Origin: Blastocatellia bacterium
GTDB taxonomy: Bacteria; Acidobacteriota; Blastocatellia; UBA7656
Direction of reading: 5' to 3'
DNA length: 64,000 nt
Assembly: GCA_963765495.1 (NCBI GenBank)
Contig: CAVXWP010000001.1
Location: 992,001 to 1,056,000, forward strand
Below are positions 1 to 64,000 of this stretch, piece after piece (position 1 is the first letter of the stretch; every line of letters begins with the position of its first letter). The translations under genes and the position numbers were made by a program. The notes below the pieces were generated by a model. The model saw nothing but the letters and a program-made list of their open reading frames with translations, had not been told where the DNA came from and did no database searches.

Positions 1-454
1 CGTCGCGTTGCGCCTGAATATCGCGTGACTCAAGAACTGCAATTACCTGCCCCGCGCGTACGGGCTTGTTTTTGAGCAGAGCCATCTGCTTGATCTGAGC
101 GTTCATCTTTGCGCTGACCGTTGCTTCTTCGCGGGGAAAGATAGTGCCGATGGCAGATACCTCTTCCGCTATTGAATCGCGCTCGGCCTTTGCCACGCGA
201 ACGCTCACGACTATATTGGCCTCTTCTTCAGCCGCCTCGTCGGCCGACTTCGAAGACCAAAGCCAGATTACGGCGAGCACCACCAGAACGGCAACGACTG
301 AAAGGATAAGCCAGTCGCGTCCGTTCAAACGTGAAACCCGCTCCCGGAGCCGATTTCGCCAGAAATGCGGCTCATCGGAAACAGGCTCTGGCTCCGAGAA
401 AATAGACTCCGGCCTCTGGGGGCTGTTTTTGTCCTGATCTTCTTTCCAGTTCAT
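1..454 (-). CDS. RND efflux periplasmic adaptor (membrane fusion protein), runs off the window edge
   Basis: Hand-translated: MNWKEDQ...WLILSVVAVLVVLAVIWLW (TM)...VSVRVAKAERDSIAEEVSAIGTIFPREEATVSAKMNAQIKQMALLKNKPVRAGQVIAVLESRD, a typical MFP N-terminus. Its ATG overlaps the TolC stop (ATGA). Confidence 0.85.
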   Translation of the reverse strand, partial: MNWKEDQDKNSPQRPESIFSEPEPVSDEPHFWRNRLRERVSRLNGRDWLILSVVAVLVVLAVIWLWSSKSADEAAEEEANIVVSVRVAKAERDSIAEEVSAIGTIFPREEATVSAKMNAQIKQMALLKNKPVRAGQVIAVLESRDIQAQRD

Positions 455-1956
455 TGTCCTGCCGCCTGTCGGAGACGCGCGCGGGCTATCTGATAATCGA
501 AGAGCGCCTGAAACAGAGCGGCCCGCTGCGCGGCAAGTGTCGTTTGCGCGTCCGTGACCTCGATGATTTGAGCCTCGCCCGCGCGATAGCGAGAGATCGA
601 AGTTTGCAGATTTTGCTCCGCTTCCGTGATGCCGTTGCGCAATACGCTGACGCGAGCGGCAGCCGAAAGGGCCTGTGCCCGCGCCGAATAAAATTGCTGG
701 GTAAAGTTACGCAAGGCCAGATCGCTTTGCGACTTCAGCGATTTCGCCCGGAGGTCGGCCTGCCGCTCCCGGCTCTTTGTCAATCCCCAGTCAAAGATGG
801 GGATCGTGACATTGATTGTCGCAAGCACACCCGAGTGCTCTTTCAAGGGGTCGGGGTTTAGCGAGTCGGTATTGAATCCGCCGTATATCGAGTAGCTGAC
901 CTGCGGCAGGCGTTCGGCGTGAGCGGCCTTCTTTTCCTGTTCGGCTGCTCGGCGCTCGGCCTCGAACTGTTTGAGTTCGGGCCGCTGAGCGATAGTGGCC
1001 GTCGTGAAGCGATCAAGCTCGGCCGGGTCGGGCGGCGCTATCTCAAGATCGGTTGCGGCGATTGGTCTGGCCAGATCATACCCGACGAATACGCGCAGGC
1101 TGTCGGCGGCTACGATCTCTTCTGCGCGAGCCTGTTCCAGTTCGTCGCGGCGAGTGATGGTCTGCAAACGCGCGCGCGTCAGGTCTACCTGGGCGACTTC
1201 GCCGCCTTCGGCAAGCAACCCTGTGACGTGCTCGAATTCTTCTGCGGCGGCCAGTGTAAGCTCTGCCGAGCGGCGGCGCGCTGCGGCAAGCGCCAGCCCG
1301 TAATAGGTTTCATTGACGGCTGAAATCAACTCTCTGCGAGCCACTTCGGTCCCCGCCCGCGCCGCTTCGAGAAGCGCCTGATTGCGTCTGAGCGTAGCGC
1401 GCAGCCGGCCTGACAGGTCTATATCGCCCGCGACACCCGCAAGAGCTTCGTAGGCCGTGATCGCATCAGCGCTGATAAAGCTTGGCGAGCGCGGCACGCC
1501 TTGCAAGTGTGGGCCAGTAGCGGGCGAGTTGTAGGTGAAAGACAGGGGCGCGGTAATCTGCGGCAGAAAAGCGAGTCGCGCCTGCCGCACATCTTCGGCC
1601 GCGCTCAACTCGTTCAATTGCGCCTGTTGAAAATTTGACACCTGATTGAGCGCGAGGCTTACCGCATCATTTAAGGCCAGAGGAGTAGTCTGCGATGCGG
1701 GCGATTGGGTTTGCGGCTGAGTCGCCTGAGCCGGAGGCGATGCGGGGGCGGTCGGATTTGCGGGCGGGCTCTGAGGATTCTGTTGCTGCGTTTGAGCGGG
1801 CTCGGATGGTTTTGGTTCTTGCGCGGGCTCTTGCTGGCGACCCCATGCCCAGCCTGCTATCGCGGCAATGAGTGAGGCCGCGGTTAATATGCGCGCGAAA
1901 AAAATGAGATAGCCTTGCTCTCTCGCAAGAGCAGAGCATCGGGTTTGTTTGATCAT
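451..1956 (-). CDS. TolC-family outer membrane efflux protein
   Basis: Two OEP repeats (AFLPQIT, AERLPQVS, IPIFDWG, RYRAGEAQIIEVTDAQ) and a P/Q-rich linker after the signal. Start uncertain (ORF open to 2076). Confidence 0.9.
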   Translation of the reverse strand: MIKQTRCSALAREQGYLIFFARILTAASLIAAIAGWAWGRQQEPAQEPKPSEPAQTQQQNPQSPPANPTAPASPPAQATQPQTQSPASQTTPLALNDAVSLALNQVSNFQQAQLNELSAAEDVRQARLAFLPQITAPLSFTYNSPATGPHLQGVPRSPSFISADAITAYEALAGVAGDIDLSGRLRATLRRNQALLEAARAGTEVARRELISAVNETYYGLALAAARRRSAELTLAAAEEFEHVTGLLAEGGEVAQVDLTRARLQTITRRDELEQARAEEIVAADSLRVFVGYDLARPIAATDLEIAPPDPAELDRFTTATIAQRPELKQFEAERRAAEQEKKAAHAERLPQVSYSIYGGFNTDSLNPDPLKEHSGVLATINVTIPIFDWGLTKSRERQADLRAKSLKSQSDLALRNFTQQFYSARAQALSAAARVSVLRNGITEAEQNLQTSISRYRAGEAQIIEVTDAQTTLAAQRAALFQALFDYQIARARLRQAAGQ

Positions 1957-2097
1957 CTGTGTCTCAGGCCGTGGCAACCTCACCTGGTTATCCAAAATGT
2001 AGAAGAGGAAAAGGGGAATAGGCCGCGTCATCCGCGGCCTATTTGTGCTCGCCCTCTCGCTCAAATTCACATTCAATACTCTTGCCTCTAATCGTTT

Positions 2098-3006
2098 CTA
2101 CTCTTTATTGATAGTAGAGTTGTCGAGAATCTTGCCGTCGGGGCCTATCGCTTCTACATTCATGGATTTGTCTTCGACCTGGACTATCAGGAAGGAATTG
2201 ACCTCATCATTTCCGGCCTCAAATAATCCGCTCCTGCGATTCAGGTTTCCCTTTCGAAGCTGCCCGCTTGCGCCTTCCGTAAAGTAATGTACCCCATTTT
2301 GCGGTTTCACACGCTCGTAAACATGGTCGTGACCGGCAAAGACGGCATCCACCTTGTATTTTATAAACAGCGGCTCGACCAGTGCGCGCAGCCTGAGATC
2401 GGAACCGTGCTTTCGACCGGAAGAGTAGATCGGGTGATGAAAGAAGGCGACCTTCCATCTGGCTTTGGATGATTTCAAAGCGTCTTCGAGCCAGGACAAT
2501 TGTTTCTGGTCCATCTCGGTCGAATCGAGCGCAAAGAATTCAATGAGTCCGCCACCGGTCAGTTTATCAATCAGACCCTCTCCCTTTGTGAAACTATAAT
2601 AGCGGCGATTGTCCATGTGAAATTTATCGTAAGATATTTCTGCCGCCGCACCCTTTCGCTCGTCGTGATTTCCGAGCACGGCATAAAACTTTATCCCGTC
2701 ATCGAGCAAATCCTTGTAGGGGTCTTCGAATCGGGCCTTGATAAGTGTAGATTTGCCGTCGGGGTAGATGTTGTCGCCAAGCATAAGGACGAAATCGAAA
2801 TGGACCTTGTCGCGATAAGTTTTCATCTGGCGGGCAACCTGAAACTGCGGCTCCTCGCCTGTGCCCGTGTCGCCTATCACGGCGAAGGCGAGCGGGTCTT
2901 TCGCGGTAGTTATGTGAGTGGGTGTTGCCTCGGCGGCTACGAGCAGCGCCAGAAAGGCCGGAAGAAACAGAGCTTTTAGGATTAAGCTCAAGCGGCTGAT
3001 TGTCAT
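2098..3006 (-). CDS. secreted calcineurin-like metallophosphoesterase
   Basis: GDTG, GDNIY, GNHD, HHP and GHDH motifs, plus a signal peptide. Confidence 0.92.
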   Translation of the reverse strand: MTISRLSLILKALFLPAFLALLVAAEATPTHITTAKDPLAFAVIGDTGTGEEPQFQVARQMKTYRDKVHFDFVLMLGDNIYPDGKSTLIKARFEDPYKDLLDDGIKFYAVLGNHDERKGAAAEISYDKFHMDNRRYYSFTKGEGLIDKLTGGGLIEFFALDSTEMDQKQLSWLEDALKSSKARWKVAFFHHPIYSSGRKHGSDLRLRALVEPLFIKYKVDAVFAGHDHVYERVKPQNGVHYFTEGASGQLRKGNLNRRSGLFEAGNDEVNSFLIVQVEDKSMNVEAIGPDGKILDNSTINKE

Positions 3007-3043
3007 TGATCCTCGCGTGAATTCGATTTTAGCGACCCCTTAT

Positions 3044-3075
3044 ATTTTATTTGTTGCTGATGAACAGAAGATTAA
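3044..3075 (-). promoter_or_regulatory. putative OmpR-family tandem box plus -10
   Basis: TTAATC-N5-TTCATC-N9-TAAAAT, the same architecture as at 12958-12989. Confidence 0.65.
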
Positions 3076-3296
3076 CAGGGGGTTTGCGAAAAACTATTTA
3101 TTCGCCATAACAACCTCATTGCGGATCAGCCCGATTCTAGCACCTTGCTCGACAGGCTTCTATATCTGCTGCTTGCTTGCTCCACAGAGCGCTTTCTGTA
3201 TGCACATACCCAATCCAGCCAACTTCGCGGATAGGCAGGGTTGCGCGGTGGGGGGGAATAAGCGAAGGCCTCTTGCATAATTATATCCACCGGCTG

Positions 3297-4118
3297 TTAA
3301 TATCGAAGCGATGATCGAAAAACTTCATACAGAAGCAGGCTGCCCGCTACAGCGACATTGAGCGAATCCACGCCTTCTTTCATTGGGATGCGAACGAGAT
3401 CGCTGCATATTAACCGCTCGCCTTCGGTCAGACCGGTTCGCTCATTCCCCAGTAGAAGTATCGTAGGACGTGCGTAACAAACCTGGTCGTAATTCAATTG
3501 TCCATCGGGAGAAGCCCCGACTACCTGTAGATTGTGCGATTTTATCCAGTGCCGGAACTGTTTGGCATTTGTTCTCACTATCCTCTGGTTGAATATTGCA
3601 CCCATCGTCGCTCGGACTACATTCGGATCGTAAGGATCTATGCCGTCTCCGATGAAGATAAACCCTGCGCCGCCGACGGCTGCCGATGTTCGCATCAGCG
3701 ATCCCAGATTTCCAAGTGAACGGATTCGACTGAGAGCAACCCAGCATAGGCTTTCGTTGGGATTCGTCTGATCAAGCCTTTGGGCATGTTGGCGAAGTAT
3801 CGCTCCCACGCCAGATGCGCGTTCAGTCTGGGAGATTTGTCGAAACTGTTCTGGAGAAACGCGCGCGAATGGAGCCCCGGCGCGTTTCAACCTGCGCACC
3901 ATCTTTCTGGCGATGGGGGATATAAGAAGTTTCTCGCAGTAAAATAGTGCATCTATCGAGAAGCCGCAGTCTACTGCCAAGACGAAGTTGCGTATTCCTT
4001 CGACGAAGAACAGTCCATTATTGTCGCGATAGGCGCGATCGAACTGGAGCTTCTTGATCTTCGCTAAGACAGGAGCGATTTCCAATTGCCGAAAATCGGC
4101 TGTTGCTTCATCGCTCAT
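3297..4118 (-). CDS. TrmH/SpoU-family RNA 2'-O-methyltransferase
   Basis: FFVEG, GNLGSLMRT, LLGNERTGL and IPMKEGVDSLNVAVA SPOUT motifs. Confidence 0.93.
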   Translation of the reverse strand: MSDEATADFRQLEIAPVLAKIKKLQFDRAYRDNNGLFFVEGIRNFVLAVDCGFSIDALFYCEKLLISPIARKMVRRLKRAGAPFARVSPEQFRQISQTERASGVGAILRQHAQRLDQTNPNESLCWVALSRIRSLGNLGSLMRTSAAVGGAGFIFIGDGIDPYDPNVVRATMGAIFNQRIVRTNAKQFRHWIKSHNLQVVGASPDGQLNYDQVCYARPTILLLGNERTGLTEGERLICSDLVRIPMKEGVDSLNVAVAGSLLLYEVFRSSLRY

Positions 4119-4216
4119 TCTCCTTTAGCTGAACCGGATGGTTAGAGTAATTTGAAGGCATTTTCATTTGTCTTAGATAAGCAATTTGCTTTGAACAAAT
4201 TTTTCGGCTAAACCGA

Positions 4217-4257
4217 ATCGGACTGGCATTATACTCCAGTCCAATAAATTAAAACAA
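4217..4257 (-). promoter_or_regulatory. sigma70 promoter with an inverted-repeat operator around the -10
   Basis: TTGTTT-18-TATAAT. GGACTGG-N9-CCAGTCC (4220-4242) brackets the -10. Confidence 0.55.
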
Positions 4258-4750
4258 CATTTCCCTTAGCCTCATCGACGATCAGTTGAACACTTGATCT
4301 ATAACTTTGCTATTCCTAAACACCCTTTCAAGGCTAAACTGATCGAATAGCTCAACGACTGGTTAAATTCGATCAGAGTTTATACGCCTTGCGTGCGAGA
4401 AAAATGAGACGCGGGTGAAAAAGCTGTGAGAAAATCGGTCCAATGAGGCAGCAAAGGATGCAATCGACCAGCTATATTTGATAAGTTCTATCTGTATGTC
4501 GATAATCGCCAGCTACTATATTAGGTCTGGCCGCGAGCCTCTCAAAAGAGCAGAGGCTCGTGAAGATGATTAAAGAGATTCGCATGCTGCACGTAGGCGA
4601 TGCTGGTTATGAGGAGTCTGATCTGATCGAGGATCTGAAATACAAATGCGAGCGGCAGGGAATTGAGTGGGATGAGAAGCTTGTTTGTAAATTGCTTAAT
4701 CAAGCTGGTACAGGACGCTAAACTCTGAGTTAAGTCCGAAGGAGACCTGC

Positions 4751-5935
4751 ATGAAGGTTGCCATCAACGGTGCTGGCATCGCCGGTCCGACGCTAGCCTA
4801 CTGGCTGCGGGAATCCGGTCACGACGTGTTGCTCGTCGAGCAGTCGCCACAGCTTCGCAGCGGCGGCTATGCCATCGACTTCTGGGGGGTCGGCTACGAC
4901 ATCGCCGAAAAGATGGGTCTGCTTCCCCGAATTAGAGAATTGGGCTATCAGGTGAAGGAGGTGCGCTATGTCGACCGGCATGGCCGCAAGAGCGGCGGCT
5001 TCTCGGTCAACGTTTTCAGCCGCATGACCAACGGACGCTTCACCGAGCTGCGGCGCTCCGACCTTGCCGCCACGATCTACCGTGCGCTGGATGGAAGGGT
5101 CGAGACGATCTTTGGCGACTCCATTGTAAGGATCGAGGATGAGGGTAATCGCGTACGGGTCGACTTCGATCATGCTGCTCCGCGCGAAGTCGACCTGGTC
5201 ATTGGAGCGGACGGGTTGCATTCGCGTGTTCGCCAGCTAGTGTTCGGGCCCGAGGCAGGGTTCGAAGTCTCACTCGGTTATCACGTCGCCGCGTTTGAGA
5301 TCGAAGGTTATCGACCACGCGATGAACTCGTAGCGGTCAGCCACGCGGTTCCGGGAAGACAGATTTTGCGATTGTCCTTGCACGATGACGTGACGCTTTT
5401 TCTCTTCGTTTTTCGTAACGAGTACTTGACCGCCGAAAGTCCATCGAGCGAGCAAGAATGCAAATCGGTGCTAACAAACGTCTTTGCTGATGTCGGCTGG
5501 GAATGTCCCCGGATTCTCGCGGCAATGGAGGATGTCAGGGGCGTCTATTTCGACCGTGTCAGCCAGATTCGCATGGATCGCTGGACAACAGGACGCACGG
5601 CACTAATCGGCGATGCCGCAGCCTGCGTCTCCCTCGTTGCCGGTGAGGGAACAGGGCTTGCGATGGCCGAGGCTTATGTGCTCGCAGGCGAACTTCGCGA
5701 GAGCAGAGGCGATTATCGCGCTGCCTTCGCTCGCTATGAGGAACGCTTGATGCCGTTTTTGAAGCGCAAGCAGGAGTCGGCGGCGAAATTCGCCTCATCA
5801 TTCGCCCCGAAGACAGCCTTCGGCATCAAGTTCCGCGATGTTGTAACCCGGCTAATGCGAATACCTATAGTTGCAGATTATTTCATTGGCCGCGACCTTC
5901 GAGACGACATCAAACTCCCCGACTACCGGTTCTAG
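4751..5935 (+). CDS. FAD-dependent monooxygenase/oxidoreductase
   Basis: GAGIAG, VIGADGLHSRVR and ALIGDAA motifs, with a GGAG RBS. Confidence 0.93.
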   Translation: MKVAINGAGIAGPTLAYWLRESGHDVLLVEQSPQLRSGGYAIDFWGVGYDIAEKMGLLPRIRELGYQVKEVRYVDRHGRKSGGFSVNVFSRMTNGRFTELRRSDLAATIYRALDGRVETIFGDSIVRIEDEGNRVRVDFDHAAPREVDLVIGADGLHSRVRQLVFGPEAGFEVSLGYHVAAFEIEGYRPRDELVAVSHAVPGRQILRLSLHDDVTLFLFVFRNEYLTAESPSSEQECKSVLTNVFADVGWECPRILAAMEDVRGVYFDRVSQIRMDRWTTGRTALIGDAAACVSLVAGEGTGLAMAEAYVLAGELRESRGDYRAAFARYEERLMPFLKRKQESAAKFASSFAPKTAFGIKFRDVVTRLMRIPIVADYFIGRDLRDDIKLPDYRF

Positions 5936-6359
5936 CCAACAAGCCGTTACTGATGGGAGGATAGACAGAATGTTTCCTCATCTCAGATCGAGAGAAGGGC
6001 TTTCAGAGAAGATTGTGAAATACCCTGATCAAGCGCATTCTAGCCTGCTTCAAGCGATCTCCTGCCGGTTCAATGTCTGGAATGTCTCCGGCTCCGAGCG
6101 TTTGTAGGCGAGTTTAGAGCGTTGTAGAGGCAAAATAGAGAAGGGAATTGGACGAAGCTACATTACAGGCTCCGAGGGCGCGGTCGCGACGATCAGGACC
6201 TGGCTAAAGCGCGCCGCTGAATTCGTCCTTAGCCCTCCGATAGTAGCAATTCGATGAGTGCTTGAGGCGTTGATTGCCCATCAATACTCTGGTATGCTGC
6301 CACTCGATTTCCTCAATATTCTTGTCATTGTGCACAACCGGATTATGAGTCGAATCAAT

Positions 6360-6770
6360 ATGGGAAACAAACTTCAAAGGACGTATCTATTTTTCACACT
6401 AATTGCAACTCTCGTACTTGTTGTCCATACTGCCTTCGCGCAAACTGACAATACTCCCAAGAAGAGGCTGCGAAGCCCGGCGACAGTCAGGGGGGGCATT
6501 GGCGGCGAGGCACATGACAGCTATGTGATTCGGGCGCGTAAAGGCCAAACATTGACTGTGCAAATCTCCTGGCGAAACGAAGGCGACAATCACGCCGAGT
6601 TTACAATTAGCGAATCGCGTAACTTCTTTGATGCCGAGCAAGTGGGTTTTGGAAAGGCGTCGGACGATAATAAACGATGGACCGGAAAGGTTCCCAGGAC
6701 ACGTGATTATTACGTCTACGTAGTTGCCCATCCTTTGGCTCACTACACAATCAGGGTGACAACCAGATAG
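6360..6770 (+). CDS. secreted protein with a PPC-like (pre-peptidase C-terminal) beta domain
   Basis: Signal peptide ending AFA-Q; HDSYVIRARKGQTLTV...WTGKVPRTRDYYVYV pattern. Confidence 0.7.
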   Translation: MGNKLQRTYLFFTLIATLVLVVHTAFAQTDNTPKKRLRSPATVRGGIGGEAHDSYVIRARKGQTLTVQISWRNEGDNHAEFTISESRNFFDAEQVGFGKASDDNKRWTGKVPRTRDYYVYVVAHPLAHYTIRVTTR

Positions 6771-6908
6771 AGCTTTGTACCAAAGTATACCTCGCTGAGA
6801 AACCTACAATGCAGCAAAGATAGATAGGAGCGTCAGTTCGAAACATGATGATGAGCAAATGAAGCTTGCGAGGAGATAGATGTATTTTCGAGTTGAGAGA
6901 TAAGCGCA

Positions 6909-7316
6909 TCACATCACCAGCGCCGATCCTTCCTGCGTGAAGTCCAGCACCTCGCCACACTCACACCTCATAAACGGAGTCGAGCGCGCGTCAATCAATC
7001 GAGCCTCACGCATTCGGGCGCGTCGCTTCAAATCGGCAACGTTGCCGGTCGCAGTTAAAGCGGAGAAAAGAAATCTATGAGGCGATGCACCCTGAGACGG
7101 GCCACAGCAAAGCGCCCGGGTTATGCAGCAACTGCCAGGTGAGATGCGGTACTCGGCTGAAAATATCCCCTCAACTATTCCACCGGCAACGTTGCTGGTG
7201 ATTCGCTCGGCCGCTCCCTCCAGATCATCCGAGAACTGGCAAGCCAATATCTCGGCCTCATTCCAGACATCAGCCATCACAGATGAAAGCCCGGCCTCGG
7301 CCTGGGGTCTGAGCAT
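6909..7316 (-). pseudogene. possible gene remnant or hypothetical protein
   Basis: Open frame with a C-terminal CECGEVLDF motif, an in-frame stop just upstream and no clear RBS. Confidence 0.25.
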
Positions 7317-7501
7317 ATCCGCCTGTTTGATCGCATCGCCTAAAGCTCGGATAACTCATACTGGGCTCGACAAACTCTTGGCGTAAGGATTGAATTCTGT
7401 GGGAGTCGAACACCCATGCTGAGGGTTATACCTTATATTTTCTTGTTGTAATCCCACAGGAGACGTGATACCTTATGTGGCCATACAACAGGAGAAGATC
7501 T

Positions 7502-7855
7502 ATGGGAGAATCTAAGTTAGATTTATTGCAAGGGACACTCGACCTTATGGTACTACAGACGCTCGCAGCGATGGGAGCGATGCACGGTTACGGAATTGCT
7601 CGCCGGATCGAGCAAGTGAGCGGTGATGAAGTTCTGCTCAATCAGGGGACTATTTACGCTTCGCTTGTCAGGCTGCAACATCGAGGACTGATATCGGCCG
7701 AATGGGGAACCTCGGCTAACAATCGTAAGGCAAAGTTCTATTCCATCACCCAAAAAGGACGCAAACATCTCTCTGATGACGCGGCATACTGGCGCAGGCT
7801 TGCAACAGTTATGGGGAAGGTACTCGACATGCAGGAAGAAGGAGGGGAGCAATGA
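7502..7855 (+). CDS. PadR-family transcriptional regulator (acidobacterial type)
   Basis: DLLQGTLDLMVL, MHGYGIARRIEQ, NQGTIY and NNRKAKFYSIT motifs. Confidence 0.95.
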   Translation: MGESKLDLLQGTLDLMVLQTLAAMGAMHGYGIARRIEQVSGDEVLLNQGTIYASLVRLQHRGLISAEWGTSANNRKAKFYSITQKGRKHLSDDAAYWRRLATVMGKVLDMQEEGGEQ

Positions 7856-10494
7856 TCGATTTTGTGCAGCGAACGATTCGTCGTCTGATGGCTGTTTTCC
7901 GCTATGAGCAACTGGATAACGATCTCGACGAGGAAATGGCGGCTCATCTTGATCTGGCAACCGAAGAATACATCCAGCGCGGCATGTCGCCAGGGGAGGC
8001 TCGCCGCCATGCGTTAATTAGATTCGGCAGTCCAGGGCGTGCGAAGGAGCGGCATCGCGATGTTCGAGGCCTTCCTGCCGTGGAAATCCTGATTCAAGAT
8101 ATTCGGTATTCCCTTCGCGCCTTTCGACGGAATCGAGGGTTCACCATAGTTGCGGTATTGATACTCGCTCTGGGGATTGGCGCCAATATCGCCGTCTTCA
8201 GCGTAGTCAACACTATCTTGCTGCGGCCACTGCCTTTTCCTGACCCGCAACAGCTCGCGTGGCTGGCGGTCGGAAATGGAGAAGGCGGTCTATCGAGCGT
8301 CACCTACACCGTAAGCGCTTATGAAGAATTTCAGCGACATAATCAGTCTTTCCAACAGATCACAAGTTACAATCCATTTCTTGGCAACAGCGAAACAAAA
8401 TTGATAGGCCGGGGTGAACCGCAACCTGTCGCAGGTCTTATGATAGCTGAAAATTTCTTTCAAACTCTGGGCGTTCAACCTCTTCTCGGACGATTCTTTT
8501 TGCCCGAAGAATGCCAGAAGGGTGGCCCTCCGGCGGTTATTCTCGGCCACGCCTTTTGGCAGCGACAGTTTAGCGGCGACCCAAACATAGTTGGCCAGGC
8601 AATTACTCTGAATAACACAAGCGCGACGGTTGTCGGCGTGCTTCCTCCGAGCTTCGATTTCGGCTCCGTATTTTCGCCTGGTGTGAGAATGGATCTTTAT
8701 ATGCCTGCCCCTATGGATGTACTGCGCGATTGGGGCAATACACTTGCTTTGATTGGGCGGCTAAAACCAGGAGTAACGATAGCTCAAGCCCAGACGGAAG
8801 CTAATGTCGTCTTTCCAGAACTCAGGGCTGCGCATCCGGAATGGTTCATGGATTATTCTTCGACAATCACGGGGCTGAAAGATCACGTCAGTGGCAAGCT
8901 CCACCGGGCTCTCGTCGTATTGTGGTGCGCTGTAGGTCTCATATTTCTAATCATCTGCGTCAATCTTTCAAACCTGATGCTGGCGCGGACCGCTGCGCGC
9001 AGCAAAGAATTTGCCCTGCGCAGCGCGCTTGGTGCAACCCGGGGAAGATTGATTCGACAGCTTTTAACTGAAAGCCTGCTGTTATCGCTTGCCGGTGGAG
9101 TCTTTGGGTTGATGTTAGGGTTTGCGCTTACTTTTTACATTTCGCATCAAGGGTCAATCGCGCTGCCTCTGCTCAGCAGTGTTGGCGTGGATAGATCAGC
9201 CCTCATGTGGGCGGGAGTTATCACAATCAGCGCCGGGATACTTTTCGGACTGGCTCCGGGCCTCAGAATTTCCTCGGGCAATTTGCAGGAATCGCTCAAG
9301 GATTCGGGCCCCGGGTTGAGCGAGGGCAGGAAGCGATCCCGATTGCGTTCAGTGCTGGTTGTCTCGGAGATGGCGCTCGCCTGCGTCCTGCTTGTCGGCG
9401 CCGGTCTAATGCTGCGTAGCTTTTTGCGCGTGCTGGATGTAGATCTGGGTTTCAACCCGAGCCATGCGGCTGCGATCAAGATCGACTATGACGATGGTGG
9501 GAATCTGGAACGTCGCAGCGCGATACTTCAGGATATGCTGGAACAAGTCCGCGCTCTTCCCGGTGTGGAAGCCGCTGGTATCACGGATATGCTGCCCCTC
9601 GATAGGAATCGCAGTTGGAGCATGGTGGCAAAGGGAAGAGTCTATCCGAAGGGAGAGGATCTCTCGGTTTTCATCCGCATGGTTACGCCCGGATACATCA
9701 AAGCGATGGGCATGAAATTGCTTGAGGGGCGCGACTTCACCTGGGAAGACAATGCGAACAGCCAATCCGTAATCATCATCAACGAGGCGGCGGCCCGTCG
9801 TCATTGGCCCGGTGAAAATCCAATCGGACGTATGGTAAACGGCATCAGCAGAGGAGAGAGCCGGGTGATAGGAGTAATTGCGAATGTTCGCCAGAATAGT
9901 CTGGAAGAGGGTGTGGGACCGGAAGTTTTTACGCCCATGATACAATCAGACCCAGAAGGAGCGGAGCTGGTTGTTCGCTCCTCTCTTCCTCCCGAGGCGA
10001 TAGCTCCCAGCGTGATAGGCTCACTTCGCGCACGCAACTCTAATCAACTCGCGGCAGAATTTCGACCCGTCCAGCGGCTTGTCGATCACGCCGTCTCACC
10101 GCGCCGCTTCTTTGCAATGCTGGTCAGCGCATTCGCGGCTCTTGGTTTGATTCTGGCTGCGCTTGGTATCTACGGGGTCATCTCGTATTCTGTGACGAGG
10201 CAGACACAAGAGATCGGCATTCGTATGGCCCTCGGAGCTACATCAAGGCGAGTACAGCTAAGCGTCATCGCAAAGACCTTACGCCTGGCACTGGTAGGGG
10301 TTTGGATTGGGACACTTCTGTCCATGGCTGTGGCGAAGCTAATCGGGTCATTGCTGTTTGAAACGGTGCCGACTGATCTGGCGACCTTCGCGGGAACGAT
10401 TTTTTTGCTGAGTTGTGTTGCATTTGTTGCCGGGTACATTCCGGCGCGGCGGGCCTCAAGGATAGACCCCATGATTGCTCTCCGAAGTAACTGA
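7852..10494 (+). CDS. ADOP-type duplicated MacB/FtsX ABC permease
   Basis: LDEEMAAHL..EARRHALIRFG prefix, two MacB_PCD+FtsX units and a RRASRIDPMIALR end. ATGA overlap with PadR. Confidence 0.95.
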   Translation: MIDFVQRTIRRLMAVFRYEQLDNDLDEEMAAHLDLATEEYIQRGMSPGEARRHALIRFGSPGRAKERHRDVRGLPAVEILIQDIRYSLRAFRRNRGFTIVAVLILALGIGANIAVFSVVNTILLRPLPFPDPQQLAWLAVGNGEGGLSSVTYTVSAYEEFQRHNQSFQQITSYNPFLGNSETKLIGRGEPQPVAGLMIAENFFQTLGVQPLLGRFFLPEECQKGGPPAVILGHAFWQRQFSGDPNIVGQAITLNNTSATVVGVLPPSFDFGSVFSPGVRMDLYMPAPMDVLRDWGNTLALIGRLKPGVTIAQAQTEANVVFPELRAAHPEWFMDYSSTITGLKDHVSGKLHRALVVLWCAVGLIFLIICVNLSNLMLARTAARSKEFALRSALGATRGRLIRQLLTESLLLSLAGGVFGLMLGFALTFYISHQGSIALPLLSSVGVDRSALMWAGVITISAGILFGLAPGLRISSGNLQESLKDSGPGLSEGRKRSRLRSVLVVSEMALACVLLVGAGLMLRSFLRVLDVDLGFNPSHAAAIKIDYDDGGNLERRSAILQDMLEQVRALPGVEAAGITDMLPLDRNRSWSMVAKGRVYPKGEDLSVFIRMVTPGYIKAMGMKLLEGRDFTWEDNANSQSVIIINEAAARRHWPGENPIGRMVNGISRGESRVIGVIANVRQNSLEEGVGPEVFTPMIQSDPEGAELVVRSSLPPEAIAPSVIGSLRARNSNQLAAEFRPVQRLVDHAVSPRRFFAMLVSAFAALGLILAALGIYGVISYSVTRQTQEIGIRMALGATSRRVQLSVIAKTLRLALVGVWIGTLLSMAVAKLIGSLLFETVPTDLATFAGTIFLLSCVAFVAGYIPARRASRIDPMIALRSN

Positions 10495-10760
10495 AACTCC
10501 CACTTCGTCCAGGCGCAATCTGCAATGAGAGAGTAATCAGAGCTTACCTAAACCTACAAACTTTTTTGGAGGCATTCGGGTATGGAAAGGTTAGTGATCG
10601 GTGTCCCTGAGTTTCGTATTGAGCCTTTTTGAAGCTTTTACTTGCTGCGGGGCTTAATTGCTTCTTTGAGTGGGCGATTTCGTGGCTCCATAGATTTCGT
10701 TCCTCAAAGGGTCATCGCTCGCCGTGTGCGAAGCACATCTCAGGCCATCTCGGGCGATCC

Positions 10761-10785
10761 GGGCAAGGACAAGCCTTGCCCCTAC
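10761..10785 (-). repeat. GTAG-type REP palindrome
   Basis: GTAG-GGGCAAGG-cttgt-CCTTGCCC on the minus strand. Confidence 0.65.
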
Positions 10786-10852
10786 ATTCATTCGGGAATT
10801 GGTATAAGAGATCACTGTGTCTGCGGTGCCTCTGTTGCGAATTCCTTTGATA

Positions 10853-12241
10853 TTAAAGAGGGAGTGTGACCGTAAATGTGCTGCCGCGCCCGGGCTGGCT
10901 GTCAAGGTCAATAGTGCCGTTGTGCGATTCGGCTACCCATCTGGCTATCGAAAGCCCGAGCCCGCTTCCGCCTTCGGCGCGAGAGCGCGCTTTAGAGACT
11001 CTGTAAAACCTCTCGAAGACGTGGCTTGCGGCATCGACCGGGATCCCTATGCCGGTATCGGAGACGATTATCTTTGCCTGTCGCTTTCCGCTTTCCAGCC
11101 TTACGACGATAGAGCCGCCCGTGGGCGTGTATTTCACCGCGTTATCGAGCAGATTCAAAATCAGCCGCCTCAGCATATCTTCATCGCCCTGAAACGGTGC
11201 GTCCTGACCGGAATCCGATACGAGAGCCACGCCCTTTCGAAGTGCAAGGATTTGCGCCGCCTTGCAGCATTCTTCGACCAGATCGTTCAGATAAAACTCT
11301 TCCCGGACCATTGGGCGCTGTCCCGCGTCTGCGCGAGCAAGCGCGAGCATATCGTCTACGATGCGGGAAAGTCTGCGGGTTTCGTCCTGAATGATCGCAA
11401 GCGATTCTCTGTATTCATGGGCGTCGCGGTCCTGGGACAGCGCCACTTCGGCCTCGCCCCTTATGATCGAAAGCGGGGTGCGAAGCTCGTGCGAAGCGTC
11501 GGCCATAAACCCCTTCATCTTTTCGAATGACTGTTCGAGCCGGGAAAGCAACTCGTTGAAGACTTCGGCAAGCAGCCCGAGTTCGTCGCTTTTGTTGCGA
11601 ACCTTCAGCCGTTCGTGGAGGTTGCTTGCGCCTATCGCGCGAGCCTGATCCGACATTATCACTACGGGCGCGAGGCTCTTTCTGGCGAGCAAAAATCCTC
11701 CAAACCCGGCTATGAAAAGCGCCGTAGGCAACGCCATATAATAAATGCGCCTCGTGGCCTCGAGTTGCTCGATCACATCGTGCAACGGTTCGGCAATAAC
11801 AACGAAATACTTTGCGCCCTCCTGTTTGATTGGAAGCGCCACAACGCGCGCGCCCTCTTCGCCAAAGCCGTCTGTTGTGTGAAATGCCGGGCGGTCGCCG
11901 CCTGTCGCCTGAAAGAGTTCCGATGTGAGCGCGGGGGACAAGTCCTGCGGGTAGTTTGAAGCCAGCAATTGATCTCCGGCATAGAAGGACGTGTAGAGGC
12001 CGGGCAACGACAGCTCGCGCAGGGTCTCTTCGGCTCCGAGCTTCGTATTGCCTCCGTTTTCTTCTGTCTCCCCCACGAATTCCGAGGCCATACTTTTGGC
12101 GGCCTTCGAGAGCGAGTCGTCCATCTGATTGTATAGATTTCTTGACAGCAGCGCATAAGTGAAGACGCTGAAGCCAATGAGCAACAACCCGAAGATCAGC
12201 ACATACCAGAGCGTAAGACGTACGCGAATGCTGCTAAACAC
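10853..12241 (-). CDS. HAMP-domain sensor histidine kinase
   Basis: Two TMs, ADASHELRTPL H-box, NLLDNAVKY, DTGIGIP and GSGLGLSIA. Confidence 0.96.
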   Translation of the reverse strand: MFSSIRVRLTLWYVLIFGLLLIGFSVFTYALLSRNLYNQMDDSLSKAAKSMASEFVGETEENGGNTKLGAEETLRELSLPGLYTSFYAGDQLLASNYPQDLSPALTSELFQATGGDRPAFHTTDGFGEEGARVVALPIKQEGAKYFVVIAEPLHDVIEQLEATRRIYYMALPTALFIAGFGGFLLARKSLAPVVIMSDQARAIGASNLHERLKVRNKSDELGLLAEVFNELLSRLEQSFEKMKGFMADASHELRTPLSIIRGEAEVALSQDRDAHEYRESLAIIQDETRRLSRIVDDMLALARADAGQRPMVREEFYLNDLVEECCKAAQILALRKGVALVSDSGQDAPFQGDEDMLRRLILNLLDNAVKYTPTGGSIVVRLESGKRQAKIIVSDTGIGIPVDAASHVFERFYRVSKARSRAEGGSGLGLSIARWVAESHNGTIDLDSQPGRGSTFTVTLPL

Positions 12242-12923
12242 TTTCGCCCTCCAGATCGGCCGAGAAGATATAACCTTCGCCGCGTCGTGTGTGAATCAGC
12301 GTTCTGTCAAAACCTTCATCGATCTTCTTTCGCAGGCGGCGCACATACACGTCTATGACATTTGAAAAGGGATCGAAATTCTCATCCCAGACGTGTTGAG
12401 CAATCTCGCTGCGCCCGAGCAGTTTGCCCTCTCTCATCATAAAGAACTCAAGCAGGGCGTACTCTTTGGCGGTCAGGCTGATGCTTTGCCCCCGTCGCGT
12501 GACGCCGTGGCTCGTCGTGTTGAGAGTCAAATCGGCCGTCTGAAGCACTTCCGGCCTTAGTTCCTTCGATCTTCTGAGGAGCGCGCGCACGCGAGCGAGC
12601 AGTTCCTTGAAATCGAAAGGCTTGGTCAGGTAATCATCTGCGCCTGAGTCAAGCCCGGCGACCCGATCATCAATGTCGTCGCGGGCGGTCAGCATCAGAA
12701 TCGGAGTCACAGCGCCCCGGGTGCGAAGCTTGCGACACACGGTGAACCCGTCCTTTACCGGCAACATCACGTCGAGGATTATCAAATCGTATTCGTTGAG
12801 AAAAGCCTGATAGAGAGCCTCTTCGCCGTCGGAGGCGATGTCAACCGCATAGCTCTGCTCGCGCAGCCCCTTCGATATGAAGCGCGCGACTCGCGGCTCG
12901 TCTTCTACAAGTAAAACTCTCAA
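12234..12923 (-). CDS. OmpR-family response regulator (CusR/CopR-like)
   Basis: LLVEDE, ILDVMLP, GADDYLTKPF and NVIDVYVRRLRKK. TTG start chosen because it follows GAAGAGG and lies downstream of the promoter motif. Confidence 0.95.
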   Translation of the reverse strand: MRVLLVEDEPRVARFISKGLREQSYAVDIASDGEEALYQAFLNEYDLIILDVMLPVKDGFTVCRKLRTRGAVTPILMLTARDDIDDRVAGLDSGADDYLTKPFDFKELLARVRALLRRSKELRPEVLQTADLTLNTTSHGVTRRGQSISLTAKEYALLEFFMMREGKLLGRSEIAQHVWDENFDPFSNVIDVYVRRLRKKIDEGFDRTLIHTRRGEGYIFSADLEGESV

Positions 12924-12957
12924 TCTCGCTCGGCCTCTTCGCGATGTGCTCAAGGAT

Positions 12958-12989
12958 ATTTTAGCAGGAGAAGATTAAAATTCGATGAG
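12958..12989 (-). promoter_or_regulatory. putative autoregulatory OmpR box plus -10
   Basis: CTCATC-N5-TTAATC-N9-TAAAAT. Confidence 0.65.
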
Positions 12990-13002
12990 CAACGAAAGCG
13001 AA

Positions 13003-13083
13003 GATTCGTGATTCGTGATTTTCAAGCAGGCAGCTTGTTAAAGACGATTTGCAAAACTGTTTGGGTCACGCATCACGCATCAC
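13003..13083. repeat. TGATNCG-armed palindromic element with conserved core (copy A)
   Basis: gattcgtgattcgtgat...tcacgcatcacgcatcac. The core aligns with copies at 15.9, 19.3 and 24.2 kb. Confidence 0.85.
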
Positions 13084-13091
13084 TTGCCTTT

Positions 13092-15872
13092 TCAGCCCGT
13101 GTTGCGAAGCCCCGCCGCGATGCCGTTTATCGTGGCCGCGAGCGCGTAATTCAATTCTTCGCCCTGCTCGCCTGCTCGCTTGCGGCGCAACAACTCGACT
13201 TGAATCAGGCTCATGGGATCGACGTAAGGGTTTCGCAATTTTATCGAACGGGCAAGGACCGGGTTGGTTTCAAGCAGACGAGTCTGCCCGCTCACCTTCA
13301 AAATCATGCGGATTGAGCGTTCGAACTCTTCGGCTATCATGGGAAAGACACGCTCTCTGAGTTTTTGATCCGAAACCAGTTCGGCATAAAGCTGCGCTAT
13401 ACCGAGGTCGGCTTTTGCAAGCGCCATCTCCATGTTTCGGATCATGTCTCGAAAGAGCGGGAACCGCACCATCATAGCCTTCAGCAGCGCCTCGTTTTCG
13501 GCGCTCTTTTGTGCGAAGCGTTCTAGCGCATAGCCTACGCCGAAATAGGCGGGCAACACGCTGCGACTCTGCATCCAGCCAAAGACCCACGGTATGGCCC
13601 GCAAATCATCGAGGCCGCGACTCTCGCCGCGTCGCGCCGGACGCGACCCTATCATCGCGTGCTTTAATTCGAGGACCGGCGTCGATTCTTCAAAGTAAGG
13701 CAGGATGTCTGGGTTGTCGTAAACCTTCTCGCGGTAGCAGGCAAAAGCATCCCTCGACATGCTCTCCATAGCCGCTTCCCATTCCTCTTTTACCCCGGCC
13801 TCCTGGTTGCCTGCTTCGGCAAGGGATTCGAGCGCGGCGGCTATCATCACTTCAAGGCTGTTTTCGGCAAGCACAGGGTCGGAGTATTTCCAGTTCAATA
13901 CTTCGCCCTGTTCGGTTATCTTCATCTGCCCGCTGAATGCCCCGGCGGGTTGAGCGAGTATCGCTCGAAACGTAGGCCCGCCGCCTCGCCCGACCGTACC
14001 GCCTCGCCCGTGAAAGAGCCTCAATTTCACGCCACACTCGCGCGCCACATCGTGCAACGCACGGTGAGCCTTGAAGATTTCCCAAGTGCTTGTAAGCATC
14101 CCGCCGTCCTTGTTCGAATCCGAGTAACCGAGCATCACTTCCTGATTGCGACCCCAGGAATCGATTAGCCTCGCGTAATCGGGCAGCGTCCAGAGTCGGC
14201 GGCATATTTCGGGGCAGTTGCGCAAATCCTCTATGGATTCAAACAGAGGGACGGGAAGGATGCCGGGGTCATCCCGGGATGAGGCCGCGACCCGCACCCC
14301 GCTCAACTCCGCGAGCCACGCCACGGCCAGAATGTCTTCGACGCATTGAGAGCCGCTGATTACATAGCTTTGTATGGCGCGCGGCGAATAATCCTTTTTG
14401 AACTCCGCCACGGCGCGCAGGGTGTCAAGCAGGTCGGTGGTTTCGGGTGAAGGCGGAGAGGGCAGATGAGAGCTTCCGCTTTCGCACAGCAGATCACCGC
14501 TTGAAAGCTCTTTTATAGCGCCTCGGTGCAGGCGGGCGTGCTGACGTATGTCGAGAGTGTGCAGGTGAAAGCTGAAGGTCTCGACCTGTCTGAGCAGAGG
14601 CGAAATCAGCAATCGGGCGAGCCTCTCTCCTTTATTGCTCTCAAGGCTTTCGCGCATGACGGACAGGTCGGCGGCAAATTCCCGCGCATCAGGATACGCA
14701 TCATCGTGCTTTGGATCGTCGAGCGTTCGCTGCAATCTGAGCAGTACGTAAACCAGAAAGCGGCGATAGGGTTCGTTTTCCCAGCCGGTTCCCGCCTTTA
14801 AATCCGTGGAGGTGATGGTCGAGGTGTAACGGTCGAGCCTCTGCTGTAATGATCTGGAAATCCCGGTCTGCATACGCGATGTGCTGAGTCTCCTGACCAG
14901 TTCTTCGGTCGCGTTTATGTAGTGACCCAGTATGGTTTCGCGGGCCATACGCAATGCCTCGCCCGTCGTTTCGGGTGTGACATAAGGATTGCCGTCGCGG
15001 TCGCCGCCTATCCACGAGCCGAACCTGACAAGCGCGGGCAGATCGCTTGCGGCAATTTCAAGCCCGAACACAGAGCGAAAGGCACTGGCTATCCCATCGT
15101 AAAGCCCCGGCAACGTGGGTATGAGCGTGGTCGGATAATAATCCAACCCCATCTTTATTTCATCGCGCACGGTGGGCCGCTGGCGGCGCACTTCGTCCGT
15201 CTGCCAGAGGGCCGTGATTTCGGCGGCTATAGCCTCTTCGTGTTCGGCGGCTTCCGATTCGGTGAGTGGAAGGCGGTCGAGTTTTTCCAGTCTCTCAGAG
15301 ATTCGCCTTCTTTTGAGCAACACCGTCCGCCTTGCGACCTCGGTCGGATGGGCGGTGAAGACAGGGATGATCTCTATCTCTTTGAGCAGCGCGAGCGCCT
15401 CTTCTGCGGATGTCCCCGCTTCCTTCAAATGCGCGAGCGCGCCGCGAAATGAACGTCTCTCAAAATTGCGATCCGGCGATAGCTCTGCCGCGCGGCGGCG
15501 GCGTTTGCGGTGATTGGTTTCAGCCAGATTGGTCAATTCGAAATAGATGGCGAATGCTTTTGTCAGATGATAGGCGCGGTCGAGGTCGGCTCGGCTGATG
15601 ATGCTTCTGGCGCGTTCGAGCAATTCGGCCTCGCCCGAATCTGCCTGACTTTCCAGGCGCAATTCCCTGTGCTGAATGGCGAGCAGCCGAAGCTCCTCGA
15701 CCGCATCAAAAAGTTTTTGCCCGCCCTGTTCCTTCAACACCTCGCCAAGCAACCGCCCAAGCGAGCGCACGTCGCGGCGCAGCGGCTTTTCTTTCTCCTC
15801 GCCCGAATCACCGATCAATTCGACCAGCCGCGCGATCTGATCTTCGGTCTCCCATAATGGTTCTGCCTTCAT
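13092..15872 (-). CDS. ppc: phosphoenolpyruvate carboxylase
   Basis: FTAHPTE, WIGGDRDGNP, VMLGYSDSNKDGG, FHGRGGTVGRGG and a GLRNTG C-terminus. Confidence 0.98.
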   Translation of the reverse strand: MKAEPLWETEDQIARLVELIGDSGEEKEKPLRRDVRSLGRLLGEVLKEQGGQKLFDAVEELRLLAIQHRELRLESQADSGEAELLERARSIISRADLDRAYHLTKAFAIYFELTNLAETNHRKRRRRAAELSPDRNFERRSFRGALAHLKEAGTSAEEALALLKEIEIIPVFTAHPTEVARRTVLLKRRRISERLEKLDRLPLTESEAAEHEEAIAAEITALWQTDEVRRQRPTVRDEIKMGLDYYPTTLIPTLPGLYDGIASAFRSVFGLEIAASDLPALVRFGSWIGGDRDGNPYVTPETTGEALRMARETILGHYINATEELVRRLSTSRMQTGISRSLQQRLDRYTSTITSTDLKAGTGWENEPYRRFLVYVLLRLQRTLDDPKHDDAYPDAREFAADLSVMRESLESNKGERLARLLISPLLRQVETFSFHLHTLDIRQHARLHRGAIKELSSGDLLCESGSSHLPSPPSPETTDLLDTLRAVAEFKKDYSPRAIQSYVISGSQCVEDILAVAWLAELSGVRVAASSRDDPGILPVPLFESIEDLRNCPEICRRLWTLPDYARLIDSWGRNQEVMLGYSDSNKDGGMLTSTWEIFKAHRALHDVARECGVKLRLFHGRGGTVGRGGGPTFRAILAQPAGAFSGQMKITEQGEVLNWKYSDPVLAENSLEVMIAAALESLAEAGNQEAGVKEEWEAAMESMSRDAFACYREKVYDNPDILPYFEESTPVLELKHAMIGSRPARRGESRGLDDLRAIPWVFGWMQSRSVLPAYFGVGYALERFAQKSAENEALLKAMMVRFPLFRDMIRNMEMALAKADLGIAQLYAELVSDQKLRERVFPMIAEEFERSIRMILKVSGQTRLLETNPVLARSIKLRNPYVDPMSLIQVELLRRKRAGEQGEELNYALAATINGIAAGLRNTG

Positions 15873-15941
15873 AGCCTGTTACCTGATCCCCTCTTAATTG
15901 AGCATAAGTGATGCTCCGGCAGATGAGCAATAGATCGAGGC

Positions 15942-16050
15942 TGATCCGTGAAAAGTGATTCGTGAAAAGTGATTCGTGACTTCCAGGCATCGCGCTTGTA
16001 AAAACCGACTTGCAAGCCTGCTTGCGTCACGGATCACGGATCACGAATCA
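15942..16050. repeat. TGATNCG-armed palindromic element (copy B)
   Basis: gtgaaaagtgattcgtgaaaagtgattcgtgac...tcacggatcacggatcacgaatca. Confidence 0.85.
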
Positions 16051-16062
16051 TTGTCCTGTCCG

Positions 16063-16090
16063 GGAATAATTTTAACCGGCAGCGGGTATA
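16063..16090 (+). promoter_or_regulatory. candidate ECF-sigma promoter
   Basis: GGAATA-N15-GGGTATA about 40 nt upstream of the ECF gene. ECF sigmas usually autoregulate. Confidence 0.4.
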
Positions 16091-16125
16091 CTCTCATGTC
16101 ATAGATATTTAGTGACGGAGATAAA

Positions 16126-16668
16126 TTGGCAGAGCCGAGATCAGATTCGCCCATACTGAAATTTGAACGGGAAGCCCTGACGCATCTTGATGCATTGATG
16201 AGGGCCGCTACGCGGATCGTGCGCGCTCGCCAGGAGGCCGAAGACATCGTGCAGGAGACTTATCTGCGGGCGTGGAAGTATTTCGACTCTTTCGAGACCG
16301 GATCAAATTGCGCCTCGTGGTTGTTCCGCATAATGTTCAACGTCATAAACGGCAGAAAGGGAAAAGAGGCCAGAATGCCCGAGTCTCCGCTTGAAAATGA
16401 AGATCGAATCGATTATCAGCCTGGCAATGTAGTTGCGATGGACCCGCTCAAGCGACTCGAAGGCCGAGAGGTGCTGGAAGCAACTGAGCAATTATCCGAA
16501 GATCACCGCTCGGTTTTGTGGCTGGTCGTGGTCGAAGAGTTTTCGTATAAGGAGGCGGCCGACATACTCGGCGTCCCTATAGGGACGGTGATGTCACGTC
16601 TTCATCGCGCTCGCCGCGACCTCCGCAGGATACTTATAACAAGCGGGCTGAAAGGCGCTGCGGGGTAA
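16126..16668 (+). CDS. ECF sigma-70 factor
   Basis: AEDIVQETYLRAW, SWLFRI and SYKEAADILGVPIGTVMSRLHRAR. Confidence 0.96.
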   Translation: MAEPRSDSPILKFEREALTHLDALMRAATRIVRARQEAEDIVQETYLRAWKYFDSFETGSNCASWLFRIMFNVINGRKGKEARMPESPLENEDRIDYQPGNVVAMDPLKRLEGREVLEATEQLSEDHRSVLWLVVVEEFSYKEAADILGVPIGTVMSRLHRARRDLRRILITSGLKGAAG

Positions 16669-16720
16669 GTTCCCGTGCCGCCGGAGCATCGAATATAGTA
16701 AAGTAGGATTTGAGCTAACG

Positions 16721-17479
16721 ATGAATTGCAACGAAGTAAAAGAGATAATCCAGATTTACATGGATAGCGAACTGGATGCCCGAAACACGCTCGAGGCGCA
16801 ACGTCATCTGGACGGCTGTCCCTCGTGCCTTTCGCTGCTAAACGTGTTTCTGGATCAGGACCGGCTGTTGAAAGAAACCGCTCTCGCTGAAACGAGCGAC
16901 AACGGAAGGCTTCGCAAAGAGATACTTCAAGCCCTCCCAAAAGATGTCGCACGCGCACGCGGTAGCGTTGTATCGGCCTCGATTTTGAAGCGGGCAGCAG
17001 CAATTGCGGTCATCGCAACCCTCGCCGCGATATTTTTCCTGCGAGGCGCAACGCCCTTTATAGAGAATAAAGTTTATGCCGCCGCCGCCGCCGATCACGC
17101 CGCGCATTGCTCTATGGACAAGCTTGTGACGGCGATAAGCGATACTGATCAGATAAACCGTCTTATGGATCAATACGGCCAGATGAAAAATCCGCCCGAT
17201 CTTTCCCTATTCGGCTTTGGCGAACTTCGCGCAAAAGAGTGTCCAATCAACGGCGTAAGATGGCTTCACCTGATCTATCACGACTCAAGCGAGCGCCCGC
17301 TCTCTGTTTACATAGCGCCCCGCGGTGAAGCCCCGGCTGCCGGAGAACTGGTCGTGTTGGAGGAAAACGGCTACGAGGTTGCATCAATTGCCAGATCGGG
17401 CATTAATCTGATGGTCGTGTCATCTCTGGATAAAAAGCAAACTTCCGAAATAGCCCGCGCGATTACCGCGCAACTATAA
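16721..17479 (+). CDS. zinc-binding (zf-HC2) transmembrane anti-sigma factor
   Basis: HLDGCPSC ZAS motif, one TM and a periplasmic domain with Cys. Confidence 0.9.
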   Translation: MNCNEVKEIIQIYMDSELDARNTLEAQRHLDGCPSCLSLLNVFLDQDRLLKETALAETSDNGRLRKEILQALPKDVARARGSVVSASILKRAAAIAVIATLAAIFFLRGATPFIENKVYAAAAADHAAHCSMDKLVTAISDTDQINRLMDQYGQMKNPPDLSLFGFGELRAKECPINGVRWLHLIYHDSSERPLSVYIAPRGEAPAAGELVVLEENGYEVASIARSGINLMVVSSLDKKQTSEIARAITAQL

Positions 17480-17491
17480 AGCGAGACGATT

Positions 17492-18331
17492 ATGAAATAT
17501 CCTGTCACCATGCTTGTGATCCTTGTCGCATTGCTCGTCTTTTCATTTGCGATTACTCATCGGAAGGGCGACCGCCCGGCTGTCGGCACGTTCGAGCAAA
17601 CCGTCGAAGCCGCTACCGCATCAGGCGCGCCCGTCATAGTCGAGCTGTTCACATCCGAAGGGTGTTCGAGTTGTCCGCCTGCCGATCAGGTGCTCGCTCA
17701 ACTCGACAGAGAGCAACCCGTTCAGGGCGCGATGGTCATCGCGCTCAGCGAGCACGTAGACTATTGGAACTATATAGGCTGGACCGACCCCTATTCATCA
17801 TCCGCCTACAGCACGCGGCAGAACCGATATGCCGAGGTCTTTGGCCGCGATCAAATCTATACGCCACAGATGGTCGTTGACGGGCAGGCGGAATTCGTAG
17901 GCAGCAGCATGGATCGAGCGCGCAACGCGATTTCCAAAGCCGCGCAGTCTCCAAAGGCAACCGTGCAAATCTCTCGCGCCTTGCAGCCTGCCGGAAGCGA
18001 TAAGGTTCAACTCAAAGTTCACGTCGAAAACATGCCTGCCGTCAAAGACGGCAACGGGGTCGAGGTGATGCTTGCCGTAACAGAGAACAACCTGCGTTCA
18101 TCGGTTCAACGCGGGGAGAATGCCGGGCGCAAACTCGCCCACAGCGCCGTCACGCGAAGCCTCACGACCATAGGCCAGATCGCTTCGGGTAAGAATAATT
18201 TCGACGCCGAGCCCGTCATATCGCTTGCGAAAGAGTGGAAACCGACGGATTTGCGGGCGGTTATTTTTTTACAGGAACGCACAAGTCGCCGCATAATCGG
18301 GGCCGGGCAGATCAGTCTGGCCAAAGAGTAA
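17492..18331 (+). CDS. DUF1223 secreted thioredoxin-fold protein
   Basis: VELFTSEGCSSCPPAD, HVDYWNYIGWTDPYS and YTPQMVVDG. Confidence 0.92.
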   Translation: MKYPVTMLVILVALLVFSFAITHRKGDRPAVGTFEQTVEAATASGAPVIVELFTSEGCSSCPPADQVLAQLDREQPVQGAMVIALSEHVDYWNYIGWTDPYSSSAYSTRQNRYAEVFGRDQIYTPQMVVDGQAEFVGSSMDRARNAISKAAQSPKATVQISRALQPAGSDKVQLKVHVENMPAVKDGNGVEVMLAVTENNLRSSVQRGENAGRKLAHSAVTRSLTTIGQIASGKNNFDAEPVISLAKEWKPTDLRAVIFLQERTSRRIIGAGQISLAKE

Positions 18332-18350
18332 CGCATTCAAGATCACTCGC

Positions 18351-18409
18351 CCCCATCTGAGATTTCAAATCTCAAATCTCAAATCTCAAATCCCAAATCT
18401 CGGATGGGG
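18351..18409. repeat. CAAATCT heptamer palindromic element
   Basis: ccccatctgagattt / aaatctcggatgggg inverted ends enclosing tandem caaatct units. Confidence 0.8.
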
Positions 18410-18506
18410 TTCACCTCTCAGGCGAATATCTGTATATTATGAAACCTGAATGGTGGACACTTTATCAAATCCGGGCTCAGCCAAAGAGCATTCCGAAAGG
18501 GTCTCG

Positions 18507-19274
18507 ATGACCGTTCGCGTGCTGGGTTGTTCCGGCGGGCAGGTGCCCGGACATAACCTGTCTTCGTATTTGATGAACGACTCTTTGTTGATTGACGCGG
18601 GCTCGACTACCTCGGTGCTTGATCTGGAAGAGCAGGCAAAGATCGAAAATATTCTCATCACTCACGCCCATCTTGACCACGCGGGGTCGCTTGCCACTTT
18701 GTCTGACAATATGTTCGACCAGCGCGCAGACAGCATAATCGTCTGGGGGATACGCGAGACAATCTCTGCGCTCACGCTCTCGTTTTTCAATAATGTAATC
18801 TGGCCCGATTTCACAAGACTCACGAGCCGCGACCGGCCTCACCCGGTCATAGTGCTGCGCGAGCTACAGGAAGAACGGCCTGAGACGATAGGCGATTTTA
18901 CCATCACCGCCGTTGCCGTAGCTCATTCGGTCCCGGGAGTAGCCTATTTTATCGAGCGCCGGGGGACGACCCTCCTCCACGTAGGAGACACGGGGCCGAC
19001 CGAAAGAGTCTGGCAGATGGCCCGAATGGTTGAAAATCTCAGCGCCCTGACGCTCGAAGCCTCCTTCCCGAACAGACTCAAAGAGATTGCAGCCCGAAGC
19101 GGCCACCTGACGCCGGAGACCCTGGCCGGTGAGCTTGCCAAACTCGACAGACCAGATGTCCCCGTCTATGTCACACACCTCAAACCCGCCTATCGCGATG
19201 AGATTATCGCGGAACTCAAAGAAGTGCGGGGATATTCGCTGACTCTGATGAATGACGGCGATGTGATTCGTTTC

Positions 19275-19277
<3 letters not shown>
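18507..19277 (+). CDS. class II cyclic-nucleotide phosphodiesterase (MBL fold)
   Basis: VLGCSGG, IDAG, THAHLDH, FNNVIWPDF, GDTGPT and SGHLTP. Confidence 0.88.
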
Positions 19278-19464
<187 letters not shown>

Positions 19465-19471
19465 TTTCCCC

Positions 19472-21619
19472 CTACATCGCGGCTAGGCGCTCGCGGGCTA
19501 CGTTTGTGTAAGTATCATCGGGAGCGACTTCGACGGCCTTCTGAAAATATGTTTTTGCCTGCTCTTTATCGCCAAGCCGTTCGTAACAGAGCCCGAGACT
19601 TGTATAGGCTTTGGGGTTGCGAGGGTCCTGGCGAATAAGTTGTGTGAGCGGAGAGACGGCCTCCTGATAGCGGCCCATTCTCATGTATGTATCGCCCAGA
19701 TTGTAAAGCATTACGGAGTGTTCCGGCGCGTACTGTTGAGCGATTTGCAGTTGTTCGAGCGCATCCTGAATGCGGCCCTGTCTTGAGAGCAGACCGGCCA
19801 GGTTTATACGCGGCTCAGGGTAGGCGGGGTTGTATTCGAGCGTCTTTCGATATTCCTGCTCGGCAAGATCGTTCTTGCCTTCCTTGTCGTAAGCCCAGCC
19901 CAGATTATACCGGGCTGCGGTGTTGGAAGGCATAATCTCCAACGTCTGGATGAGCGCCTGTCGGGCTTCTTCGAGCCTCCCCTGAGAGGTGTATATCACT
20001 CCGAGGTTATAGTAAGTATTGGCATAGGGCGAGCCGTACTCTATCGCCTTTTGATAAGCCTGCTCGGCCTCGCCAAGTCTGCCCTCCTCGCGATAAATAT
20101 CACCCAGATTTGTAAGCGCGTCGTAATATTTCGGCTCGTCCGCGAGCGCCTGCTGATAATATTTTTCCGCGAAGGCAAAGTTCTTGGCCTGAGCATAATA
20201 CGCTCCGATGTAGTTATGCAGAAACGGAGAGGTCGGGTCCAGCCTCAGAGCGTTATTCGCCATTGCCAGATCGTTTTGCCAGGTGCGGTTTTGATTGAGA
20301 GTAAGACCGAAAAAGATCACGGCGATCAATACGACCGCGACTTGAAATGCTATTTTTTGCCTTGCGCCCAGACGCGCAGCGAGCCATTCGAGCGCAAGCG
20401 CCGCAAGCAGACAGAAGCCTATCGAAGGCAGATACAAATAACGGTCGTGTATGAGTGATTCCTGCTGATTGAATGCCTTCAGATTCAGCACAGGCAGCAT
20501 AAAGAGAATCATAAAGGCCAGCGCCCGCCTCCCCGTTTGAGAGCGGCGCACAAGCCAGACAGTCGCCGCGAGTATCGCTGTCACGGCCAGCAACGAGCCC
20601 CAGAAACGCGGGTCCGACGCTTCGGTCACATAGCCCTGCTTGTATGCGATTGCCAGCGGATAGGGGATGAAAAGAAGCCGCACATAACTGAGCAGAATCG
20701 AAGGGATTGTAAGAAATACGTGAAAAGCCGGGATGATCTCAGCCTTTGGCTCGGTCTTGTCTAAAAAGCCGAGAACCGCAAAGCGCATCCCCAGGTAGAC
20801 GATTACGGCGATCAGGAAAGGAGCCACGCGGCGGATCGTTTTTGTAAGAATGGCTGGGAAGGGCTCCGACTCTGGGCGATCCAACCACTCCCGCACGAGA
20901 AGAAAGACAGGGAAGGCTACGGCGACCTCTTTGCTGAGAAGCGCAAGCATCGCAAGCCCGAGGCTTGCAATCAGCAGATTTTTTCGCTCACCCGCCCCGT
21001 GATAGCAACGCTCATACAGAAGCAGGGAGCCGAGAATAAACAGGGCCGCAAGCGGGTCGGGCAGCCCGGAAATCCAGGCTACCGATTCGCTGTGAATCGG
21101 GTGGAGGCCGAACATCAGCGCCGCCGCCGTAGCAGTTTGCTGCGACATATCCCACCGGCGGGCGAGTCTGTAGACAAGAAACGTGACCGCCAGATGCAAC
21201 AGGATAGAGACCACGTGCCAGCCTACCGTATCGAGCCCAAACAGGTGATATTGAAATATGAGTGCCGCGTTAAAAATCGGACGGTAATAATTGCCTACGG
21301 GTGAGTCTGATCCCGCATTCATAAACTGCCAGACGCTCTGTGTAAACATTCTGGGGATGTTGGAAAGGGTCTGGAGCGTGGGATTCTTCAAGACCTGAAA
21401 TCTGTCGTCATAAGTGAATTCGCCGCCCGTCGAGTTCAAATAAGCGAGAAACGCTACTATAAGCACGCCGCCCACAAGGAGCGCCTCCTGCGTTTTGCCG
21501 TGTGTGAAATCCTTTGTCTTGCTTCGGCGGTTTGCGCGAGCAGATTGACGGTGGGCTTCGGATTCGACCGCAACCGGAGCGTCGGTTGATCGTTTTTTGC
21601 TTCTTTGTGGCTTTGACAT
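19472..21619 (-). CDS. TMTC-like GT-C membrane glycosyltransferase with C-terminal TPRs
   Basis: FTYDD, YYRP, FGLHPIHSESVAWISG, LLSKE and DRYLYLPS; about 10 TMs followed by a TPR array. Confidence 0.85.
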   Translation of the reverse strand: MSKPQRSKKRSTDAPVAVESEAHRQSARANRRSKTKDFTHGKTQEALLVGGVLIVAFLAYLNSTGGEFTYDDRFQVLKNPTLQTLSNIPRMFTQSVWQFMNAGSDSPVGNYYRPIFNAALIFQYHLFGLDTVGWHVVSILLHLAVTFLVYRLARRWDMSQQTATAAALMFGLHPIHSESVAWISGLPDPLAALFILGSLLLYERCYHGAGERKNLLIASLGLAMLALLSKEVAVAFPVFLLVREWLDRPESEPFPAILTKTIRRVAPFLIAVIVYLGMRFAVLGFLDKTEPKAEIIPAFHVFLTIPSILLSYVRLLFIPYPLAIAYKQGYVTEASDPRFWGSLLAVTAILAATVWLVRRSQTGRRALAFMILFMLPVLNLKAFNQQESLIHDRYLYLPSIGFCLLAALALEWLAARLGARQKIAFQVAVVLIAVIFFGLTLNQNRTWQNDLAMANNALRLDPTSPFLHNYIGAYYAQAKNFAFAEKYYQQALADEPKYYDALTNLGDIYREEGRLGEAEQAYQKAIEYGSPYANTYYNLGVIYTSQGRLEEARQALIQTLEIMPSNTAARYNLGWAYDKEGKNDLAEQEYRKTLEYNPAYPEPRINLAGLLSRQGRIQDALEQLQIAQQYAPEHSVMLYNLGDTYMRMGRYQEAVSPLTQLIRQDPRNPKAYTSLGLCYERLGDKEQAKTYFQKAVEVAPDDTYTNVARERLAAM

Positions 21620-21712
21620 AACGCTGTCACCCTGCTTGAATTTTGGCAAACATTATACGCTAACGCTTCGTAGTGCAAGTTGTACTTCGACTTTATACAG
21701 TTAAATAAATCT

Positions 21713-22957
21713 ATGAGATACATTTATTCTTTCTATACTGACGCGGCAAAGATAGCCCTGCAATCCATCTTTGCCCACAAGTTGCGCGCCTTTTTGACCC
21801 TTATCGGAATCATAATCGGCGTCGCATCGGTCGTGGTTGTCGGCGCTTCGATTGACGGGCTGAACACTTATGTGGTTGACAAGATATCGAAGATACTCGG
21901 GGTCAACCACTTCATGATAGCCCGCATCGCCCACGTCGGAGAGATGAACGAAGAAGACTGGGAGAAGATGCAGAAGCGCAACAAACGGCTCGAATGGGAA
22001 GATTTCGAGTGGATGCTTGCGCACTGCACCGATTGCAAAGAGGTCGGGGCGCAGGTCATGGGCAGCGAGGACCTCAATCAGGACGGGCAGGAACTTTACG
22101 GCACTCAGATTCAGGGCGTCACGGCCAACATGGCTGACATAGAGGACAAGACCATAGGAGAGGGCAGATTTGTGCTTCCGCACGAGGTAGAAAACGCCGC
22201 TCCGGTCGTCGTGATAGGGTCGGATATACAGGATAAGTTCTTTCCCGGAACTGACCCCATCGGCAAAGAGATAAAGATCGGCGGGTTGCCCATGCGCATT
22301 ATCGGAGTCGAAGAGAAGCGCGGCTCGATGTTTGGCCAGTCGCTCGACAACAACGCTTATATACCGATCACTACCTACCGCAGAATTTACGGGTTCCGCC
22401 AGAGCCTGCAACTTCACGGCAAGGCATACAGCCGCGATGGATTTCAGCCTACAATCGAACAGGCGCGCATGATCATGCGCAACCGTCACAAGCTGAAGGG
22501 CGATGCCGAAGACGATTTCGGACTGGTCAATGTCGAAGAGGTCAATAATCAGATAGACCAGTTTACGGGGGCCATCGCTATGGTTGTCACTCCTATCACG
22601 CTGATCTCGTTACTCGTAGGTGGAATCGTCGTGATGAACATAATGCTTGTGAGCGTAACCGAGCGCACGTTCGAGATAGGGCTCAGGAAGGCTGTAGGCG
22701 CAAAGCGAAGCCATATAATGCTGCAATTTCTTATCGAGTCGTCGCTTCTTTCCGCCTTTGGCGGCGTTTTAGGCTTACTGCTTGCCGCCGGTGTCTCGTC
22801 GCTGATTTCGGCTACTACTCCAATACCGATGACGATCACGCTCACATACATGGTGCTGTCGCTTGCGGTCTCAGGCGGGATAGGGGTGATCTTTGGAATC
22901 TATCCGGCATTCAAGGCTGCGCGGCTCGACCCCATCGTGGCTTTGACCAAGAATTGA
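21713..22957 (+). CDS. MacB/FtsX-family ABC permease
   Basis: [32 protein letters not shown] and [10 protein letters not shown]. Confidence 0.95.
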
Positions 22958-24225
22958 AGGTGAACTCTGTGAAGCTGCAATCATTCTTTCCAGTTGAAAC
23001 GCTCAAGATGGCGCTCGATAACGTCAGGGCGCATAAATTCAGAAGCTTTCTGACCGTGCTCGGCATAGTCATAGGCGTGGTGACGGTCATCGCGATAAGC
23101 TCTATCCTGACCGGATTGCGCGCCAATATGGTGAATCTGATAGAAGAGTACGGGACGAGCAACATCTATGCCTTTCACCTGACGACGGGGCCGCAGATGG
23201 GGCCGCGCGACCGCTCGGAGTGGAACAGAAAACCGCTCAAGCCCGAAGACGGCGAGGCCATTTTACAACAGGCCACGGCGGTCGAAGACGTGGCGAGCGA
23301 CGCTTTTACCGAATGGCGTCAGGATAAGACGATCACCTACAAGGGGCAAAACTACAAGCGCGGAAATGTGGAAGGCGTCACGGCCAACTACGGAATGATA
23401 ACCAACATAGTGATGTCAGAGGGCCGCTTCATAAACGAGATTGACGACCAGCACCGCCGCGACGTGATGGTGATAGGCGTCAACGTAGCCGAATCGCTCT
23501 TTCCTCATCAGGTACAGATCACAGGTATCAAGGTGATTATGTGGGGCAGGGAATTCGAGATAATCGGCGTGCTTGACAAGCGCAAGGGCAGCTTCTTTGG
23601 CGAAAACGAAGAAGACAATGCCGTCTTTATACCTTTCAGGACGGCCCGAAAGCTTTCGCCCGCAAGCGAGTTTATGATGCTGATCATCAAGGCGAAAAGC
23701 GGCCAGTTGCAAAAGGCCCTGAACGAAGTGGAATCGATACTGCGCCGCCAGCGCGGAGTGAAATTCAGCGATCCGAACAATTTCGACCTCTCTACAGCCG
23801 ACCGCTTTATCCAACAATTCGACTCCATCACGGGGGCAATCGGACTCATAGCCATCGCCATCTCAAGCGTAGGGCTGCTTGTGGGCGGCATAGGCGTGAT
23901 GAACATAATGCTTGTGAGCGTCACCGAACGCACAGCGGAAATAGGCATCCGCAAGGCAATCGGCGCGCGCCGCAGAGATATAGTCAACCAGTTCCTGTTT
24001 GAAGCGATGACGCTGACTTTTTTAGGCGGCTTGCTTGGCGTAGTGCTGGCTATAGGGATCAGCCGGTTAATAATGCTGCTCGTTCCATCCCTGCCCGCCT
24101 CGGTGCCGTTGTGGGCGGTCGTTACCGGGCTTACGGTTTCGATAGCCATCGGACTTATATTCGGCGTCTGGCCCGCTCGCAAGGCTTCCCGCCTCGATCC
24201 CATCGAGTGCCTCCGCTACGAGTAG
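22954..24225 (+). CDS. MacB/FtsX-family ABC permease (paralogue)
   Basis: [32 protein letters not shown] and [17 protein letters not shown]. Confidence 0.95.
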
Positions 24226-24299
24226 TGATGCGTGATGCGTGATTTTCAAGCAGGCCGCTTGCTAAAGATGGCTTGCAAGCCGGGTAAATCACGAATCAC
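24225..24299. repeat. TGATRCG-armed palindromic element (copy D)
   Basis: Begins right at the TAG stop. Its core is closest to copy A. Confidence 0.85.
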
Positions 24300-24375
24300 T
24301 CTTTGCGTGACCGCATCACTTAAGTTTTATTCGTTCCCGCCTCTTTGATAGACTGTAGCCTCTGGAGGGAAACGG

Positions 24376-25956
24376 ATGGCTATTTCTGAAGATAAGATCG
24401 AACAAGAAGAAATCACTGACGGCTTATCGCGACTGGAAGAGAAGAACTCGGCTGCGTTTCTAGGCGGCGGAAGCGCCCGCATCGAACGCCAGCACGCCAC
24501 GGGGAAGATGACCGCCCGCGAGCGCATAGAGTTTCTGCTCGATGAAGGCACGTTCGAAGAATTTGACCGTCTCAAAAAACATCGCTGTCTCGATTTTGGC
24601 ATGCAGGAACAGCAGTATCCGGGCGACGGCGTTGTTGCCGGGCACGGCCTCATAGACGGACGCCGCGTCTTTGTCTTCGCGCAGGATTTCACCGTCTTCG
24701 GGGGATCGCTTTCGGAAACAAACGCCGAAAAGATTTGCAAGATCATGGATATGGCTATGAAGGTCGGCGCTCCTGTGATAGGGCTAAACGATTCAGGCGG
24801 CGCTCGCATACAGGAAGGCGTTCAGTCGCTCGGCGGATACGCCGATATTTTTCTGAGAAACACTCTGGCTTCGGGCGTGGTGCCGCAAATATCGGCGATT
24901 ATGGGGCCCTGCGCCGGAGGGGCCGTCTATTCGCCCGCCATCACGGATTTCAATATCATGGTCAAAAATACATCATACATGTTCATCACCGGGCCTGACG
25001 TGATAAAGACCGTGACGCACGAAGAAGTGACTAAAGAAGAGCTTGGCGGCGCGATGACGCACAACTCGGTGTCTGGCGTGGCGCATTTTGCCGCCGATAC
25101 GGATGAGGATTGCCTGCGCTTGATTCGCGAATTGCTCTCCTTCATACCGTCAAATAATCTGGATGATCCGCCGCGTCTTCGCCCAGGCGACCCCTCCGAC
25201 CGCGCCGATGAAAGATTGAACTCGATTGTGCCTGAATCTTCCAACCTCCCATACGATATACGCGACATCATTCATCTGGTAGTTGATGACGGGTATCTGT
25301 TCGAAATCCACGAGCATTATGCCCGGAACATAGTGGTGGGATTTGCGCGTCTTGCGGGCCGCACCATTGGCATTGTGGCCAATCAGCCCGCATATCTCGC
25401 GGGCGTGCTCGATATTGACGCTTCGATAAAGGCGGCGCGATTCGTGCGATTCTGTGATTGTTTCAATATCCCGCTCATAACGTTCGAAGATGTGCCTGGC
25501 TTTCTACCTGGAGTTCAGCAGGAGCACGGCGGCATTATCCGGCACGGCGCGAAACTCTTATTTGCCTTTGCCGAAGCCACCGTTCCAAAGATCACCGTGA
25601 TTACACGCAAGGCCTACGGCGGCGCGTATTGCGTCATGGCAAGCAAGCATATACGAGCCGATATCAATTTTGCCTACCCCACGGCCGAGATCGCCGTCAT
25701 GGGCGCTGAAGGCGCAGTAGACATACTCTATCGCAGAGAGATAGCCGAGGCTTCCGACCCCGCGAAGGAAGCGAAACGCCGTGCCGATGAGTTCCGCGAG
25801 AAGTTTGCCTCTCCTTACGTAGCGGCCGAGCGCGGATTTGTTGATGAGGTGATCGAGCCAAGATGGACCCGGCCCAAACTGATTCGCGCGCTTGAATTGC
25901 TCGAAACCAAACGCGATCAGAATCCGCCCAAAAAGCACGGAAATATACCGCTCTAA
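24376..25956 (+). CDS. pccB: propionyl/methylmalonyl-CoA carboxyltransferase beta subunit
   Basis: [39 protein letters not shown] and KKHGNIPL. Confidence 0.93.
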
Positions 25957-26009
25957 GCGCGACACGGGGACACAGCGATTATGATCGCGTTCCATCTTGT
26001 GCTTGAGAA

Positions 26010-26402
26010 TCATCTGCCTTCGGCGAGCCTGTCGGGGAGCACAAATACCCTTTTTGCCGTCTCCGACTGGAGCGTGCCGTCGAGGTAGTAGGATTTCAGT
26101 ATCCCGTCTTTCCACTTCAGAAGATCGGGGTTGTTTCGGGCGAACTCCTCCCAAAGCGTCTCTCCCCCACGAAGGGCGCGCTCGTGGATCAGAAATATGT
26201 AGGCCCAGGTGATCGTTTCGTGATAGAGATCGGGTTTCCCGTGCGCGGTCGCAAATCGCTTCAGCGCTTCGGGAAATCTTGCAAGCACTTCTGCGAGCGT
26301 ATACCTGCGCAGATACAACCAGACCAGCCTGACATGGTCTGCGTGATGGAAGCTTTCGAGAGTTATATTCTCGAATCGTTCGATGATCTCTTCGTCTCGC
26401 AT
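26010..26402 (-). CDS. conserved hypothetical protein (FHHADH...YHETIT...FVLPD)
   Basis: GAGGTG RBS, an upstream promoter and His-containing motifs. Confidence 0.8.
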   Translation of the reverse strand: MRDEEIIERFENITLESFHHADHVRLVWLYLRRYTLAEVLARFPEALKRFATAHGKPDLYHETITWAYIFLIHERALRGGETLWEEFARNNPDLLKWKDGILKSYYLDGTLQSETAKRVFVLPDRLAEGR

Positions 26403-26430
26403 CGTTATCACCTCTGTCTTTATTCACTCC

Positions 26431-26470
26431 AAAAGAAAAACCGCTCACGCGATCAACTCGCGTGAGCGGT
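26431..26470 (-). terminator. intrinsic terminator in the 5' leader of the hypothetical gene
   Basis: Perfect 13-bp stem (26440-26452/26458-26470), 5-nt loop, then TTTTCTTTT on the minus strand. Confidence 0.8.
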
Positions 26471-26487
26471 CATTATTTGATGCTCTA

Positions 26488-26516
26488 AGTATATCAGCGC
26501 GATAACGAGATTTCAA
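26488..26516 (-). promoter_or_regulatory. sigma70 promoter
   Basis: TTGAAA-17-TATACT. Confidence 0.75.
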
Positions 26517-26645
26517 CAATGATTCCGAGCCTCTATTTCTCCGCGTCCCGCGTCTCTGCCTCTCCGTCTCTCTTGTCGCTCTCGGCCTCAAGTTGAGTTT
26601 GGAGCCGATTCGTGATGTAATCTAGCGACCGCAGGAGAGACAATT

Positions 26646-27176
26646 ATGAAAGAATGCCCAAGCTGTCAACGTTCTTACCCGGATGCAAATCGCTTCTGCC
26701 CGGTTGATGGAATCTCGCTTGTAGAATCCGCAAAAAGAGCCGGAGAATCCGAACTGGAAAAGAGGCAAAGGAATATACCGGCACCACCGGAGCCGCTTCC
26801 CATGCGATTGACGATCATAGATCAGGAAAATGAAGGACATCGCTCTCGCGTCATTCAAGGGCTGGTGCTCGATACCGGGCAGCAGGGAATGCGCATTCAG
26901 ACCGGCACAATCGAAACGGGCCATTTGAATATCATCCGCGACCACACGATAGCGTTCAAGAATAAACTCGAAATCGAGGTCGATTTGCCGACAGGCACCG
27001 TAAAATGCACAGGCTTTGCCGCCTGGTATAAACCGGTGGGCGACGGAATAAACTGGGTCGCCGGTATTTACATACGCGATATGCCTGCCAGTGACAGGCG
27101 CATTTATGACGAGTATTTGCAGGAGCTTTCTAAGATGGCCGAATCCGAAGGCGCTGTCGCCGAATCGAATGCCTGA
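26646..27176 (+). CDS. zinc-ribbon + PilZ-like barrel protein
   Basis: CPSC..FCPVDG N-terminus; VLDTGQQGMRI and VAGIYI PilZ-like strands. AGGAG RBS. Confidence 0.65.
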   Translation: MKECPSCQRSYPDANRFCPVDGISLVESAKRAGESELEKRQRNIPAPPEPLPMRLTIIDQENEGHRSRVIQGLVLDTGQQGMRIQTGTIETGHLNIIRDHTIAFKNKLEIEVDLPTGTVKCTGFAAWYKPVGDGINWVAGIYIRDMPASDRRIYDEYLQELSKMAESEGAVAESNA

Positions 27177-27349
27177 CAGAAAGGGCTTTTTCCGTATGAG
27201 TAGAGGCGAACTCGACAGCCACCGATGCCAGTCGTTATCATGAACATGAGCAAAAACCGAAAAAGCATTCGATAGAACTGTCAGCCGTAAGCGGGGCGTG
27301 TCGTCCGTGAAGGCGTTTTGAAATCATCCGAATGGGAGGTAGTGACAAT

Positions 27350-27883
27350 ATGAGCGACCAGCGCAACTGGCTTGAGCGCCTCGGAGACAAGATACCCGGC
27401 TATAGCGGATACGTGGACCGCGAGCGAAGACGCGACATCGACAAACTGCACCGCGAGCATCTGGCCGACCGTTTGCGCTCGCTAAAGGCTCCGCTTACGG
27501 ACCTCCTGCGCGAGTTGAGCAACGGCGGGCGATTGTTTGAAGTCGGCCCCGTCGATCTGGCCATAAAGAAACTCGATAAGCTTGAAAACCGCGTGCGGTT
27601 TGCCAGCTACGGCTACGGCGGTTTCTTTGATGTTGTAAAGATCGAGCAACCGCAACTGGATGCCATATACCAGTTCGATCTGGCGCTGGTCGAACGAGTC
27701 GATACGCTCGAAGCACAAGTGCGCGAGTTGCAGTCGAAGGCCGACACGGGCGAAGGTCTCAAGAAGGGAAGCTCTGAGGTGGCCGCCACGCTTGACGCGA
27801 TTGACCGCTCGTTTGAAGAGCGCTATCAGGCCATAAATAATTTTGGCCAGAGTCAGCCGCCCGGACGCCCGTTGTTTACGTGA
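27350..27883 (+). CDS. conserved helical hypothetical protein
   Basis: KIPGYSGYVDRERRRDID..ASYGYGGFFD, with a GGAGG RBS. Confidence 0.8.
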   Translation: MSDQRNWLERLGDKIPGYSGYVDRERRRDIDKLHREHLADRLRSLKAPLTDLLRELSNGGRLFEVGPVDLAIKKLDKLENRVRFASYGYGGFFDVVKIEQPQLDAIYQFDLALVERVDTLEAQVRELQSKADTGEGLKKGSSEVAATLDAIDRSFEERYQAINNFGQSQPPGRPLFT

Positions 27884-27888
27884 GCCGG

Positions 27889-27956
27889 GATGCGTGATAG
27901 CCAGATAAATGGCGGTTGACTGTGAATTATCAAACTCACGCATCACGTATCACGCA
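27889..27956. repeat. TGATRCG-armed element with an unrelated loop (copy E)
   Basis: gatgcgtgat...tcacgcatcacgtatcacgca. Confidence 0.7.
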
Positions 27957-27985
27957 CTGGACACGTACCACGCATTAGAATTGAT

Positions 27986-29194
27986 ATGGAACAAAGTTGC
28001 ACAAACTGTGGCGCGGCTTTGATTGGTGGGCAGCGATTCTGCCGTTTTTGCGGCGCGCCTACCGATCAATTTCCCGAAGATAATGTTCCCACGGAGATGA
28101 TGCCGCCGATTGTTGATCCGGGCGCGCGCCCGCGTGGTGCGACCAACACGGCTCCGCCTTCAAGCCCTGGAACCAGTCCGATCTATAATCCGCCGCCGCT
28201 TCCTTATCAGCCGCCTAAATACAGATACCCGATGCCTCCCTATTCGCCCGGGCACAGAAGCGGGCCGCCCTGGGGCTGGATAATCGCCCTGCTGGCGATA
28301 GGAAGCATAGGCGCTATGGTACTGGGGATATTTCTATTTGCCGCCACGTCTCGCCACAGGGGTGATACGCGCAGACCTCAGGATCCGCCTGAGATTCGTT
28401 CGGGCGAAGCCACAGTGGGCCAGGGAGAGAGCGAATTTACAAAAACATATACGCTCGGCAACAACGCCAAAGTCTCCATCGAGAATGTGAACGGAAACAT
28501 AAGCATCGAAGGAACGGATGAAGATCAGGCCGAGGTGAAGATTACAAAACGCGGCGGCTCATCCAGTGATCGCAAGAACCTTGAAATAGCCGTCGTAAAT
28601 GAGGGTGGCAACCTCTCGCTCAGAACCGTGCCCACAAGCAACGTTCAGGTCGATTACGAGATCAAGCTGCCTCACAAACAGCTTAAGTTAGAGATCAACT
28701 CGATATCCTCGAATGTTCGATTATCCGATCTCGAAGCCAGAGTCAACGTGAAGACTCAGCAGGGGACGGTAGAGATGAGTGATGTCAAAGGCGATGTCTC
28801 GGTCGAAAATACCAGCGGTTCTATAAAGCTGTCGGATATTCAGGGCGAGGTCTCGGCTAACTCCAAGAGCGGCTCGATAGAGCTTTCGGATATAAACGGG
28901 GCGGCCAGCGCAAATACCGTGAGCGGCACCACAAAGGTCAGCTTTGCCGATGTGACCAGGGGCAAAGATTTGGAGTTCAACACCGTGAGCGGCTCGATAG
29001 AGATCGAGTTGCCCTCTGAGATAAACGCCGACTTCAGCGCCAGAACCGTGTCGGGCCGAATCGATGTTGATGAAGAGTTGGGAATCAACGTGGAGAAACA
29101 GATGGTCGGCCAGCAAGCCAGCGGAAAGCTGGGCGCAGGCGGGCCGCGCTTTTCAGTCAAGTCAGTGTCCGGCAATATAAAGATCAGCAGATAG
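27986..29194 (+). CDS. zinc-ribbon, Pro-rich, TM, DUF4097 beta-repeat membrane protein
   Basis: CTNCG..FCRFCG, a Pro-rich linker, one TM and repeated NTVSGSI units. Confidence 0.85.
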
Positions 29195-29225
29195 CCCGAA
29201 GGGCATCAACCAAGGAGAGCAAAGA

Positions 29226-30350
29226 ATGGCTATAGAAGTCTTACAATATTTCGATTCTACAGGCACAGAGATAGTTCATCGCATACCGGAGGCCGGCGCG
29301 ACCGACATAAAGATGGGCGCGCAGTTGATAGTTCAAGAGAATCAATCTGCGGTCTTCTTTCGCGACGGCAAGGCGCTCGACACTTTCGGCCCCGGCCGCC
29401 ACACACTCACAACGATGAATATCCCCCTGCTCACTCGTTTGCTTTCGATCCCCTTCGGCGGCACCTCTCCGTTTCAGGCATCCGTCATGTATGTCGCCCG
29501 CCATACGTTTCAGGATTTGAAGTGGGGCACGAAAGAGCCTATCGCCTTCCGCGATACCGAGCTTCGCATGGTGCGATTGCGCGCTTTTGGAAAATATTCT
29601 CTGCGAGTAGTCGATCCGCAATTGTTCGTAGGCTCGATAGTCGGCACGCGCGGCATAGTCTCTACGGAAGCCATAGGTTCTTACCTGAGAGACATAATCG
29701 TAAGCCGTCTGAACGATCTGCTCGGTGAAAACCTCAAGACCATCTTCGATCTTCCGGCCTACTACGACGAGCTGGCAGCGGGCGTAAAGGGTCGCGTGGC
29801 CGAAGACTTCAGCCGTCAGGGGCTGGAGCTTGTGGATATGCTCATCTCTGCCATCACGCCGCCCGAAGAGGTGCAGAAGATGATTGACGAGCGTTCGGGG
29901 ATGGGCGCGATAGGCGATATGCAGGCTTATATGCAATTCAAGGCCGCGCAGTCCATGCAAGATGCGGCCAAACAGCCGGGCGGCGCTGCCGGTCAGGGCA
30001 TGGGCCTGGGGCTTGGCCTCGGTTACGGCCAGATGATGGCCGGGGCCGTAAGCGGTCAGGGCGGGCAAGCGGCTCAAGGTGGAGGCGCGGCTCAGGCGCA
30101 GACCTCTCCTTGTCCGAAATGCAGTACTCAAAATCCAGTGGGTACGAAATTCTGTTCGAACTGCGGCACTGCCCTGCAAGCCCCGCAAGCGGCTACGGTA
30201 GAGTGCCCGAATTGCCACGGGCAGGTTCAGGCCGGTTCGAAATTCTGTAACAACTGTGGACAATCCATGCAGCCTCAACCATGCAAGAATTGCCAGAACC
30301 CTGTGCCCCCCGGCTCAAAGTTTTGCGCCAATTGCGGCACGCAGGTTTGA
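29226..30350 (+). CDS. SPFH/band-7 protein with C-terminal zinc ribbons (YdjI-like)
   Basis: [32 protein letters not shown] and three CxxC...FCxNCG units. Confidence 0.9.
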
Positions 30351-30360
30351 TGAGGTGACT

Positions 30361-31023
30361 ATGAACAAGATGAGCATGAGAGTGTTGACAGTCTTTGTGT
30401 GCCTGTTTGCCTTCTGGGCAACGCCGGCAACTGAAACGATGGTGAGGGGTGCAAAAACCAGTGCGGCAGTCGCCGCCGCGCAGAACGCGCCCGTAATAAC
30501 CGGCGCCAGTTTGAGGAACAAAAAGCTCATAATAGAGGGCAGCAATTTTGACGCGGCTCCTGTCATATTGATAAACGGCGAAAAGCAGAATACAAAAAAG
30601 AAGATCAAGAAAGTACGCACCGTGCTGATAGCCAAAAAGGGCGGCGACCAGATCGAGCAGCAGGAGCCGGTCACGCTACAGGTGCAAAACTCTGACGGCG
30701 CTATGTCGAACACCTATTCTTTCTTTCAGGGCCGCACTATATCTCAGGAAGACAACGGCAAGACGGTCGAGCTTCAGGTAGGCGAAAGGTTCCAGCTAAA
30801 GCTCGAAACCAGCGACTACTCGTGGACGGTGACCGTCGCTGATCCGGCAATCGTTCAGAAGATTGACAGCGCGCCGACTGTCCCTGATTCCGAGGGTCTG
30901 TACGAAGCTAAACAGAAAGGCCAGACCCGCCTCGATGCCATAGGCGAACTGCCCTGCCATAAATCGAATCCGCCGTGCGATGTGGCCAATCTGGGTTTTT
31001 CCGTGACCCTGGTCGTTCAGTGA
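30361..31023 (+). CDS. secreted protein: Ig/IPT-like domain + chagasin (I42)-like domain
   Basis: Signal peptide; PVITGASLRNKKLIIEGSNF; ISQEDNGKTVELQVGERFQLKL...YSW. Confidence 0.6.
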   Translation: MNKMSMRVLTVFVCLFAFWATPATETMVRGAKTSAAVAAAQNAPVITGASLRNKKLIIEGSNFDAAPVILINGEKQNTKKKIKKVRTVLIAKKGGDQIEQQEPVTLQVQNSDGAMSNTYSFFQGRTISQEDNGKTVELQVGERFQLKLETSDYSWTVTVADPAIVQKIDSAPTVPDSEGLYEAKQKGQTRLDAIGELPCHKSNPPCDVANLGFSVTLVVQ

Positions 31024-31106
31024 TTCGCTTTTGATCAAAAGAAGACAACTGGCCGCATGATCCATTGATCGTGCGGCCAGTCTTTTCAGATAAGATAAAG
31101 GAGACA

Positions 31107-32552
31107 ATGATGACAGCTTCTCGACAGCCGGACGTGATAGTCCACGACAAATTATTTATTAACGGTGAGTGGGTCACGCCTGCCGGTTCAGGCGTGCTCG
31201 AAGTGACCAACTCGACTACCGAAGAGGTGATGGGGCGCATACCCGAAGGCACGCCCGAAGACATCGACCGCGCCGTTTGCGCAGCCCGCGCCGCGTTCGA
31301 TTCGTGGTCCGAGACTCCCGCCTCAGAGCGCGCCGCATATCTTCAGAAGATTTCCGAAAAGCTTGCCGCCCGCCGCCCGGAGATCGCCGCGATAATCGCA
31401 AGCGAAGTAGGCATGCCGTTGCCGCTTGCGACAGCCGTGCAGGCGGGCCTCCCCGCTATGGTGATGGGATCGTTTGCCGGTCTGTTGAGCGAGTTCTCTT
31501 TCGAAGAACAGGTTGGGAATTCGCTCGTGGTGCGAGAGCCCGTAGGCGTGGTCGGATGCATAACTCCGTGGAATTATCCGCTTCATCAGGTAGTAGCCAA
31601 GATAGCGCCCGCGCTTGCCGCCGGTTGTACTGTGGTGCTGAAGCCAAGCGAAGTCGCTCCGCTCACGGCCTTCATACTGGCCGAGATTATGGACGAAGCC
31701 GGGCTGCCTTCGGGCGTCTTTAATCTTGTCACGGGACTCGGGCCTGTTGTGGGCGAAGCCCTTGCCGCGCACCCCGATGTCGATATGATTTCGTTCACAG
31801 GTTCCACGCGGGCGGGCAAGCGCGTAAGCGAACTGGCCGCGCAGACCGTGAAGCGAGTAGCTCTGGAGCTTGGCGGCAAATCGGCCAACATCATTCTTGA
31901 TGACGCCGATTTCGAAAAGGCGGTCAAGAGCGGAGTCGGCAATTGTTATTTCAACTCGGGCCAGACCTGTTCGGCGCACACTCGCATGCTTGTGCCGAAA
32001 TCTCGACACGATGAGGCGGTCGCAATCGCAAGGGCGACGGCTGAAAGCTTCACGCTCGGAGACCCGCGAGAAGGGCAGGCGAAACTGGGTCCGCTGGTTT
32101 CCAAAGCGCAACAGGAGCGCGTTCGCAACTATATCAGGAAGGGGATAGAAGAAGGCGCGACGCTTGTCACAGGCGGAGCGGAACAACCCGAGGGCCTCGA
32201 GAATGGTTATTTCGTCAGACCCACGGTCTTTGCCGATGTGAGCAACCAGATGACGATTGCGCGCGAAGAGATATTCGGGCCTGTGCTTTCCATCATCCCT
32301 TACGAAGACGAAGATGATGCCGTGCGAATCGCCAACGATACGATTTATGGGCTTGCGGGCGGCGTCTGGTCCTCCGATGTTGAGCGAGCGAAACGCGTCG
32401 CGCGGCGGTTGCGCACGGGCCAGGTAGACATCAACGGCGCGAGTTTCAATCCCGTAGCCCCCTTCGGCGGATACAAGCAATCGGGCAACGGTCGCGAACT
32501 TGGAAAGTATGGTCTGGAAGAATACCTCGAAGTGAAGTCTCTCCAGTTATAA
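31107..32552 (+). CDS. aldehyde dehydrogenase
   Basis: ITPWNYP, FTGST, LELGGKS, NSGQTC, EEIFGPV and PFGGYKQSG. Confidence 0.97.
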
Positions 32553-32553
32553 A

Positions 32554-32628
32554 GTGATGTGCGATACGTGATGCGTGATTCGTAAAATTTACTGCCATCT
32601 TCTGTCACGCATCACGTATCACGTATCA
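32554..32628. repeat. TGATRCG-armed element (copy F)
   Basis: gtgatgtgcgatacgtgatgcgtgattcgt...tcacgcatcacgtatcacgtatca, 1 nt after the stop. Confidence 0.8.
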
Positions 32629-32675
32629 AAGATCGCATCATCAATCTGATTCACCGGGCGCAAAAAATCGGCTTG

Positions 32676-32705
32676 TTGACAACCTTTGCCCGCCCTCTAT
32701 ACCAT
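32676..32705 (+). promoter_or_regulatory. cysS sigma70 promoter
   Basis: TTGACA-18-TACCAT. Confidence 0.55.
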
Positions 32706-32740
32706 TCATTTTACTTTTATTCGAAGGCTTGGGAGGTTGA

Positions 32741-34135
32741 ATGCTGAGGTTAAAGAACACATTGACGCGCGCGCTGGAAGATTTTAAACCGCTTGAAGAC
32801 AATCTTGTGCGAATGTACGCGTGCGGGCCTACGGTTTACGATTACGGTCACATAGGCAACTTTCGAACCTTTGTCGCCATAGATTTGCTCCGCCGCTATC
32901 TGAAGTATCTCGGCTATGAAGTGCGCCACGTCATGAATATCACGGATGTGGAAGACAAGATAATCCGTGGAATGCTTGAGTCGGGGAAGAGTCTGGCTGA
33001 GTACACCGAATTTTACACCGAGGCATTTCTTGATGATCTGACCACCCTCAGCATCGAACGCCCCGAACTTATGCCGCGCGCTACGGAACACATCTCTGAG
33101 ATGATTGACATTATGAACCTTCTGGCCGAGCGCGGGCACACATACGAAAGCGAGGGGTCGCTCTATTTCAGCATCTCTTCGCTTCCGGGCTACGGCAAGC
33201 TTTCGGGTCTGAAGCTTGAAGGCAATCTCGCGGGTGCGCGCGTTGACGTGGACGAGTACGAAAAGGCGGATGCGCGCGATTTCGTATTATGGAAGGCCTC
33301 CAAAGCCGAGCACGAGCCGCGCTGGGATTCTCCATTTGGAGAGGGGCGACCGGGCTGGCATCTGGAATGCTCGGCCATGTCGATGAAATACCTCGGCGAA
33401 TCCTTTGACATTCATTGCGGCGGTGTGGATTTGATCTTTCCACATCACGAAAACGAGATAGCGCAATCGGAGGGAGCTACAGGCAAGCCTTTTGTCAAAA
33501 CGTGGTTCCACGCGGAGTTTTTGCTGGTCGAAGGCGAGAAGATGTCGAAGTCGAAGGGGAACTTCTACACCATCCGGCAACTGATCGACCAGGGTTATTC
33601 GGCGATGGCCATACGTTACCTGCTGCTGTCGGTCCCCTATCGCACGCAACTCAACTTCACGCTCGAAGGTTTGCGCGCCGCGGCGAGTTCGCTTGAGCGG
33701 TTAAAGAATTTCCGCCGACGTGTGACGGATTTCGAAGGTGCGAGCGGGTCACGCCCTCGCGTGCAGGATATAATCGCCCGCACCCGTGAAGGGTTTGAGT
33801 CGGGGATGAACGACGACCTCAACACAAGCGGGGCGCTGGCTGCAGTCTTCGATCTTGTGCGCGACATCAACATAGCGCTTGACGCAAATGAGTTTGGCGC
33901 AGACGACCGGCAATCGGTTTTAGGCCTGCTTGGACGCATAGATTCTGTTCTGGGCGTGCTTGGTGAAGTGCAGGCAGAGATGCTCGACCCGGAGATCGAG
34001 GCGAAGATCGAAGAGCGAAACGCGGCCCGTCGCGCCCGCGATTTTGCCCGCGCCGATCAGATAAGAGCGGAGCTTTCCGAGTGCGGCATCATCCTTGAAG
34101 ACACCCCTCAAGGCACTAAATGGAAGCGTAAATAG
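32741..34135 (+). CDS. cysS: cysteine--tRNA ligase
   Basis: CGPTVYDYGHIGN, GRPGWHLECSAM, FPHHENEIAQS and KMSKS. Confidence 0.99.
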   Translation: MLRLKNTLTRALEDFKPLEDNLVRMYACGPTVYDYGHIGNFRTFVAIDLLRRYLKYLGYEVRHVMNITDVEDKIIRGMLESGKSLAEYTEFYTEAFLDDLTTLSIERPELMPRATEHISEMIDIMNLLAERGHTYESEGSLYFSISSLPGYGKLSGLKLEGNLAGARVDVDEYEKADARDFVLWKASKAEHEPRWDSPFGEGRPGWHLECSAMSMKYLGESFDIHCGGVDLIFPHHENEIAQSEGATGKPFVKTWFHAEFLLVEGEKMSKSKGNFYTIRQLIDQGYSAMAIRYLLLSVPYRTQLNFTLEGLRAAASSLERLKNFRRRVTDFEGASGSRPRVQDIIARTREGFESGMNDDLNTSGALAAVFDLVRDINIALDANEFGADDRQSVLGLLGRIDSVLGVLGEVQAEMLDPEIEAKIEERNAARRARDFARADQIRAELSECGIILEDTPQGTKWKRK

Positions 34136-34137
34136 AA

Positions 34138-34211
34138 GACAGGATGGACAGGATTAAAAGAGATTATCAAGACTCATCTCGATAATCTCTTTTAATCCTG
34201 TCCATCCTGTC
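34138..34211. repeat. perfect 31-bp inverted repeat with GACAGGATK nonamer ends, between convergent cysS and ilvE
   Basis: 34138-34168 is the exact reverse complement of 34181-34211. Confidence 0.9.
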
Positions 34212-34221
34212 AAAGAAGGGG

Positions 34222-35190
34222 TCAAGCCATCTGTGGCTCGGCTTGCGGGGCAGGCTTCTTCTCTTCTACGGGCGTGAGCCAGCCGAAACGGTCTTCGCTC
34301 TCGCCTGTGATTATCCCGAAAAACTGTCTCTGAATCTCTTCGGTTAAAGGTCCGCGACGGCCTTCGCCTACCTGCACTTTGTCTACCGAGCGAATGGGCG
34401 TGATCTCTGCGGCGGTGCCTGTGAAGAATACCTCGTCGGCGATGTAGAGCATCTCGCGCGGGATGGCCCGCTCAAGGACGGGTATGTTCATAGCTTCACA
34501 AATCTTTATGATCGAATCTCTGGTAATGCCGGGCAGGATGGTCGAATAAAGCGGCGGCGTCATAACTATGCCGTCCTTGACCAGGAAGATGTTCTCGCCC
34601 GAGCCCTCGCTGATGTAGCCCTGCGGATCAAGGGCTATGCCTTCGATGTAGCCGTTAACAATGGCTTCCATCTTGATGAGTTGCGAGTTCATGTAGTTAG
34701 CGCCCGCCTTGGCCATCGAAGGCATGGTATTTGGCGCGATGCGCGTCCAGCTTGAGACACACACATCAACCCCCTGCTCGATGGCTTCCGGGCCGAGATA
34801 TTTGCCCCACGGCCAGGCGCAGATGTAAGTCTCTACGGGAGCGGGAAAGGGGTTGACTCCGAAATGACCATAACCCCGAAAGATGATCGGGCGCAGGTAA
34901 CACTCTTTGTAATCATTGACAGGGACTATTTCCCGACACACCTGTTTTAGCTCGTCGTGGCTGTAGGGGGTCTTCATGCGATAGATATGAGCCGAATTCA
35001 GCAGACGGTTGAGGTGCTCGTCGAGCCGGAATATCGCGGACCCGCGTTTTGTATTATAGCAACGTATTCCTTCAAAGACGGACGAGCCGTAATTGATTAC
35101 GTGAGACATGACGTGGAGGGTGGCATCTTCCCAGCGAATCAACTCGCCGTTGCGCCACACATACGCTCCGTGTTCGGGTTCTTTATTCAT
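34222..35190 (-). CDS. ilvE: branched-chain amino acid aminotransferase
   Basis: [33 protein letters not shown] and [10 protein letters not shown]. Confidence 0.98.
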
Positions 35191-35248
35191 ATTCCTGCTC
35201 CTGATTCATTGATAATTTTGCTGTCAGACGGTGTGAATAACAAGAATC

Positions 35249-35277
35249 ATCATACGGACGAGGGCGGGAGCGGTCAA
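35249..35277 (-). promoter_or_regulatory. ilvE sigma70 promoter
   Basis: TTGACC-17-TATGAT. Confidence 0.7.
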
Positions 35278-35317
35278 GTTGATTCCATCTGACGTTCTTG
35301 TCTAAATTGTCGCGGAT

Positions 35318-35854
35318 TCATCCGGTATAACGTGATAAAGCAGTTTCCCATTTGCCCTGCGCCTTGAGTATCAATTCGATCACTTCACGCACCGCGCCGC
35401 GTCCGCCTTTGCGCTTCGTCACCAGATGAGAGAACCTCTTTACCTCTTCGACCGCATCGGCGACCGCCACGGCAAGCCCTGCCCGCCGGAGAATCGGAAT
35501 GTCAACCACATCGTCGCCTACGTAACAGATTTCTTCGTCGGTCAGCGATTCTTCTGTCAGTATGCTTTCATAAGGTTCCAGCTTGACCCATGCCTTTTCG
35601 TGCAGATGAGCGACGCCCAGTTCCTTAGCCCTTCTTCGCACCGCATCAGACTCGCGTCCGCTGATGATCGCGACGCGCAGGCCCGCTCGCGGAGCCATTA
35701 CCATCGCGTGCCCGTCTTTCACATCGAATGTCTTGGTCTCCCCTCCACCGGGCAGCAGGGTTATGAGCCCGTCTGTCAGCACCCCGTCGCAATCGAGTAT
35801 GAGCAGTTTCACTTTGCGGGCGCGCTCGCGCACTTCATCCGGTAATTCGGTCAC
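35318..35854 (-). CDS. kdsC: KDO 8-phosphate phosphatase (HAD C0)
   Basis: DCDGVLTDG, FDVKDG, VGDDVVD and GGRGAVRE. Confidence 0.92.
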   Translation of the reverse strand: MTELPDEVRERARKVKLLILDCDGVLTDGLITLLPGGGETKTFDVKDGHAMVMAPRAGLRVAIISGRESDAVRRRAKELGVAHLHEKAWVKLEPYESILTEESLTDEEICYVGDDVVDIPILRRAGLAVAVADAVEEVKRFSHLVTKRKGGRGAVREVIELILKAQGKWETALSRYTG

Positions 35855-35864
35855 ACGCGCTCCT

Positions 35865-36530
35865 TCATTCGAATAAATCTTTCAACTGATCGAATCGCTC
35901 GATCATCGTGTCGGGTGAAGTCTTGCGCAACTGATCTGCCGTGCGGAAACCGTAGGTGGCGGCGCAGGTGAGCGCCCCCGCGCGCCGCCCCGCATTTACA
36001 TCGTTTTCGCTGTCGCCTATCATCACAGCCTGTTCGGGCGTGCCTCCGAGCCGTTTGATGGCTTCGCTTACGGGTCGCGGATCGGGTTTGCGTTCGGTGA
36101 GTGTATCGCCGCCGATTATGCAGTCGAAGTACTGGGCTATGCCGAAACGTTCAAGAATAATCTCGGTGAAACGCGCCTCTTTGCTTGTGACGACGGCTTT
36201 AGATTTGCCGGAAAAATGCTCGAGCGTCTCCGCGACATTCGGATATAACCCCGTAGTCACAAACATCTGCTCGGCATAATGCTTGTGCATCAGGGCTATG
36301 CCGTCTGCGTGAAGAAATTCATCGGGCGGGCGGCGCTCGGGCTCGGTAGCCGTGAGCGACCTGTAGACCAGCACGCGAACGCCGTCGCCGACAAAACTCG
36401 CGATCAGGTCTTCGGCAAGCGTAGGCCGACCGACCTCTTCAAGCATCAGATTAATAGACCGTGCCAGATCCGCCCTCGAATCTATGAGCGTCCCGTCCAG
36501 ATCGAATAGCATCATTTCGACTAAAGGCAT
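35865..36530 (-). CDS. gph: phosphoglycolate phosphatase-like HAD hydrolase
   Basis: FDLDGTLIDS, GGDTLTERKPDP and MIGDSEND. Confidence 0.85.
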   Translation of the reverse strand: MPLVEMMLFDLDGTLIDSRADLARSINLMLEEVGRPTLAEDLIASFVGDGVRVLVYRSLTATEPERRPPDEFLHADGIALMHKHYAEQMFVTTGLYPNVAETLEHFSGKSKAVVTSKEARFTEIILERFGIAQYFDCIIGGDTLTERKPDPRPVSEAIKRLGGTPEQAVMIGDSENDVNAGRRAGALTCAATYGFRTADQLRKTSPDTMIERFDQLKDLFE

Positions 36531-36534
36531 AATT

Positions 36535-36630
36535 GGGGGTCGGGGGTCGGGGGCCGGGGGCCGGGACTGAGCCAGAGAGCAAAATACCTGTTGGATACTC
36601 TCTGAACACTGGCCCCTGACCCCTGACCCC
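36535..36630. repeat. GGGGYCR-armed palindromic element
   Basis: gggggtcgggggtcgggggccgggggccggg...ggcccctgacccctgacccc. It abuts the acs TAG and ends 4 nt before the gph ATG. Confidence 0.88.
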
Positions 36631-38579
36631 TATTCCTCTTCCTCTCTCAGTTTCTTCAATACCGAAAAGTCTTCGAGCGTCGTGACATCGCCGTGTACTT
36701 CGTCGCCCGTGGCGATTTCGCGAAGCAGGCGGCGCATTATCTTTCCGCTGCGGGTCTTGGGCAGCGCATCGGCAAAGCGTATGTCATCGGGTTTGGCAAG
36801 CGCCCCTATCTCTTTGGCAACCCATTGTCGCAGTTCTTCCTTGAGGCCATCCGTAACCGCCTGGCCCGATTCCAGTGTGACGAACGCCGCGATGGCCTGC
36901 CCCTTCAGGTCGTCCGGGCGAGCGACAACCGCAGCCTCGGCTACCTTGGGATGGGCCACCAGAGCCGATTCTACCTCCATAGTAGAGAGTCTGTGCCCGC
37001 TCACGTTTATCACATCGTCCACGCGGCCGAGTATCCAGAAGTAGCCGTCTTCATCCTTTCGCGCCCCGTCGCCCGCGAAATAGACGCCGGGAATCTCGGA
37101 CCAGTACTGTTGCACGTATCGGTCAGGGTCGCCATAGATCGTACGAAGCATGGAAGGCCACGGGCGCTTGATGACCAGATACCCGCCCGAACCGGGCGCG
37201 ACCGGCTCGCCCTCTTTTGTGACCACATCGGCTACGATGCCGGGAAAGGGGCGCGTGGCCGACCCCGGCTTTGTGGGGATAGCGCCCGGCAGCGGCGTGA
37301 TCATTATCATCCCGGTTTCAGTCTGCCACCACGTGTCTACTATCGGGCAGCGATTGTGGCCGATAACTTCTCGATACCACATCCACGCCTCGGGGTTTAT
37401 CGGTTCTCCAACCGTGCCGAGAAGACGAAGGCTCTTCATCTCGTAGCGGCGCGGCCACTGCTCTCCCCACTTCATAAATGCGCGGATTGCCGTAGGCGCG
37501 GTGTAAAAGATATTGACCTTGTGACGCTCGATTATCTGCCAGAAGCGATCAGGTTCCGGGTAGTTGGGCGCGCCTTCATACATCAGGCTTGTAGCGCCGT
37601 TTTGAAGCGGACCGTAAACAATATAACTGTGCCCCGTGACCCACCCTATGTCGGCCGTGCACCAGTAGATGTCTTCATCCTTGATGTTGAACACCCATTT
37701 GGTGGTCAGATATGTGCCTACGGAGTAGCCGCCGGTTGTATGAACCACGCCCTTCGGCTTGCCCGTGGTGCCCGAGGTGTAGAGTATAAACAGCGGGTGC
37801 TCGGCGTCGAGCGGTTCGGCCTCCGAGCGATCCGAAGCGACGGCCATCAGATCGTGCCACCAGTGATCGCGGCCCTCCTGCATCTCTACATCTGAGCCGG
37901 TTCGTTTGTAAACGACCACGTTCTTGATTGAAGGACACGAAGAAAGCGCCTCGTCAACCGTAGCTTTAAGCGGGATCTCCGAGCCTCGCCGGTAAGCGCC
38001 GTCCTGCGTTATTACGGCGGTGGCTTCGGCGTCGTTGATGCGGTCTACGAGGGCGTTTGCGGAAAAACCTCCGAAGACTATCGAGTGAGGCGCTCCGATG
38101 CGGGCGCAGGCGAGCATCGCGATGGGGAGTTCAGGAACCATGCCCATGTAGATCGCTACGCGGTCGCCGCATTTGATGCCGAGCGACTTCAGGACATTGG
38201 CGAATTTCGAAACCTCACCGAGGAGTTGCTGATAGGTGAGCGTTCTGATTTCGCCCGGCTCGCCTTCCCAGATGATAGCGGCCTTGTTTCTGCGCCATGT
38301 GGCGACGTGGCGGTCCAGGCAGTTGTAAGAGAGATTGATCTGCCCGCCTACGAACCACTTGGCCCAGGGAATCTCCCATTCGAGGACTTTATCCCAGGCG
38401 CGGAACCAGTGAAGCTCGCGCGCCACGCGACCCCAGAACTTTTCCGGGTCGGTTTCGGCTTCGCGCGAGATGCGCTCGTACTCTTCCATGCTCTTGATGT
38501 AGGCCGTTTCGCTGTACTCTCTGGACGGCTCGAAACGACGGGTTTCATTCAAGATAGAATCTATGCTCGACTGCGACAT
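36630..38579 (-). CDS. acs: acetate--CoA ligase
   Basis: [20 protein letters not shown] and [12 protein letters not shown]. Confidence 0.98.
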
Positions 38580-38654
38580 GCTCAGTAGCCTCCGATAAGA
38601 GATGTGATTGCGGAGATGAAAAGGTATCACATTGGCAGGCAGTGCCTCAATGAC

Positions 38655-38808
38655 GGGGGCCGGGGGTCGGGGGCCGGAGGCCGGTTTTATAAGGATTTTA
38701 ATCGCCTTAAATCAAACTGCATAAGACGGGCAGCGATAATAGCTCACGGATCAGATTTGCGCGCACCTGCTTATTACCGGCCCCCGACCCCTGACCCCCG
38801 GCCCCCGG
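38655..38808. repeat. GGGGYCR-armed palindromic element with a ~92-nt loop
   Basis: gggggccgggggtcgggggccggaggccgg...ccggcccccgacccctgacccccggcccccgg, abutting the TAG at 38809. Confidence 0.88.
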
Positions 38809-40461
38809 CTACTGCCCGGCGCATTTTTGCTCGATAAGGCGTTTGAGCGCCTGGGCATCCTGATCGCTCGGGTCAATCTGAAGCGCCTTTGCGGCGGCGG
38901 CTTGAGCGCCGGGGCAATCGCTCTTGAGTACGCTGATGCGACCGAGAAGCACATGAGCCGCCACAAGTTTCGGGTTCCAGAAGGCGGCAGCCTTGAGCGC
39001 GTTTGTGGCCCGGTCGAAATCGCCTCGCCTTTCATAGATGCGACCCATCAACAGATGCGCCTCATAGTTTTGCGGCGCTACCTGTAAGACCTTGCCTACC
39101 GTGGTGAGCGCCTCTTCATCCCGGCCCGCGAAGAAGGCATTGCGCGCCGCGTCCAACAACTGATCGGCCTGCGCCTGGCCCCCTGCATTTGTCGGCGGAT
39201 TCAGGCGCTCGTCCTGATCGCGTTTGTAGCGATAATAATTTGCCTTGCTGAAGGAGGTCTTCATGCGCCCGATCATCGGCGTGCCTTTTGTCTCCCATTG
39301 AGCGTAGGTCGGAAGCAGCTTCTTTGCCTGATCGGTTGCCGCGCTCGCGCCCGCCTGATCATTGCTTGCGGCGAGCGCCTTGCTCAGGATGTAATAGGAT
39401 TCACCATCCGAAGGCCGCCGCTCGATCTCGTTTTTCAACGTCTCTACCGCGTTTTTATAATCCTTTGCCAGATAGTGAGCGTAGCCGAGATTGAAGAGCG
39501 TGTCCGTGTCTCGCGGAGCCACCTCGGCGGCGGGCTTGAGGTGGTTGACCGCCTCCTCGTATTGCTTCTTTTTCAGCATCAGAACGCCGATGTTGTTGTA
39601 AACCTCATATAGCGGCAGCGTCTTAGAGAGTGTTTGCAATATCTCAAGCGATTTGTCCGTATGGTTCAGCGCGTCCTGAGCCACGCCCAGATAGAATTGC
39701 GCCTCGTCATAACGCGGGCTTTTATCATCCAACTGGCTCAATTGCTGGGCAGCCTGCTCGTAATCTCCTTCCTCAAATCGAAGGCGTCCGACCTCGAAGA
39801 TGGCCGGGGTGTAGGGGCGGCTGGTCTTGTCAGAGAACTCTTTGATCGCGCGTTCCAGAAATTCAATGCGCGCGTCGCGGTCCCGCGTCAGAGTCCCTTT
39901 GATGTAATTTTCGAACGCGCCGATGGGCGCAAGGCTCGCCTGCGTGATTATCTGATCCCGCGAATAAGGAAGGGCCGGGTTGTGTTGATAAAGTATCTCG
40001 TATGCCATCTCTCCCTGGAGCTTTTGCAGATCGATGAGCGGCCCGCCCCGGTTGAATTCGTTTCCCACGAGCCTTCCTTCATTGATATTAACCACGCGGG
40101 CCGTGATCGAAATGGTGCTTTCACGCCCTTCGCCCGCCACGCGATAAGTCCCCATTATCACGAGGTTCGCGCCCGCGCGCTCGGCTATCTTGATCATGGT
40201 CGCTCGCGTGAGAATAGCCGTGGGCGGAAGCCCTTCCTGTTTGTAGGCCACATTGCGCTCGTCGGGGCGGATGGCTACGAGGCCGGGCTTGTCGAGCAGG
40301 TCCGCGAGGTTTGCGGCAAAACTTTCGCCCACCCAGTTGTACTCGGCGCGGCCCGACAAATTTTCAAAAGGCATAGTGACGATTGTGTCGGTCCCGGCCG
40401 CAAGTCCCGTGATTGATGTGATGAGGCAGAGCATTAGGGTTGATAAGATTTGTTTCTTCAT
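38809..40461 (-). CDS. secreted TolB-N/CsgG-like + TPR protein
   Basis: Signal peptide, MPFENLSG..WVGE and many TPRs. Start at 40461 or 40473. Confidence 0.8.
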   Translation of the reverse strand: MKKQILSTLMLCLITSITGLAAGTDTIVTMPFENLSGRAEYNWVGESFAANLADLLDKPGLVAIRPDERNVAYKQEGLPPTAILTRATMIKIAERAGANLVIMGTYRVAGEGRESTISITARVVNINEGRLVGNEFNRGGPLIDLQKLQGEMAYEILYQHNPALPYSRDQIITQASLAPIGAFENYIKGTLTRDRDARIEFLERAIKEFSDKTSRPYTPAIFEVGRLRFEEGDYEQAAQQLSQLDDKSPRYDEAQFYLGVAQDALNHTDKSLEILQTLSKTLPLYEVYNNIGVLMLKKKQYEEAVNHLKPAAEVAPRDTDTLFNLGYAHYLAKDYKNAVETLKNEIERRPSDGESYYILSKALAASNDQAGASAATDQAKKLLPTYAQWETKGTPMIGRMKTSFSKANYYRYKRDQDERLNPPTNAGGQAQADQLLDAARNAFFAGRDEEALTTVGKVLQVAPQNYEAHLLMGRIYERRGDFDRATNALKAAAFWNPKLVAAHVLLGRISVLKSDCPGAQAAAAKALQIDPSDQDAQALKRLIEQKCAGQ

Positions 40462-40635
40462 AAGCATTATCATGAGGGCCGCAAACAGGCCAGGTATCAA
40501 ATAAGTATTGTCACGGTGCAACGCTCGTATTGTCAACGCCGGAGGATTTGAAGGGGTTTGAGATCGCAGGAAATTACTGATCGCTTTATGACTTCGCAAT
40601 GAATCTCCTGAGAATTAAAAGGCCCTGGCTATGCG

Positions 40636-40681
40636 GATTTCAAATCTCCTGACCCCACAAATCTCAAATCTCAAATCTCAG
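40636..40681. repeat. CAAATCT heptamer tract
   Basis: gattttcaaatctc...caaatctcaaatctcaaatctca. Confidence 0.7.
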
Positions 40682-40707
40682 CGGGGGTGCTGCCGCCCGC
40701 GTTACTC

Positions 40708-40716
40708 TGGTATAAT
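40708..40716 (+). promoter_or_regulatory. extended -10 promoter of recO
   Basis: TGGTATAAT 25 nt before the ATG. Confidence 0.6.
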
Positions 40717-40741
40717 TTTGCGGAACGAGGGTTTATCATAA

Positions 40742-41524
40742 ATGCCGTTACATACTACCGAAGCGTTTGTGCTGCGTACTTATTCGCTGGCCGAGGCCGA
40801 CAAGATTTGCATCTTCCTCACACGCGAACTGGGCAAAGTGCGCGGAGTGGCGCACGGCGCGAGAAAGATGAAGAGCCGCTTCGGGTCGGCCCTCGAACCC
40901 TTTACCGAGGTTTCGCTCACTTACTTTCAAAAGGAAGGGCGTGAGCTTATGAGCGTCTCGACCTGCGAGATTACGCGTTCCTTTTTTCACACCGCCGCTC
41001 GCGATGTGGAAACGGCCACCGCGTTCTCTTATATGGCCGAATTGCTTACGGAATTCCTGCCTGACCACGAGGCAAACGAACGGCTTTACAGGCTGGTCGG
41101 GGCTACTCTTGAGGCGCTTGTGGAAGGGCGCAATCTTGAGCGCGTGCTCAGATACTTCGAAACGTGGATGCTCAGGCTTGTGGGCTTTTTCCCCGACACG
41201 TCGCGCTGCGGTGTCTGCGGTGAAACGATAGCCGCCGACCAGTCGGTTTTTCTTACGGTCGAGGGCGCGCCACGTTGTTATGATTGTAGCGGGGGGCGGG
41301 GCACGCCTATAGACAGAGCCTTGCGGAGCGTTATACGAGAACTTTTCCGCGCGCATCCTTCGGCCTTTGCCGAGGCCGGAACTTTGCCCGCGCATCTGGC
41401 CGAGATCGGTGAGATAAACTATCAAATAATCCGGCAGGCGCTTGAACGAGATTTGCGGTCGCGCGTGTTGCTCAAACAACTCAGCGCGGGCACCGAATTT
41501 GCCGCAAAGGTCGCCAAAGACTGA
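40742..41524 (+). CDS. recO: DNA repair protein RecO
   Basis: EADKICIFLTRELGKVRGVAHGARK..SRFGSALEPF, plus a CGVCG...CYDC zinc site. Confidence 0.96.
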   Translation: MPLHTTEAFVLRTYSLAEADKICIFLTRELGKVRGVAHGARKMKSRFGSALEPFTEVSLTYFQKEGRELMSVSTCEITRSFFHTAARDVETATAFSYMAELLTEFLPDHEANERLYRLVGATLEALVEGRNLERVLRYFETWMLRLVGFFPDTSRCGVCGETIAADQSVFLTVEGAPRCYDCSGGRGTPIDRALRSVIRELFRAHPSAFAEAGTLPAHLAEIGEINYQIIRQALERDLRSRVLLKQLSAGTEFAAKVAKD

Positions 41525-41591
41525 AGGCAAAGAGCGCCAAAATAATTCAGGCTGTCTCAGTAGGTCAGGAGTTGATTCTTTTATTCGTGCT

Positions 41592-41630
41592 CATCCGAGA
41601 TTTCAAATTTCAACTTTCAAATCTCAGATG
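41592..41630. repeat. CAAATCT-family palindromic element
   Basis: catccgagattt...aaatctcagatg. Confidence 0.7.
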
Positions 41631-41663
41631 GAAGTTGCCGCTGTACACAGGAGGACCGATCGA

Positions 41664-44126
41664 ATGCTTTATAAAAGAGTTTCAAGTCTGATACTTGCCC
41701 TGTTCCTGGTGAGCGCAAATATCGCATCACCAGTCCTTGCCACGACGCTGCCTCAAAAGCGAGAGGATAAGAAAGATTCGTCCTCCGTTGCCTCGCGGCC
41801 CGATCTTAAGGAGCGCCTTGCCGCAATAGAGAAGGCCATTGACGAGAAACGCGACGCGCTTGGTATACCCGGGCTCTCGCTTGTAATCGTCAAAGATGAC
41901 AAGGTGATTTATAAGAAAGGGCTTGGCTTCAAAGATGCCGAACGCAAACTTGGTGTCACACCCGCGACGCTTTTTGCCATTGGCTCCTGCACAAAGGCCT
42001 TTACCGCTATGGCGGCCGTGATGAGCGCCGACGAAGGAAAGCTCTCTCTTGATGATTCGCCAAAGAAATACCTGCCCTATTTCAAGCTACAAGACCCGGA
42101 GGCCGATCAGAATGTCACTATCCGTGACCTGCTCTGTCACAGAACGGGCCTCGACAACACCGATATTGCCTGGTACACGGGCGTGCTTAACCGCGAAGGG
42201 GTCATAAAGGTAGCCGGTAACGCAAAGCCTACCGCAAAATTCAGAGAGAAGTTTCAATATCAGAACGTGATGTTCAGCGCGGCGGGCGAAGTCGTAGCCC
42301 GTGCGCAGAACTCTACCTGGGAACAGATAATCGCCAATCGTTTCTTCAAGCCGCTCGGGATGAAGGCTAGCAATACATCGGCCAAACAGATGCTGAAGTC
42401 ATCAGATTTCGCTATCGGTTATAAGCTTGCCGACAAGAAATCCGAACCCCTTGCCCTGCGTGATCTGACCAACATCGCTCCCGCGGGAGCCATCAATTCG
42501 AATGCAAACGACATGGGGCAGTGGCTGCGATTGATGCTCGGAGGAGGCGTGTTCGAAGGCAAACGGCTCGTCTCTGAAAAAGGCTTTAACGAACTTCTGA
42601 CAAAACAGATAAGCATCGGCGGCAGCCTGAGCGGCTACGCGCTCGGCTGGGGTACGGGAGAGTGGCGGGGGCACCGACTGGCCCTGCATAGCGGCGGTAT
42701 TGACGGCTTCAACTCGCTTGTAGTGCTGGCCCCTGACGACAGTCTTGGATTTGTCCTGCTGACTAATGTGACTTCCTCGCCCATACTCGGCGCTGCCAGA
42801 GAGATAGTGCTGTCGAATCTCATCACCGTGCCTGAGCCCGAGGCCTCGACCTCAGGCAAAACCCCCTCGGTTGATCCGAAAACGGAAACGGGCAAATACA
42901 AGTTTGCGGCGGCGGGTTTAAATATCGAGATAGTCTTTCGTGACGGCAATCTTGTTGCCATAGTGCCGGGGCAGCCCGATTATCCGCTCATAAATGTCGG
43001 CGGGCGCAGATACAAACTTGGCGCGCCCGCTCCCGACGGCTTCTACATGACGTTTCGCCCGGTTAAAGAGAAAGAGTCTGAAACGGAAATGTATCTGGAA
43101 CAGCCACAGGGCAATTTTGTCCTGCCCAAATTGAGCGCGGACGCGGAAACCGATGCCGCCCCCACACTGGCAACCTATTCGGGCAACTACGAAGAATTGC
43201 CCGGAAAGTACCAGAAAAATAATCAGTCAATCGAGGTCAAATCGAAGGAAGGTAATCTGATTCTGGTAGTGCCGGGCCAGCCGCCATATACACTGGTCGA
43301 AAAAGAGAAGGATCAGTTCGGCGCTGCCGAATTGCCCGATTCCTACGGGTTGAATGTCAAGCGCGGGGAAGACGGCAAGATAACTGCCATCTCGCTCAAA
43401 CAGCCCCAGGGAGAGTTTGAATTCACAAGAATGAATGAGCCTGCCGGTGAGTCGGGGTCGCTTTCAGTCGAAGAGTTGATGGCCAGAGTCATAGAGGCAT
43501 CGGGCGGCGAAGCAAATATCCGCAAGCATAAAACGATGATGGTGACAGGCGATCTGATTTTTGAAAATCAGGGTCTGACCGGCCATGTCATAAACATGTC
43601 CAGAGCGCCTGCCTCGATTGCTTCTATGATGACTTTTATCGGGCTTGGCAAGGAGATAGGAACCGTGCACGAGCATTTCGACGGCGCAAAGGGCGGCTCC
43701 GAGACAAGCTTTTCTCCGCCCGAAGTCTATGGCGACAAACTGGCGAGCGAGGCCCGTATTACGGCTGATTTCTATCAGCCGCTCGGCTGGAAAGAGCTCT
43801 TCGAAAGCGTAACCATAAAGCAGATGTCGAAAGTAGGCGATGAAGATGTTTACGTGGTTGTAAAGAAGCCGAAAGAAGGCACACCCGTAACCGATTACAT
43901 CTCGGCGAAAACCTTTCTGGTGCTCAAACGCGATATGGTAAAGACGACAGGTGATGGAGCGATTCCCGTGACCGAATCCTACAGCGATTACAGGTCCGTC
44001 GATGGTGTGATGGTTCCGTTTGAAATCCATACCTCGCAACCCGGCTTCGGCTCTGTCATCGCTCAGGTAAAAGATGTCAAGTTCGACGTAGAGATTTCCG
44101 ATGCCGAGTTTGAGGCAAAGAACTGA
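41664..44126 (+). CDS. secreted serine hydrolase (beta-lactamase/AmpC-like) with extra C-terminal domains
   Basis: SCTK (SxxK), YQN and HSGG motifs, with an AGGAGG RBS and signal peptide. Confidence 0.9.
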   Translation: MLYKRVSSLILALFLVSANIASPVLATTLPQKREDKKDSSSVASRPDLKERLAAIEKAIDEKRDALGIPGLSLVIVKDDKVIYKKGLGFKDAERKLGVTPATLFAIGSCTKAFTAMAAVMSADEGKLSLDDSPKKYLPYFKLQDPEADQNVTIRDLLCHRTGLDNTDIAWYTGVLNREGVIKVAGNAKPTAKFREKFQYQNVMFSAAGEVVARAQNSTWEQIIANRFFKPLGMKASNTSAKQMLKSSDFAIGYKLADKKSEPLALRDLTNIAPAGAINSNANDMGQWLRLMLGGGVFEGKRLVSEKGFNELLTKQISIGGSLSGYALGWGTGEWRGHRLALHSGGIDGFNSLVVLAPDDSLGFVLLTNVTSSPILGAAREIVLSNLITVPEPEASTSGKTPSVDPKTETGKYKFAAAGLNIEIVFRDGNLVAIVPGQPDYPLINVGGRRYKLGAPAPDGFYMTFRPVKEKESETEMYLEQPQGNFVLPKLSADAETDAAPTLATYSGNYEELPGKYQKNNQSIEVKSKEGNLILVVPGQPPYTLVEKEKDQFGAAELPDSYGLNVKRGEDGKITAISLKQPQGEFEFTRMNEPAGESGSLSVEELMARVIEASGGEANIRKHKTMMVTGDLIFENQGLTGHVINMSRAPASIASMMTFIGLGKEIGTVHEHFDGAKGGSETSFSPPEVYGDKLASEARITADFYQPLGWKELFESVTIKQMSKVGDEDVYVVVKKPKEGTPVTDYISAKTFLVLKRDMVKTTGDGAIPVTESYSDYRSVDGVMVPFEIHTSQPGFGSVIAQVKDVKFDVEISDAEFEAKN

Positions 44127-44140
44127 TCTTCGATGCGGTG

Positions 44141-44182
44141 TCTGAGATTTGAGGTCTGAAAGTTCAGACCTCAAATCTCAGA
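44141..44182. repeat. perfect 20-bp hairpin of the CAAATCT family between convergent genes
   Basis: tctgagatttgaggtctgaa-ag-ttcagacctcaaatctcaga. Confidence 0.88.
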
Positions 44183-44188
44183 TTGCTT

Positions 44189-45025
44189 TTACTGGCCGCT
44201 CAGATATTCGCGCAGGATATTGGTGAGGGCCGTCAACCACAAATGCGTGCTCCAGCGCGACAGGGTTTTCCTGACGGTTTGATTTTCCTCGTGCTGCCAG
44301 GCGTTGGATATGGCGGCCGATGTCAGACCTCCGAGAAGGAAAGATATATTTGGCTGATCGCCGCTGCGATCCCCCTGAGTTATAAACAACCGGCTCACCG
44401 CATAACCTATCTTGCCTCCCGTGCTCTTTTTGTTGGAGCGGTGATAGCGAGGGTCCTGTTTGAAGATCGTTGCGTAAGCGAATTTTTCAAAGAAGCTGTT
44501 TGTGATGCGTGTGCCAAAGCTCCGTCCCGCGCGCGCAATCGCGTCGCCCATGAAGTTGCTGAAATCATCGTCTTTAGGGCCGTTATTATCCAGCAATTCG
44601 TTGAACAGACCCGTGAAAAGCGACTGAGCATAGGGTCCGGGCGGGGCAAATGCGCTCTTCATAGCGAGGTTGAATTTTTCCCCCGCCGTCATGGGTGCGG
44701 TGCTGGCTCTGGGCGGCGGCGGCGCAGGGAGCGGTCCCGGGTTGGCGGGAACGAGTGTTTCAGCCCCATCGGGTTGTGCTTTCATCGCATCGCTGAAAAT
44801 GATGGACGCAATCATTGGTGGATTTGAAGCATTGCTCCCTTCGGGACTCGATGCCTGAACGGGAGCAGGCTCAACGGCTTTATCCGAGCCTGTGGCTCGG
44901 CTCTCTTTTGCTTTTTTGTCCGATGTGTCGCTTGCAGTCGCGGTTTGCGCAAGCGACAGCAGCAACGCGACGATAAGCAGAGAGACAAACGACTTTATCC
45001 CGGCTCGTTGAACTATGTTGAGCAT
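44189..45025 (-). CDS. exported hypothetical protein (acidobacterial type)
   Basis: Signal peptide; PMTAGEKF..., FKQDPRYHRS and AISNAW. Confidence 0.75.
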   Translation of the reverse strand: MLNIVQRAGIKSFVSLLIVALLLSLAQTATASDTSDKKAKESRATGSDKAVEPAPVQASSPEGSNASNPPMIASIIFSDAMKAQPDGAETLVPANPGPLPAPPPPRASTAPMTAGEKFNLAMKSAFAPPGPYAQSLFTGLFNELLDNNGPKDDDFSNFMGDAIARAGRSFGTRITNSFFEKFAYATIFKQDPRYHRSNKKSTGGKIGYAVSRLFITQGDRSGDQPNISFLLGGLTSAAISNAWQHEENQTVRKTLSRWSTHLWLTALTNILREYLSGQ

Positions 45026-45246
45026 ATTTCACCTCTGCAAAAGAAAATATGTTTCTGTACTACGACGGGTCATACTACCATAACCTTCTGCAATCTCGAA
45101 ACGAAACTTCTCCCTTGTCTTGCGGGCAGACTGATCCTTTTACCTTCCTTATCCAGTTTCTGCGGAAAACTGAATGGCCCTGCCGATTGCATGAGGTATA
45201 GAATAACTCTTCCGATTCCAGTTCGGATTATCAGGAGGTAAATCTA

Positions 45247-46872
45247 ATGTTGTATACGGGGACTCCGCTCAAAGTGTTACTGCCGCTCGTAGCGGCCTTG
45301 ATAGCCCTGCTTGCCGGAGACGGGGGGAGCCAGCAGTCAAAGCTGGGCAAGATTGATTTCCCTACCTCCGGGTCAGCAGATGCGCAGGCGCATTTCCTGC
45401 GAGGGGTCGCCGCGCTGCATTCATTCTGGTATGAAGAGGCTCTGGATGAATTTCAACAGGCGACAAAGCTAGACCCCGATTTCGCTATGGGCTACTGGGG
45501 CGAGGCGATGACCTACAATCACCCGCTCTGGCGTCAACAGGACCTGGAGGCGGCCAGAAAGTCGCTTGAAAAGATCAAAGAGACCGACAGGCTCACGCCA
45601 AAAGAGCGCGCCTTTATCAACGCGATAAAGGTGCTTTACGGCGAAGGCGACAAACTCGCGCGCGACATCGCTTACTCGAAGGCTATGGAGAAAATCCATC
45701 TCGACTATCCCGATGATCTGGAGGCCTCGGCCTTTTACGCGCTGTCGCTTTTGGGTACGGTTCGCTTTGGCGACAAAGGATTTGCTCGACAGATGAAAGC
45801 CGCCGCAATCGCGCTCGATGTTTATCAGAAGAATCCTGACCATCCGGGCGCGGCGCACTACATAATTCATGCCTTCGACGATCCTGAGCACGCTATTCTG
45901 GCCCTTCCGGCTGCGCGCCGCTATGCCGAGATCGCGCCCGAAGCGCATCATGCGCGGCATATGCCTTCGCACATTTTCCTTCAGCTCGGAATGTGGCCCG
46001 AAGCCGCCCGTTCAAACGAATCTGCGTGGGCCGTCTCCGACGCGTGGGTGCAGCGCAAAGGGCTGGGCGTGAGCCAGCGCGATTATCACAGTCTCTCGTG
46101 GCTGCTCTACGTTTATATGCAGCAGGGGCGATACTCAAAAGCCGAAGAGTTGCTCGCGCTGATGAGAAAGACAATCGAAGAGGCGGGCGCAAGCAATCAT
46201 CTGCAAAGTGTCTACACCACGATGGCGACTACCTATGCCGTCGAGTCCGAGCGATGGCAGATGCTGGACACGCTGTTTGCCGCAAGTGATGCAAAAGGCG
46301 AGGAGGCAAATCACCACGGCGGAGGGATGGGTTACGGTTCTGACGAAAAAAACACACGCATAGCCTTCGCTCACGGTCTTGCCGCAGAAGACGCAGAAAA
46401 ATACATCGCCTCGCTTGCTGAAAGTCGCAAGCAACAACAAGCGGGCGACCCGTATCAGGCGAAACAGACCGAGATTATGGAACTCGGGGTAACCGCCGTG
46501 ACTCTTACCAGGAAGAGAGAGTTCGACAAGGCTATTGAGTTAATGAAAAAAGCGACCGCGCTTGAAGAAGAACTCTCTCCGCCGTCGGGGCCGCCCGATC
46601 TGATAAAGCCCTCGCACGAAGTCTTTGGCGAAATACTGCTCGCCGCGAATCGTCCAAAGGAAGCCATCCATCAATTCGAGGTCTCTTTACAGAGACAGCC
46701 GAACCGGGCGCGCTCGCTCCTGGGTCTTGCCCGGGCGCTGGCCCGGAGTGACGATAAGTCGGCGGCTCTGTCGGCCTATACCCATTTCCTCCAAGTGTGG
46801 AAAGAGGCCGACGGGAAACTGCCGGAACTGGCCGAAGCACAGGAGTATCTGGGGCAGACAAGCTCGCGTTAA
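45247..46872 (+). CDS. secreted TPR-repeat protein with conserved His motifs
   Basis: FLRGVAALHSFWY, PDHPGAAHYIIHAFD and HARHMPSHIF. Confidence 0.8.
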   Translation: MLYTGTPLKVLLPLVAALIALLAGDGGSQQSKLGKIDFPTSGSADAQAHFLRGVAALHSFWYEEALDEFQQATKLDPDFAMGYWGEAMTYNHPLWRQQDLEAARKSLEKIKETDRLTPKERAFINAIKVLYGEGDKLARDIAYSKAMEKIHLDYPDDLEASAFYALSLLGTVRFGDKGFARQMKAAAIALDVYQKNPDHPGAAHYIIHAFDDPEHAILALPAARRYAEIAPEAHHARHMPSHIFLQLGMWPEAARSNESAWAVSDAWVQRKGLGVSQRDYHSLSWLLYVYMQQGRYSKAEELLALMRKTIEEAGASNHLQSVYTTMATTYAVESERWQMLDTLFAASDAKGEEANHHGGGMGYGSDEKNTRIAFAHGLAAEDAEKYIASLAESRKQQQAGDPYQAKQTEIMELGVTAVTLTRKREFDKAIELMKKATALEEELSPPSGPPDLIKPSHEVFGEILLAANRPKEAIHQFEVSLQRQPNRARSLLGLARALARSDDKSAALSAYTHFLQVWKEADGKLPELAEAQEYLGQTSSR

Positions 46873-47087
46873 AGCCTTTGTGATGACTGCCGGGCTACGC
46901 AATCTTGTACATTGAAACAAATGCTGATGTAGAGAAAAGCTACATCGCCTTCCGTGACAGGTCTGTAATAATGCCTCACAATCTGGATCTAAACGGTCCA
47001 AAATAGCCCTTTATCCGTGGTCCGCCGATTGCTGAAACTGATTTATCTCTATTGGTTTTAAATCCGGTTTAATGGGCTGGACTATTG

Positions 47088-47549
47088 ATGGATATTCAAA
47101 TTGATTCGTCGGTAATCGGACCGCTAAAAATTTTGCTTGTTGATGACGATGTATTCGTACACGAGATGTTGGATGCCTTGCTTAACAAGGATCAGTTTTT
47201 GCAATTTGCCGTAACAAATGTCGCGGATGCCATGAGGTATATGGAGAATGAAACGCCCGATATTATAATCACCGATGCGATGATGCCGGGCGAAAGCGGT
47301 TTCAGCCTTATACACAAGTTAAAATCCGAATCTCGAACCAGGGAGATACCTGTCATTTTGTTGACCATACTTCAGAAGCCGGACGGGTCTGTAATGGACG
47401 CAAGCGGCAAGGCCGACATCTGCGTCACCAAGCCTCTGTATCTATCAGACATCGAATCCGCGCTGGCGGAGGCGAAGCGTCTGGTCAAGACCCGCAGGGC
47501 TATTGATGTAAGTATCCCTAAACCGGAAATCATCCATGTGGATATTTAG
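47088..47549 (+). CDS. single-domain response regulator
   Basis: LLVDDD, ITDAMMPGESG and VTKP. Confidence 0.9.
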   Translation: MDIQIDSSVIGPLKILLVDDDVFVHEMLDALLNKDQFLQFAVTNVADAMRYMENETPDIIITDAMMPGESGFSLIHKLKSESRTREIPVILLTILQKPDGSVMDASGKADICVTKPLYLSDIESALAEAKRLVKTRRAIDVSIPKPEIIHVDI

Positions 47550-47580
47550 CAATGACGGTCGAGGGGGGTTGCTCGGCGCG

Positions 47581-47955
47581 ATGACTCAATCTTATAACGG
47601 CAACGATACACATCTGATAGACCGTTCCGAGCTTTTATTGAGCGTAGATGGAGACACGCAACTGCTTGGTGTGCTAACGAATCTTTTTCTAAAGCATTGC
47701 CCGCAACAATTGGCCGATATCGGGCGCGCAATCGAGCGGAAGGAAAGCGAGGCCCTGGCGCGCACGGCCCATGCATTGAGGGGAGGCGCGGGACACTTTC
47801 TCACTCGAACCGCTTATAAGTTATTAACCGATCTGGAAATGATCGGGAAAGAGGGACGCCTCGACGATGTTGAAGGATTGCTTGAAGAGTTAGAGGCTGA
47901 AATGCTTGCGGTCGAGCGAGAGCTATCCGCATTCGTGATAGAACAACCCGTCTGA
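47581..47955 (+). CDS. stand-alone Hpt phosphotransfer protein
   Basis: VDGDTQLL..LFL, LARTAHALRGGAG. Confidence 0.88.
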   Translation: MTQSYNGNDTHLIDRSELLLSVDGDTQLLGVLTNLFLKHCPQQLADIGRAIERKESEALARTAHALRGGAGHFLTRTAYKLLTDLEMIGKEGRLDDVEGLLEELEAEMLAVERELSAFVIEQPV

Positions 47956-48004
47956 AAAAATCTTAAGACGTCTGATTGCCTTAAGATTTTTTCGGACGGG
48001 TTGT
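47943..48004. terminator. 25-bp inverted repeat between convergent hpt and sucC
   Basis: 47943-47967 pairs with 47980-48004 (one wobble) and includes the Hpt stop codon. Confidence 0.7.
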
Positions 48005-48020
48005 AGGAAATCTTACCCGA

Positions 48021-49181
48021 TTATTTCCCGGCCAGGGCGACCACTTTTTCGGCCGCGTCCTTCATCCCGGAAGCAGTAGTGAAATTCAGGCCGGAGGTCT
48101 CTATCACCTCGCGCCCGCGCTCGACATTGGTTCCTTCGAGCCTGACGACCACAGGCACCTCGATGCCTATCTTGCGCGCGGCTTCGACCACACCCGTAGC
48201 AACCATATCGGTTCGCACTATGCCGCCAAAGATGTTTATCAACACGGCCTTTACGTTAGGGTCGGAAAGCAGAATCCTGAAGGCGTTCTCGACCCGCTCC
48301 TGAGATGCGCCACCGCCTACATCGAGAAAGTTGGCAGGCTCGCCGCCCGCCAGCTTTATGATGTCCATAGTCGCCATAGCGAGCCCCGCCCCGTTGACCA
48401 TGCATCCGATATTGCCGTCCAGCTTGATGTAATTCAGATCGAATTTCGAAGCCTCGATTTCAAGCGGGTCTTCTTCGTTCAGGTCGCGCAATTCGGCGTA
48501 GCTCTTATGGCGAAACATCGCGTTATCGTCAAAGTTCAGCTTTGCATCGAGCGCGTATAACTGATTGTCTTCCGTCAGCAGGAAGGGGTTGATCTCGAGG
48601 AGCGAAGCGTCCAGATCGACAAAAGCGCGATAGAGCGCAATCATAAAGCCAGCCGCTTTGTTTATGACCTCTTTTGGCAACCCTATGCCGAAGGCCAGCT
48701 TGCGAGCCTGAAAGGGCAATAGCCCTACGGCCGGGTCTATCGGCTCTTTCAATATCTTTTCCGGCTCGGTCGCGGCCACTTCTTCTATGTCCATGCCGCC
48801 TGCGGACGATGCCATAAAGACGAGGCGCGAGAGAGCGCGATCCAAAACTATCCCGAGATAAAATTCCTGTTTGATCTTCAGCCCTTCTTCGATCAGGAGG
48901 GTGCGCACCTCGCGGCCTTCGGGGCCGGTCTGGTGCGTAACCAGATTCATGCCGAGGATCTGCCGGGCTATCTCTTCGGCCTCGTCAGCCGTGCGAGCGA
49001 GTTTTACGCCGCCGCCCTTGCCGCGCCCGCCCGCGTGTATCTGCGCTTTTACGACCACGGGCAGGCCGAGTCTTTCCACAATTGCGCGCACTTCATCGGT
49101 CGATGTTACGACCTCGCCGCGCGGGACCGTCACTCCATATTTCGCCAGAAGCTGCTTGCCTTGATATTCGTGTATCTTCAT
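48021..49181 (-). CDS. sucC: succinyl-CoA synthetase beta subunit
   Basis: [34 protein letters not shown] and NFLDVGGGA. Confidence 0.98.
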
Positions 49182-49190
49182 TCATTCGTC

Positions 49191-51440
49191 CTATCTGCTG
49201 GTGGCTTTACCGCTGACAGCGCCGCGCTGGATCGTGAGGATATAGACGCCGCTTGAAAAGCTGCCGGCGTAAATGCGGTCCCGCTCGAAGGGGTCGAACG
49301 TGATCGTCCACACGCGGTTGCTCGGAAGTTCGGTGTCTATGCGTTCCCAGGTGTAGCCCTTGTCGCCCGAACGGTATATCCCACCTCGTGAATAATCCGA
49401 TACCATCATTTCGTCGGGATTGACCGGATTGATCACAACGGTAGTGTAATCGCCTGCGGGCAATCCATTGCCCCTGCGTATCCAACTCCGCCCGCCGTTT
49501 GTCGAGCGGTACACAAACTGATTTGTGCCGACGATGACCAGATTCGGGTCGCGCGGGTCCTGCGCTATCGTCTTCACAGCCATATCGCTCGGCCCCCGCT
49601 CGACCTGCGACCACGTTGCCCCTCCATTGTCAGATATGTAGAGCCCTGACTGTGTGCCCGCGAATATTTTTTCAGACATCTGTTTGTGAACCGATACGGA
49701 AAGCACTCGGCTCGCTCCGCCTACATAAATCTTTTCCCACCCCTTGGTTTCATCCGTGGTGCGATAGAGCCCGTCCATTGCGGCGGCCCACAACACGCGA
49801 TGGCCTTCGCTGTCTACGTAGCCCGACAGGTCGTCGACCTGAGTCGACAACTCAACCATAGGCGGCCCGGCAGGCTCTGCCGGTTTTGGCGCAGCTTTCT
49901 TGACGGGTGCTTTTCTGGTCGATTTTTTTGTCCGCTTCTTCGATGAACGGCGTTGATAGGCTACGGTCTGAATCTCGTACTGTTCATCGGAGGCCGGGGA
50001 ATAGACTGCGGGTGATGCCGCATCGGCGCGCCTTCTGCTTTTGCGCCTCGGTTTTGCTGCCGGTTTGGCCTTCTCTTTTTCGACGTAATTCCAGCTTGCG
50101 CCGCCGTCGCTTGAGCGATAGACGCCGCTGTTTGTGCCCGCGTATATGACGCTCGGATCATCGGCGGCCTGGAAAAAAGCGAAGACATCGCGTGTGCCAA
50201 GACCGCGCGAAGCAGACTGCCACGTCTCGCCCTTGTCTGTGGAAGAAAAGACGCTGCCCGCCTGTCCGTCGTGATAAACGCTTGCAAGCAATCGGCCTCG
50301 CTCGTTTGTTTCCGGCAGGATGGCAAGAACGTGCCTGTGAATAAATCCCGCGTTCGCGTCAGAGAAGTCATCGCCCAGGTTATTTGAAACCCGCACGCCG
50401 AAATCATCTGTTGCTATCATCACGCGATTGGGGTTTGAAGGGTGAATCACTATCGCGCGAATCACTACGTTTTTGGATGTCAACAGCATCCACCGTTTGC
50501 CACCGTCTTTGCTGCGCCAGAGCCCTTCGCTTGTCCCGGCAAATATGACATTGGGCATAGTCGGGTGCGTTCGCAGAGCGTAGGTGCGGCGAGCGCTGAA
50601 GGGTATGCCCGGCAGCTTTGCCCACTTCTCGCCGCTCGATGTCGAGCGATAGATTCCACTACAGGCATTCATATAAACGAGCGAACCGTCAGCCGGGTCT
50701 ACGCTGATCCCCATTATGTCTGAATCGTCTATCATCCCGCTCGCTTTATAGCCGGTCTGCTTCCATGTCTTGCCGCCATCCGAAGTCTTCCACGGCAGGT
50801 GGTGCGTCCCTACGTAGATGATGTCGGTGTTGACCGGGTCGATTGCAGCCGAATTGATATTGCGGATTTCTGGGTTGTCTTCGGGCGAGATGCGGGTCCA
50901 GTCTTTGCCTGCGTCTGTCGAGCGATAAACACCGTGTCGGTCTCCGACTATCAGGAAATTGGAATCCGAAGGCGCGATTGCTATGGACATGATGATCATC
51001 CCTTTTGTGTCCTTGAGCAATTGCCAGTGCTCGCCGCCGTCTGTGCTCTTGAAGATACCCTGATCCTCGACTCCCTGAGCGACCGCCCACGCGCCCGCAT
51101 ACATGATTTTGGTATTGCGCGGGTCGATGACTATGTTGTCGATAGAGAGCCCGCGTTCGCCAAGCCCCGGTTTAAGCCTCTGCCAGGTCCCGGCGCCGTT
51201 TGTAGATCGGAAAATCTGACCGTCGCTCGTGCCGAGATAAAGGAGTTCGGGGTTGTCAGGCGATCCCACCATCGCCCGCACGTCTCCGCCCCACGGCCCG
51301 GTAATCTCCCACCTGCGCACTTCGCCGTCGGAATCGGTGCTTGAGAGAACATCGTGATGTGGGGTGTCAGCCAGAACCGCCATTCCTGTCATTGAGGCAA
51401 TTAAAGTGAAGATGAGGAGGTAACGAACAGATTTAGTCAC
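49191..51440 (-). CDS. secreted BNR/Asp-box (VPS10/YCF48-like) beta-propeller protein
   Basis: Many S.DGG.TW Asp-boxes, a signal peptide and a GTG start after AAGGAG. Confidence 0.88.
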   Translation of the reverse strand: MTKSVRYLLIFTLIASMTGMAVLADTPHHDVLSSTDSDGEVRRWEITGPWGGDVRAMVGSPDNPELLYLGTSDGQIFRSTNGAGTWQRLKPGLGERGLSIDNIVIDPRNTKIMYAGAWAVAQGVEDQGIFKSTDGGEHWQLLKDTKGMIIMSIAIAPSDSNFLIVGDRHGVYRSTDAGKDWTRISPEDNPEIRNINSAAIDPVNTDIIYVGTHHLPWKTSDGGKTWKQTGYKASGMIDDSDIMGISVDPADGSLVYMNACSGIYRSTSSGEKWAKLPGIPFSARRTYALRTHPTMPNVIFAGTSEGLWRSKDGGKRWMLLTSKNVVIRAIVIHPSNPNRVMIATDDFGVRVSNNLGDDFSDANAGFIHRHVLAILPETNERGRLLASVYHDGQAGSVFSSTDKGETWQSASRGLGTRDVFAFFQAADDPSVIYAGTNSGVYRSSDGGASWNYVEKEKAKPAAKPRRKSRRRADAASPAVYSPASDEQYEIQTVAYQRRSSKKRTKKSTRKAPVKKAAPKPAEPAGPPMVELSTQVDDLSGYVDSEGHRVLWAAAMDGLYRTTDETKGWEKIYVGGASRVLSVSVHKQMSEKIFAGTQSGLYISDNGGATWSQVERGPSDMAVKTIAQDPRDPNLVIVGTNQFVYRSTNGGRSWIRRGNGLPAGDYTTVVINPVNPDEMMVSDYSRGGIYRSGDKGYTWERIDTELPSNRVWTITFDPFERDRIYAGSFSSGVYILTIQRGAVSGKATSR

Positions 51441-51615
51441 GGGGCTTTGCTCCTTACTTTGGTGATTTATTCCTGAAGAAATTCTGCGCAATCCCATTTC
51501 TTGCTGCCTGGTTGACACACTATACAATAGAAGCCTTTGCGATACCAGACTGCAACATAATCGTAACAGGTCTTTCAGGCTTCGAATCGCTTGCGCCTCT
51601 GTAGGGGCTTCATGC

Positions 51616-52128
51616 TTACTTTGAAAGCGCCTCGCGCGCTACGAAATTGAGAGCATCCTTTGCGGTGACGATACCTGTGACGCGGCCTTCGCGGGTGATC
51701 GGAATGTGGCGAAACCCTCCGACCGACATTTTGTTGAGCGCAAAGCGCAGGCTGTCTGCGGCCTCGATCGTCTCAGGCGAGCGGGTCATCACATCGCGCA
51801 CCAGCAGGTCGCTGAGATCGCTTTTTGTGCACGCAAATTTCAACAACACATCGCGCTCGGTGAATATACCGACCAGGAGTTGATCGGCGACCACCAGCAC
51901 ACACCCTGTATGCCCTTCTCTCATCAGCCGGATGGCTTCCGCCACCGAAGTATCAGGGGCGACAACGACAGGCTCCGACTGCACGATGGCGCTCACAGGC
52001 TCTTCCATAATCAGCCTCTGAAGGCCGCGAGTCGGTTGCGGCACATCGCGGTCTCTGAGCGGTTCCATGCAGTTGACGCAGCGGTCAGTGCCTTCGAGGT
52101 TTTCATCTCCACATCGCGGACAAACCAT
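51616..52128 (-). CDS. zinc-ribbon + CBS-pair protein
   Basis: CPRCG..CVNC, VGIFTERD, MTRSPET and GGFRHIP. Confidence 0.9.
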   Translation of the reverse strand: MVCPRCGDENLEGTDRCVNCMEPLRDRDVPQPTRGLQRLIMEEPVSAIVQSEPVVVAPDTSVAEAIRLMREGHTGCVLVVADQLLVGIFTERDVLLKFACTKSDLSDLLVRDVMTRSPETIEAADSLRFALNKMSVGGFRHIPITREGRVTGIVTAKDALNFVAREALSK

Positions 52129-52154
52129 CGGGATTCTCCGTATTCTCCGTATCC

Positions 52155-52228
52155 GGGTGTCAGGAGCCGGAGGTCGGGGATGAAAAAAACGTTTCTGCTC
52201 TCAACCCCGGCCCCCGGCTCCCGACCCC
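52155..52228. repeat. GGGGYCR-armed palindromic element
   Basis: gggtgtcaggagccggaggtcgggg...ccccggcccccggctcccgacccc, overlapping the korB TAG. Confidence 0.8.
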
Positions 52229-53283
52229 TAATCTATCACCCACGTATCGCCGCTGTTGATGAGCTTTTCCAGATCGCCCGGTCCAAGCTTCTCAATAGCC
52301 GATTCGACCTGCTGGGTCATCAGATCTTCGTAGGTGGGTTTTTCGACTTCGCGGAAGACGCCGACCGGAACCGGATAGGCCGGATATTCCATCCGCGCCA
52401 GCATGTAGGCGAGATAGGAATCCGGAGCCTTCTCGTTATGCGCGATCAGGTCCGATTCGCTCACGCCGTTTCCAAGCTCGACGACCTCCAGGTGCATGTC
52501 GGCGCGCATGCGGATTCCGCGATTGCGGTCGCGCCCGAATATGAGCGGCTTACCGTGCTCAAGCTCTATCATGCGGTCTTCCTTAACATCGCGCGAAGTG
52601 AACATATCGAACGCCCCGTCATTAAAGATGTTGCAGTTTTGATAGACCTCTACAAACGATACGCCTTTGTGATGCATGGCGCGCTGCACGACCGATTGAA
52701 GGTGCTGGGTGTGTGTGTCAACCGAGCGCGCCACAAATGTAGATTCGGCGGCAAGCGCGACCGAAAGCGGATTGAGCGGATAATCTATCACGCCGAACGG
52801 GGTCGATTTTGTGCGTTTGCCAAGCTCGGAGGTGGGCGAATACTGCCCCTTTGTAAGCCCGTATATCCGGTTGTTGAACAGGATGATGTTTATGTCCAGA
52901 TTGCGCCGGATCGCGTGGATAAGGTGGTTGCCGCCTATCGAAAGCGCGTCGCCATCGCCCGTGATTACCCAGACCGATAGCTCGGGATTAGACGCTTTTA
53001 TCCCCGTAGCTATAGCGGGCGCGCGCCCGTGTATCGAGTGGAACCCGTATGTGTTCATGTAGTACGGGAAGCGACTCGAACAACCGATGCCGGAAACGAA
53101 AACCGTGTTTTCTCGCTTGATGCCAAGCTCGGGCATCACCTTCTGTATCTGGGCGAGTATGGCGTAATCGCCGCAGCCCGGACACCAGCGAACTTCCTGA
53201 TCGGAAACGAAATCTTTTCTCGTCAGCTTGACCGGAGGCTGCCCGCCGTTTCCGCCATTCTTATTCTCGATATTAGTGCTCAT
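52228..53283 (-). CDS. korB: 2-oxoacid:ferredoxin oxidoreductase beta subunit
   Basis: WCPGCGD, SGIGCSSR, HSIHGRA, GDGDALSIGGNH and YGLTKGQYSPT. Confidence 0.95.
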   Translation of the reverse strand: MSTNIENKNGGNGGQPPVKLTRKDFVSDQEVRWCPGCGDYAILAQIQKVMPELGIKRENTVFVSGIGCSSRFPYYMNTYGFHSIHGRAPAIATGIKASNPELSVWVITGDGDALSIGGNHLIHAIRRNLDINIILFNNRIYGLTKGQYSPTSELGKRTKSTPFGVIDYPLNPLSVALAAESTFVARSVDTHTQHLQSVVQRAMHHKGVSFVEVYQNCNIFNDGAFDMFTSRDVKEDRMIELEHGKPLIFGRDRNRGIRMRADMHLEVVELGNGVSESDLIAHNEKAPDSYLAYMLARMEYPAYPVPVGVFREVEKPTYEDLMTQQVESAIEKLGPGDLEKLINSGDTWVID

Positions 53284-53314
53284 CTTTTTTCCCTTCGATG
53301 CTCTCTAGCCTGAT

Positions 53315-53379
53315 GATTTGAGATCTGAAATCTCGAATCTCAAATCTTAATTCCAAATTTCAAATCTCAGATTTGAGAT
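53315..53379. repeat. CAAATCT-family heptamer element between korA and korB
   Basis: gatttgagatctgaaatctcgaatctcaaatc...ttcaaatctcagatttgagat. Confidence 0.8.
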
Positions 53380-53381
53380 AT

Positions 53382-55244
53382 TTAATCCTCTAAGATCTCG
53401 TTCATCTTCGCCGTCAGTTCACTGATTTTGAACGGCTTGCCTTTGACCTTCGGGAACGAGACCAGCGGCACCAGATATTTTGCTCTGAGCAGCATCGCAA
53501 GCTGGCCCATGTTTAGCTCCGGCACGAGCACGCGGTCAAAGCGTCCGATTATCTCTCCGAGGTTTCGCGGGAACGGATTCAGGTGGCGCAGATGTATGCT
53601 TGAAACCGCCTTGCCGCGTTTCTGCATCTCTTCGACGGCCGAGGTGATCGAACCGTGTGTGGAACCCCATCCGATCACAAGCAATCGGCCTTCGGATTCG
53701 CCAAAGGTTTCAAGCTCCGCGATGTCATCTGCTATGCGGTTGACCTTCTCCTGCCGGGTCCACGTCATGTGCATGTGGTTTTCAGGGTCGTAAGAGACAT
53801 TGCCCGTGATGTCCTGTTTTTCGATGCCGCCGATTCGGTGTTCGAGCCCGGGAGAGCCGGGTATGGCCCAGGGTCTTGAAAGCGTCCGGGGGTCGCGGCT
53901 GTAAGGATGAAAGTCTTTCGGGTCGCTGTGGAATTTCACTTCGAATCGCGGAAGCTCATTCATGGGAGGAATGCGCCACGGTTCCGCGCCGTTCCCGAGA
54001 TAGCCGTCCGACAGATATATGACCGGAATCATGTGTTTTGTCGCTATGCGAAAAGCCTCAATCGCCATGTGAAAGCAATCGCCGGGCGTGGCGGGTGCGA
54101 CCACCGCTACGGGGCATTCGCCGTTGCGCCCGAACATCGCCTGCAACAGGTCTGCCTGTTCGGTCTTCGTAGGCAACCCGGTCGAAGGGCCGCCGCGCTG
54201 AACATCTATGATGACAAGCGGAAGTTCCGTCATCACGGCAAGCCCTATGGCTTCCGATTTCAGCGCAAGACCCGGCCCGCTTGTTCCCGTCAGCCCAAGC
54301 TGACCCGCAAAGGATGCGCCGATTGCCGCGCAGACGGCGGCTATCTCGTCTTCGGCCTGAAACGTCTTCACGCCGAAATTCTTGCGGTTCGAAAGCTCGT
54401 GCAGAATGTCTGAGGCGGGCGTGATCGGATAGCTCGCGTAAAAGAGCGGGCGGTCGGCAAGCACAGAGGCGGCTACGAATCCGAGCGCCGTCGCTTCGTT
54501 GCCTGTGATGTTTCGGTATTTGCCCGGCGTGATCGCCGCCTTTCTCACGCGATAGTGAGTGGTGAAGATTTCGGCCGCCTCGGCATAGGCAAATCCCGCT
54601 TTCAAAGCCGTGACATTTGCCTTTACCACTTCCGGGTTGCGCTTGAATTTGGATTCGACCCATTTTTCCGTAGGCTCAAGCGGGCGATCATAAAGCCAGT
54701 ACATCAATCCGAGCGCCCAGAAATTCTTGCACCGATCAACCTCTTTCGGGGCCAGTTCGATCTCGCGCAACGCCGAGCGGTTGAGCGTGGTGATCGGCAG
54801 TTTGAAGAGGCGGTAAGCCGACAGGCTTCCGTCTTCGAGCGGGTCTGCGGGGTATCCGGCTTTCTTGAGGTTGTTCGGGCTGAAGGCATCGGTGTTGACT
54901 ATCAGAATGCCGCCCGGTTCCAGATCGGCCAGATTAACCTTGAGCGCCGCCGGGTTCATCGCCACAAGCACGTTTGGCTCATCGCCCGGCGTGCGTATGT
55001 CGTGGTTGGAAAAGTTCAACTGGAACCCTGAGACGCCCGGCAACGAGCCGGCAGGCGCGCGAATCTCAGCCGGAAAGTCCGGCAACGTCGAGATGTCGTT
55101 TCCGACAATCGCCGACGTCTTTGTGAATTGCGTCCCTGTTAGCTGCATGCCGTCGCCGGAGTCACCGGCAAAACGTATGGTTACGGATTCCAGTTCTTCT
55201 ATATGCTTATCTTCGACGTTATCGAGAATCGTTGTGGATTCCAT
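53382..55244 (-). CDS. korA: 2-oxoacid:ferredoxin oxidoreductase alpha subunit (gamma-alpha fusion)
   Basis: [24 protein letters not shown] and [15 protein letters not shown]. Confidence 0.95.
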
Positions 55245-55268
55245 ATACTCCTGTCCTTTGTTTTCAGC

Positions 55269-55736
55269 CTATCCGCCTTCACGCGAATCCATGTATTGAT
55301 GTGGGCGTGGAGGCAGGTTCAATACCTCTTCCGGCAGCAGTTCGGCTAAAAACTCTATTATGTTTTGTATGGAGATTATACCTTCTACCTTGCCCGAACT
55401 GCTTACGAGCGGCAGATGACGATAGCCGCCTGCATCCATCAATCGGATTGCCTCGTCCAGATGATCATCGGCAGTAAGCGTCTCAGGGTCGCTCGTCATG
55501 TATTGCTCTACGGAGGAATCGGGCGCAATTTCGCGCCCGGCCAGCTTATTTAATACGTCTCGCTCGGTGAGAATCCCTTTCACCCGTCCGTCTTCACAGA
55601 CGAGCACGCATCCGGCGTAAGTACCGTGCATGGAAATAATCGCTTCCGCGACAGTGGTGCTGGTTTCGATGCAGACGGGTTGAGGCGGTTTAAGCTCGCG
55701 AATTTTAGCCACGCGCAAGGCATCCCTAACAGACAT
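55269..55736 (-). CDS. CBS-pair protein
   Basis: GILTERD, MTSDPETL and GGYRHLP. Confidence 0.9.
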   Translation of the reverse strand: MSVRDALRVAKIRELKPPQPVCIETSTTVAEAIISMHGTYAGCVLVCEDGRVKGILTERDVLNKLAGREIAPDSSVEQYMTSDPETLTADDHLDEAIRLMDAGGYRHLPLVSSSGKVEGIISIQNIIEFLAELLPEEVLNLPPRPHQYMDSREGG

Positions 55737-56118
55737 ATGGCATTCTCCGTAAAGCCCTCAGACAATTACCTTCAGGGGATGATGGATAGATTATCACCAG
55801 GGCGCAACCCTTACAGTCGGTTTATTTGTCACTTGCCGAAAGCCTGATTCTACACAAAACATCTTACAACGTAAAGTTTGCGCCGAATGATATCGAGCGT
55901 CAAGTTTTTCAAAAGGTATGGCAGGCTGGCAAGGCCCGGCCAATATGGGCCAGTTCGGTCTTTGACCGCCGGGTTTCAAGAGAGTTTCTCAAATCCTGCT
56001 TGAAGCTGTCTCGAATTTCTGTGGCAAAATTTCAGTATAGCTCGTAATATATTTCACTCCGCACATTTGATCCGAAACCCGATTAATCCGAGCCTTTGTC
56101 AGTTGAAGTGAGAGATCA

Positions 56119-56841
56119 ATGAACGATAATTGGCAGATGCGCCCGAAAGCAAAGAAACCAGCTAAACCCGGAAAGGGGTTTCTGTTTTCATCCGTTACGC
56201 ATGCCGGAAAGATTTTCTATGATTTTGGTTCGCCGCAACATTATGATTCGGGAAGAATCTTATTCAAACAGGGGTTTTTCTCTGAGGATGTATATTGTAT
56301 TAACCGAGGTCTGATTAAGCTCGTTAATCTCAGCCAGCAAGGGCAGGAGATGATTATCGCATTGCGTTCCGCCGGTTGGATGCTGGGGGTGGTTTCAATA
56401 ATGATTCAAGAACCTAATCCCGTTACGGCGATAACATTGACAGACTGTCTGTTACACCGCATTCCCGCGAATGATTTGCATCACCTTGTTATCAATGATG
56501 TCGGATTCTCATCCTATCTGCACCAGCTTCACAGTTATGAAATTCAGGATTACCTGTCCAGACTGGTCAGGCTTAAATCATTCTCTGCCAGACAGCGCCT
56601 GGAGAGGTTATTGATGCAATTGGCCCTCTCTGAGGGGGAAATCAGTCGGCAAGAGCAGGTTCGCATACACACACCTTTGAAGCATTGGGAGATTGCTCAG
56701 TTGATCTCCATCACGCCGCAACACCTCAGCCGTTTATTGAAAGAGATGGAGCAGGAAGAAATGATCCGCCGGGAGAGAGGAGATCTGGTTATCTCCGATT
56801 TCGAGAAGCTGAGGACTTCTGTTGATGGCTCGGCCGGATAA
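56119..56841 (+). CDS. Crp/Fnr-family transcriptional regulator
   Basis: LFKQG..VYCINRGLIKL cNMP-binding fold, ARQRL, and the HTH EIAQLISITPQHLSRLL. Confidence 0.92.
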   Translation: MNDNWQMRPKAKKPAKPGKGFLFSSVTHAGKIFYDFGSPQHYDSGRILFKQGFFSEDVYCINRGLIKLVNLSQQGQEMIIALRSAGWMLGVVSIMIQEPNPVTAITLTDCLLHRIPANDLHHLVINDVGFSSYLHQLHSYEIQDYLSRLVRLKSFSARQRLERLLMQLALSEGEISRQEQVRIHTPLKHWEIAQLISITPQHLSRLLKEMEQEEMIRRERGDLVISDFEKLRTSVDGSAG

Positions 56842-56899
56842 GACATACAGTTCACAGACAAATACATCGCCGAAGATTCGCAAGCTGGTTTGAACCGCC

Positions 56900-56941
56900 T
56901 TAACCTATGTTAATGACAGAGTCGCTCTAAGGTAGTAACTT
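56900..56941 (+). promoter_or_regulatory. Crp-family (PrfA-like) palindrome with a class II-positioned -10
   Basis: TTAACctatGTTAA (56900-56913) and TAACTT at 56936-56941. Confidence 0.6.
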
Positions 56942-57193
56942 TACAAAAGCAATAATTAAAGACTGTCAGAGGTTTTCTGACAGGCAGATCAAAACGGCAG
57001 AGTTCGAGGCAGCGAGACAGTGTCTCACGGTCAGCTATGACCGTCTCGAAAACACTAAACTTTGAATCACCTCTCTCTGTGACGGAGATTTGTGTCCGAC
57101 GTCAGGAGGTGATGGTTGCCGGTTTGTTTCGGTATCGAATCGCCATTTTGCGATGTGAAAAAACGCGGGCTTTTTACAGACCGAGCGATCTTT

Positions 57194-57259
57194 CGTTCAG
57201 GCACAGGAGAACTCTATGTATACAGCCGTTCAGGCACAGGAGAACTCTATGTATACAGC
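57194..57259 (+). repeat. perfect 33-bp tandem duplication of the Rhs RBS and start codon
   Basis: cgttcaggcacaggagaactctatgtatacagc x2. Confidence 0.95.
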
Positions 57260-60200
57260 GCAGCTTTCCAGCAGATTTGAAACTATTTTACGACTATCGT
57301 TGAAGCTCCTTCGTTGCATCTTTTCCAGAAAGTTGCTCTGTTTTGCTTTGATACTGAACCTGTTCATGTGGCCCGGTTCCCAGATTGCGCTCAAACAAAT
57401 TCCGGTCTTCGCTTCGGCAGCCGTCAACACGACTGCGACATCATTAAATTACGTTTCGCCCCTTCTTAGCCGGCTTTTTTCTTCTACCGCTTCTACCGCG
57501 CAGCGGCGGCGTGAAAAGCTGGCCGACCGATTGACACATGTTTCAAACATAGAAATCTCGCCCGGCAGATTAGTCGCCTACGAGGGCGAATCAATAATCT
57601 TCACGGCCTTGCCTACGGATTTCGCGGGTCGCGCAGTTCAGGGAGTGAAGCTCACCTGGGGATCATCGAGTCCCGACAAGGTTCGAATAGATGATTCGGG
57701 TCAGGCGACCTTTCTCCAGCCCGGACTGGCGATGGTCACTTGCCGGGCGGGAGCGGCAGCGGCTGATGCGCAGGTTTTGATCCGTTCGGGTCAAAGACCA
57801 AGACAGACCGATCAGGAGTGGTTGGCTGATCAGGAGAGCTTCGTGGGTGTGAACACTTACGGCAAAACCGCAAGCCACGGTATTGCACTGGCAAATGCTC
57901 TTTTGAATAAGCTTGTGCCGACCGCGCATGCGCAGCCGGGTGTAGGGTTTGGCACTCCATCCGATATCTTTTATGACGAATTCTATGACGAGCCTCGCAA
58001 TCTCATCGGCGCGCCTCGCAATCGTATTTCCGAATCAACACGGCTGGGCATAGTGCACCCCGAAGCGAGCAACTTCAATTTAACAGTGCCGCTTTTGAGT
58101 CTGGGCGGTCGTGGCCTCGGCGCAGGTCTTTCGCTTCTGTACAATTCCCGGGTCTGGTTCCGGCACGGCAACACGGTAACTTTTAATCCGGTCGCTGGCT
58201 GGCCCGGGCCGGGCTTTTCCCTCGGTCCTGGACGCATTGACACTTACGGACCAACCACAAGCCTGAAATACGTTCTGATAGACGCCGACGGGACTCGTCA
58301 CTATCTGGGCCAGGGCGGCAGCGCTTCGCAGACCGTTACTTTACAGACCTCAGACGGAACGCAAATAACTTATGTAGGCAATGCCAGCACAGGCGGCACG
58401 CTCTATTCCAAAGACGGCACGCAGGTCATTATTTCGATTACCAACAATCGGCTTCTGCCTGTTCGTATACAGGATAGTAACGGCAACTATATCACCTTCG
58501 GTTATATGCAGGCCTCAACAACCATCTCTCCATTAGCCATTAGCTATATTACGGACACGCTTGGGCGCATCATTCATTTCTTCTATGATTCCAACGGTCA
58601 TTTGACTTCGATAACCGCGCCGGGATTTGGCGGAACGAGCCAGAACCCCGTAACGCGAACCGCAGCGCAGTTTGATTATCAGAGCCTCTCAATGAGCAGC
58701 AGCTTCAGTGGGCTGACGGTAGAGAACGCGCCCTCCGGTCCGATTCAAGTCTTGAGGAGAATAGTCTTCCCGGAGACCGGCACGGGCTATCTCTTCACCT
58801 ATTCAGCCTATGGGATGATCTATGACTACTCACTGCGGAAGGAAATGATTGACGCAAACGGGAATGTCGGCGATGGCACGGAACAAGCCAATGTGAGCTT
58901 TAATTATCCGACAACAGGTTCTTCGCTGACAGATGCCCCGGCCTTTACACAGCGAACCGAAACGGCCACCGACAGCCCGACGAGCATTTATACCTATTCA
59001 GACAGCACCGACTCCGTGGCGCAGACCAGAACTTTTGTAATAACGCGACCTGATTCTTCGACACTACACCTTACGCGATCAACCGACAGTACCTCTTCGG
59101 CAAATGGGCTGCTGGTTCAATCCGAGATCAAAGACGGCGGGCAGATCTCCTTCGGCCGGTCCGTTTATGCTTATGCCAATGATCCGGGCGGATCGGTGCA
59201 GGCACAATCGGTTGTGAATTACGATGACGCGGGTGCGCCGACAAAGATCGATTTCGATTACGACCAATACGGCAATCTCATCAACAGCCGGGAATACGGT
59301 TACCAGACGGGCGGCGTGTGGCAGGTTCGCAGACGGACTCATATCACATATAAGACGGATGCTTCCTACATCAGCGCCTATTTGCGAAACCTGATGACAT
59401 TGACGGAGATACTTGACGGGCAGCAAAACACGAATGACGCGGATGATGTGTTGACAGGCAAGACCTCCTACACATACGACGATTACCAGGCGATGGGTGG
59501 GATGGAAGATTACAACGGAGCCGCCGCGCCGCCCGGCCATCTTTCCGCCTATGATGCCAGTTTGACTGTTCGCGGGAACGTGACGGGCAAGACCGAGTGG
59601 ATTGATCTAGGGGCTAACACCTCGATCACTCACCTGTCGAAATACGACATATTCGGAAACGTAGTCAAGACGCAGGTATCCTGCTGTAATGAACAATCAT
59701 TCACCAACGAAGAGGAGAATTACTGGTCGCAGCCCATATATGTAATCAAAGGCAGCCCTTCGGGGGTGTATCTGACTACATCATTGACGGATGATTTCAA
59801 CACCGGCTTGAGAGTTGAAAAGACCGATCCGAACAACCAGACAATCAGCTACTCTTACAATCAGGCGATGCTGCCGACCCAGATGGACCTGCCAACAGGG
59901 GCATCGCAGACGAATGATTATGATTTTGACAACCTGATATATTCAAAGACCTTGGGCTATGATGATGGAGGAGTGACAAAGACTGTCACCGCGACAGACA
60001 AGTATGACGGCTGGGGCAGATTGATTGAATCTGTGGATGCAAACGGTGGGCAGGTAAATATTACTTATGATGCTATGGGCCGCGTAATCAGCCGCACGAA
60101 CCCATTCACACCGGGGCAACAACCGGGTCCCGCCAGTACATACGAGTATGATGCGCTCGGTCGCGTGACGGTCAATACATTTCCCGACGGTAGCACGGTT

Positions 60201-62744
60201 CACTCCGAATACAGCGGCAGCGCGGTTACGTTGACGGATCAGGTGAATCGAAAGATCAAGCGCGAAGGCGACGGATTGGGAAGGCTCGTGGAAGTGACCG
60301 AGCAAGACGGAACAGGCGCGCTGACGCAGGAAACAGACTATAGCTACGACCTGTTCGACCGCCTGGCAGAGGTCAATCAGGGCGGTCAGACTCGCGCTTA
60401 CAAATACGATGGCCTGGGACGGTTGCTATATGAGCGCATCCCCGAACAGAGCGCCACAATTAACGACGGGACAGGCACGTTGTGGTCATCGAAGTTCACA
60501 TATACCGACTTTAACGCCGTTGCTACGGCAACCGATGCGCGGGGGGTTGTAATAACCTACGGCTATGACGATTTGAACCGACTCATCTCGATTAGCTATG
60601 ACACGAGCAACGCGCCCGGTGTGGCTTCGACATCCACAGTCAATTACAATTATGATACGGACGAAAACAGCCCAACCACAGGTCTGCTGCTTTCAGTTGA
60701 GATAGGCTCACTTGCCGGGGGCGGCTACAAGGAAGAGTACGGCTATGACGGTTTTACCCGCCTCTCTTCGATAAAGCGATGGTTCAGCCCCTCTCAAAGC
60801 TACACGACCAGCTATCAATACAACGCGGCCTCGCAGAGGAAACAACTCACCTACCCATCGGGCAGAGTCGAAAGCTATTCCTATGACGACAAGGGAAGAC
60901 TAAGCTCAGGGGGAGGGTTGAAAGAGATCGCTTACAGCATCTCAGGCCAGATAACAAGCTCTCGCATAGGCGAATACAACCCCAATCCCAATGATGACAT
61001 TTACGTCGTTGAGAACTACACCTACAACGCCGAGCGAATGCAGTTGATCTCGCAGACGGCGACCAGACACTGGACCACCTGCACAGGGTCGGGCAAGACG
61101 CTAACCTGCACACCGCAAACGAGCGAGATTATGAATCTGAGCTATGACTACGAGGCGGCAGCCGGTGAGATGGGAGCAGGCTCGACATCGGGCAACGCGG
61201 GGCAGTTGATGTCAGTGACCGGGACTATCGATTCACAGCCCGAGAGCGCAGTCTATACCTACGACAATCTCGGCAGGCTTGTGACAAGCTCACAGACCAC
61301 AAACACAGTGAGCGCCGAGCGGCGATATGAGTATGACAGGTGGGGCAACCGCACAGGGATGTGGGATCAGACCACAGGCGGCTCTCAGATACAAAGCCTC
61401 AGCTTGGAGCAATCAGCCGGAGCGCCGACAAACCGCATCACAAACCTGAGCAATCCGTCCGGCACATCGGCCTACAGCTATGACGAGGCAGGCAATGTGA
61501 CAGGGGACGGTTTGCACAGCTACACATACGACGCGGAGAACCGGCTCGTCAGCGTGGATTTTGGGGCAACGGCTCTCTACAGCTACGATCAGGCAAACAG
61601 GCGATACAAGAGAGTCGTGGGGTCATCGAGCAGGCACTACATCTTTGAAGGGAGTCAGGTGATAGCCGAGCACGAGGGGAGCACAGGAGCCGTCGAGGTA
61701 GAGTACATCTATGCGGGCAATCGTATGGTAGCCAGAGTAGAATCGGGTGAGACGAGATATTATCTGAGAGACAGGTTGAGCGCGAGGGTGACGCTTGACG
61801 AGCAGATGAGTGTGGCAGGCAGGCAAGCACATCTGCCGTTTGGAGAAGAGTTGGGATTGAGCGGAGAACAGGAGAAGCACAGGTTTACAAGTTATGAGCG
61901 AGAGGGTGAGACGGGGCTTGATTATGCGATAAACAGGTGGTACTCGCCCGTAGTGGGAAGATTCCTGCAAGCAGACCCGTATGAGGGGAGCAATGATTTG
62001 AAGGACCCGCGAAGTTGGAATAGATATAGCTACACGCGAAATGTGGTGACAAACAGGGTAGACCCGTTGGGGCTGGATGATATACCGCCTGATCCTTGTC
62101 CAAATGGTTGTGATGATGAAAGTGTAATAACGCTAAGCGGGTGGGATTATTACCCCTATGGATGGGGAACCGGCGTTGGAGGAGTTGGTGCCCCTAGTCC
62201 GAGAAGTATAGACGGGCACAGCACCGGTCCAGGCGGGCTGGGTTATGCTGGCGCGGCGCGAAAGCATATAAAGAAAAAGTTCAAGCGGAAGTTTCCGTGT
62301 AAGAAAAATGCCGTGGCGGCAATGGAAGAGCTAAAGAAACGTTTCACGACCTTAGCCAGCTATACAAGTTCTAATGGTTCGTTCATAAATTTTGAAAACG
62401 TCCAGATTGCAAATGGCGCGACGATATCAATTTTGACTTCGCTCGTAATTAGTATGTTCCCAGACAGTATCCCCCTCTTTACTCGATTTCATGTAGATGT
62501 GATAAGGGAAAGCCCTACGAGTTGGACTTTTGGAACTCAGCGGGATCATGTCTTTTACCCAGGGACCATAAGATTTAGCCTGGCTGACAAGGGTAACGGA
62601 AAAGTCAAGTTTTCTATTGATCTTGAAGGTGAGACCAATGGAACGTCAGGCACTCTCGGCTACCTTATTGGAGGCGGTAGCTTCGAGGACGAATTATGGG
62701 ATAACCTAATCAATAGAGTGAAGACAGAAATCTGTGGAGAGTAA
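57216..62744 (+). CDS. Rhs/YD-repeat polymorphic protein with an N-terminal Ig-like domain
   Basis: YD repeats (YDAMGR, YDALGR), core motifs HLPFGEE, FTSYERE.ETGLDYAINRWY..GRFLQADP, and NRVDPLG followed by a ~220-aa variable C-terminus. Alternative start at 57249. Confidence 0.95.
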   Translation: MYTAVQAQENSMYTAQLSSRFETILRLSLKLLRCIFSRKLLCFALILNLFMWPGSQIALKQIPVFASAAVNTTATSLNYVSPLLSRLFSSTASTAQRRREKLADRLTHVSNIEISPGRLVAYEGESIIFTALPTDFAGRAVQGVKLTWGSSSPDKVRIDDSGQATFLQPGLAMVTCRAGAAAADAQVLIRSGQRPRQTDQEWLADQESFVGVNTYGKTASHGIALANALLNKLVPTAHAQPGVGFGTPSDIFYDEFYDEPRNLIGAPRNRISESTRLGIVHPEASNFNLTVPLLSLGGRGLGAGLSLLYNSRVWFRHGNTVTFNPVAGWPGPGFSLGPGRIDTYGPTTSLKYVLIDADGTRHYLGQGGSASQTVTLQTSDGTQITYVGNASTGGTLYSKDGTQVIISITNNRLLPVRIQDSNGNYITFGYMQASTTISPLAISYITDTLGRIIHFFYDSNGHLTSITAPGFGGTSQNPVTRTAAQFDYQSLSMSSSFSGLTVENAPSGPIQVLRRIVFPETGTGYLFTYSAYGMIYDYSLRKEMIDANGNVGDGTEQANVSFNYPTTGSSLTDAPAFTQRTETATDSPTSIYTYSDSTDSVAQTRTFVITRPDSSTLHLTRSTDSTSSANGLLVQSEIKDGGQISFGRSVYAYANDPGGSVQAQSVVNYDDAGAPTKIDFDYDQYGNLINSREYGYQTGGVWQVRRRTHITYKTDASYISAYLRNLMTLTEILDGQQNTNDADDVLTGKTSYTYDDYQAMGGMEDYNGAAAPPGHLSAYDASLTVRGNVTGKTEWIDLGANTSITHLSKYDIFGNVVKTQVSCCNEQSFTNEEENYWSQPIYVIKGSPSGVYLTTSLTDDFNTGLRVEKTDPNNQTISYSYNQAMLPTQMDLPTGASQTNDYDFDNLIYSKTLGYDDGGVTKTVTATDKYDGWGRLIESVDANGGQVNITYDAMGRVISRTNPFTPGQQPGPASTYEYDALGRVTVNTFPDGSTVHSEYSGSAVTLTDQVNRKIKREGDGLGRLVEVTEQDGTGALTQETDYSYDLFDRLAEVNQGGQTRAYKYDGLGRLLYERIPEQSATINDGTGTLWSSKFTYTDFNAVATATDARGVVITYGYDDLNRLISISYDTSNAPGVASTSTVNYNYDTDENSPTTGLLLSVEIGSLAGGGYKEEYGYDGFTRLSSIKRWFSPSQSYTTSYQYNAASQRKQLTYPSGRVESYSYDDKGRLSSGGGLKEIAYSISGQITSSRIGEYNPNPNDDIYVVENYTYNAERMQLISQTATRHWTTCTGSGKTLTCTPQTSEIMNLSYDYEAAAGEMGAGSTSGNAGQLMSVTGTIDSQPESAVYTYDNLGRLVTSSQTTNTVSAERRYEYDRWGNRTGMWDQTTGGSQIQSLSLEQSAGAPTNRITNLSNPSGTSAYSYDEAGNVTGDGLHSYTYDAENRLVSVDFGATALYSYDQANRRYKRVVGSSSRHYIFEGSQVIAEHEGSTGAVEVEYIYAGNRMVARVESGETRYYLRDRLSARVTLDEQMSVAGRQAHLPFGEELGLSGEQEKHRFTSYEREGETGLDYAINRWYSPVVGRFLQADPYEGSNDLKDPRSWNRYSYTRNVVTNRVDPLGLDDIPPDPCPNGCDDESVITLSGWDYYPYGWGTGVGGVGAPSPRSIDGHSTGPGGLGYAGAARKHIKKKFKRKFPCKKNAVAAMEELKKRFTTLASYTSSNGSFINFENVQIANGATISILTSLVISMFPDSIPLFTRFHVDVIRESPTSWTFGTQRDHVFYPGTIRFSLADKGNGKVKFSIDLEGETNGTSGTLGYLIGGGSFEDELWDNLINRVKTEICGE

Positions 62745-62901
62745 ACGCATGAAGGGAAGGTAAATTTGGACAATGTAGAACCCAGGTTGGGGGCGAAGCC
62801 GAGTGAGAGTGGCCCAACGCCCTTGGACAAGACCAACCGGAAGATAGATATTTATGCCTTGTACATTTGTGTGAATGTATAGCAGTTTTCGATTGCGTTT
62901 A

Positions 62902-62978
62902 GCTGTAGGGGCAACCCGAATGAATACATTTTATGAATGAATACATTTTATTATAGTTGCCCGGACCGCCCCTACAGC
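62902..62978. repeat. GTAG-type REP-like element with an internal 17-bp duplication
   Basis: gctgtaggggc...gcccctacagc ends; gaatgaatacattttat x2 (62918-62951). Confidence 0.7.
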
Positions 62979-63031
62979 CTACATCCATTTGAAAACCACT
63001 ATAGATAACGGCAGAGGGGAAGTAAGCAAAT

Positions 63032-63508
63032 ATGACTATAACTGTTAGAACCGCAAGCCTGATAGTTTTCTTTATCGTGTGTATGGACTTCTTTAGCGCT
63101 TTGGGAATTCCCCAGATGCAAAGTCAAGCTAACGAGAAGTTGAATTTAATTCTGGAATCTATCTCTAAGACCTCTCCCGAAGGAATTCAGATCATTGAGG
63201 AAGCTCTCGATAAATATCCAGTAGTCAATGGGAAGCGTTCAACAAGAACCCTTTTGGAGATCATTGAAGAGTATTCAGTGAGGCGACGGGTATATAATAT
63301 TAATCCTATTGGCTGGTATGCGTCGCGCTCGAAGAATCATCTTTGGAGAATAGTATTTTATTACCAGGATTACCAAAAAGAATACCAGTCGGCAGAATGG
63401 CAATATGAGGCCGATACAAAGGAATTACGCTCTTTCGAAAGCAAGAATGCTCCACAATTCTGGACAAGTGCGCCGAGAGAAGAAACAAGCTCATTGAACC
63501 AAGAATAG
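63032..63508 (+). CDS. exported hypothetical protein (possible immunity-type)
   Basis: AT-rich ORF with a signal/TM N-terminus and an RBS. Confidence 0.7.
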   Translation: MTITVRTASLIVFFIVCMDFFSALGIPQMQSQANEKLNLILESISKTSPEGIQIIEEALDKYPVVNGKRSTRTLLEIIEEYSVRRRVYNINPIGWYASRSKNHLWRIVFYYQDYQKEYQSAEWQYEADTKELRSFESKNAPQFWTSAPREETSSLNQE

Positions 63509-63611
63509 GAACTGCTCTGTACAGACCCAGAGGCAGATATGTCAAATCAACCATTTTTAGCAGGACATCTGATCGGGATCACTTGATCTGTACCTGCTTT
63601 GGAGCTTGGGC

Positions 63612-63977
63612 ATGATACTTTTCATCTATGTATTTTGCATAGCTACACCCATCGGCGCATATGTAGGATGGCTCACAGGGGCATTAATAAAGAGAGTCCT
63701 GCATGAAAACAGGCCAAGGGTTATTCTTGACGTGGTTATTGGCGCTATTGGATTTCTCGTCACCTCATTTATTTCGTTTCCTTACGTGAAATCTTACACT
63801 GAAGAAAAATGGATGAATGGTCAATTAGTATATAAGAAGACAACAGGATTTTCGGGACTCTTCCTCTTATATGGGCTTCTGGGAACTGCAATCCTGGTTA
63901 TAGTTGTTCATTTGGGTATAAAAGCCTGGAGAAAGTTGGACCGCACTGGCCACGTAGCAAAAACTGATGCTGAGTAA
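63612..63977 (+). CDS. 3-TM membrane protein, GlsB/YeaQ-like pattern (possible immunity-type)
   Basis: YVGWLTG..ILDVVIGAIGFLV and a GGAG RBS. Confidence 0.65.
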   Translation: MILFIYVFCIATPIGAYVGWLTGALIKRVLHENRPRVILDVVIGAIGFLVTSFISFPYVKSYTEEKWMNGQLVYKKTTGFSGLFLLYGLLGTAILVIVVHLGIKAWRKLDRTGHVAKTDAE

Positions 63978-64000
63978 TGTATAAGGCACACCGCAAACGA

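Follow-up and report, generated by a model that had tools for sequence, protein, structure and literature searches.

In Geobacter metallireducens, tandem 7-9-mers paired on opposite strands have been described as 'global regulator binding sites' of three classes (classes 1-3), in which arrays of 3-5 units form pairs at a variable distance between or within operons (Aklujkar 2009, PMC2700814). Xanthomonas genomes are reported to hold 70-75 convergent inverted pairs of the heptamer GGGAATC each, mostly ≤50 bp from, or overlapping, a stop codon, and the same report describes GGGAATC of Xanthomonas and GGGGAYT of Nostoc as heptamer arrays of 2-26 units (Rehm 2015, PMC4692102). TAACTGA direct repeats are found in Beggiatoaceae, cyanobacteria and Bacteroidetes (MacGregor 2015, PMC4679880); these arrays contain stops in three frames and therefore overlap ORFs at their ends only. 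Intervening sequences with an S23p ORF occur in the 23S rRNA of Coxiella, Leptospira and others; their terminal inverted repeats pair into a long stem, a substrate of RNase III, with an optional four-helix-bundle ORF in the loop, and they are considered selfish and horizontally moved (Warrier 2016, PMC4990558).

The window analysed here is a stretch of 64,000 nucleotides from a Blastocatellia bacterium. Direct reading of the sequence shows 15 intergenic elements, spread from 13.0 to 53.4 kb. The preliminary description had listed about 16 elements of one design; its coordinates and units are right, but the elements number 15, and tandem 7-9-mers followed by a loop and the inverted tandem are found in 11 or 12 of them. 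E3 and E12 are hairpins with the tandem array as loop, not inverted tandems. TRF placed heptamer arrays at 13003, 13066, 15942, 16027, 18365, 19275, 19438, 24225, 27936, 32554, 32605, 36535, 36609, 38654, 38777, 40658, 41600, 52205 and 53323. The elements are given below, from TRF and direct reading (E6, E8 and E13 from direct reading), with fold z values relative to shuffles.

13003..13083: E1, TGATNCG with conserved core loop; PEP carboxylase stop (minus strand) 8 nt away, response-regulator start ~50 nt beyond; z -1.2
15942..16050: E2, TGATNCG with core loop; divergent region between the PEP carboxylase gene and an ECF sigma factor gene; z -6.3
18351..18409: E3, GAGATTT/CAAATCT family; (CAAATCT)x5 loop closed by a 15-bp stem, CCCCATCTGAGATTT; DUF1223 gene stop 19 nt before; z -6.2
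19275..19468: E4, TGATNCG with core loop; 17 units in the left arm, 4 in the right; first TGA is the stop codon of an MBL-fold gene, right arm 3 nt from a TPR gene stop (minus strand); z -7.8
24224..24321: E5, TGATNCG with core loop; begins at a MacB/FtsX permease gene's TAG stop, carboxyltransferase start 55 nt further; z -2.9
27879..27956: E6, TGATNCG with a different loop; stem contains the stop TGA (27881-27883); z -3.2
32554..32641: E7, TGATNCG with short loop; aldehyde dehydrogenase stop 1 nt before; z -5.4
34138..34211: E8, GACAGGATG x2 plus a unique stem, arm of 35 nt, 97% complementary; between convergent cysS (2 nt) and class IV aminotransferase (10 nt) genes; z -14
36533..36631: E9, GGGGNCN family; adjoins the TAG stop of an acetyl-CoA synthetase gene (minus strand), HAD gene start 3 nt on; z -5.6
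38652..38809: E10, GGGGNCN with 90-nt loop; adjoins a TPR gene (minus strand) at its TAG stop; z -6.4
40636..40690: E11, direct (CAAATCT)x3 array, in a divergent region; no predicted hairpin, z 0.08
41591..41631: E12, small hairpin, GAGATTT family; recO stop 66 nt before; z -2.9
44137..44187: E13, GAGATTT family, perfect 20-nt arm; convergent genes with stops 10 nt and 1 nt away; z -7.6
52160..52228: E14, GGGGNCN family; adjoins a 2-oxoacid:ferredoxin oxidoreductase beta gene (minus strand) at its TAG stop; z -5.5
53316..53379: E15, GAGATTT/CAAATCT family; in the 98-nt spacer of the oxidoreductase alpha and beta subunit genes, alpha stop 2-12 nt before; z -3.1

These arrays are far in excess of chance: the window holds 27 period-7 arrays, whereas 40 dinucleotide shuffles average 5.5 and reach at most 12, and its six strict inverted tandem pairs compare with none in any of the 40 shuffles. 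Eleven of the 15 elements fold better than 200/200 shuffles. E1, E5 and E12 fold weakly better than shuffles (for E12, 5/200 fold equally well); the weak fold of E1 reflects the unit's free fifth position, which is mismatched between its arms. E11 may be an E3-type copy that has decayed. E1, E2, E4 and E5 have in common a non-repeat core of ~45 nt (74% mean column identity), which identifies them as dispersed copies. On direct reading, no target-site duplication is visible at these four copies, and their core is absent from 1 Mb of loci from other genomes, our comparison set.

Docking at stop codons is solid within the window, where 10 or 11 of the 15 elements lie ≤10 nt from a stop. All 11 stop coordinates named in the preliminary description are ORF ends, and 10 of these 11 ORFs have Pfam support, the exception being 44189-45025. 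In 9/9 elements between co-directional genes the upstream stop is nearer than the downstream start (combined p 4e-4; 9e-3 with the 15 nt before starts forbidden). At E4, where the stop codon belongs to the array, the C-terminus of the MBL-fold protein is collinear with 39 homologues. E2 and E11 do occupy divergent regions (15.9 and 40.6 kb), as had been proposed for the exceptions. The rule does not extend in full to the other loci. There, on crude ORF maps rather than annotations, tight docking reaches significance for stop-containing units alone, and not for arms that lack a stop codon (8/17 vs 4/8 within 10 nt).

The expectation that several unit families share one design was borne out beyond the window. 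The comparison set contains 97 inverted tandem pairs of ~47 different units, and among tandem pairs with a gap of <100 nt, 77 are inverted and 18 direct. These results support the existence of a multi-family system of one design, whose reach goes far beyond the window. The TGATNCG unit has a preferred orientation: of the neighbours among 239 arrays, 49 are convergent, 5 divergent and 8 same-strand, and pairs of the same orientation occur in at least five phyla (Chloroflexota, Acidobacteriota, Verrucomicrobiota, Pseudomonadota and Desulfobacterota).

The design itself is not undescribed, as had been supposed, since it was already reported in G. metallireducens and Xanthomonas (PMC2700814, PMC4692102). 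Like the Geobacter sites, the window has several families of paired inverted arrays in one genome; the units and the phylum differ, and the Geobacter account of these sites mentions neither stop-codon position nor cargo genes (PMC2700814). The GGGGNCN family recalls the G-rich units of Xanthomonas and Nostoc, although the description of those repeats treats one unit family per genome, emphasizes G-quadruplexes and draws no link to cargo or intervening sequences (PMC4692102). As with TAACTGA, one heptamer is common to distant phyla, but the TAACTGA repeats are direct and are mostly found immediately before start codons, with only one inverted case described (PMC4679880). What is new is the TGATNCG unit and its orientation across phyla, the occurrence of such arms around TIGR02436 genes and one TIGR04256 gene, and their use as the stem of one rRNA intervening sequence.

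The association with these genes, stated in the preliminary description, was confirmed in the other loci. Of 18 TIGR02436 genes, 12 are bracketed by inverted repeats, mostly of period 7, that exceed the 95th percentile of 400 control ORFs; the remaining six are without clear inverted arms. Two TIGR02436 genes (L015 9485-9985 and L076 5842-6267) are enclosed by TGATNCG arms, and in both elements the first unit provides the stop TGA of the upstream gene. The only TIGR04256 GxxExxY gene seen (L034 4764-5138, 126.6 bits) is enclosed by inverted CACGAATA 8-mers. In an Azospirillum locus, within an LSU rRNA gene (510 bits), tandem heptamers surround an ORF that is four-helix-bundle-like by a tblastn match; here tandem-heptamer arms genuinely form the stem of a 23S rRNA intervening sequence. 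One genome (L015) holds both an empty element (3356-3453) and a cargo element (9470-10021), which have common arms and different inner ends. The window contains no TIGR02436 or TIGR04256 gene and its elements carry no gene; within the window and the comparison set, no gene-bearing copy has the window's arms together with the core.

These observations suggest, with somewhat better than even confidence on our part, that the elements are cargo-less relatives of intervening-sequence-like cassettes, co-transcribed in operons and cut or stabilised as RNA. The window would thus hold at least four families (TGATNCG, GGGGNCN, GAGATTT/CAAATCT and GACAGGATG) of short, dispersed, gene-less palindromes with tandem 7-9-mer arms. 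They would belong to a widespread class whose arms, TGATNCG included, elsewhere bracket a small gene, either TIGR02436 four-helix-bundle/S23p or TIGR04256 GxxExxY nuclease-like. The window copies may stand to such cassettes as ORF-less intervening sequences or MITEs stand to their gene-bearing forms. Because the elements occupy the spacer right behind the stop codon, also inside operons, they are probably transcribed with the genes. Their long stems (~15-35 bp) would most likely be cleaved by RNase III, in the manner of intervening-sequence stems (PMC4990558), or protect the upstream 3' end. Unlike 23S intervening sequences, the window elements lie between protein genes and have no ORF. RNase III cutting of their stems is our inference, as are the mode of dispersal and any part played by the cargo proteins.

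Strong hairpins immediately 3' of stop codons could also be transcription terminators, bidirectional between convergent genes (as at E4, E8 and E13) and built of repeats by happenstance. We consider this unlikely. E13 alone among the window elements has a simple terminator pattern; in the sense direction only 2 of ~17 tails are rich in T, the loops, at 20-90 nt, are untypical for terminators, and two elements, E2 and E11, occupy divergent promoter regions. Nor do the elements appear polar: E15 separates two subunit genes, alpha and beta, of a single enzyme, and in other loci arrays lie ≤90 nt from nuoA/B/C and from ribosomal protein genes. Elsewhere these arms enclose genes. A canonical terminator with a T-run at 26439-26471 in the same window indicates that the organism uses the ordinary kind. 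The IHF/HU-like role proposed for the paired Geobacter sites (PMC2700814), in which the arrays would bind a nucleoid or global regulatory protein, is very doubtful here. Paired arrays of a short unit and the promoter-region positions of E2 and E11 accord with it, yet most copies lie at 3' ends rather than promoters, and ~47 units in 1 Mb would require many binding proteins. Sense and antisense strands fold with equal stability (12 vs 13), which fits a role at the DNA level and provides no hint that the sense RNA is under selection; the 'mRNA 3'-processing code' put forward earlier stays a proposal.

REPs of Escherichia coli are also found near stop codons. This proximity, the extragenic, palindromic and dispersed nature of the elements, often behind genes and in several families per genome, and the core conserved in four copies would all suit a classical REP/MITE that depends for its mobility on a known transposase, RAYT/IS200-like or a DDE enzyme, whose gene lies elsewhere in the genome. 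That origin is rather improbable, however. In line with the preliminary description, which stated that the window has no transposase, none of the 50 ORFs scanned belongs to a transposase or integrase family. In addition, the arms consist of tandem units, no target-site duplication is visible, and the genes found between such arms belong to TIGR02436 and TIGR04256. The arms also lack the initial GTAG or CGTC tags that define two REP superfamilies (PMC3733652). It is very unlikely that the elements are simple-sequence repeats that arose and grew locally by replication slippage, with neither mobility nor function. Heptamer repeats are indeed over-represented in bacteria (PMC4692102, PMC4679880), and arm copy number varies from 2 to 17 within one element (E4), but slippage explains neither the inverted partner at short distance, the TGATNCG orientation rule, the core common to four sites nor the same arms around genes.

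Two further repeats in the window were considered separately:

25959-25977 and 26540-26560: doubtful GACRCGG 'pair' around a 133-aa ORF (26010-26411, minus strand)
52133..52152, minus strand: unpaired 9-mer array, ATTCTCCGT x2.2, neighbour of E14 (TRF, direct reading)

The first had been listed as an element (GACRCGGR) and is not convincing; its arms are weak and imperfect, with two copies per side, an 8-mer facing a 7-mer 560 nt apart, and it was not counted. The enclosed ORF matches no Pfam or NCBIfam family and has 949 homologues, with 59-70% identity among the 119 relatives listed. The second array resembles the Geobacter class 2 unit, given as TCTCCGTS[Y] (PMC2700814). It gives two copies of ACGGAGAAT on the minus strand, which places GGAG 7-8 nt ahead of the ATG of a CBS-domain gene.

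TRF detected heptamer arrays at every site named in the preliminary description, and the sequences were also inspected directly. Fifteen intergenic repeat elements, E1–E15, were counted in the window and fall into four arm families.

Intergenic repeat elements by arm unit, with window coordinates where given
TGATNCG arms, six elements: E1 (13003), E2 (15942), E4 (19275), E5 (24224), E6 (27879) and E7 (32554)
GGGGNCN arms, three elements: E9 (36533), E10 (38652) and E14 (52160)
GAGATTT/CAAATCT family, five elements: E3, E11, E12, E13 and E15
GACAGGATG arms, one element: E8

The preliminary description had proposed about 16 elements of a single design, in which tandem 7–9-mers are followed by a loop and the inverted tandem. 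By TRF and direct inspection, arms of at least two tandem 7–9-nt units are present in 11–12 of the 15 elements counted; E3 and E12, in which the tandem array is the loop of a 13–15-bp stem, and E11, a direct array without a hairpin fold, depart from that design. Reading of the sequences also revealed at least four runs of 4–5 G residues in each of E9 and E10, whose G-rich units might thus form G-quadruplexes. A proposed GACRCGGR pair was left out of the count because its arms are weak, and the 133-aa ORF that it encloses (26010–26411) was rejected as a cargo gene (a small gene between inverted repeat arms), being a conserved hypothetical with weak arms and no family match. This ORF has 949 homologues, with 59–70% identity among the 119 relatives listed, which bear the names Blastocatellia, Pyrinomonadaceae and Terriglobales.

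The repeats were compared with 40 dinucleotide-preserving shuffles of the window. The window contains 27 period-7 arrays, compared with a mean of 5.5 and a maximum of 12 in the shuffles, and six strict inverted tandem pairs, compared with none in every one of the 40. In the fold test, 11 of the 15 elements folded better than all 200 shuffles, E1, E5 and E12 folded weakly better and E11 no better; the terminal inverted repeats make long stems, with arms of 20–35 nt.

All 11 stop-codon coordinates reported previously coincide with ORF ends, and the gene calls of the window are Pfam-supported, except 44189–45025. An element begins within 10 nt of a stop codon in 10–11 of the 15 cases: in E4 the first unit opens with the stop TGA as its bases 1–3, the stem of E6 contains the stop, and E9, E10 and E14 adjoin a TAG stop. 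In co-directional spacers, the stop is nearer than the next start for all nine elements. When elements were placed uniformly within each spacer, the combined P value for this closeness to stops (docking) was 4e-4, or 9e-3 with the 15 nt before starts excluded, so the docking proposed earlier holds in the window against random intergenic placement. The protein upstream of E4 (C terminus …GDVIRF) is collinear with 39 homologues, indicating that E4 begins exactly at the ancestral stop, with neither truncation nor extension of the protein. At 19260–19277, the last codons of the MBL-fold gene (GAT GTG ATT CGT TTC) resemble the unit TGATTCG, yet they specify a motif, GDV(I/L/F)xF, that is conserved at the C terminus; the likeness may be due to chance or may reflect microhomology favouring insertion. 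A 25-nt palindrome at 47943–48004, 96% complementary and without tandem units, extends over the Hpt stop codon, with the stop of the convergent sucC gene 17 nt away, which shows that plain palindromes also occupy stop codons in this genome. For annotation, the practical consequence is that these elements extend over stop codons, or provide them, and are found within essential operons.

Four of the elements with TGATNCG arms (E1, E2, E4 and E5) share a non-repeat core of about 45 nt between the arms, with a mean column identity of 74%. Two core subtypes are present, E1 resembling E5 and E2 resembling E4 (93% over 27–29 nt), and the core is absent from all other fetched loci. The core lies on the plus strand in both E1 and E5, yet their upstream genes are on opposite strands, which shows that the loop is independent of the sense transcript. 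MITEs have terminal inverted repeats and a target-site duplication; the window elements have inverted arms, and no duplication was seen where the four copies share the core, although the tandem arms might mask a short one. In agreement with the preliminary description, no transposase or integrase family was found among 50 scanned ORFs of the window.

Several known types of element were weighed against these features. Ordinary terminators would place hairpins behind genes, and E13 fits the simple terminator pattern; it is the only one of the 15 elements to do so, at least five T in 10 nt occur in just 2 of the roughly 17 tails read in the sense direction, and E15 separates the genes for the alpha and beta subunits of a single enzyme. 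The set as a whole does not show the combination of G+C-rich stem, short loop and U-tract of intrinsic terminators, and we consider this identity unlikely. A canonical terminator-like hairpin with a T-run does occur on the minus strand at 26439–26471 (26432–26478), where a 14-bp stem is followed by TTTTCTTTT, showing that this genome does employ ordinary terminators. The 133-aa ORF begins immediately downstream of this hairpin, which may thus serve as a leader or attenuator or mark where a small RNA ends. REP palindromes are headed by GTAG or CGTC (PMC3733652), whereas the window arms start with TGAT, GGGG, GAGATTT or GACAGG, and no RAYT gene was found among the 50 scanned ORFs (64 kb of genome). 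An Rfam search of the window returned no family at gathering score. Cyanobacterial STRR heptamers have specific unit sequences and belong to heterocystous cyanobacteria; the window is Acidobacteria-like (ADOP permease).

The closest likeness in design is to repeats described in three published reports: three classes of paired tandem 7–9-mers in G. metallireducens (Aklujkar 2009, PMC2700814), heptamer pairs of Xanthomonas that converge close to stop codons or across them (Rehm 2015, PMC4692102) and a stop-bearing heptamer that gives stops in all frames (MacGregor 2015, PMC4679880). The window elements share with the Geobacter and Xanthomonas pairs the tandem arms, the nearby convergent reverse-complement array and the intergenic position near or over stops. 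As a design, this is already described in those two reports; for the window itself, the finding adds a further example of it and not a new kind of system.

To follow the design in other genomes, genome contigs were scanned for three TGATNCG units, yielding at least 123 loci (1.03 Mb) whose record titles span many phyla. Paired TGATNCG copies, with loops that vary among genomes, occur in at least Chloroflexota, Acidobacteriota, Verrucomicrobiota, Pseudomonadota and Desulfobacterota, a spread that is a lower bound. For the 239 TGATNCG-like arrays in the loci listed, neighbours within 700 nt were convergent in 49 cases, divergent in 5 and on the same strand in 8. The flanks contain many other families of this design. 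Tandem pairs with a gap below 100 nt were inverted in 77 cases and direct in 18, and 97 inverted pairs at a period of at least 7, representing about 47 units, were present in these loci; with the window counted too, 561 arrays represent 247 different heptamer units.

Docking in these loci was judged on crude ORF maps. The 53 hairpins in the loci listed have 49 sides facing a stop and 27 facing a start, of which 37 and 11, respectively, lie within 10 nt (Mann–Whitney P = 6e-5), and the stop is inside the arm in 23 cases. Among arms with a stop codon, 29 of 32 stop-facing and 7 of 19 start-facing sides lie within 10 nt; for arms without one, the corresponding values (8 of 17 and 4 of 8) do not differ significantly. 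The docking signal in the loci thus rests largely on stop-containing arms, and the count may be too high where spurious ORFs run into arrays with stops in all frames. An all-frame stop cassette was rejected as a general arm rule: it is true of TGATNCG and GAGATTT and fails among 27 other hairpin units, which carry stops on the incoming strand only (4), the outgoing strand only (4), both (3) or neither (16). Microhomology to TGA as the insertion target likewise found no support, the stops 0–10 nt before TGATNCG arrays being TAA in 8 cases, TAG in 4 and TGA in 2. Arrays lie within 90 nt of rpsJ, rplW, rpsC, rplP, rpsN and rpsH in a Blastocatellia MAG (L049), and hairpin elements surround nuoA, nuoB and nuoC in a Nitrospirales MAG (L072); arrays and hairpins are evidently tolerated inside essential operons.

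Some arms enclose genes. In a Caldilineaceae locus (L015), the spacer that separates two ABC ATPase genes contains TGATNCG arms enclosing the gene for a 166-aa TIGR02436 protein (58 bits, cut-off 24), and the first unit supplies the upstream stop TGA. The adjoining gene-less element in L015 was considered as an internal-deletion derivative of this cassette, an origin rejected because the inner ends are dissimilar. A Thermoflexus locus (L076) has two TIGR02436 genes, one between TGATTCG arms and the other between GGGGAGC-type arms, and the L040 gene has a left arm alone. In a sample of 18 genes, including 14 plasmid-borne relatives, inverted flanking repeats were compared with those of 400 control ORFs, which came from the same repeat-rich loci, and exceeded the 95th percentile of the controls for 12 genes but not for 6; period-7 autocorrelation was 0.7–0.95 in most of the 12. 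A tblastn search of plasmids with the Thermoflexus four-helix-bundle protein gave no match. Of 89 small ORFs adjoining arrays, 76 were scanned against Pfam, 12 had been scanned earlier and one (L076:5797–6285, antisense to a TIGR02436 gene) was dropped. The scan of the 76 identified one PF13366 protein, a TIGR04256 GxxExxY protein (126.6 bits), whose gene sits between inverted CACGAATA 8-mers; other array-flanked ORFs are housekeeping genes such as clpP, rpsC, nuoB, nrdR and fur. The preliminary description had suggested that similar arms flank TIGR02436 and GxxExxY genes, as is now observed for 12 of 18 and for one gene, respectively. We found no paper tying TIGR02436, PF05635, S23p, GxxExxY or PF13366 to flanking repeats.

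One of the 12 armed genes, on the Azospirillum lipoferum 4B plasmid AZO_p2 (L131, record 14001–15145), encodes a protein that is four-helix-bundle-like by tblastn match alone. Because the surrounding sequence is an LSU rRNA gene (510 bits, model positions 877–1670), this locus is a true 23S rRNA intervening sequence; tandem heptamers, CAGAGGA/CGGATGA with their complement, make up its stem. An S23p ORF occupies the loop of some 23S rRNA intervening sequences only. In the Coxiella example, RNase III cuts within a 28-bp stem and the loop holds an S23p four-helix-bundle ORF (Warrier 2016, PMC4990558). The window elements resemble such sequences in having terminal inverted repeats with a long stem; unlike them, all lie between protein genes, and no TIGR02436/S23p ORF was found in the window.

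Four-helix-bundle cassettes were also noted on cyanobacterial plasmids, wedged between cas10 and cmr3 of a CRISPR–Cas operon (L124) and between cas6 and cas4 (L125 and L129). In L124 the ATG of the cassette's four-helix-bundle gene comes immediately after the left arm (GGAGATA units), and in the window a 9-mer array, ATTCTCCGT × 2.2 at 52133–52152, gives GGAG 7–8 nt before the ATG of the minus-strand CBS gene; because both arrays sit just before ATGs, some arrays may double as ribosome binding sites. A strong hairpin lies upstream of a four-helix-bundle gene on a Gemmatirosa kalamazoonensis plasmid (L134, 224–320). Its sub-threshold Rfam matches to microRNA precursors of plants and viruses were dismissed as chance products of a long stem.

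We take the window elements to be gene-less members of this arm-and-cargo class. They are probably co-transcribed with their operons and, by analogy with intervening sequences, would probably be processed, or act as stabilisers, at the RNA level. Both this analogy and the mRNA 3′-processing code suggested previously remain inferences. Sense and antisense fold energies show no bias (12 versus 13), which fits a DNA-level role equally well and gives no sign of selection on the sense RNA through G–U pairs. A broader reading, which we consider unlikely, is that heptamer-armed palindromes, TIGR02436 (Avd-like four-helix-bundle) cassettes, GxxExxY (PD-(D/E)XK) cassettes and 23S rRNA intervening sequences form one multi-phylum mobile-element family that settles in transcribed non-coding slots (behind stops and in expendable rRNA helices), with one or both cargo proteins acting in trans on the arms and the window copies as non-autonomous passengers. 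To our knowledge, bacterial heptamer repeats, noted for decades, and rRNA intervening sequences with their S23p ORFs have both long been without an accepted explanation, and we know of no function for the large TIGR02436 and GxxExxY families. If true, the one-family reading would account both for these repeats and for how intervening sequences arose. The architecture shared by all four ties them together and therefore makes the question of their relation testable: it can now be asked whether cargo proteins bind or cut the arms, whether RNase III trims the operon transcripts and whether the sites are empty in sister species.

The window genes are of ordinary chromosomal content (PEP carboxylase, cysS, acetyl-CoA synthetase, sucC, 2-oxoacid:ferredoxin oxidoreductase, PadR regulators, MacB/FtsX permeases, TPR proteins and an ADOP-family permease (TIGR03434, 882 bits)) and point to Acidobacteria; G+C is 0.50–0.58, and close relatives of two window proteins carry the names Blastocatellia, Pyrinomonadaceae, Terriglobales and Binatia. 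In a 1,151-nt record from Desulfococcaceae HSG8 (L085), part of which is a run of N, copies of a segment about 260 nt long alternate with several TGATGCG arrays, each of 10–13 units. From 56 kb onwards, the window is lower in G+C (0.50), and has small ORFs with sub-threshold Pfam matches only, as polymorphic toxin loci do; a perfect 33-nt tandem duplication (57194–57259) spans the start of a gene for an 1,842-aa RHS-repeat protein (57216–62744).
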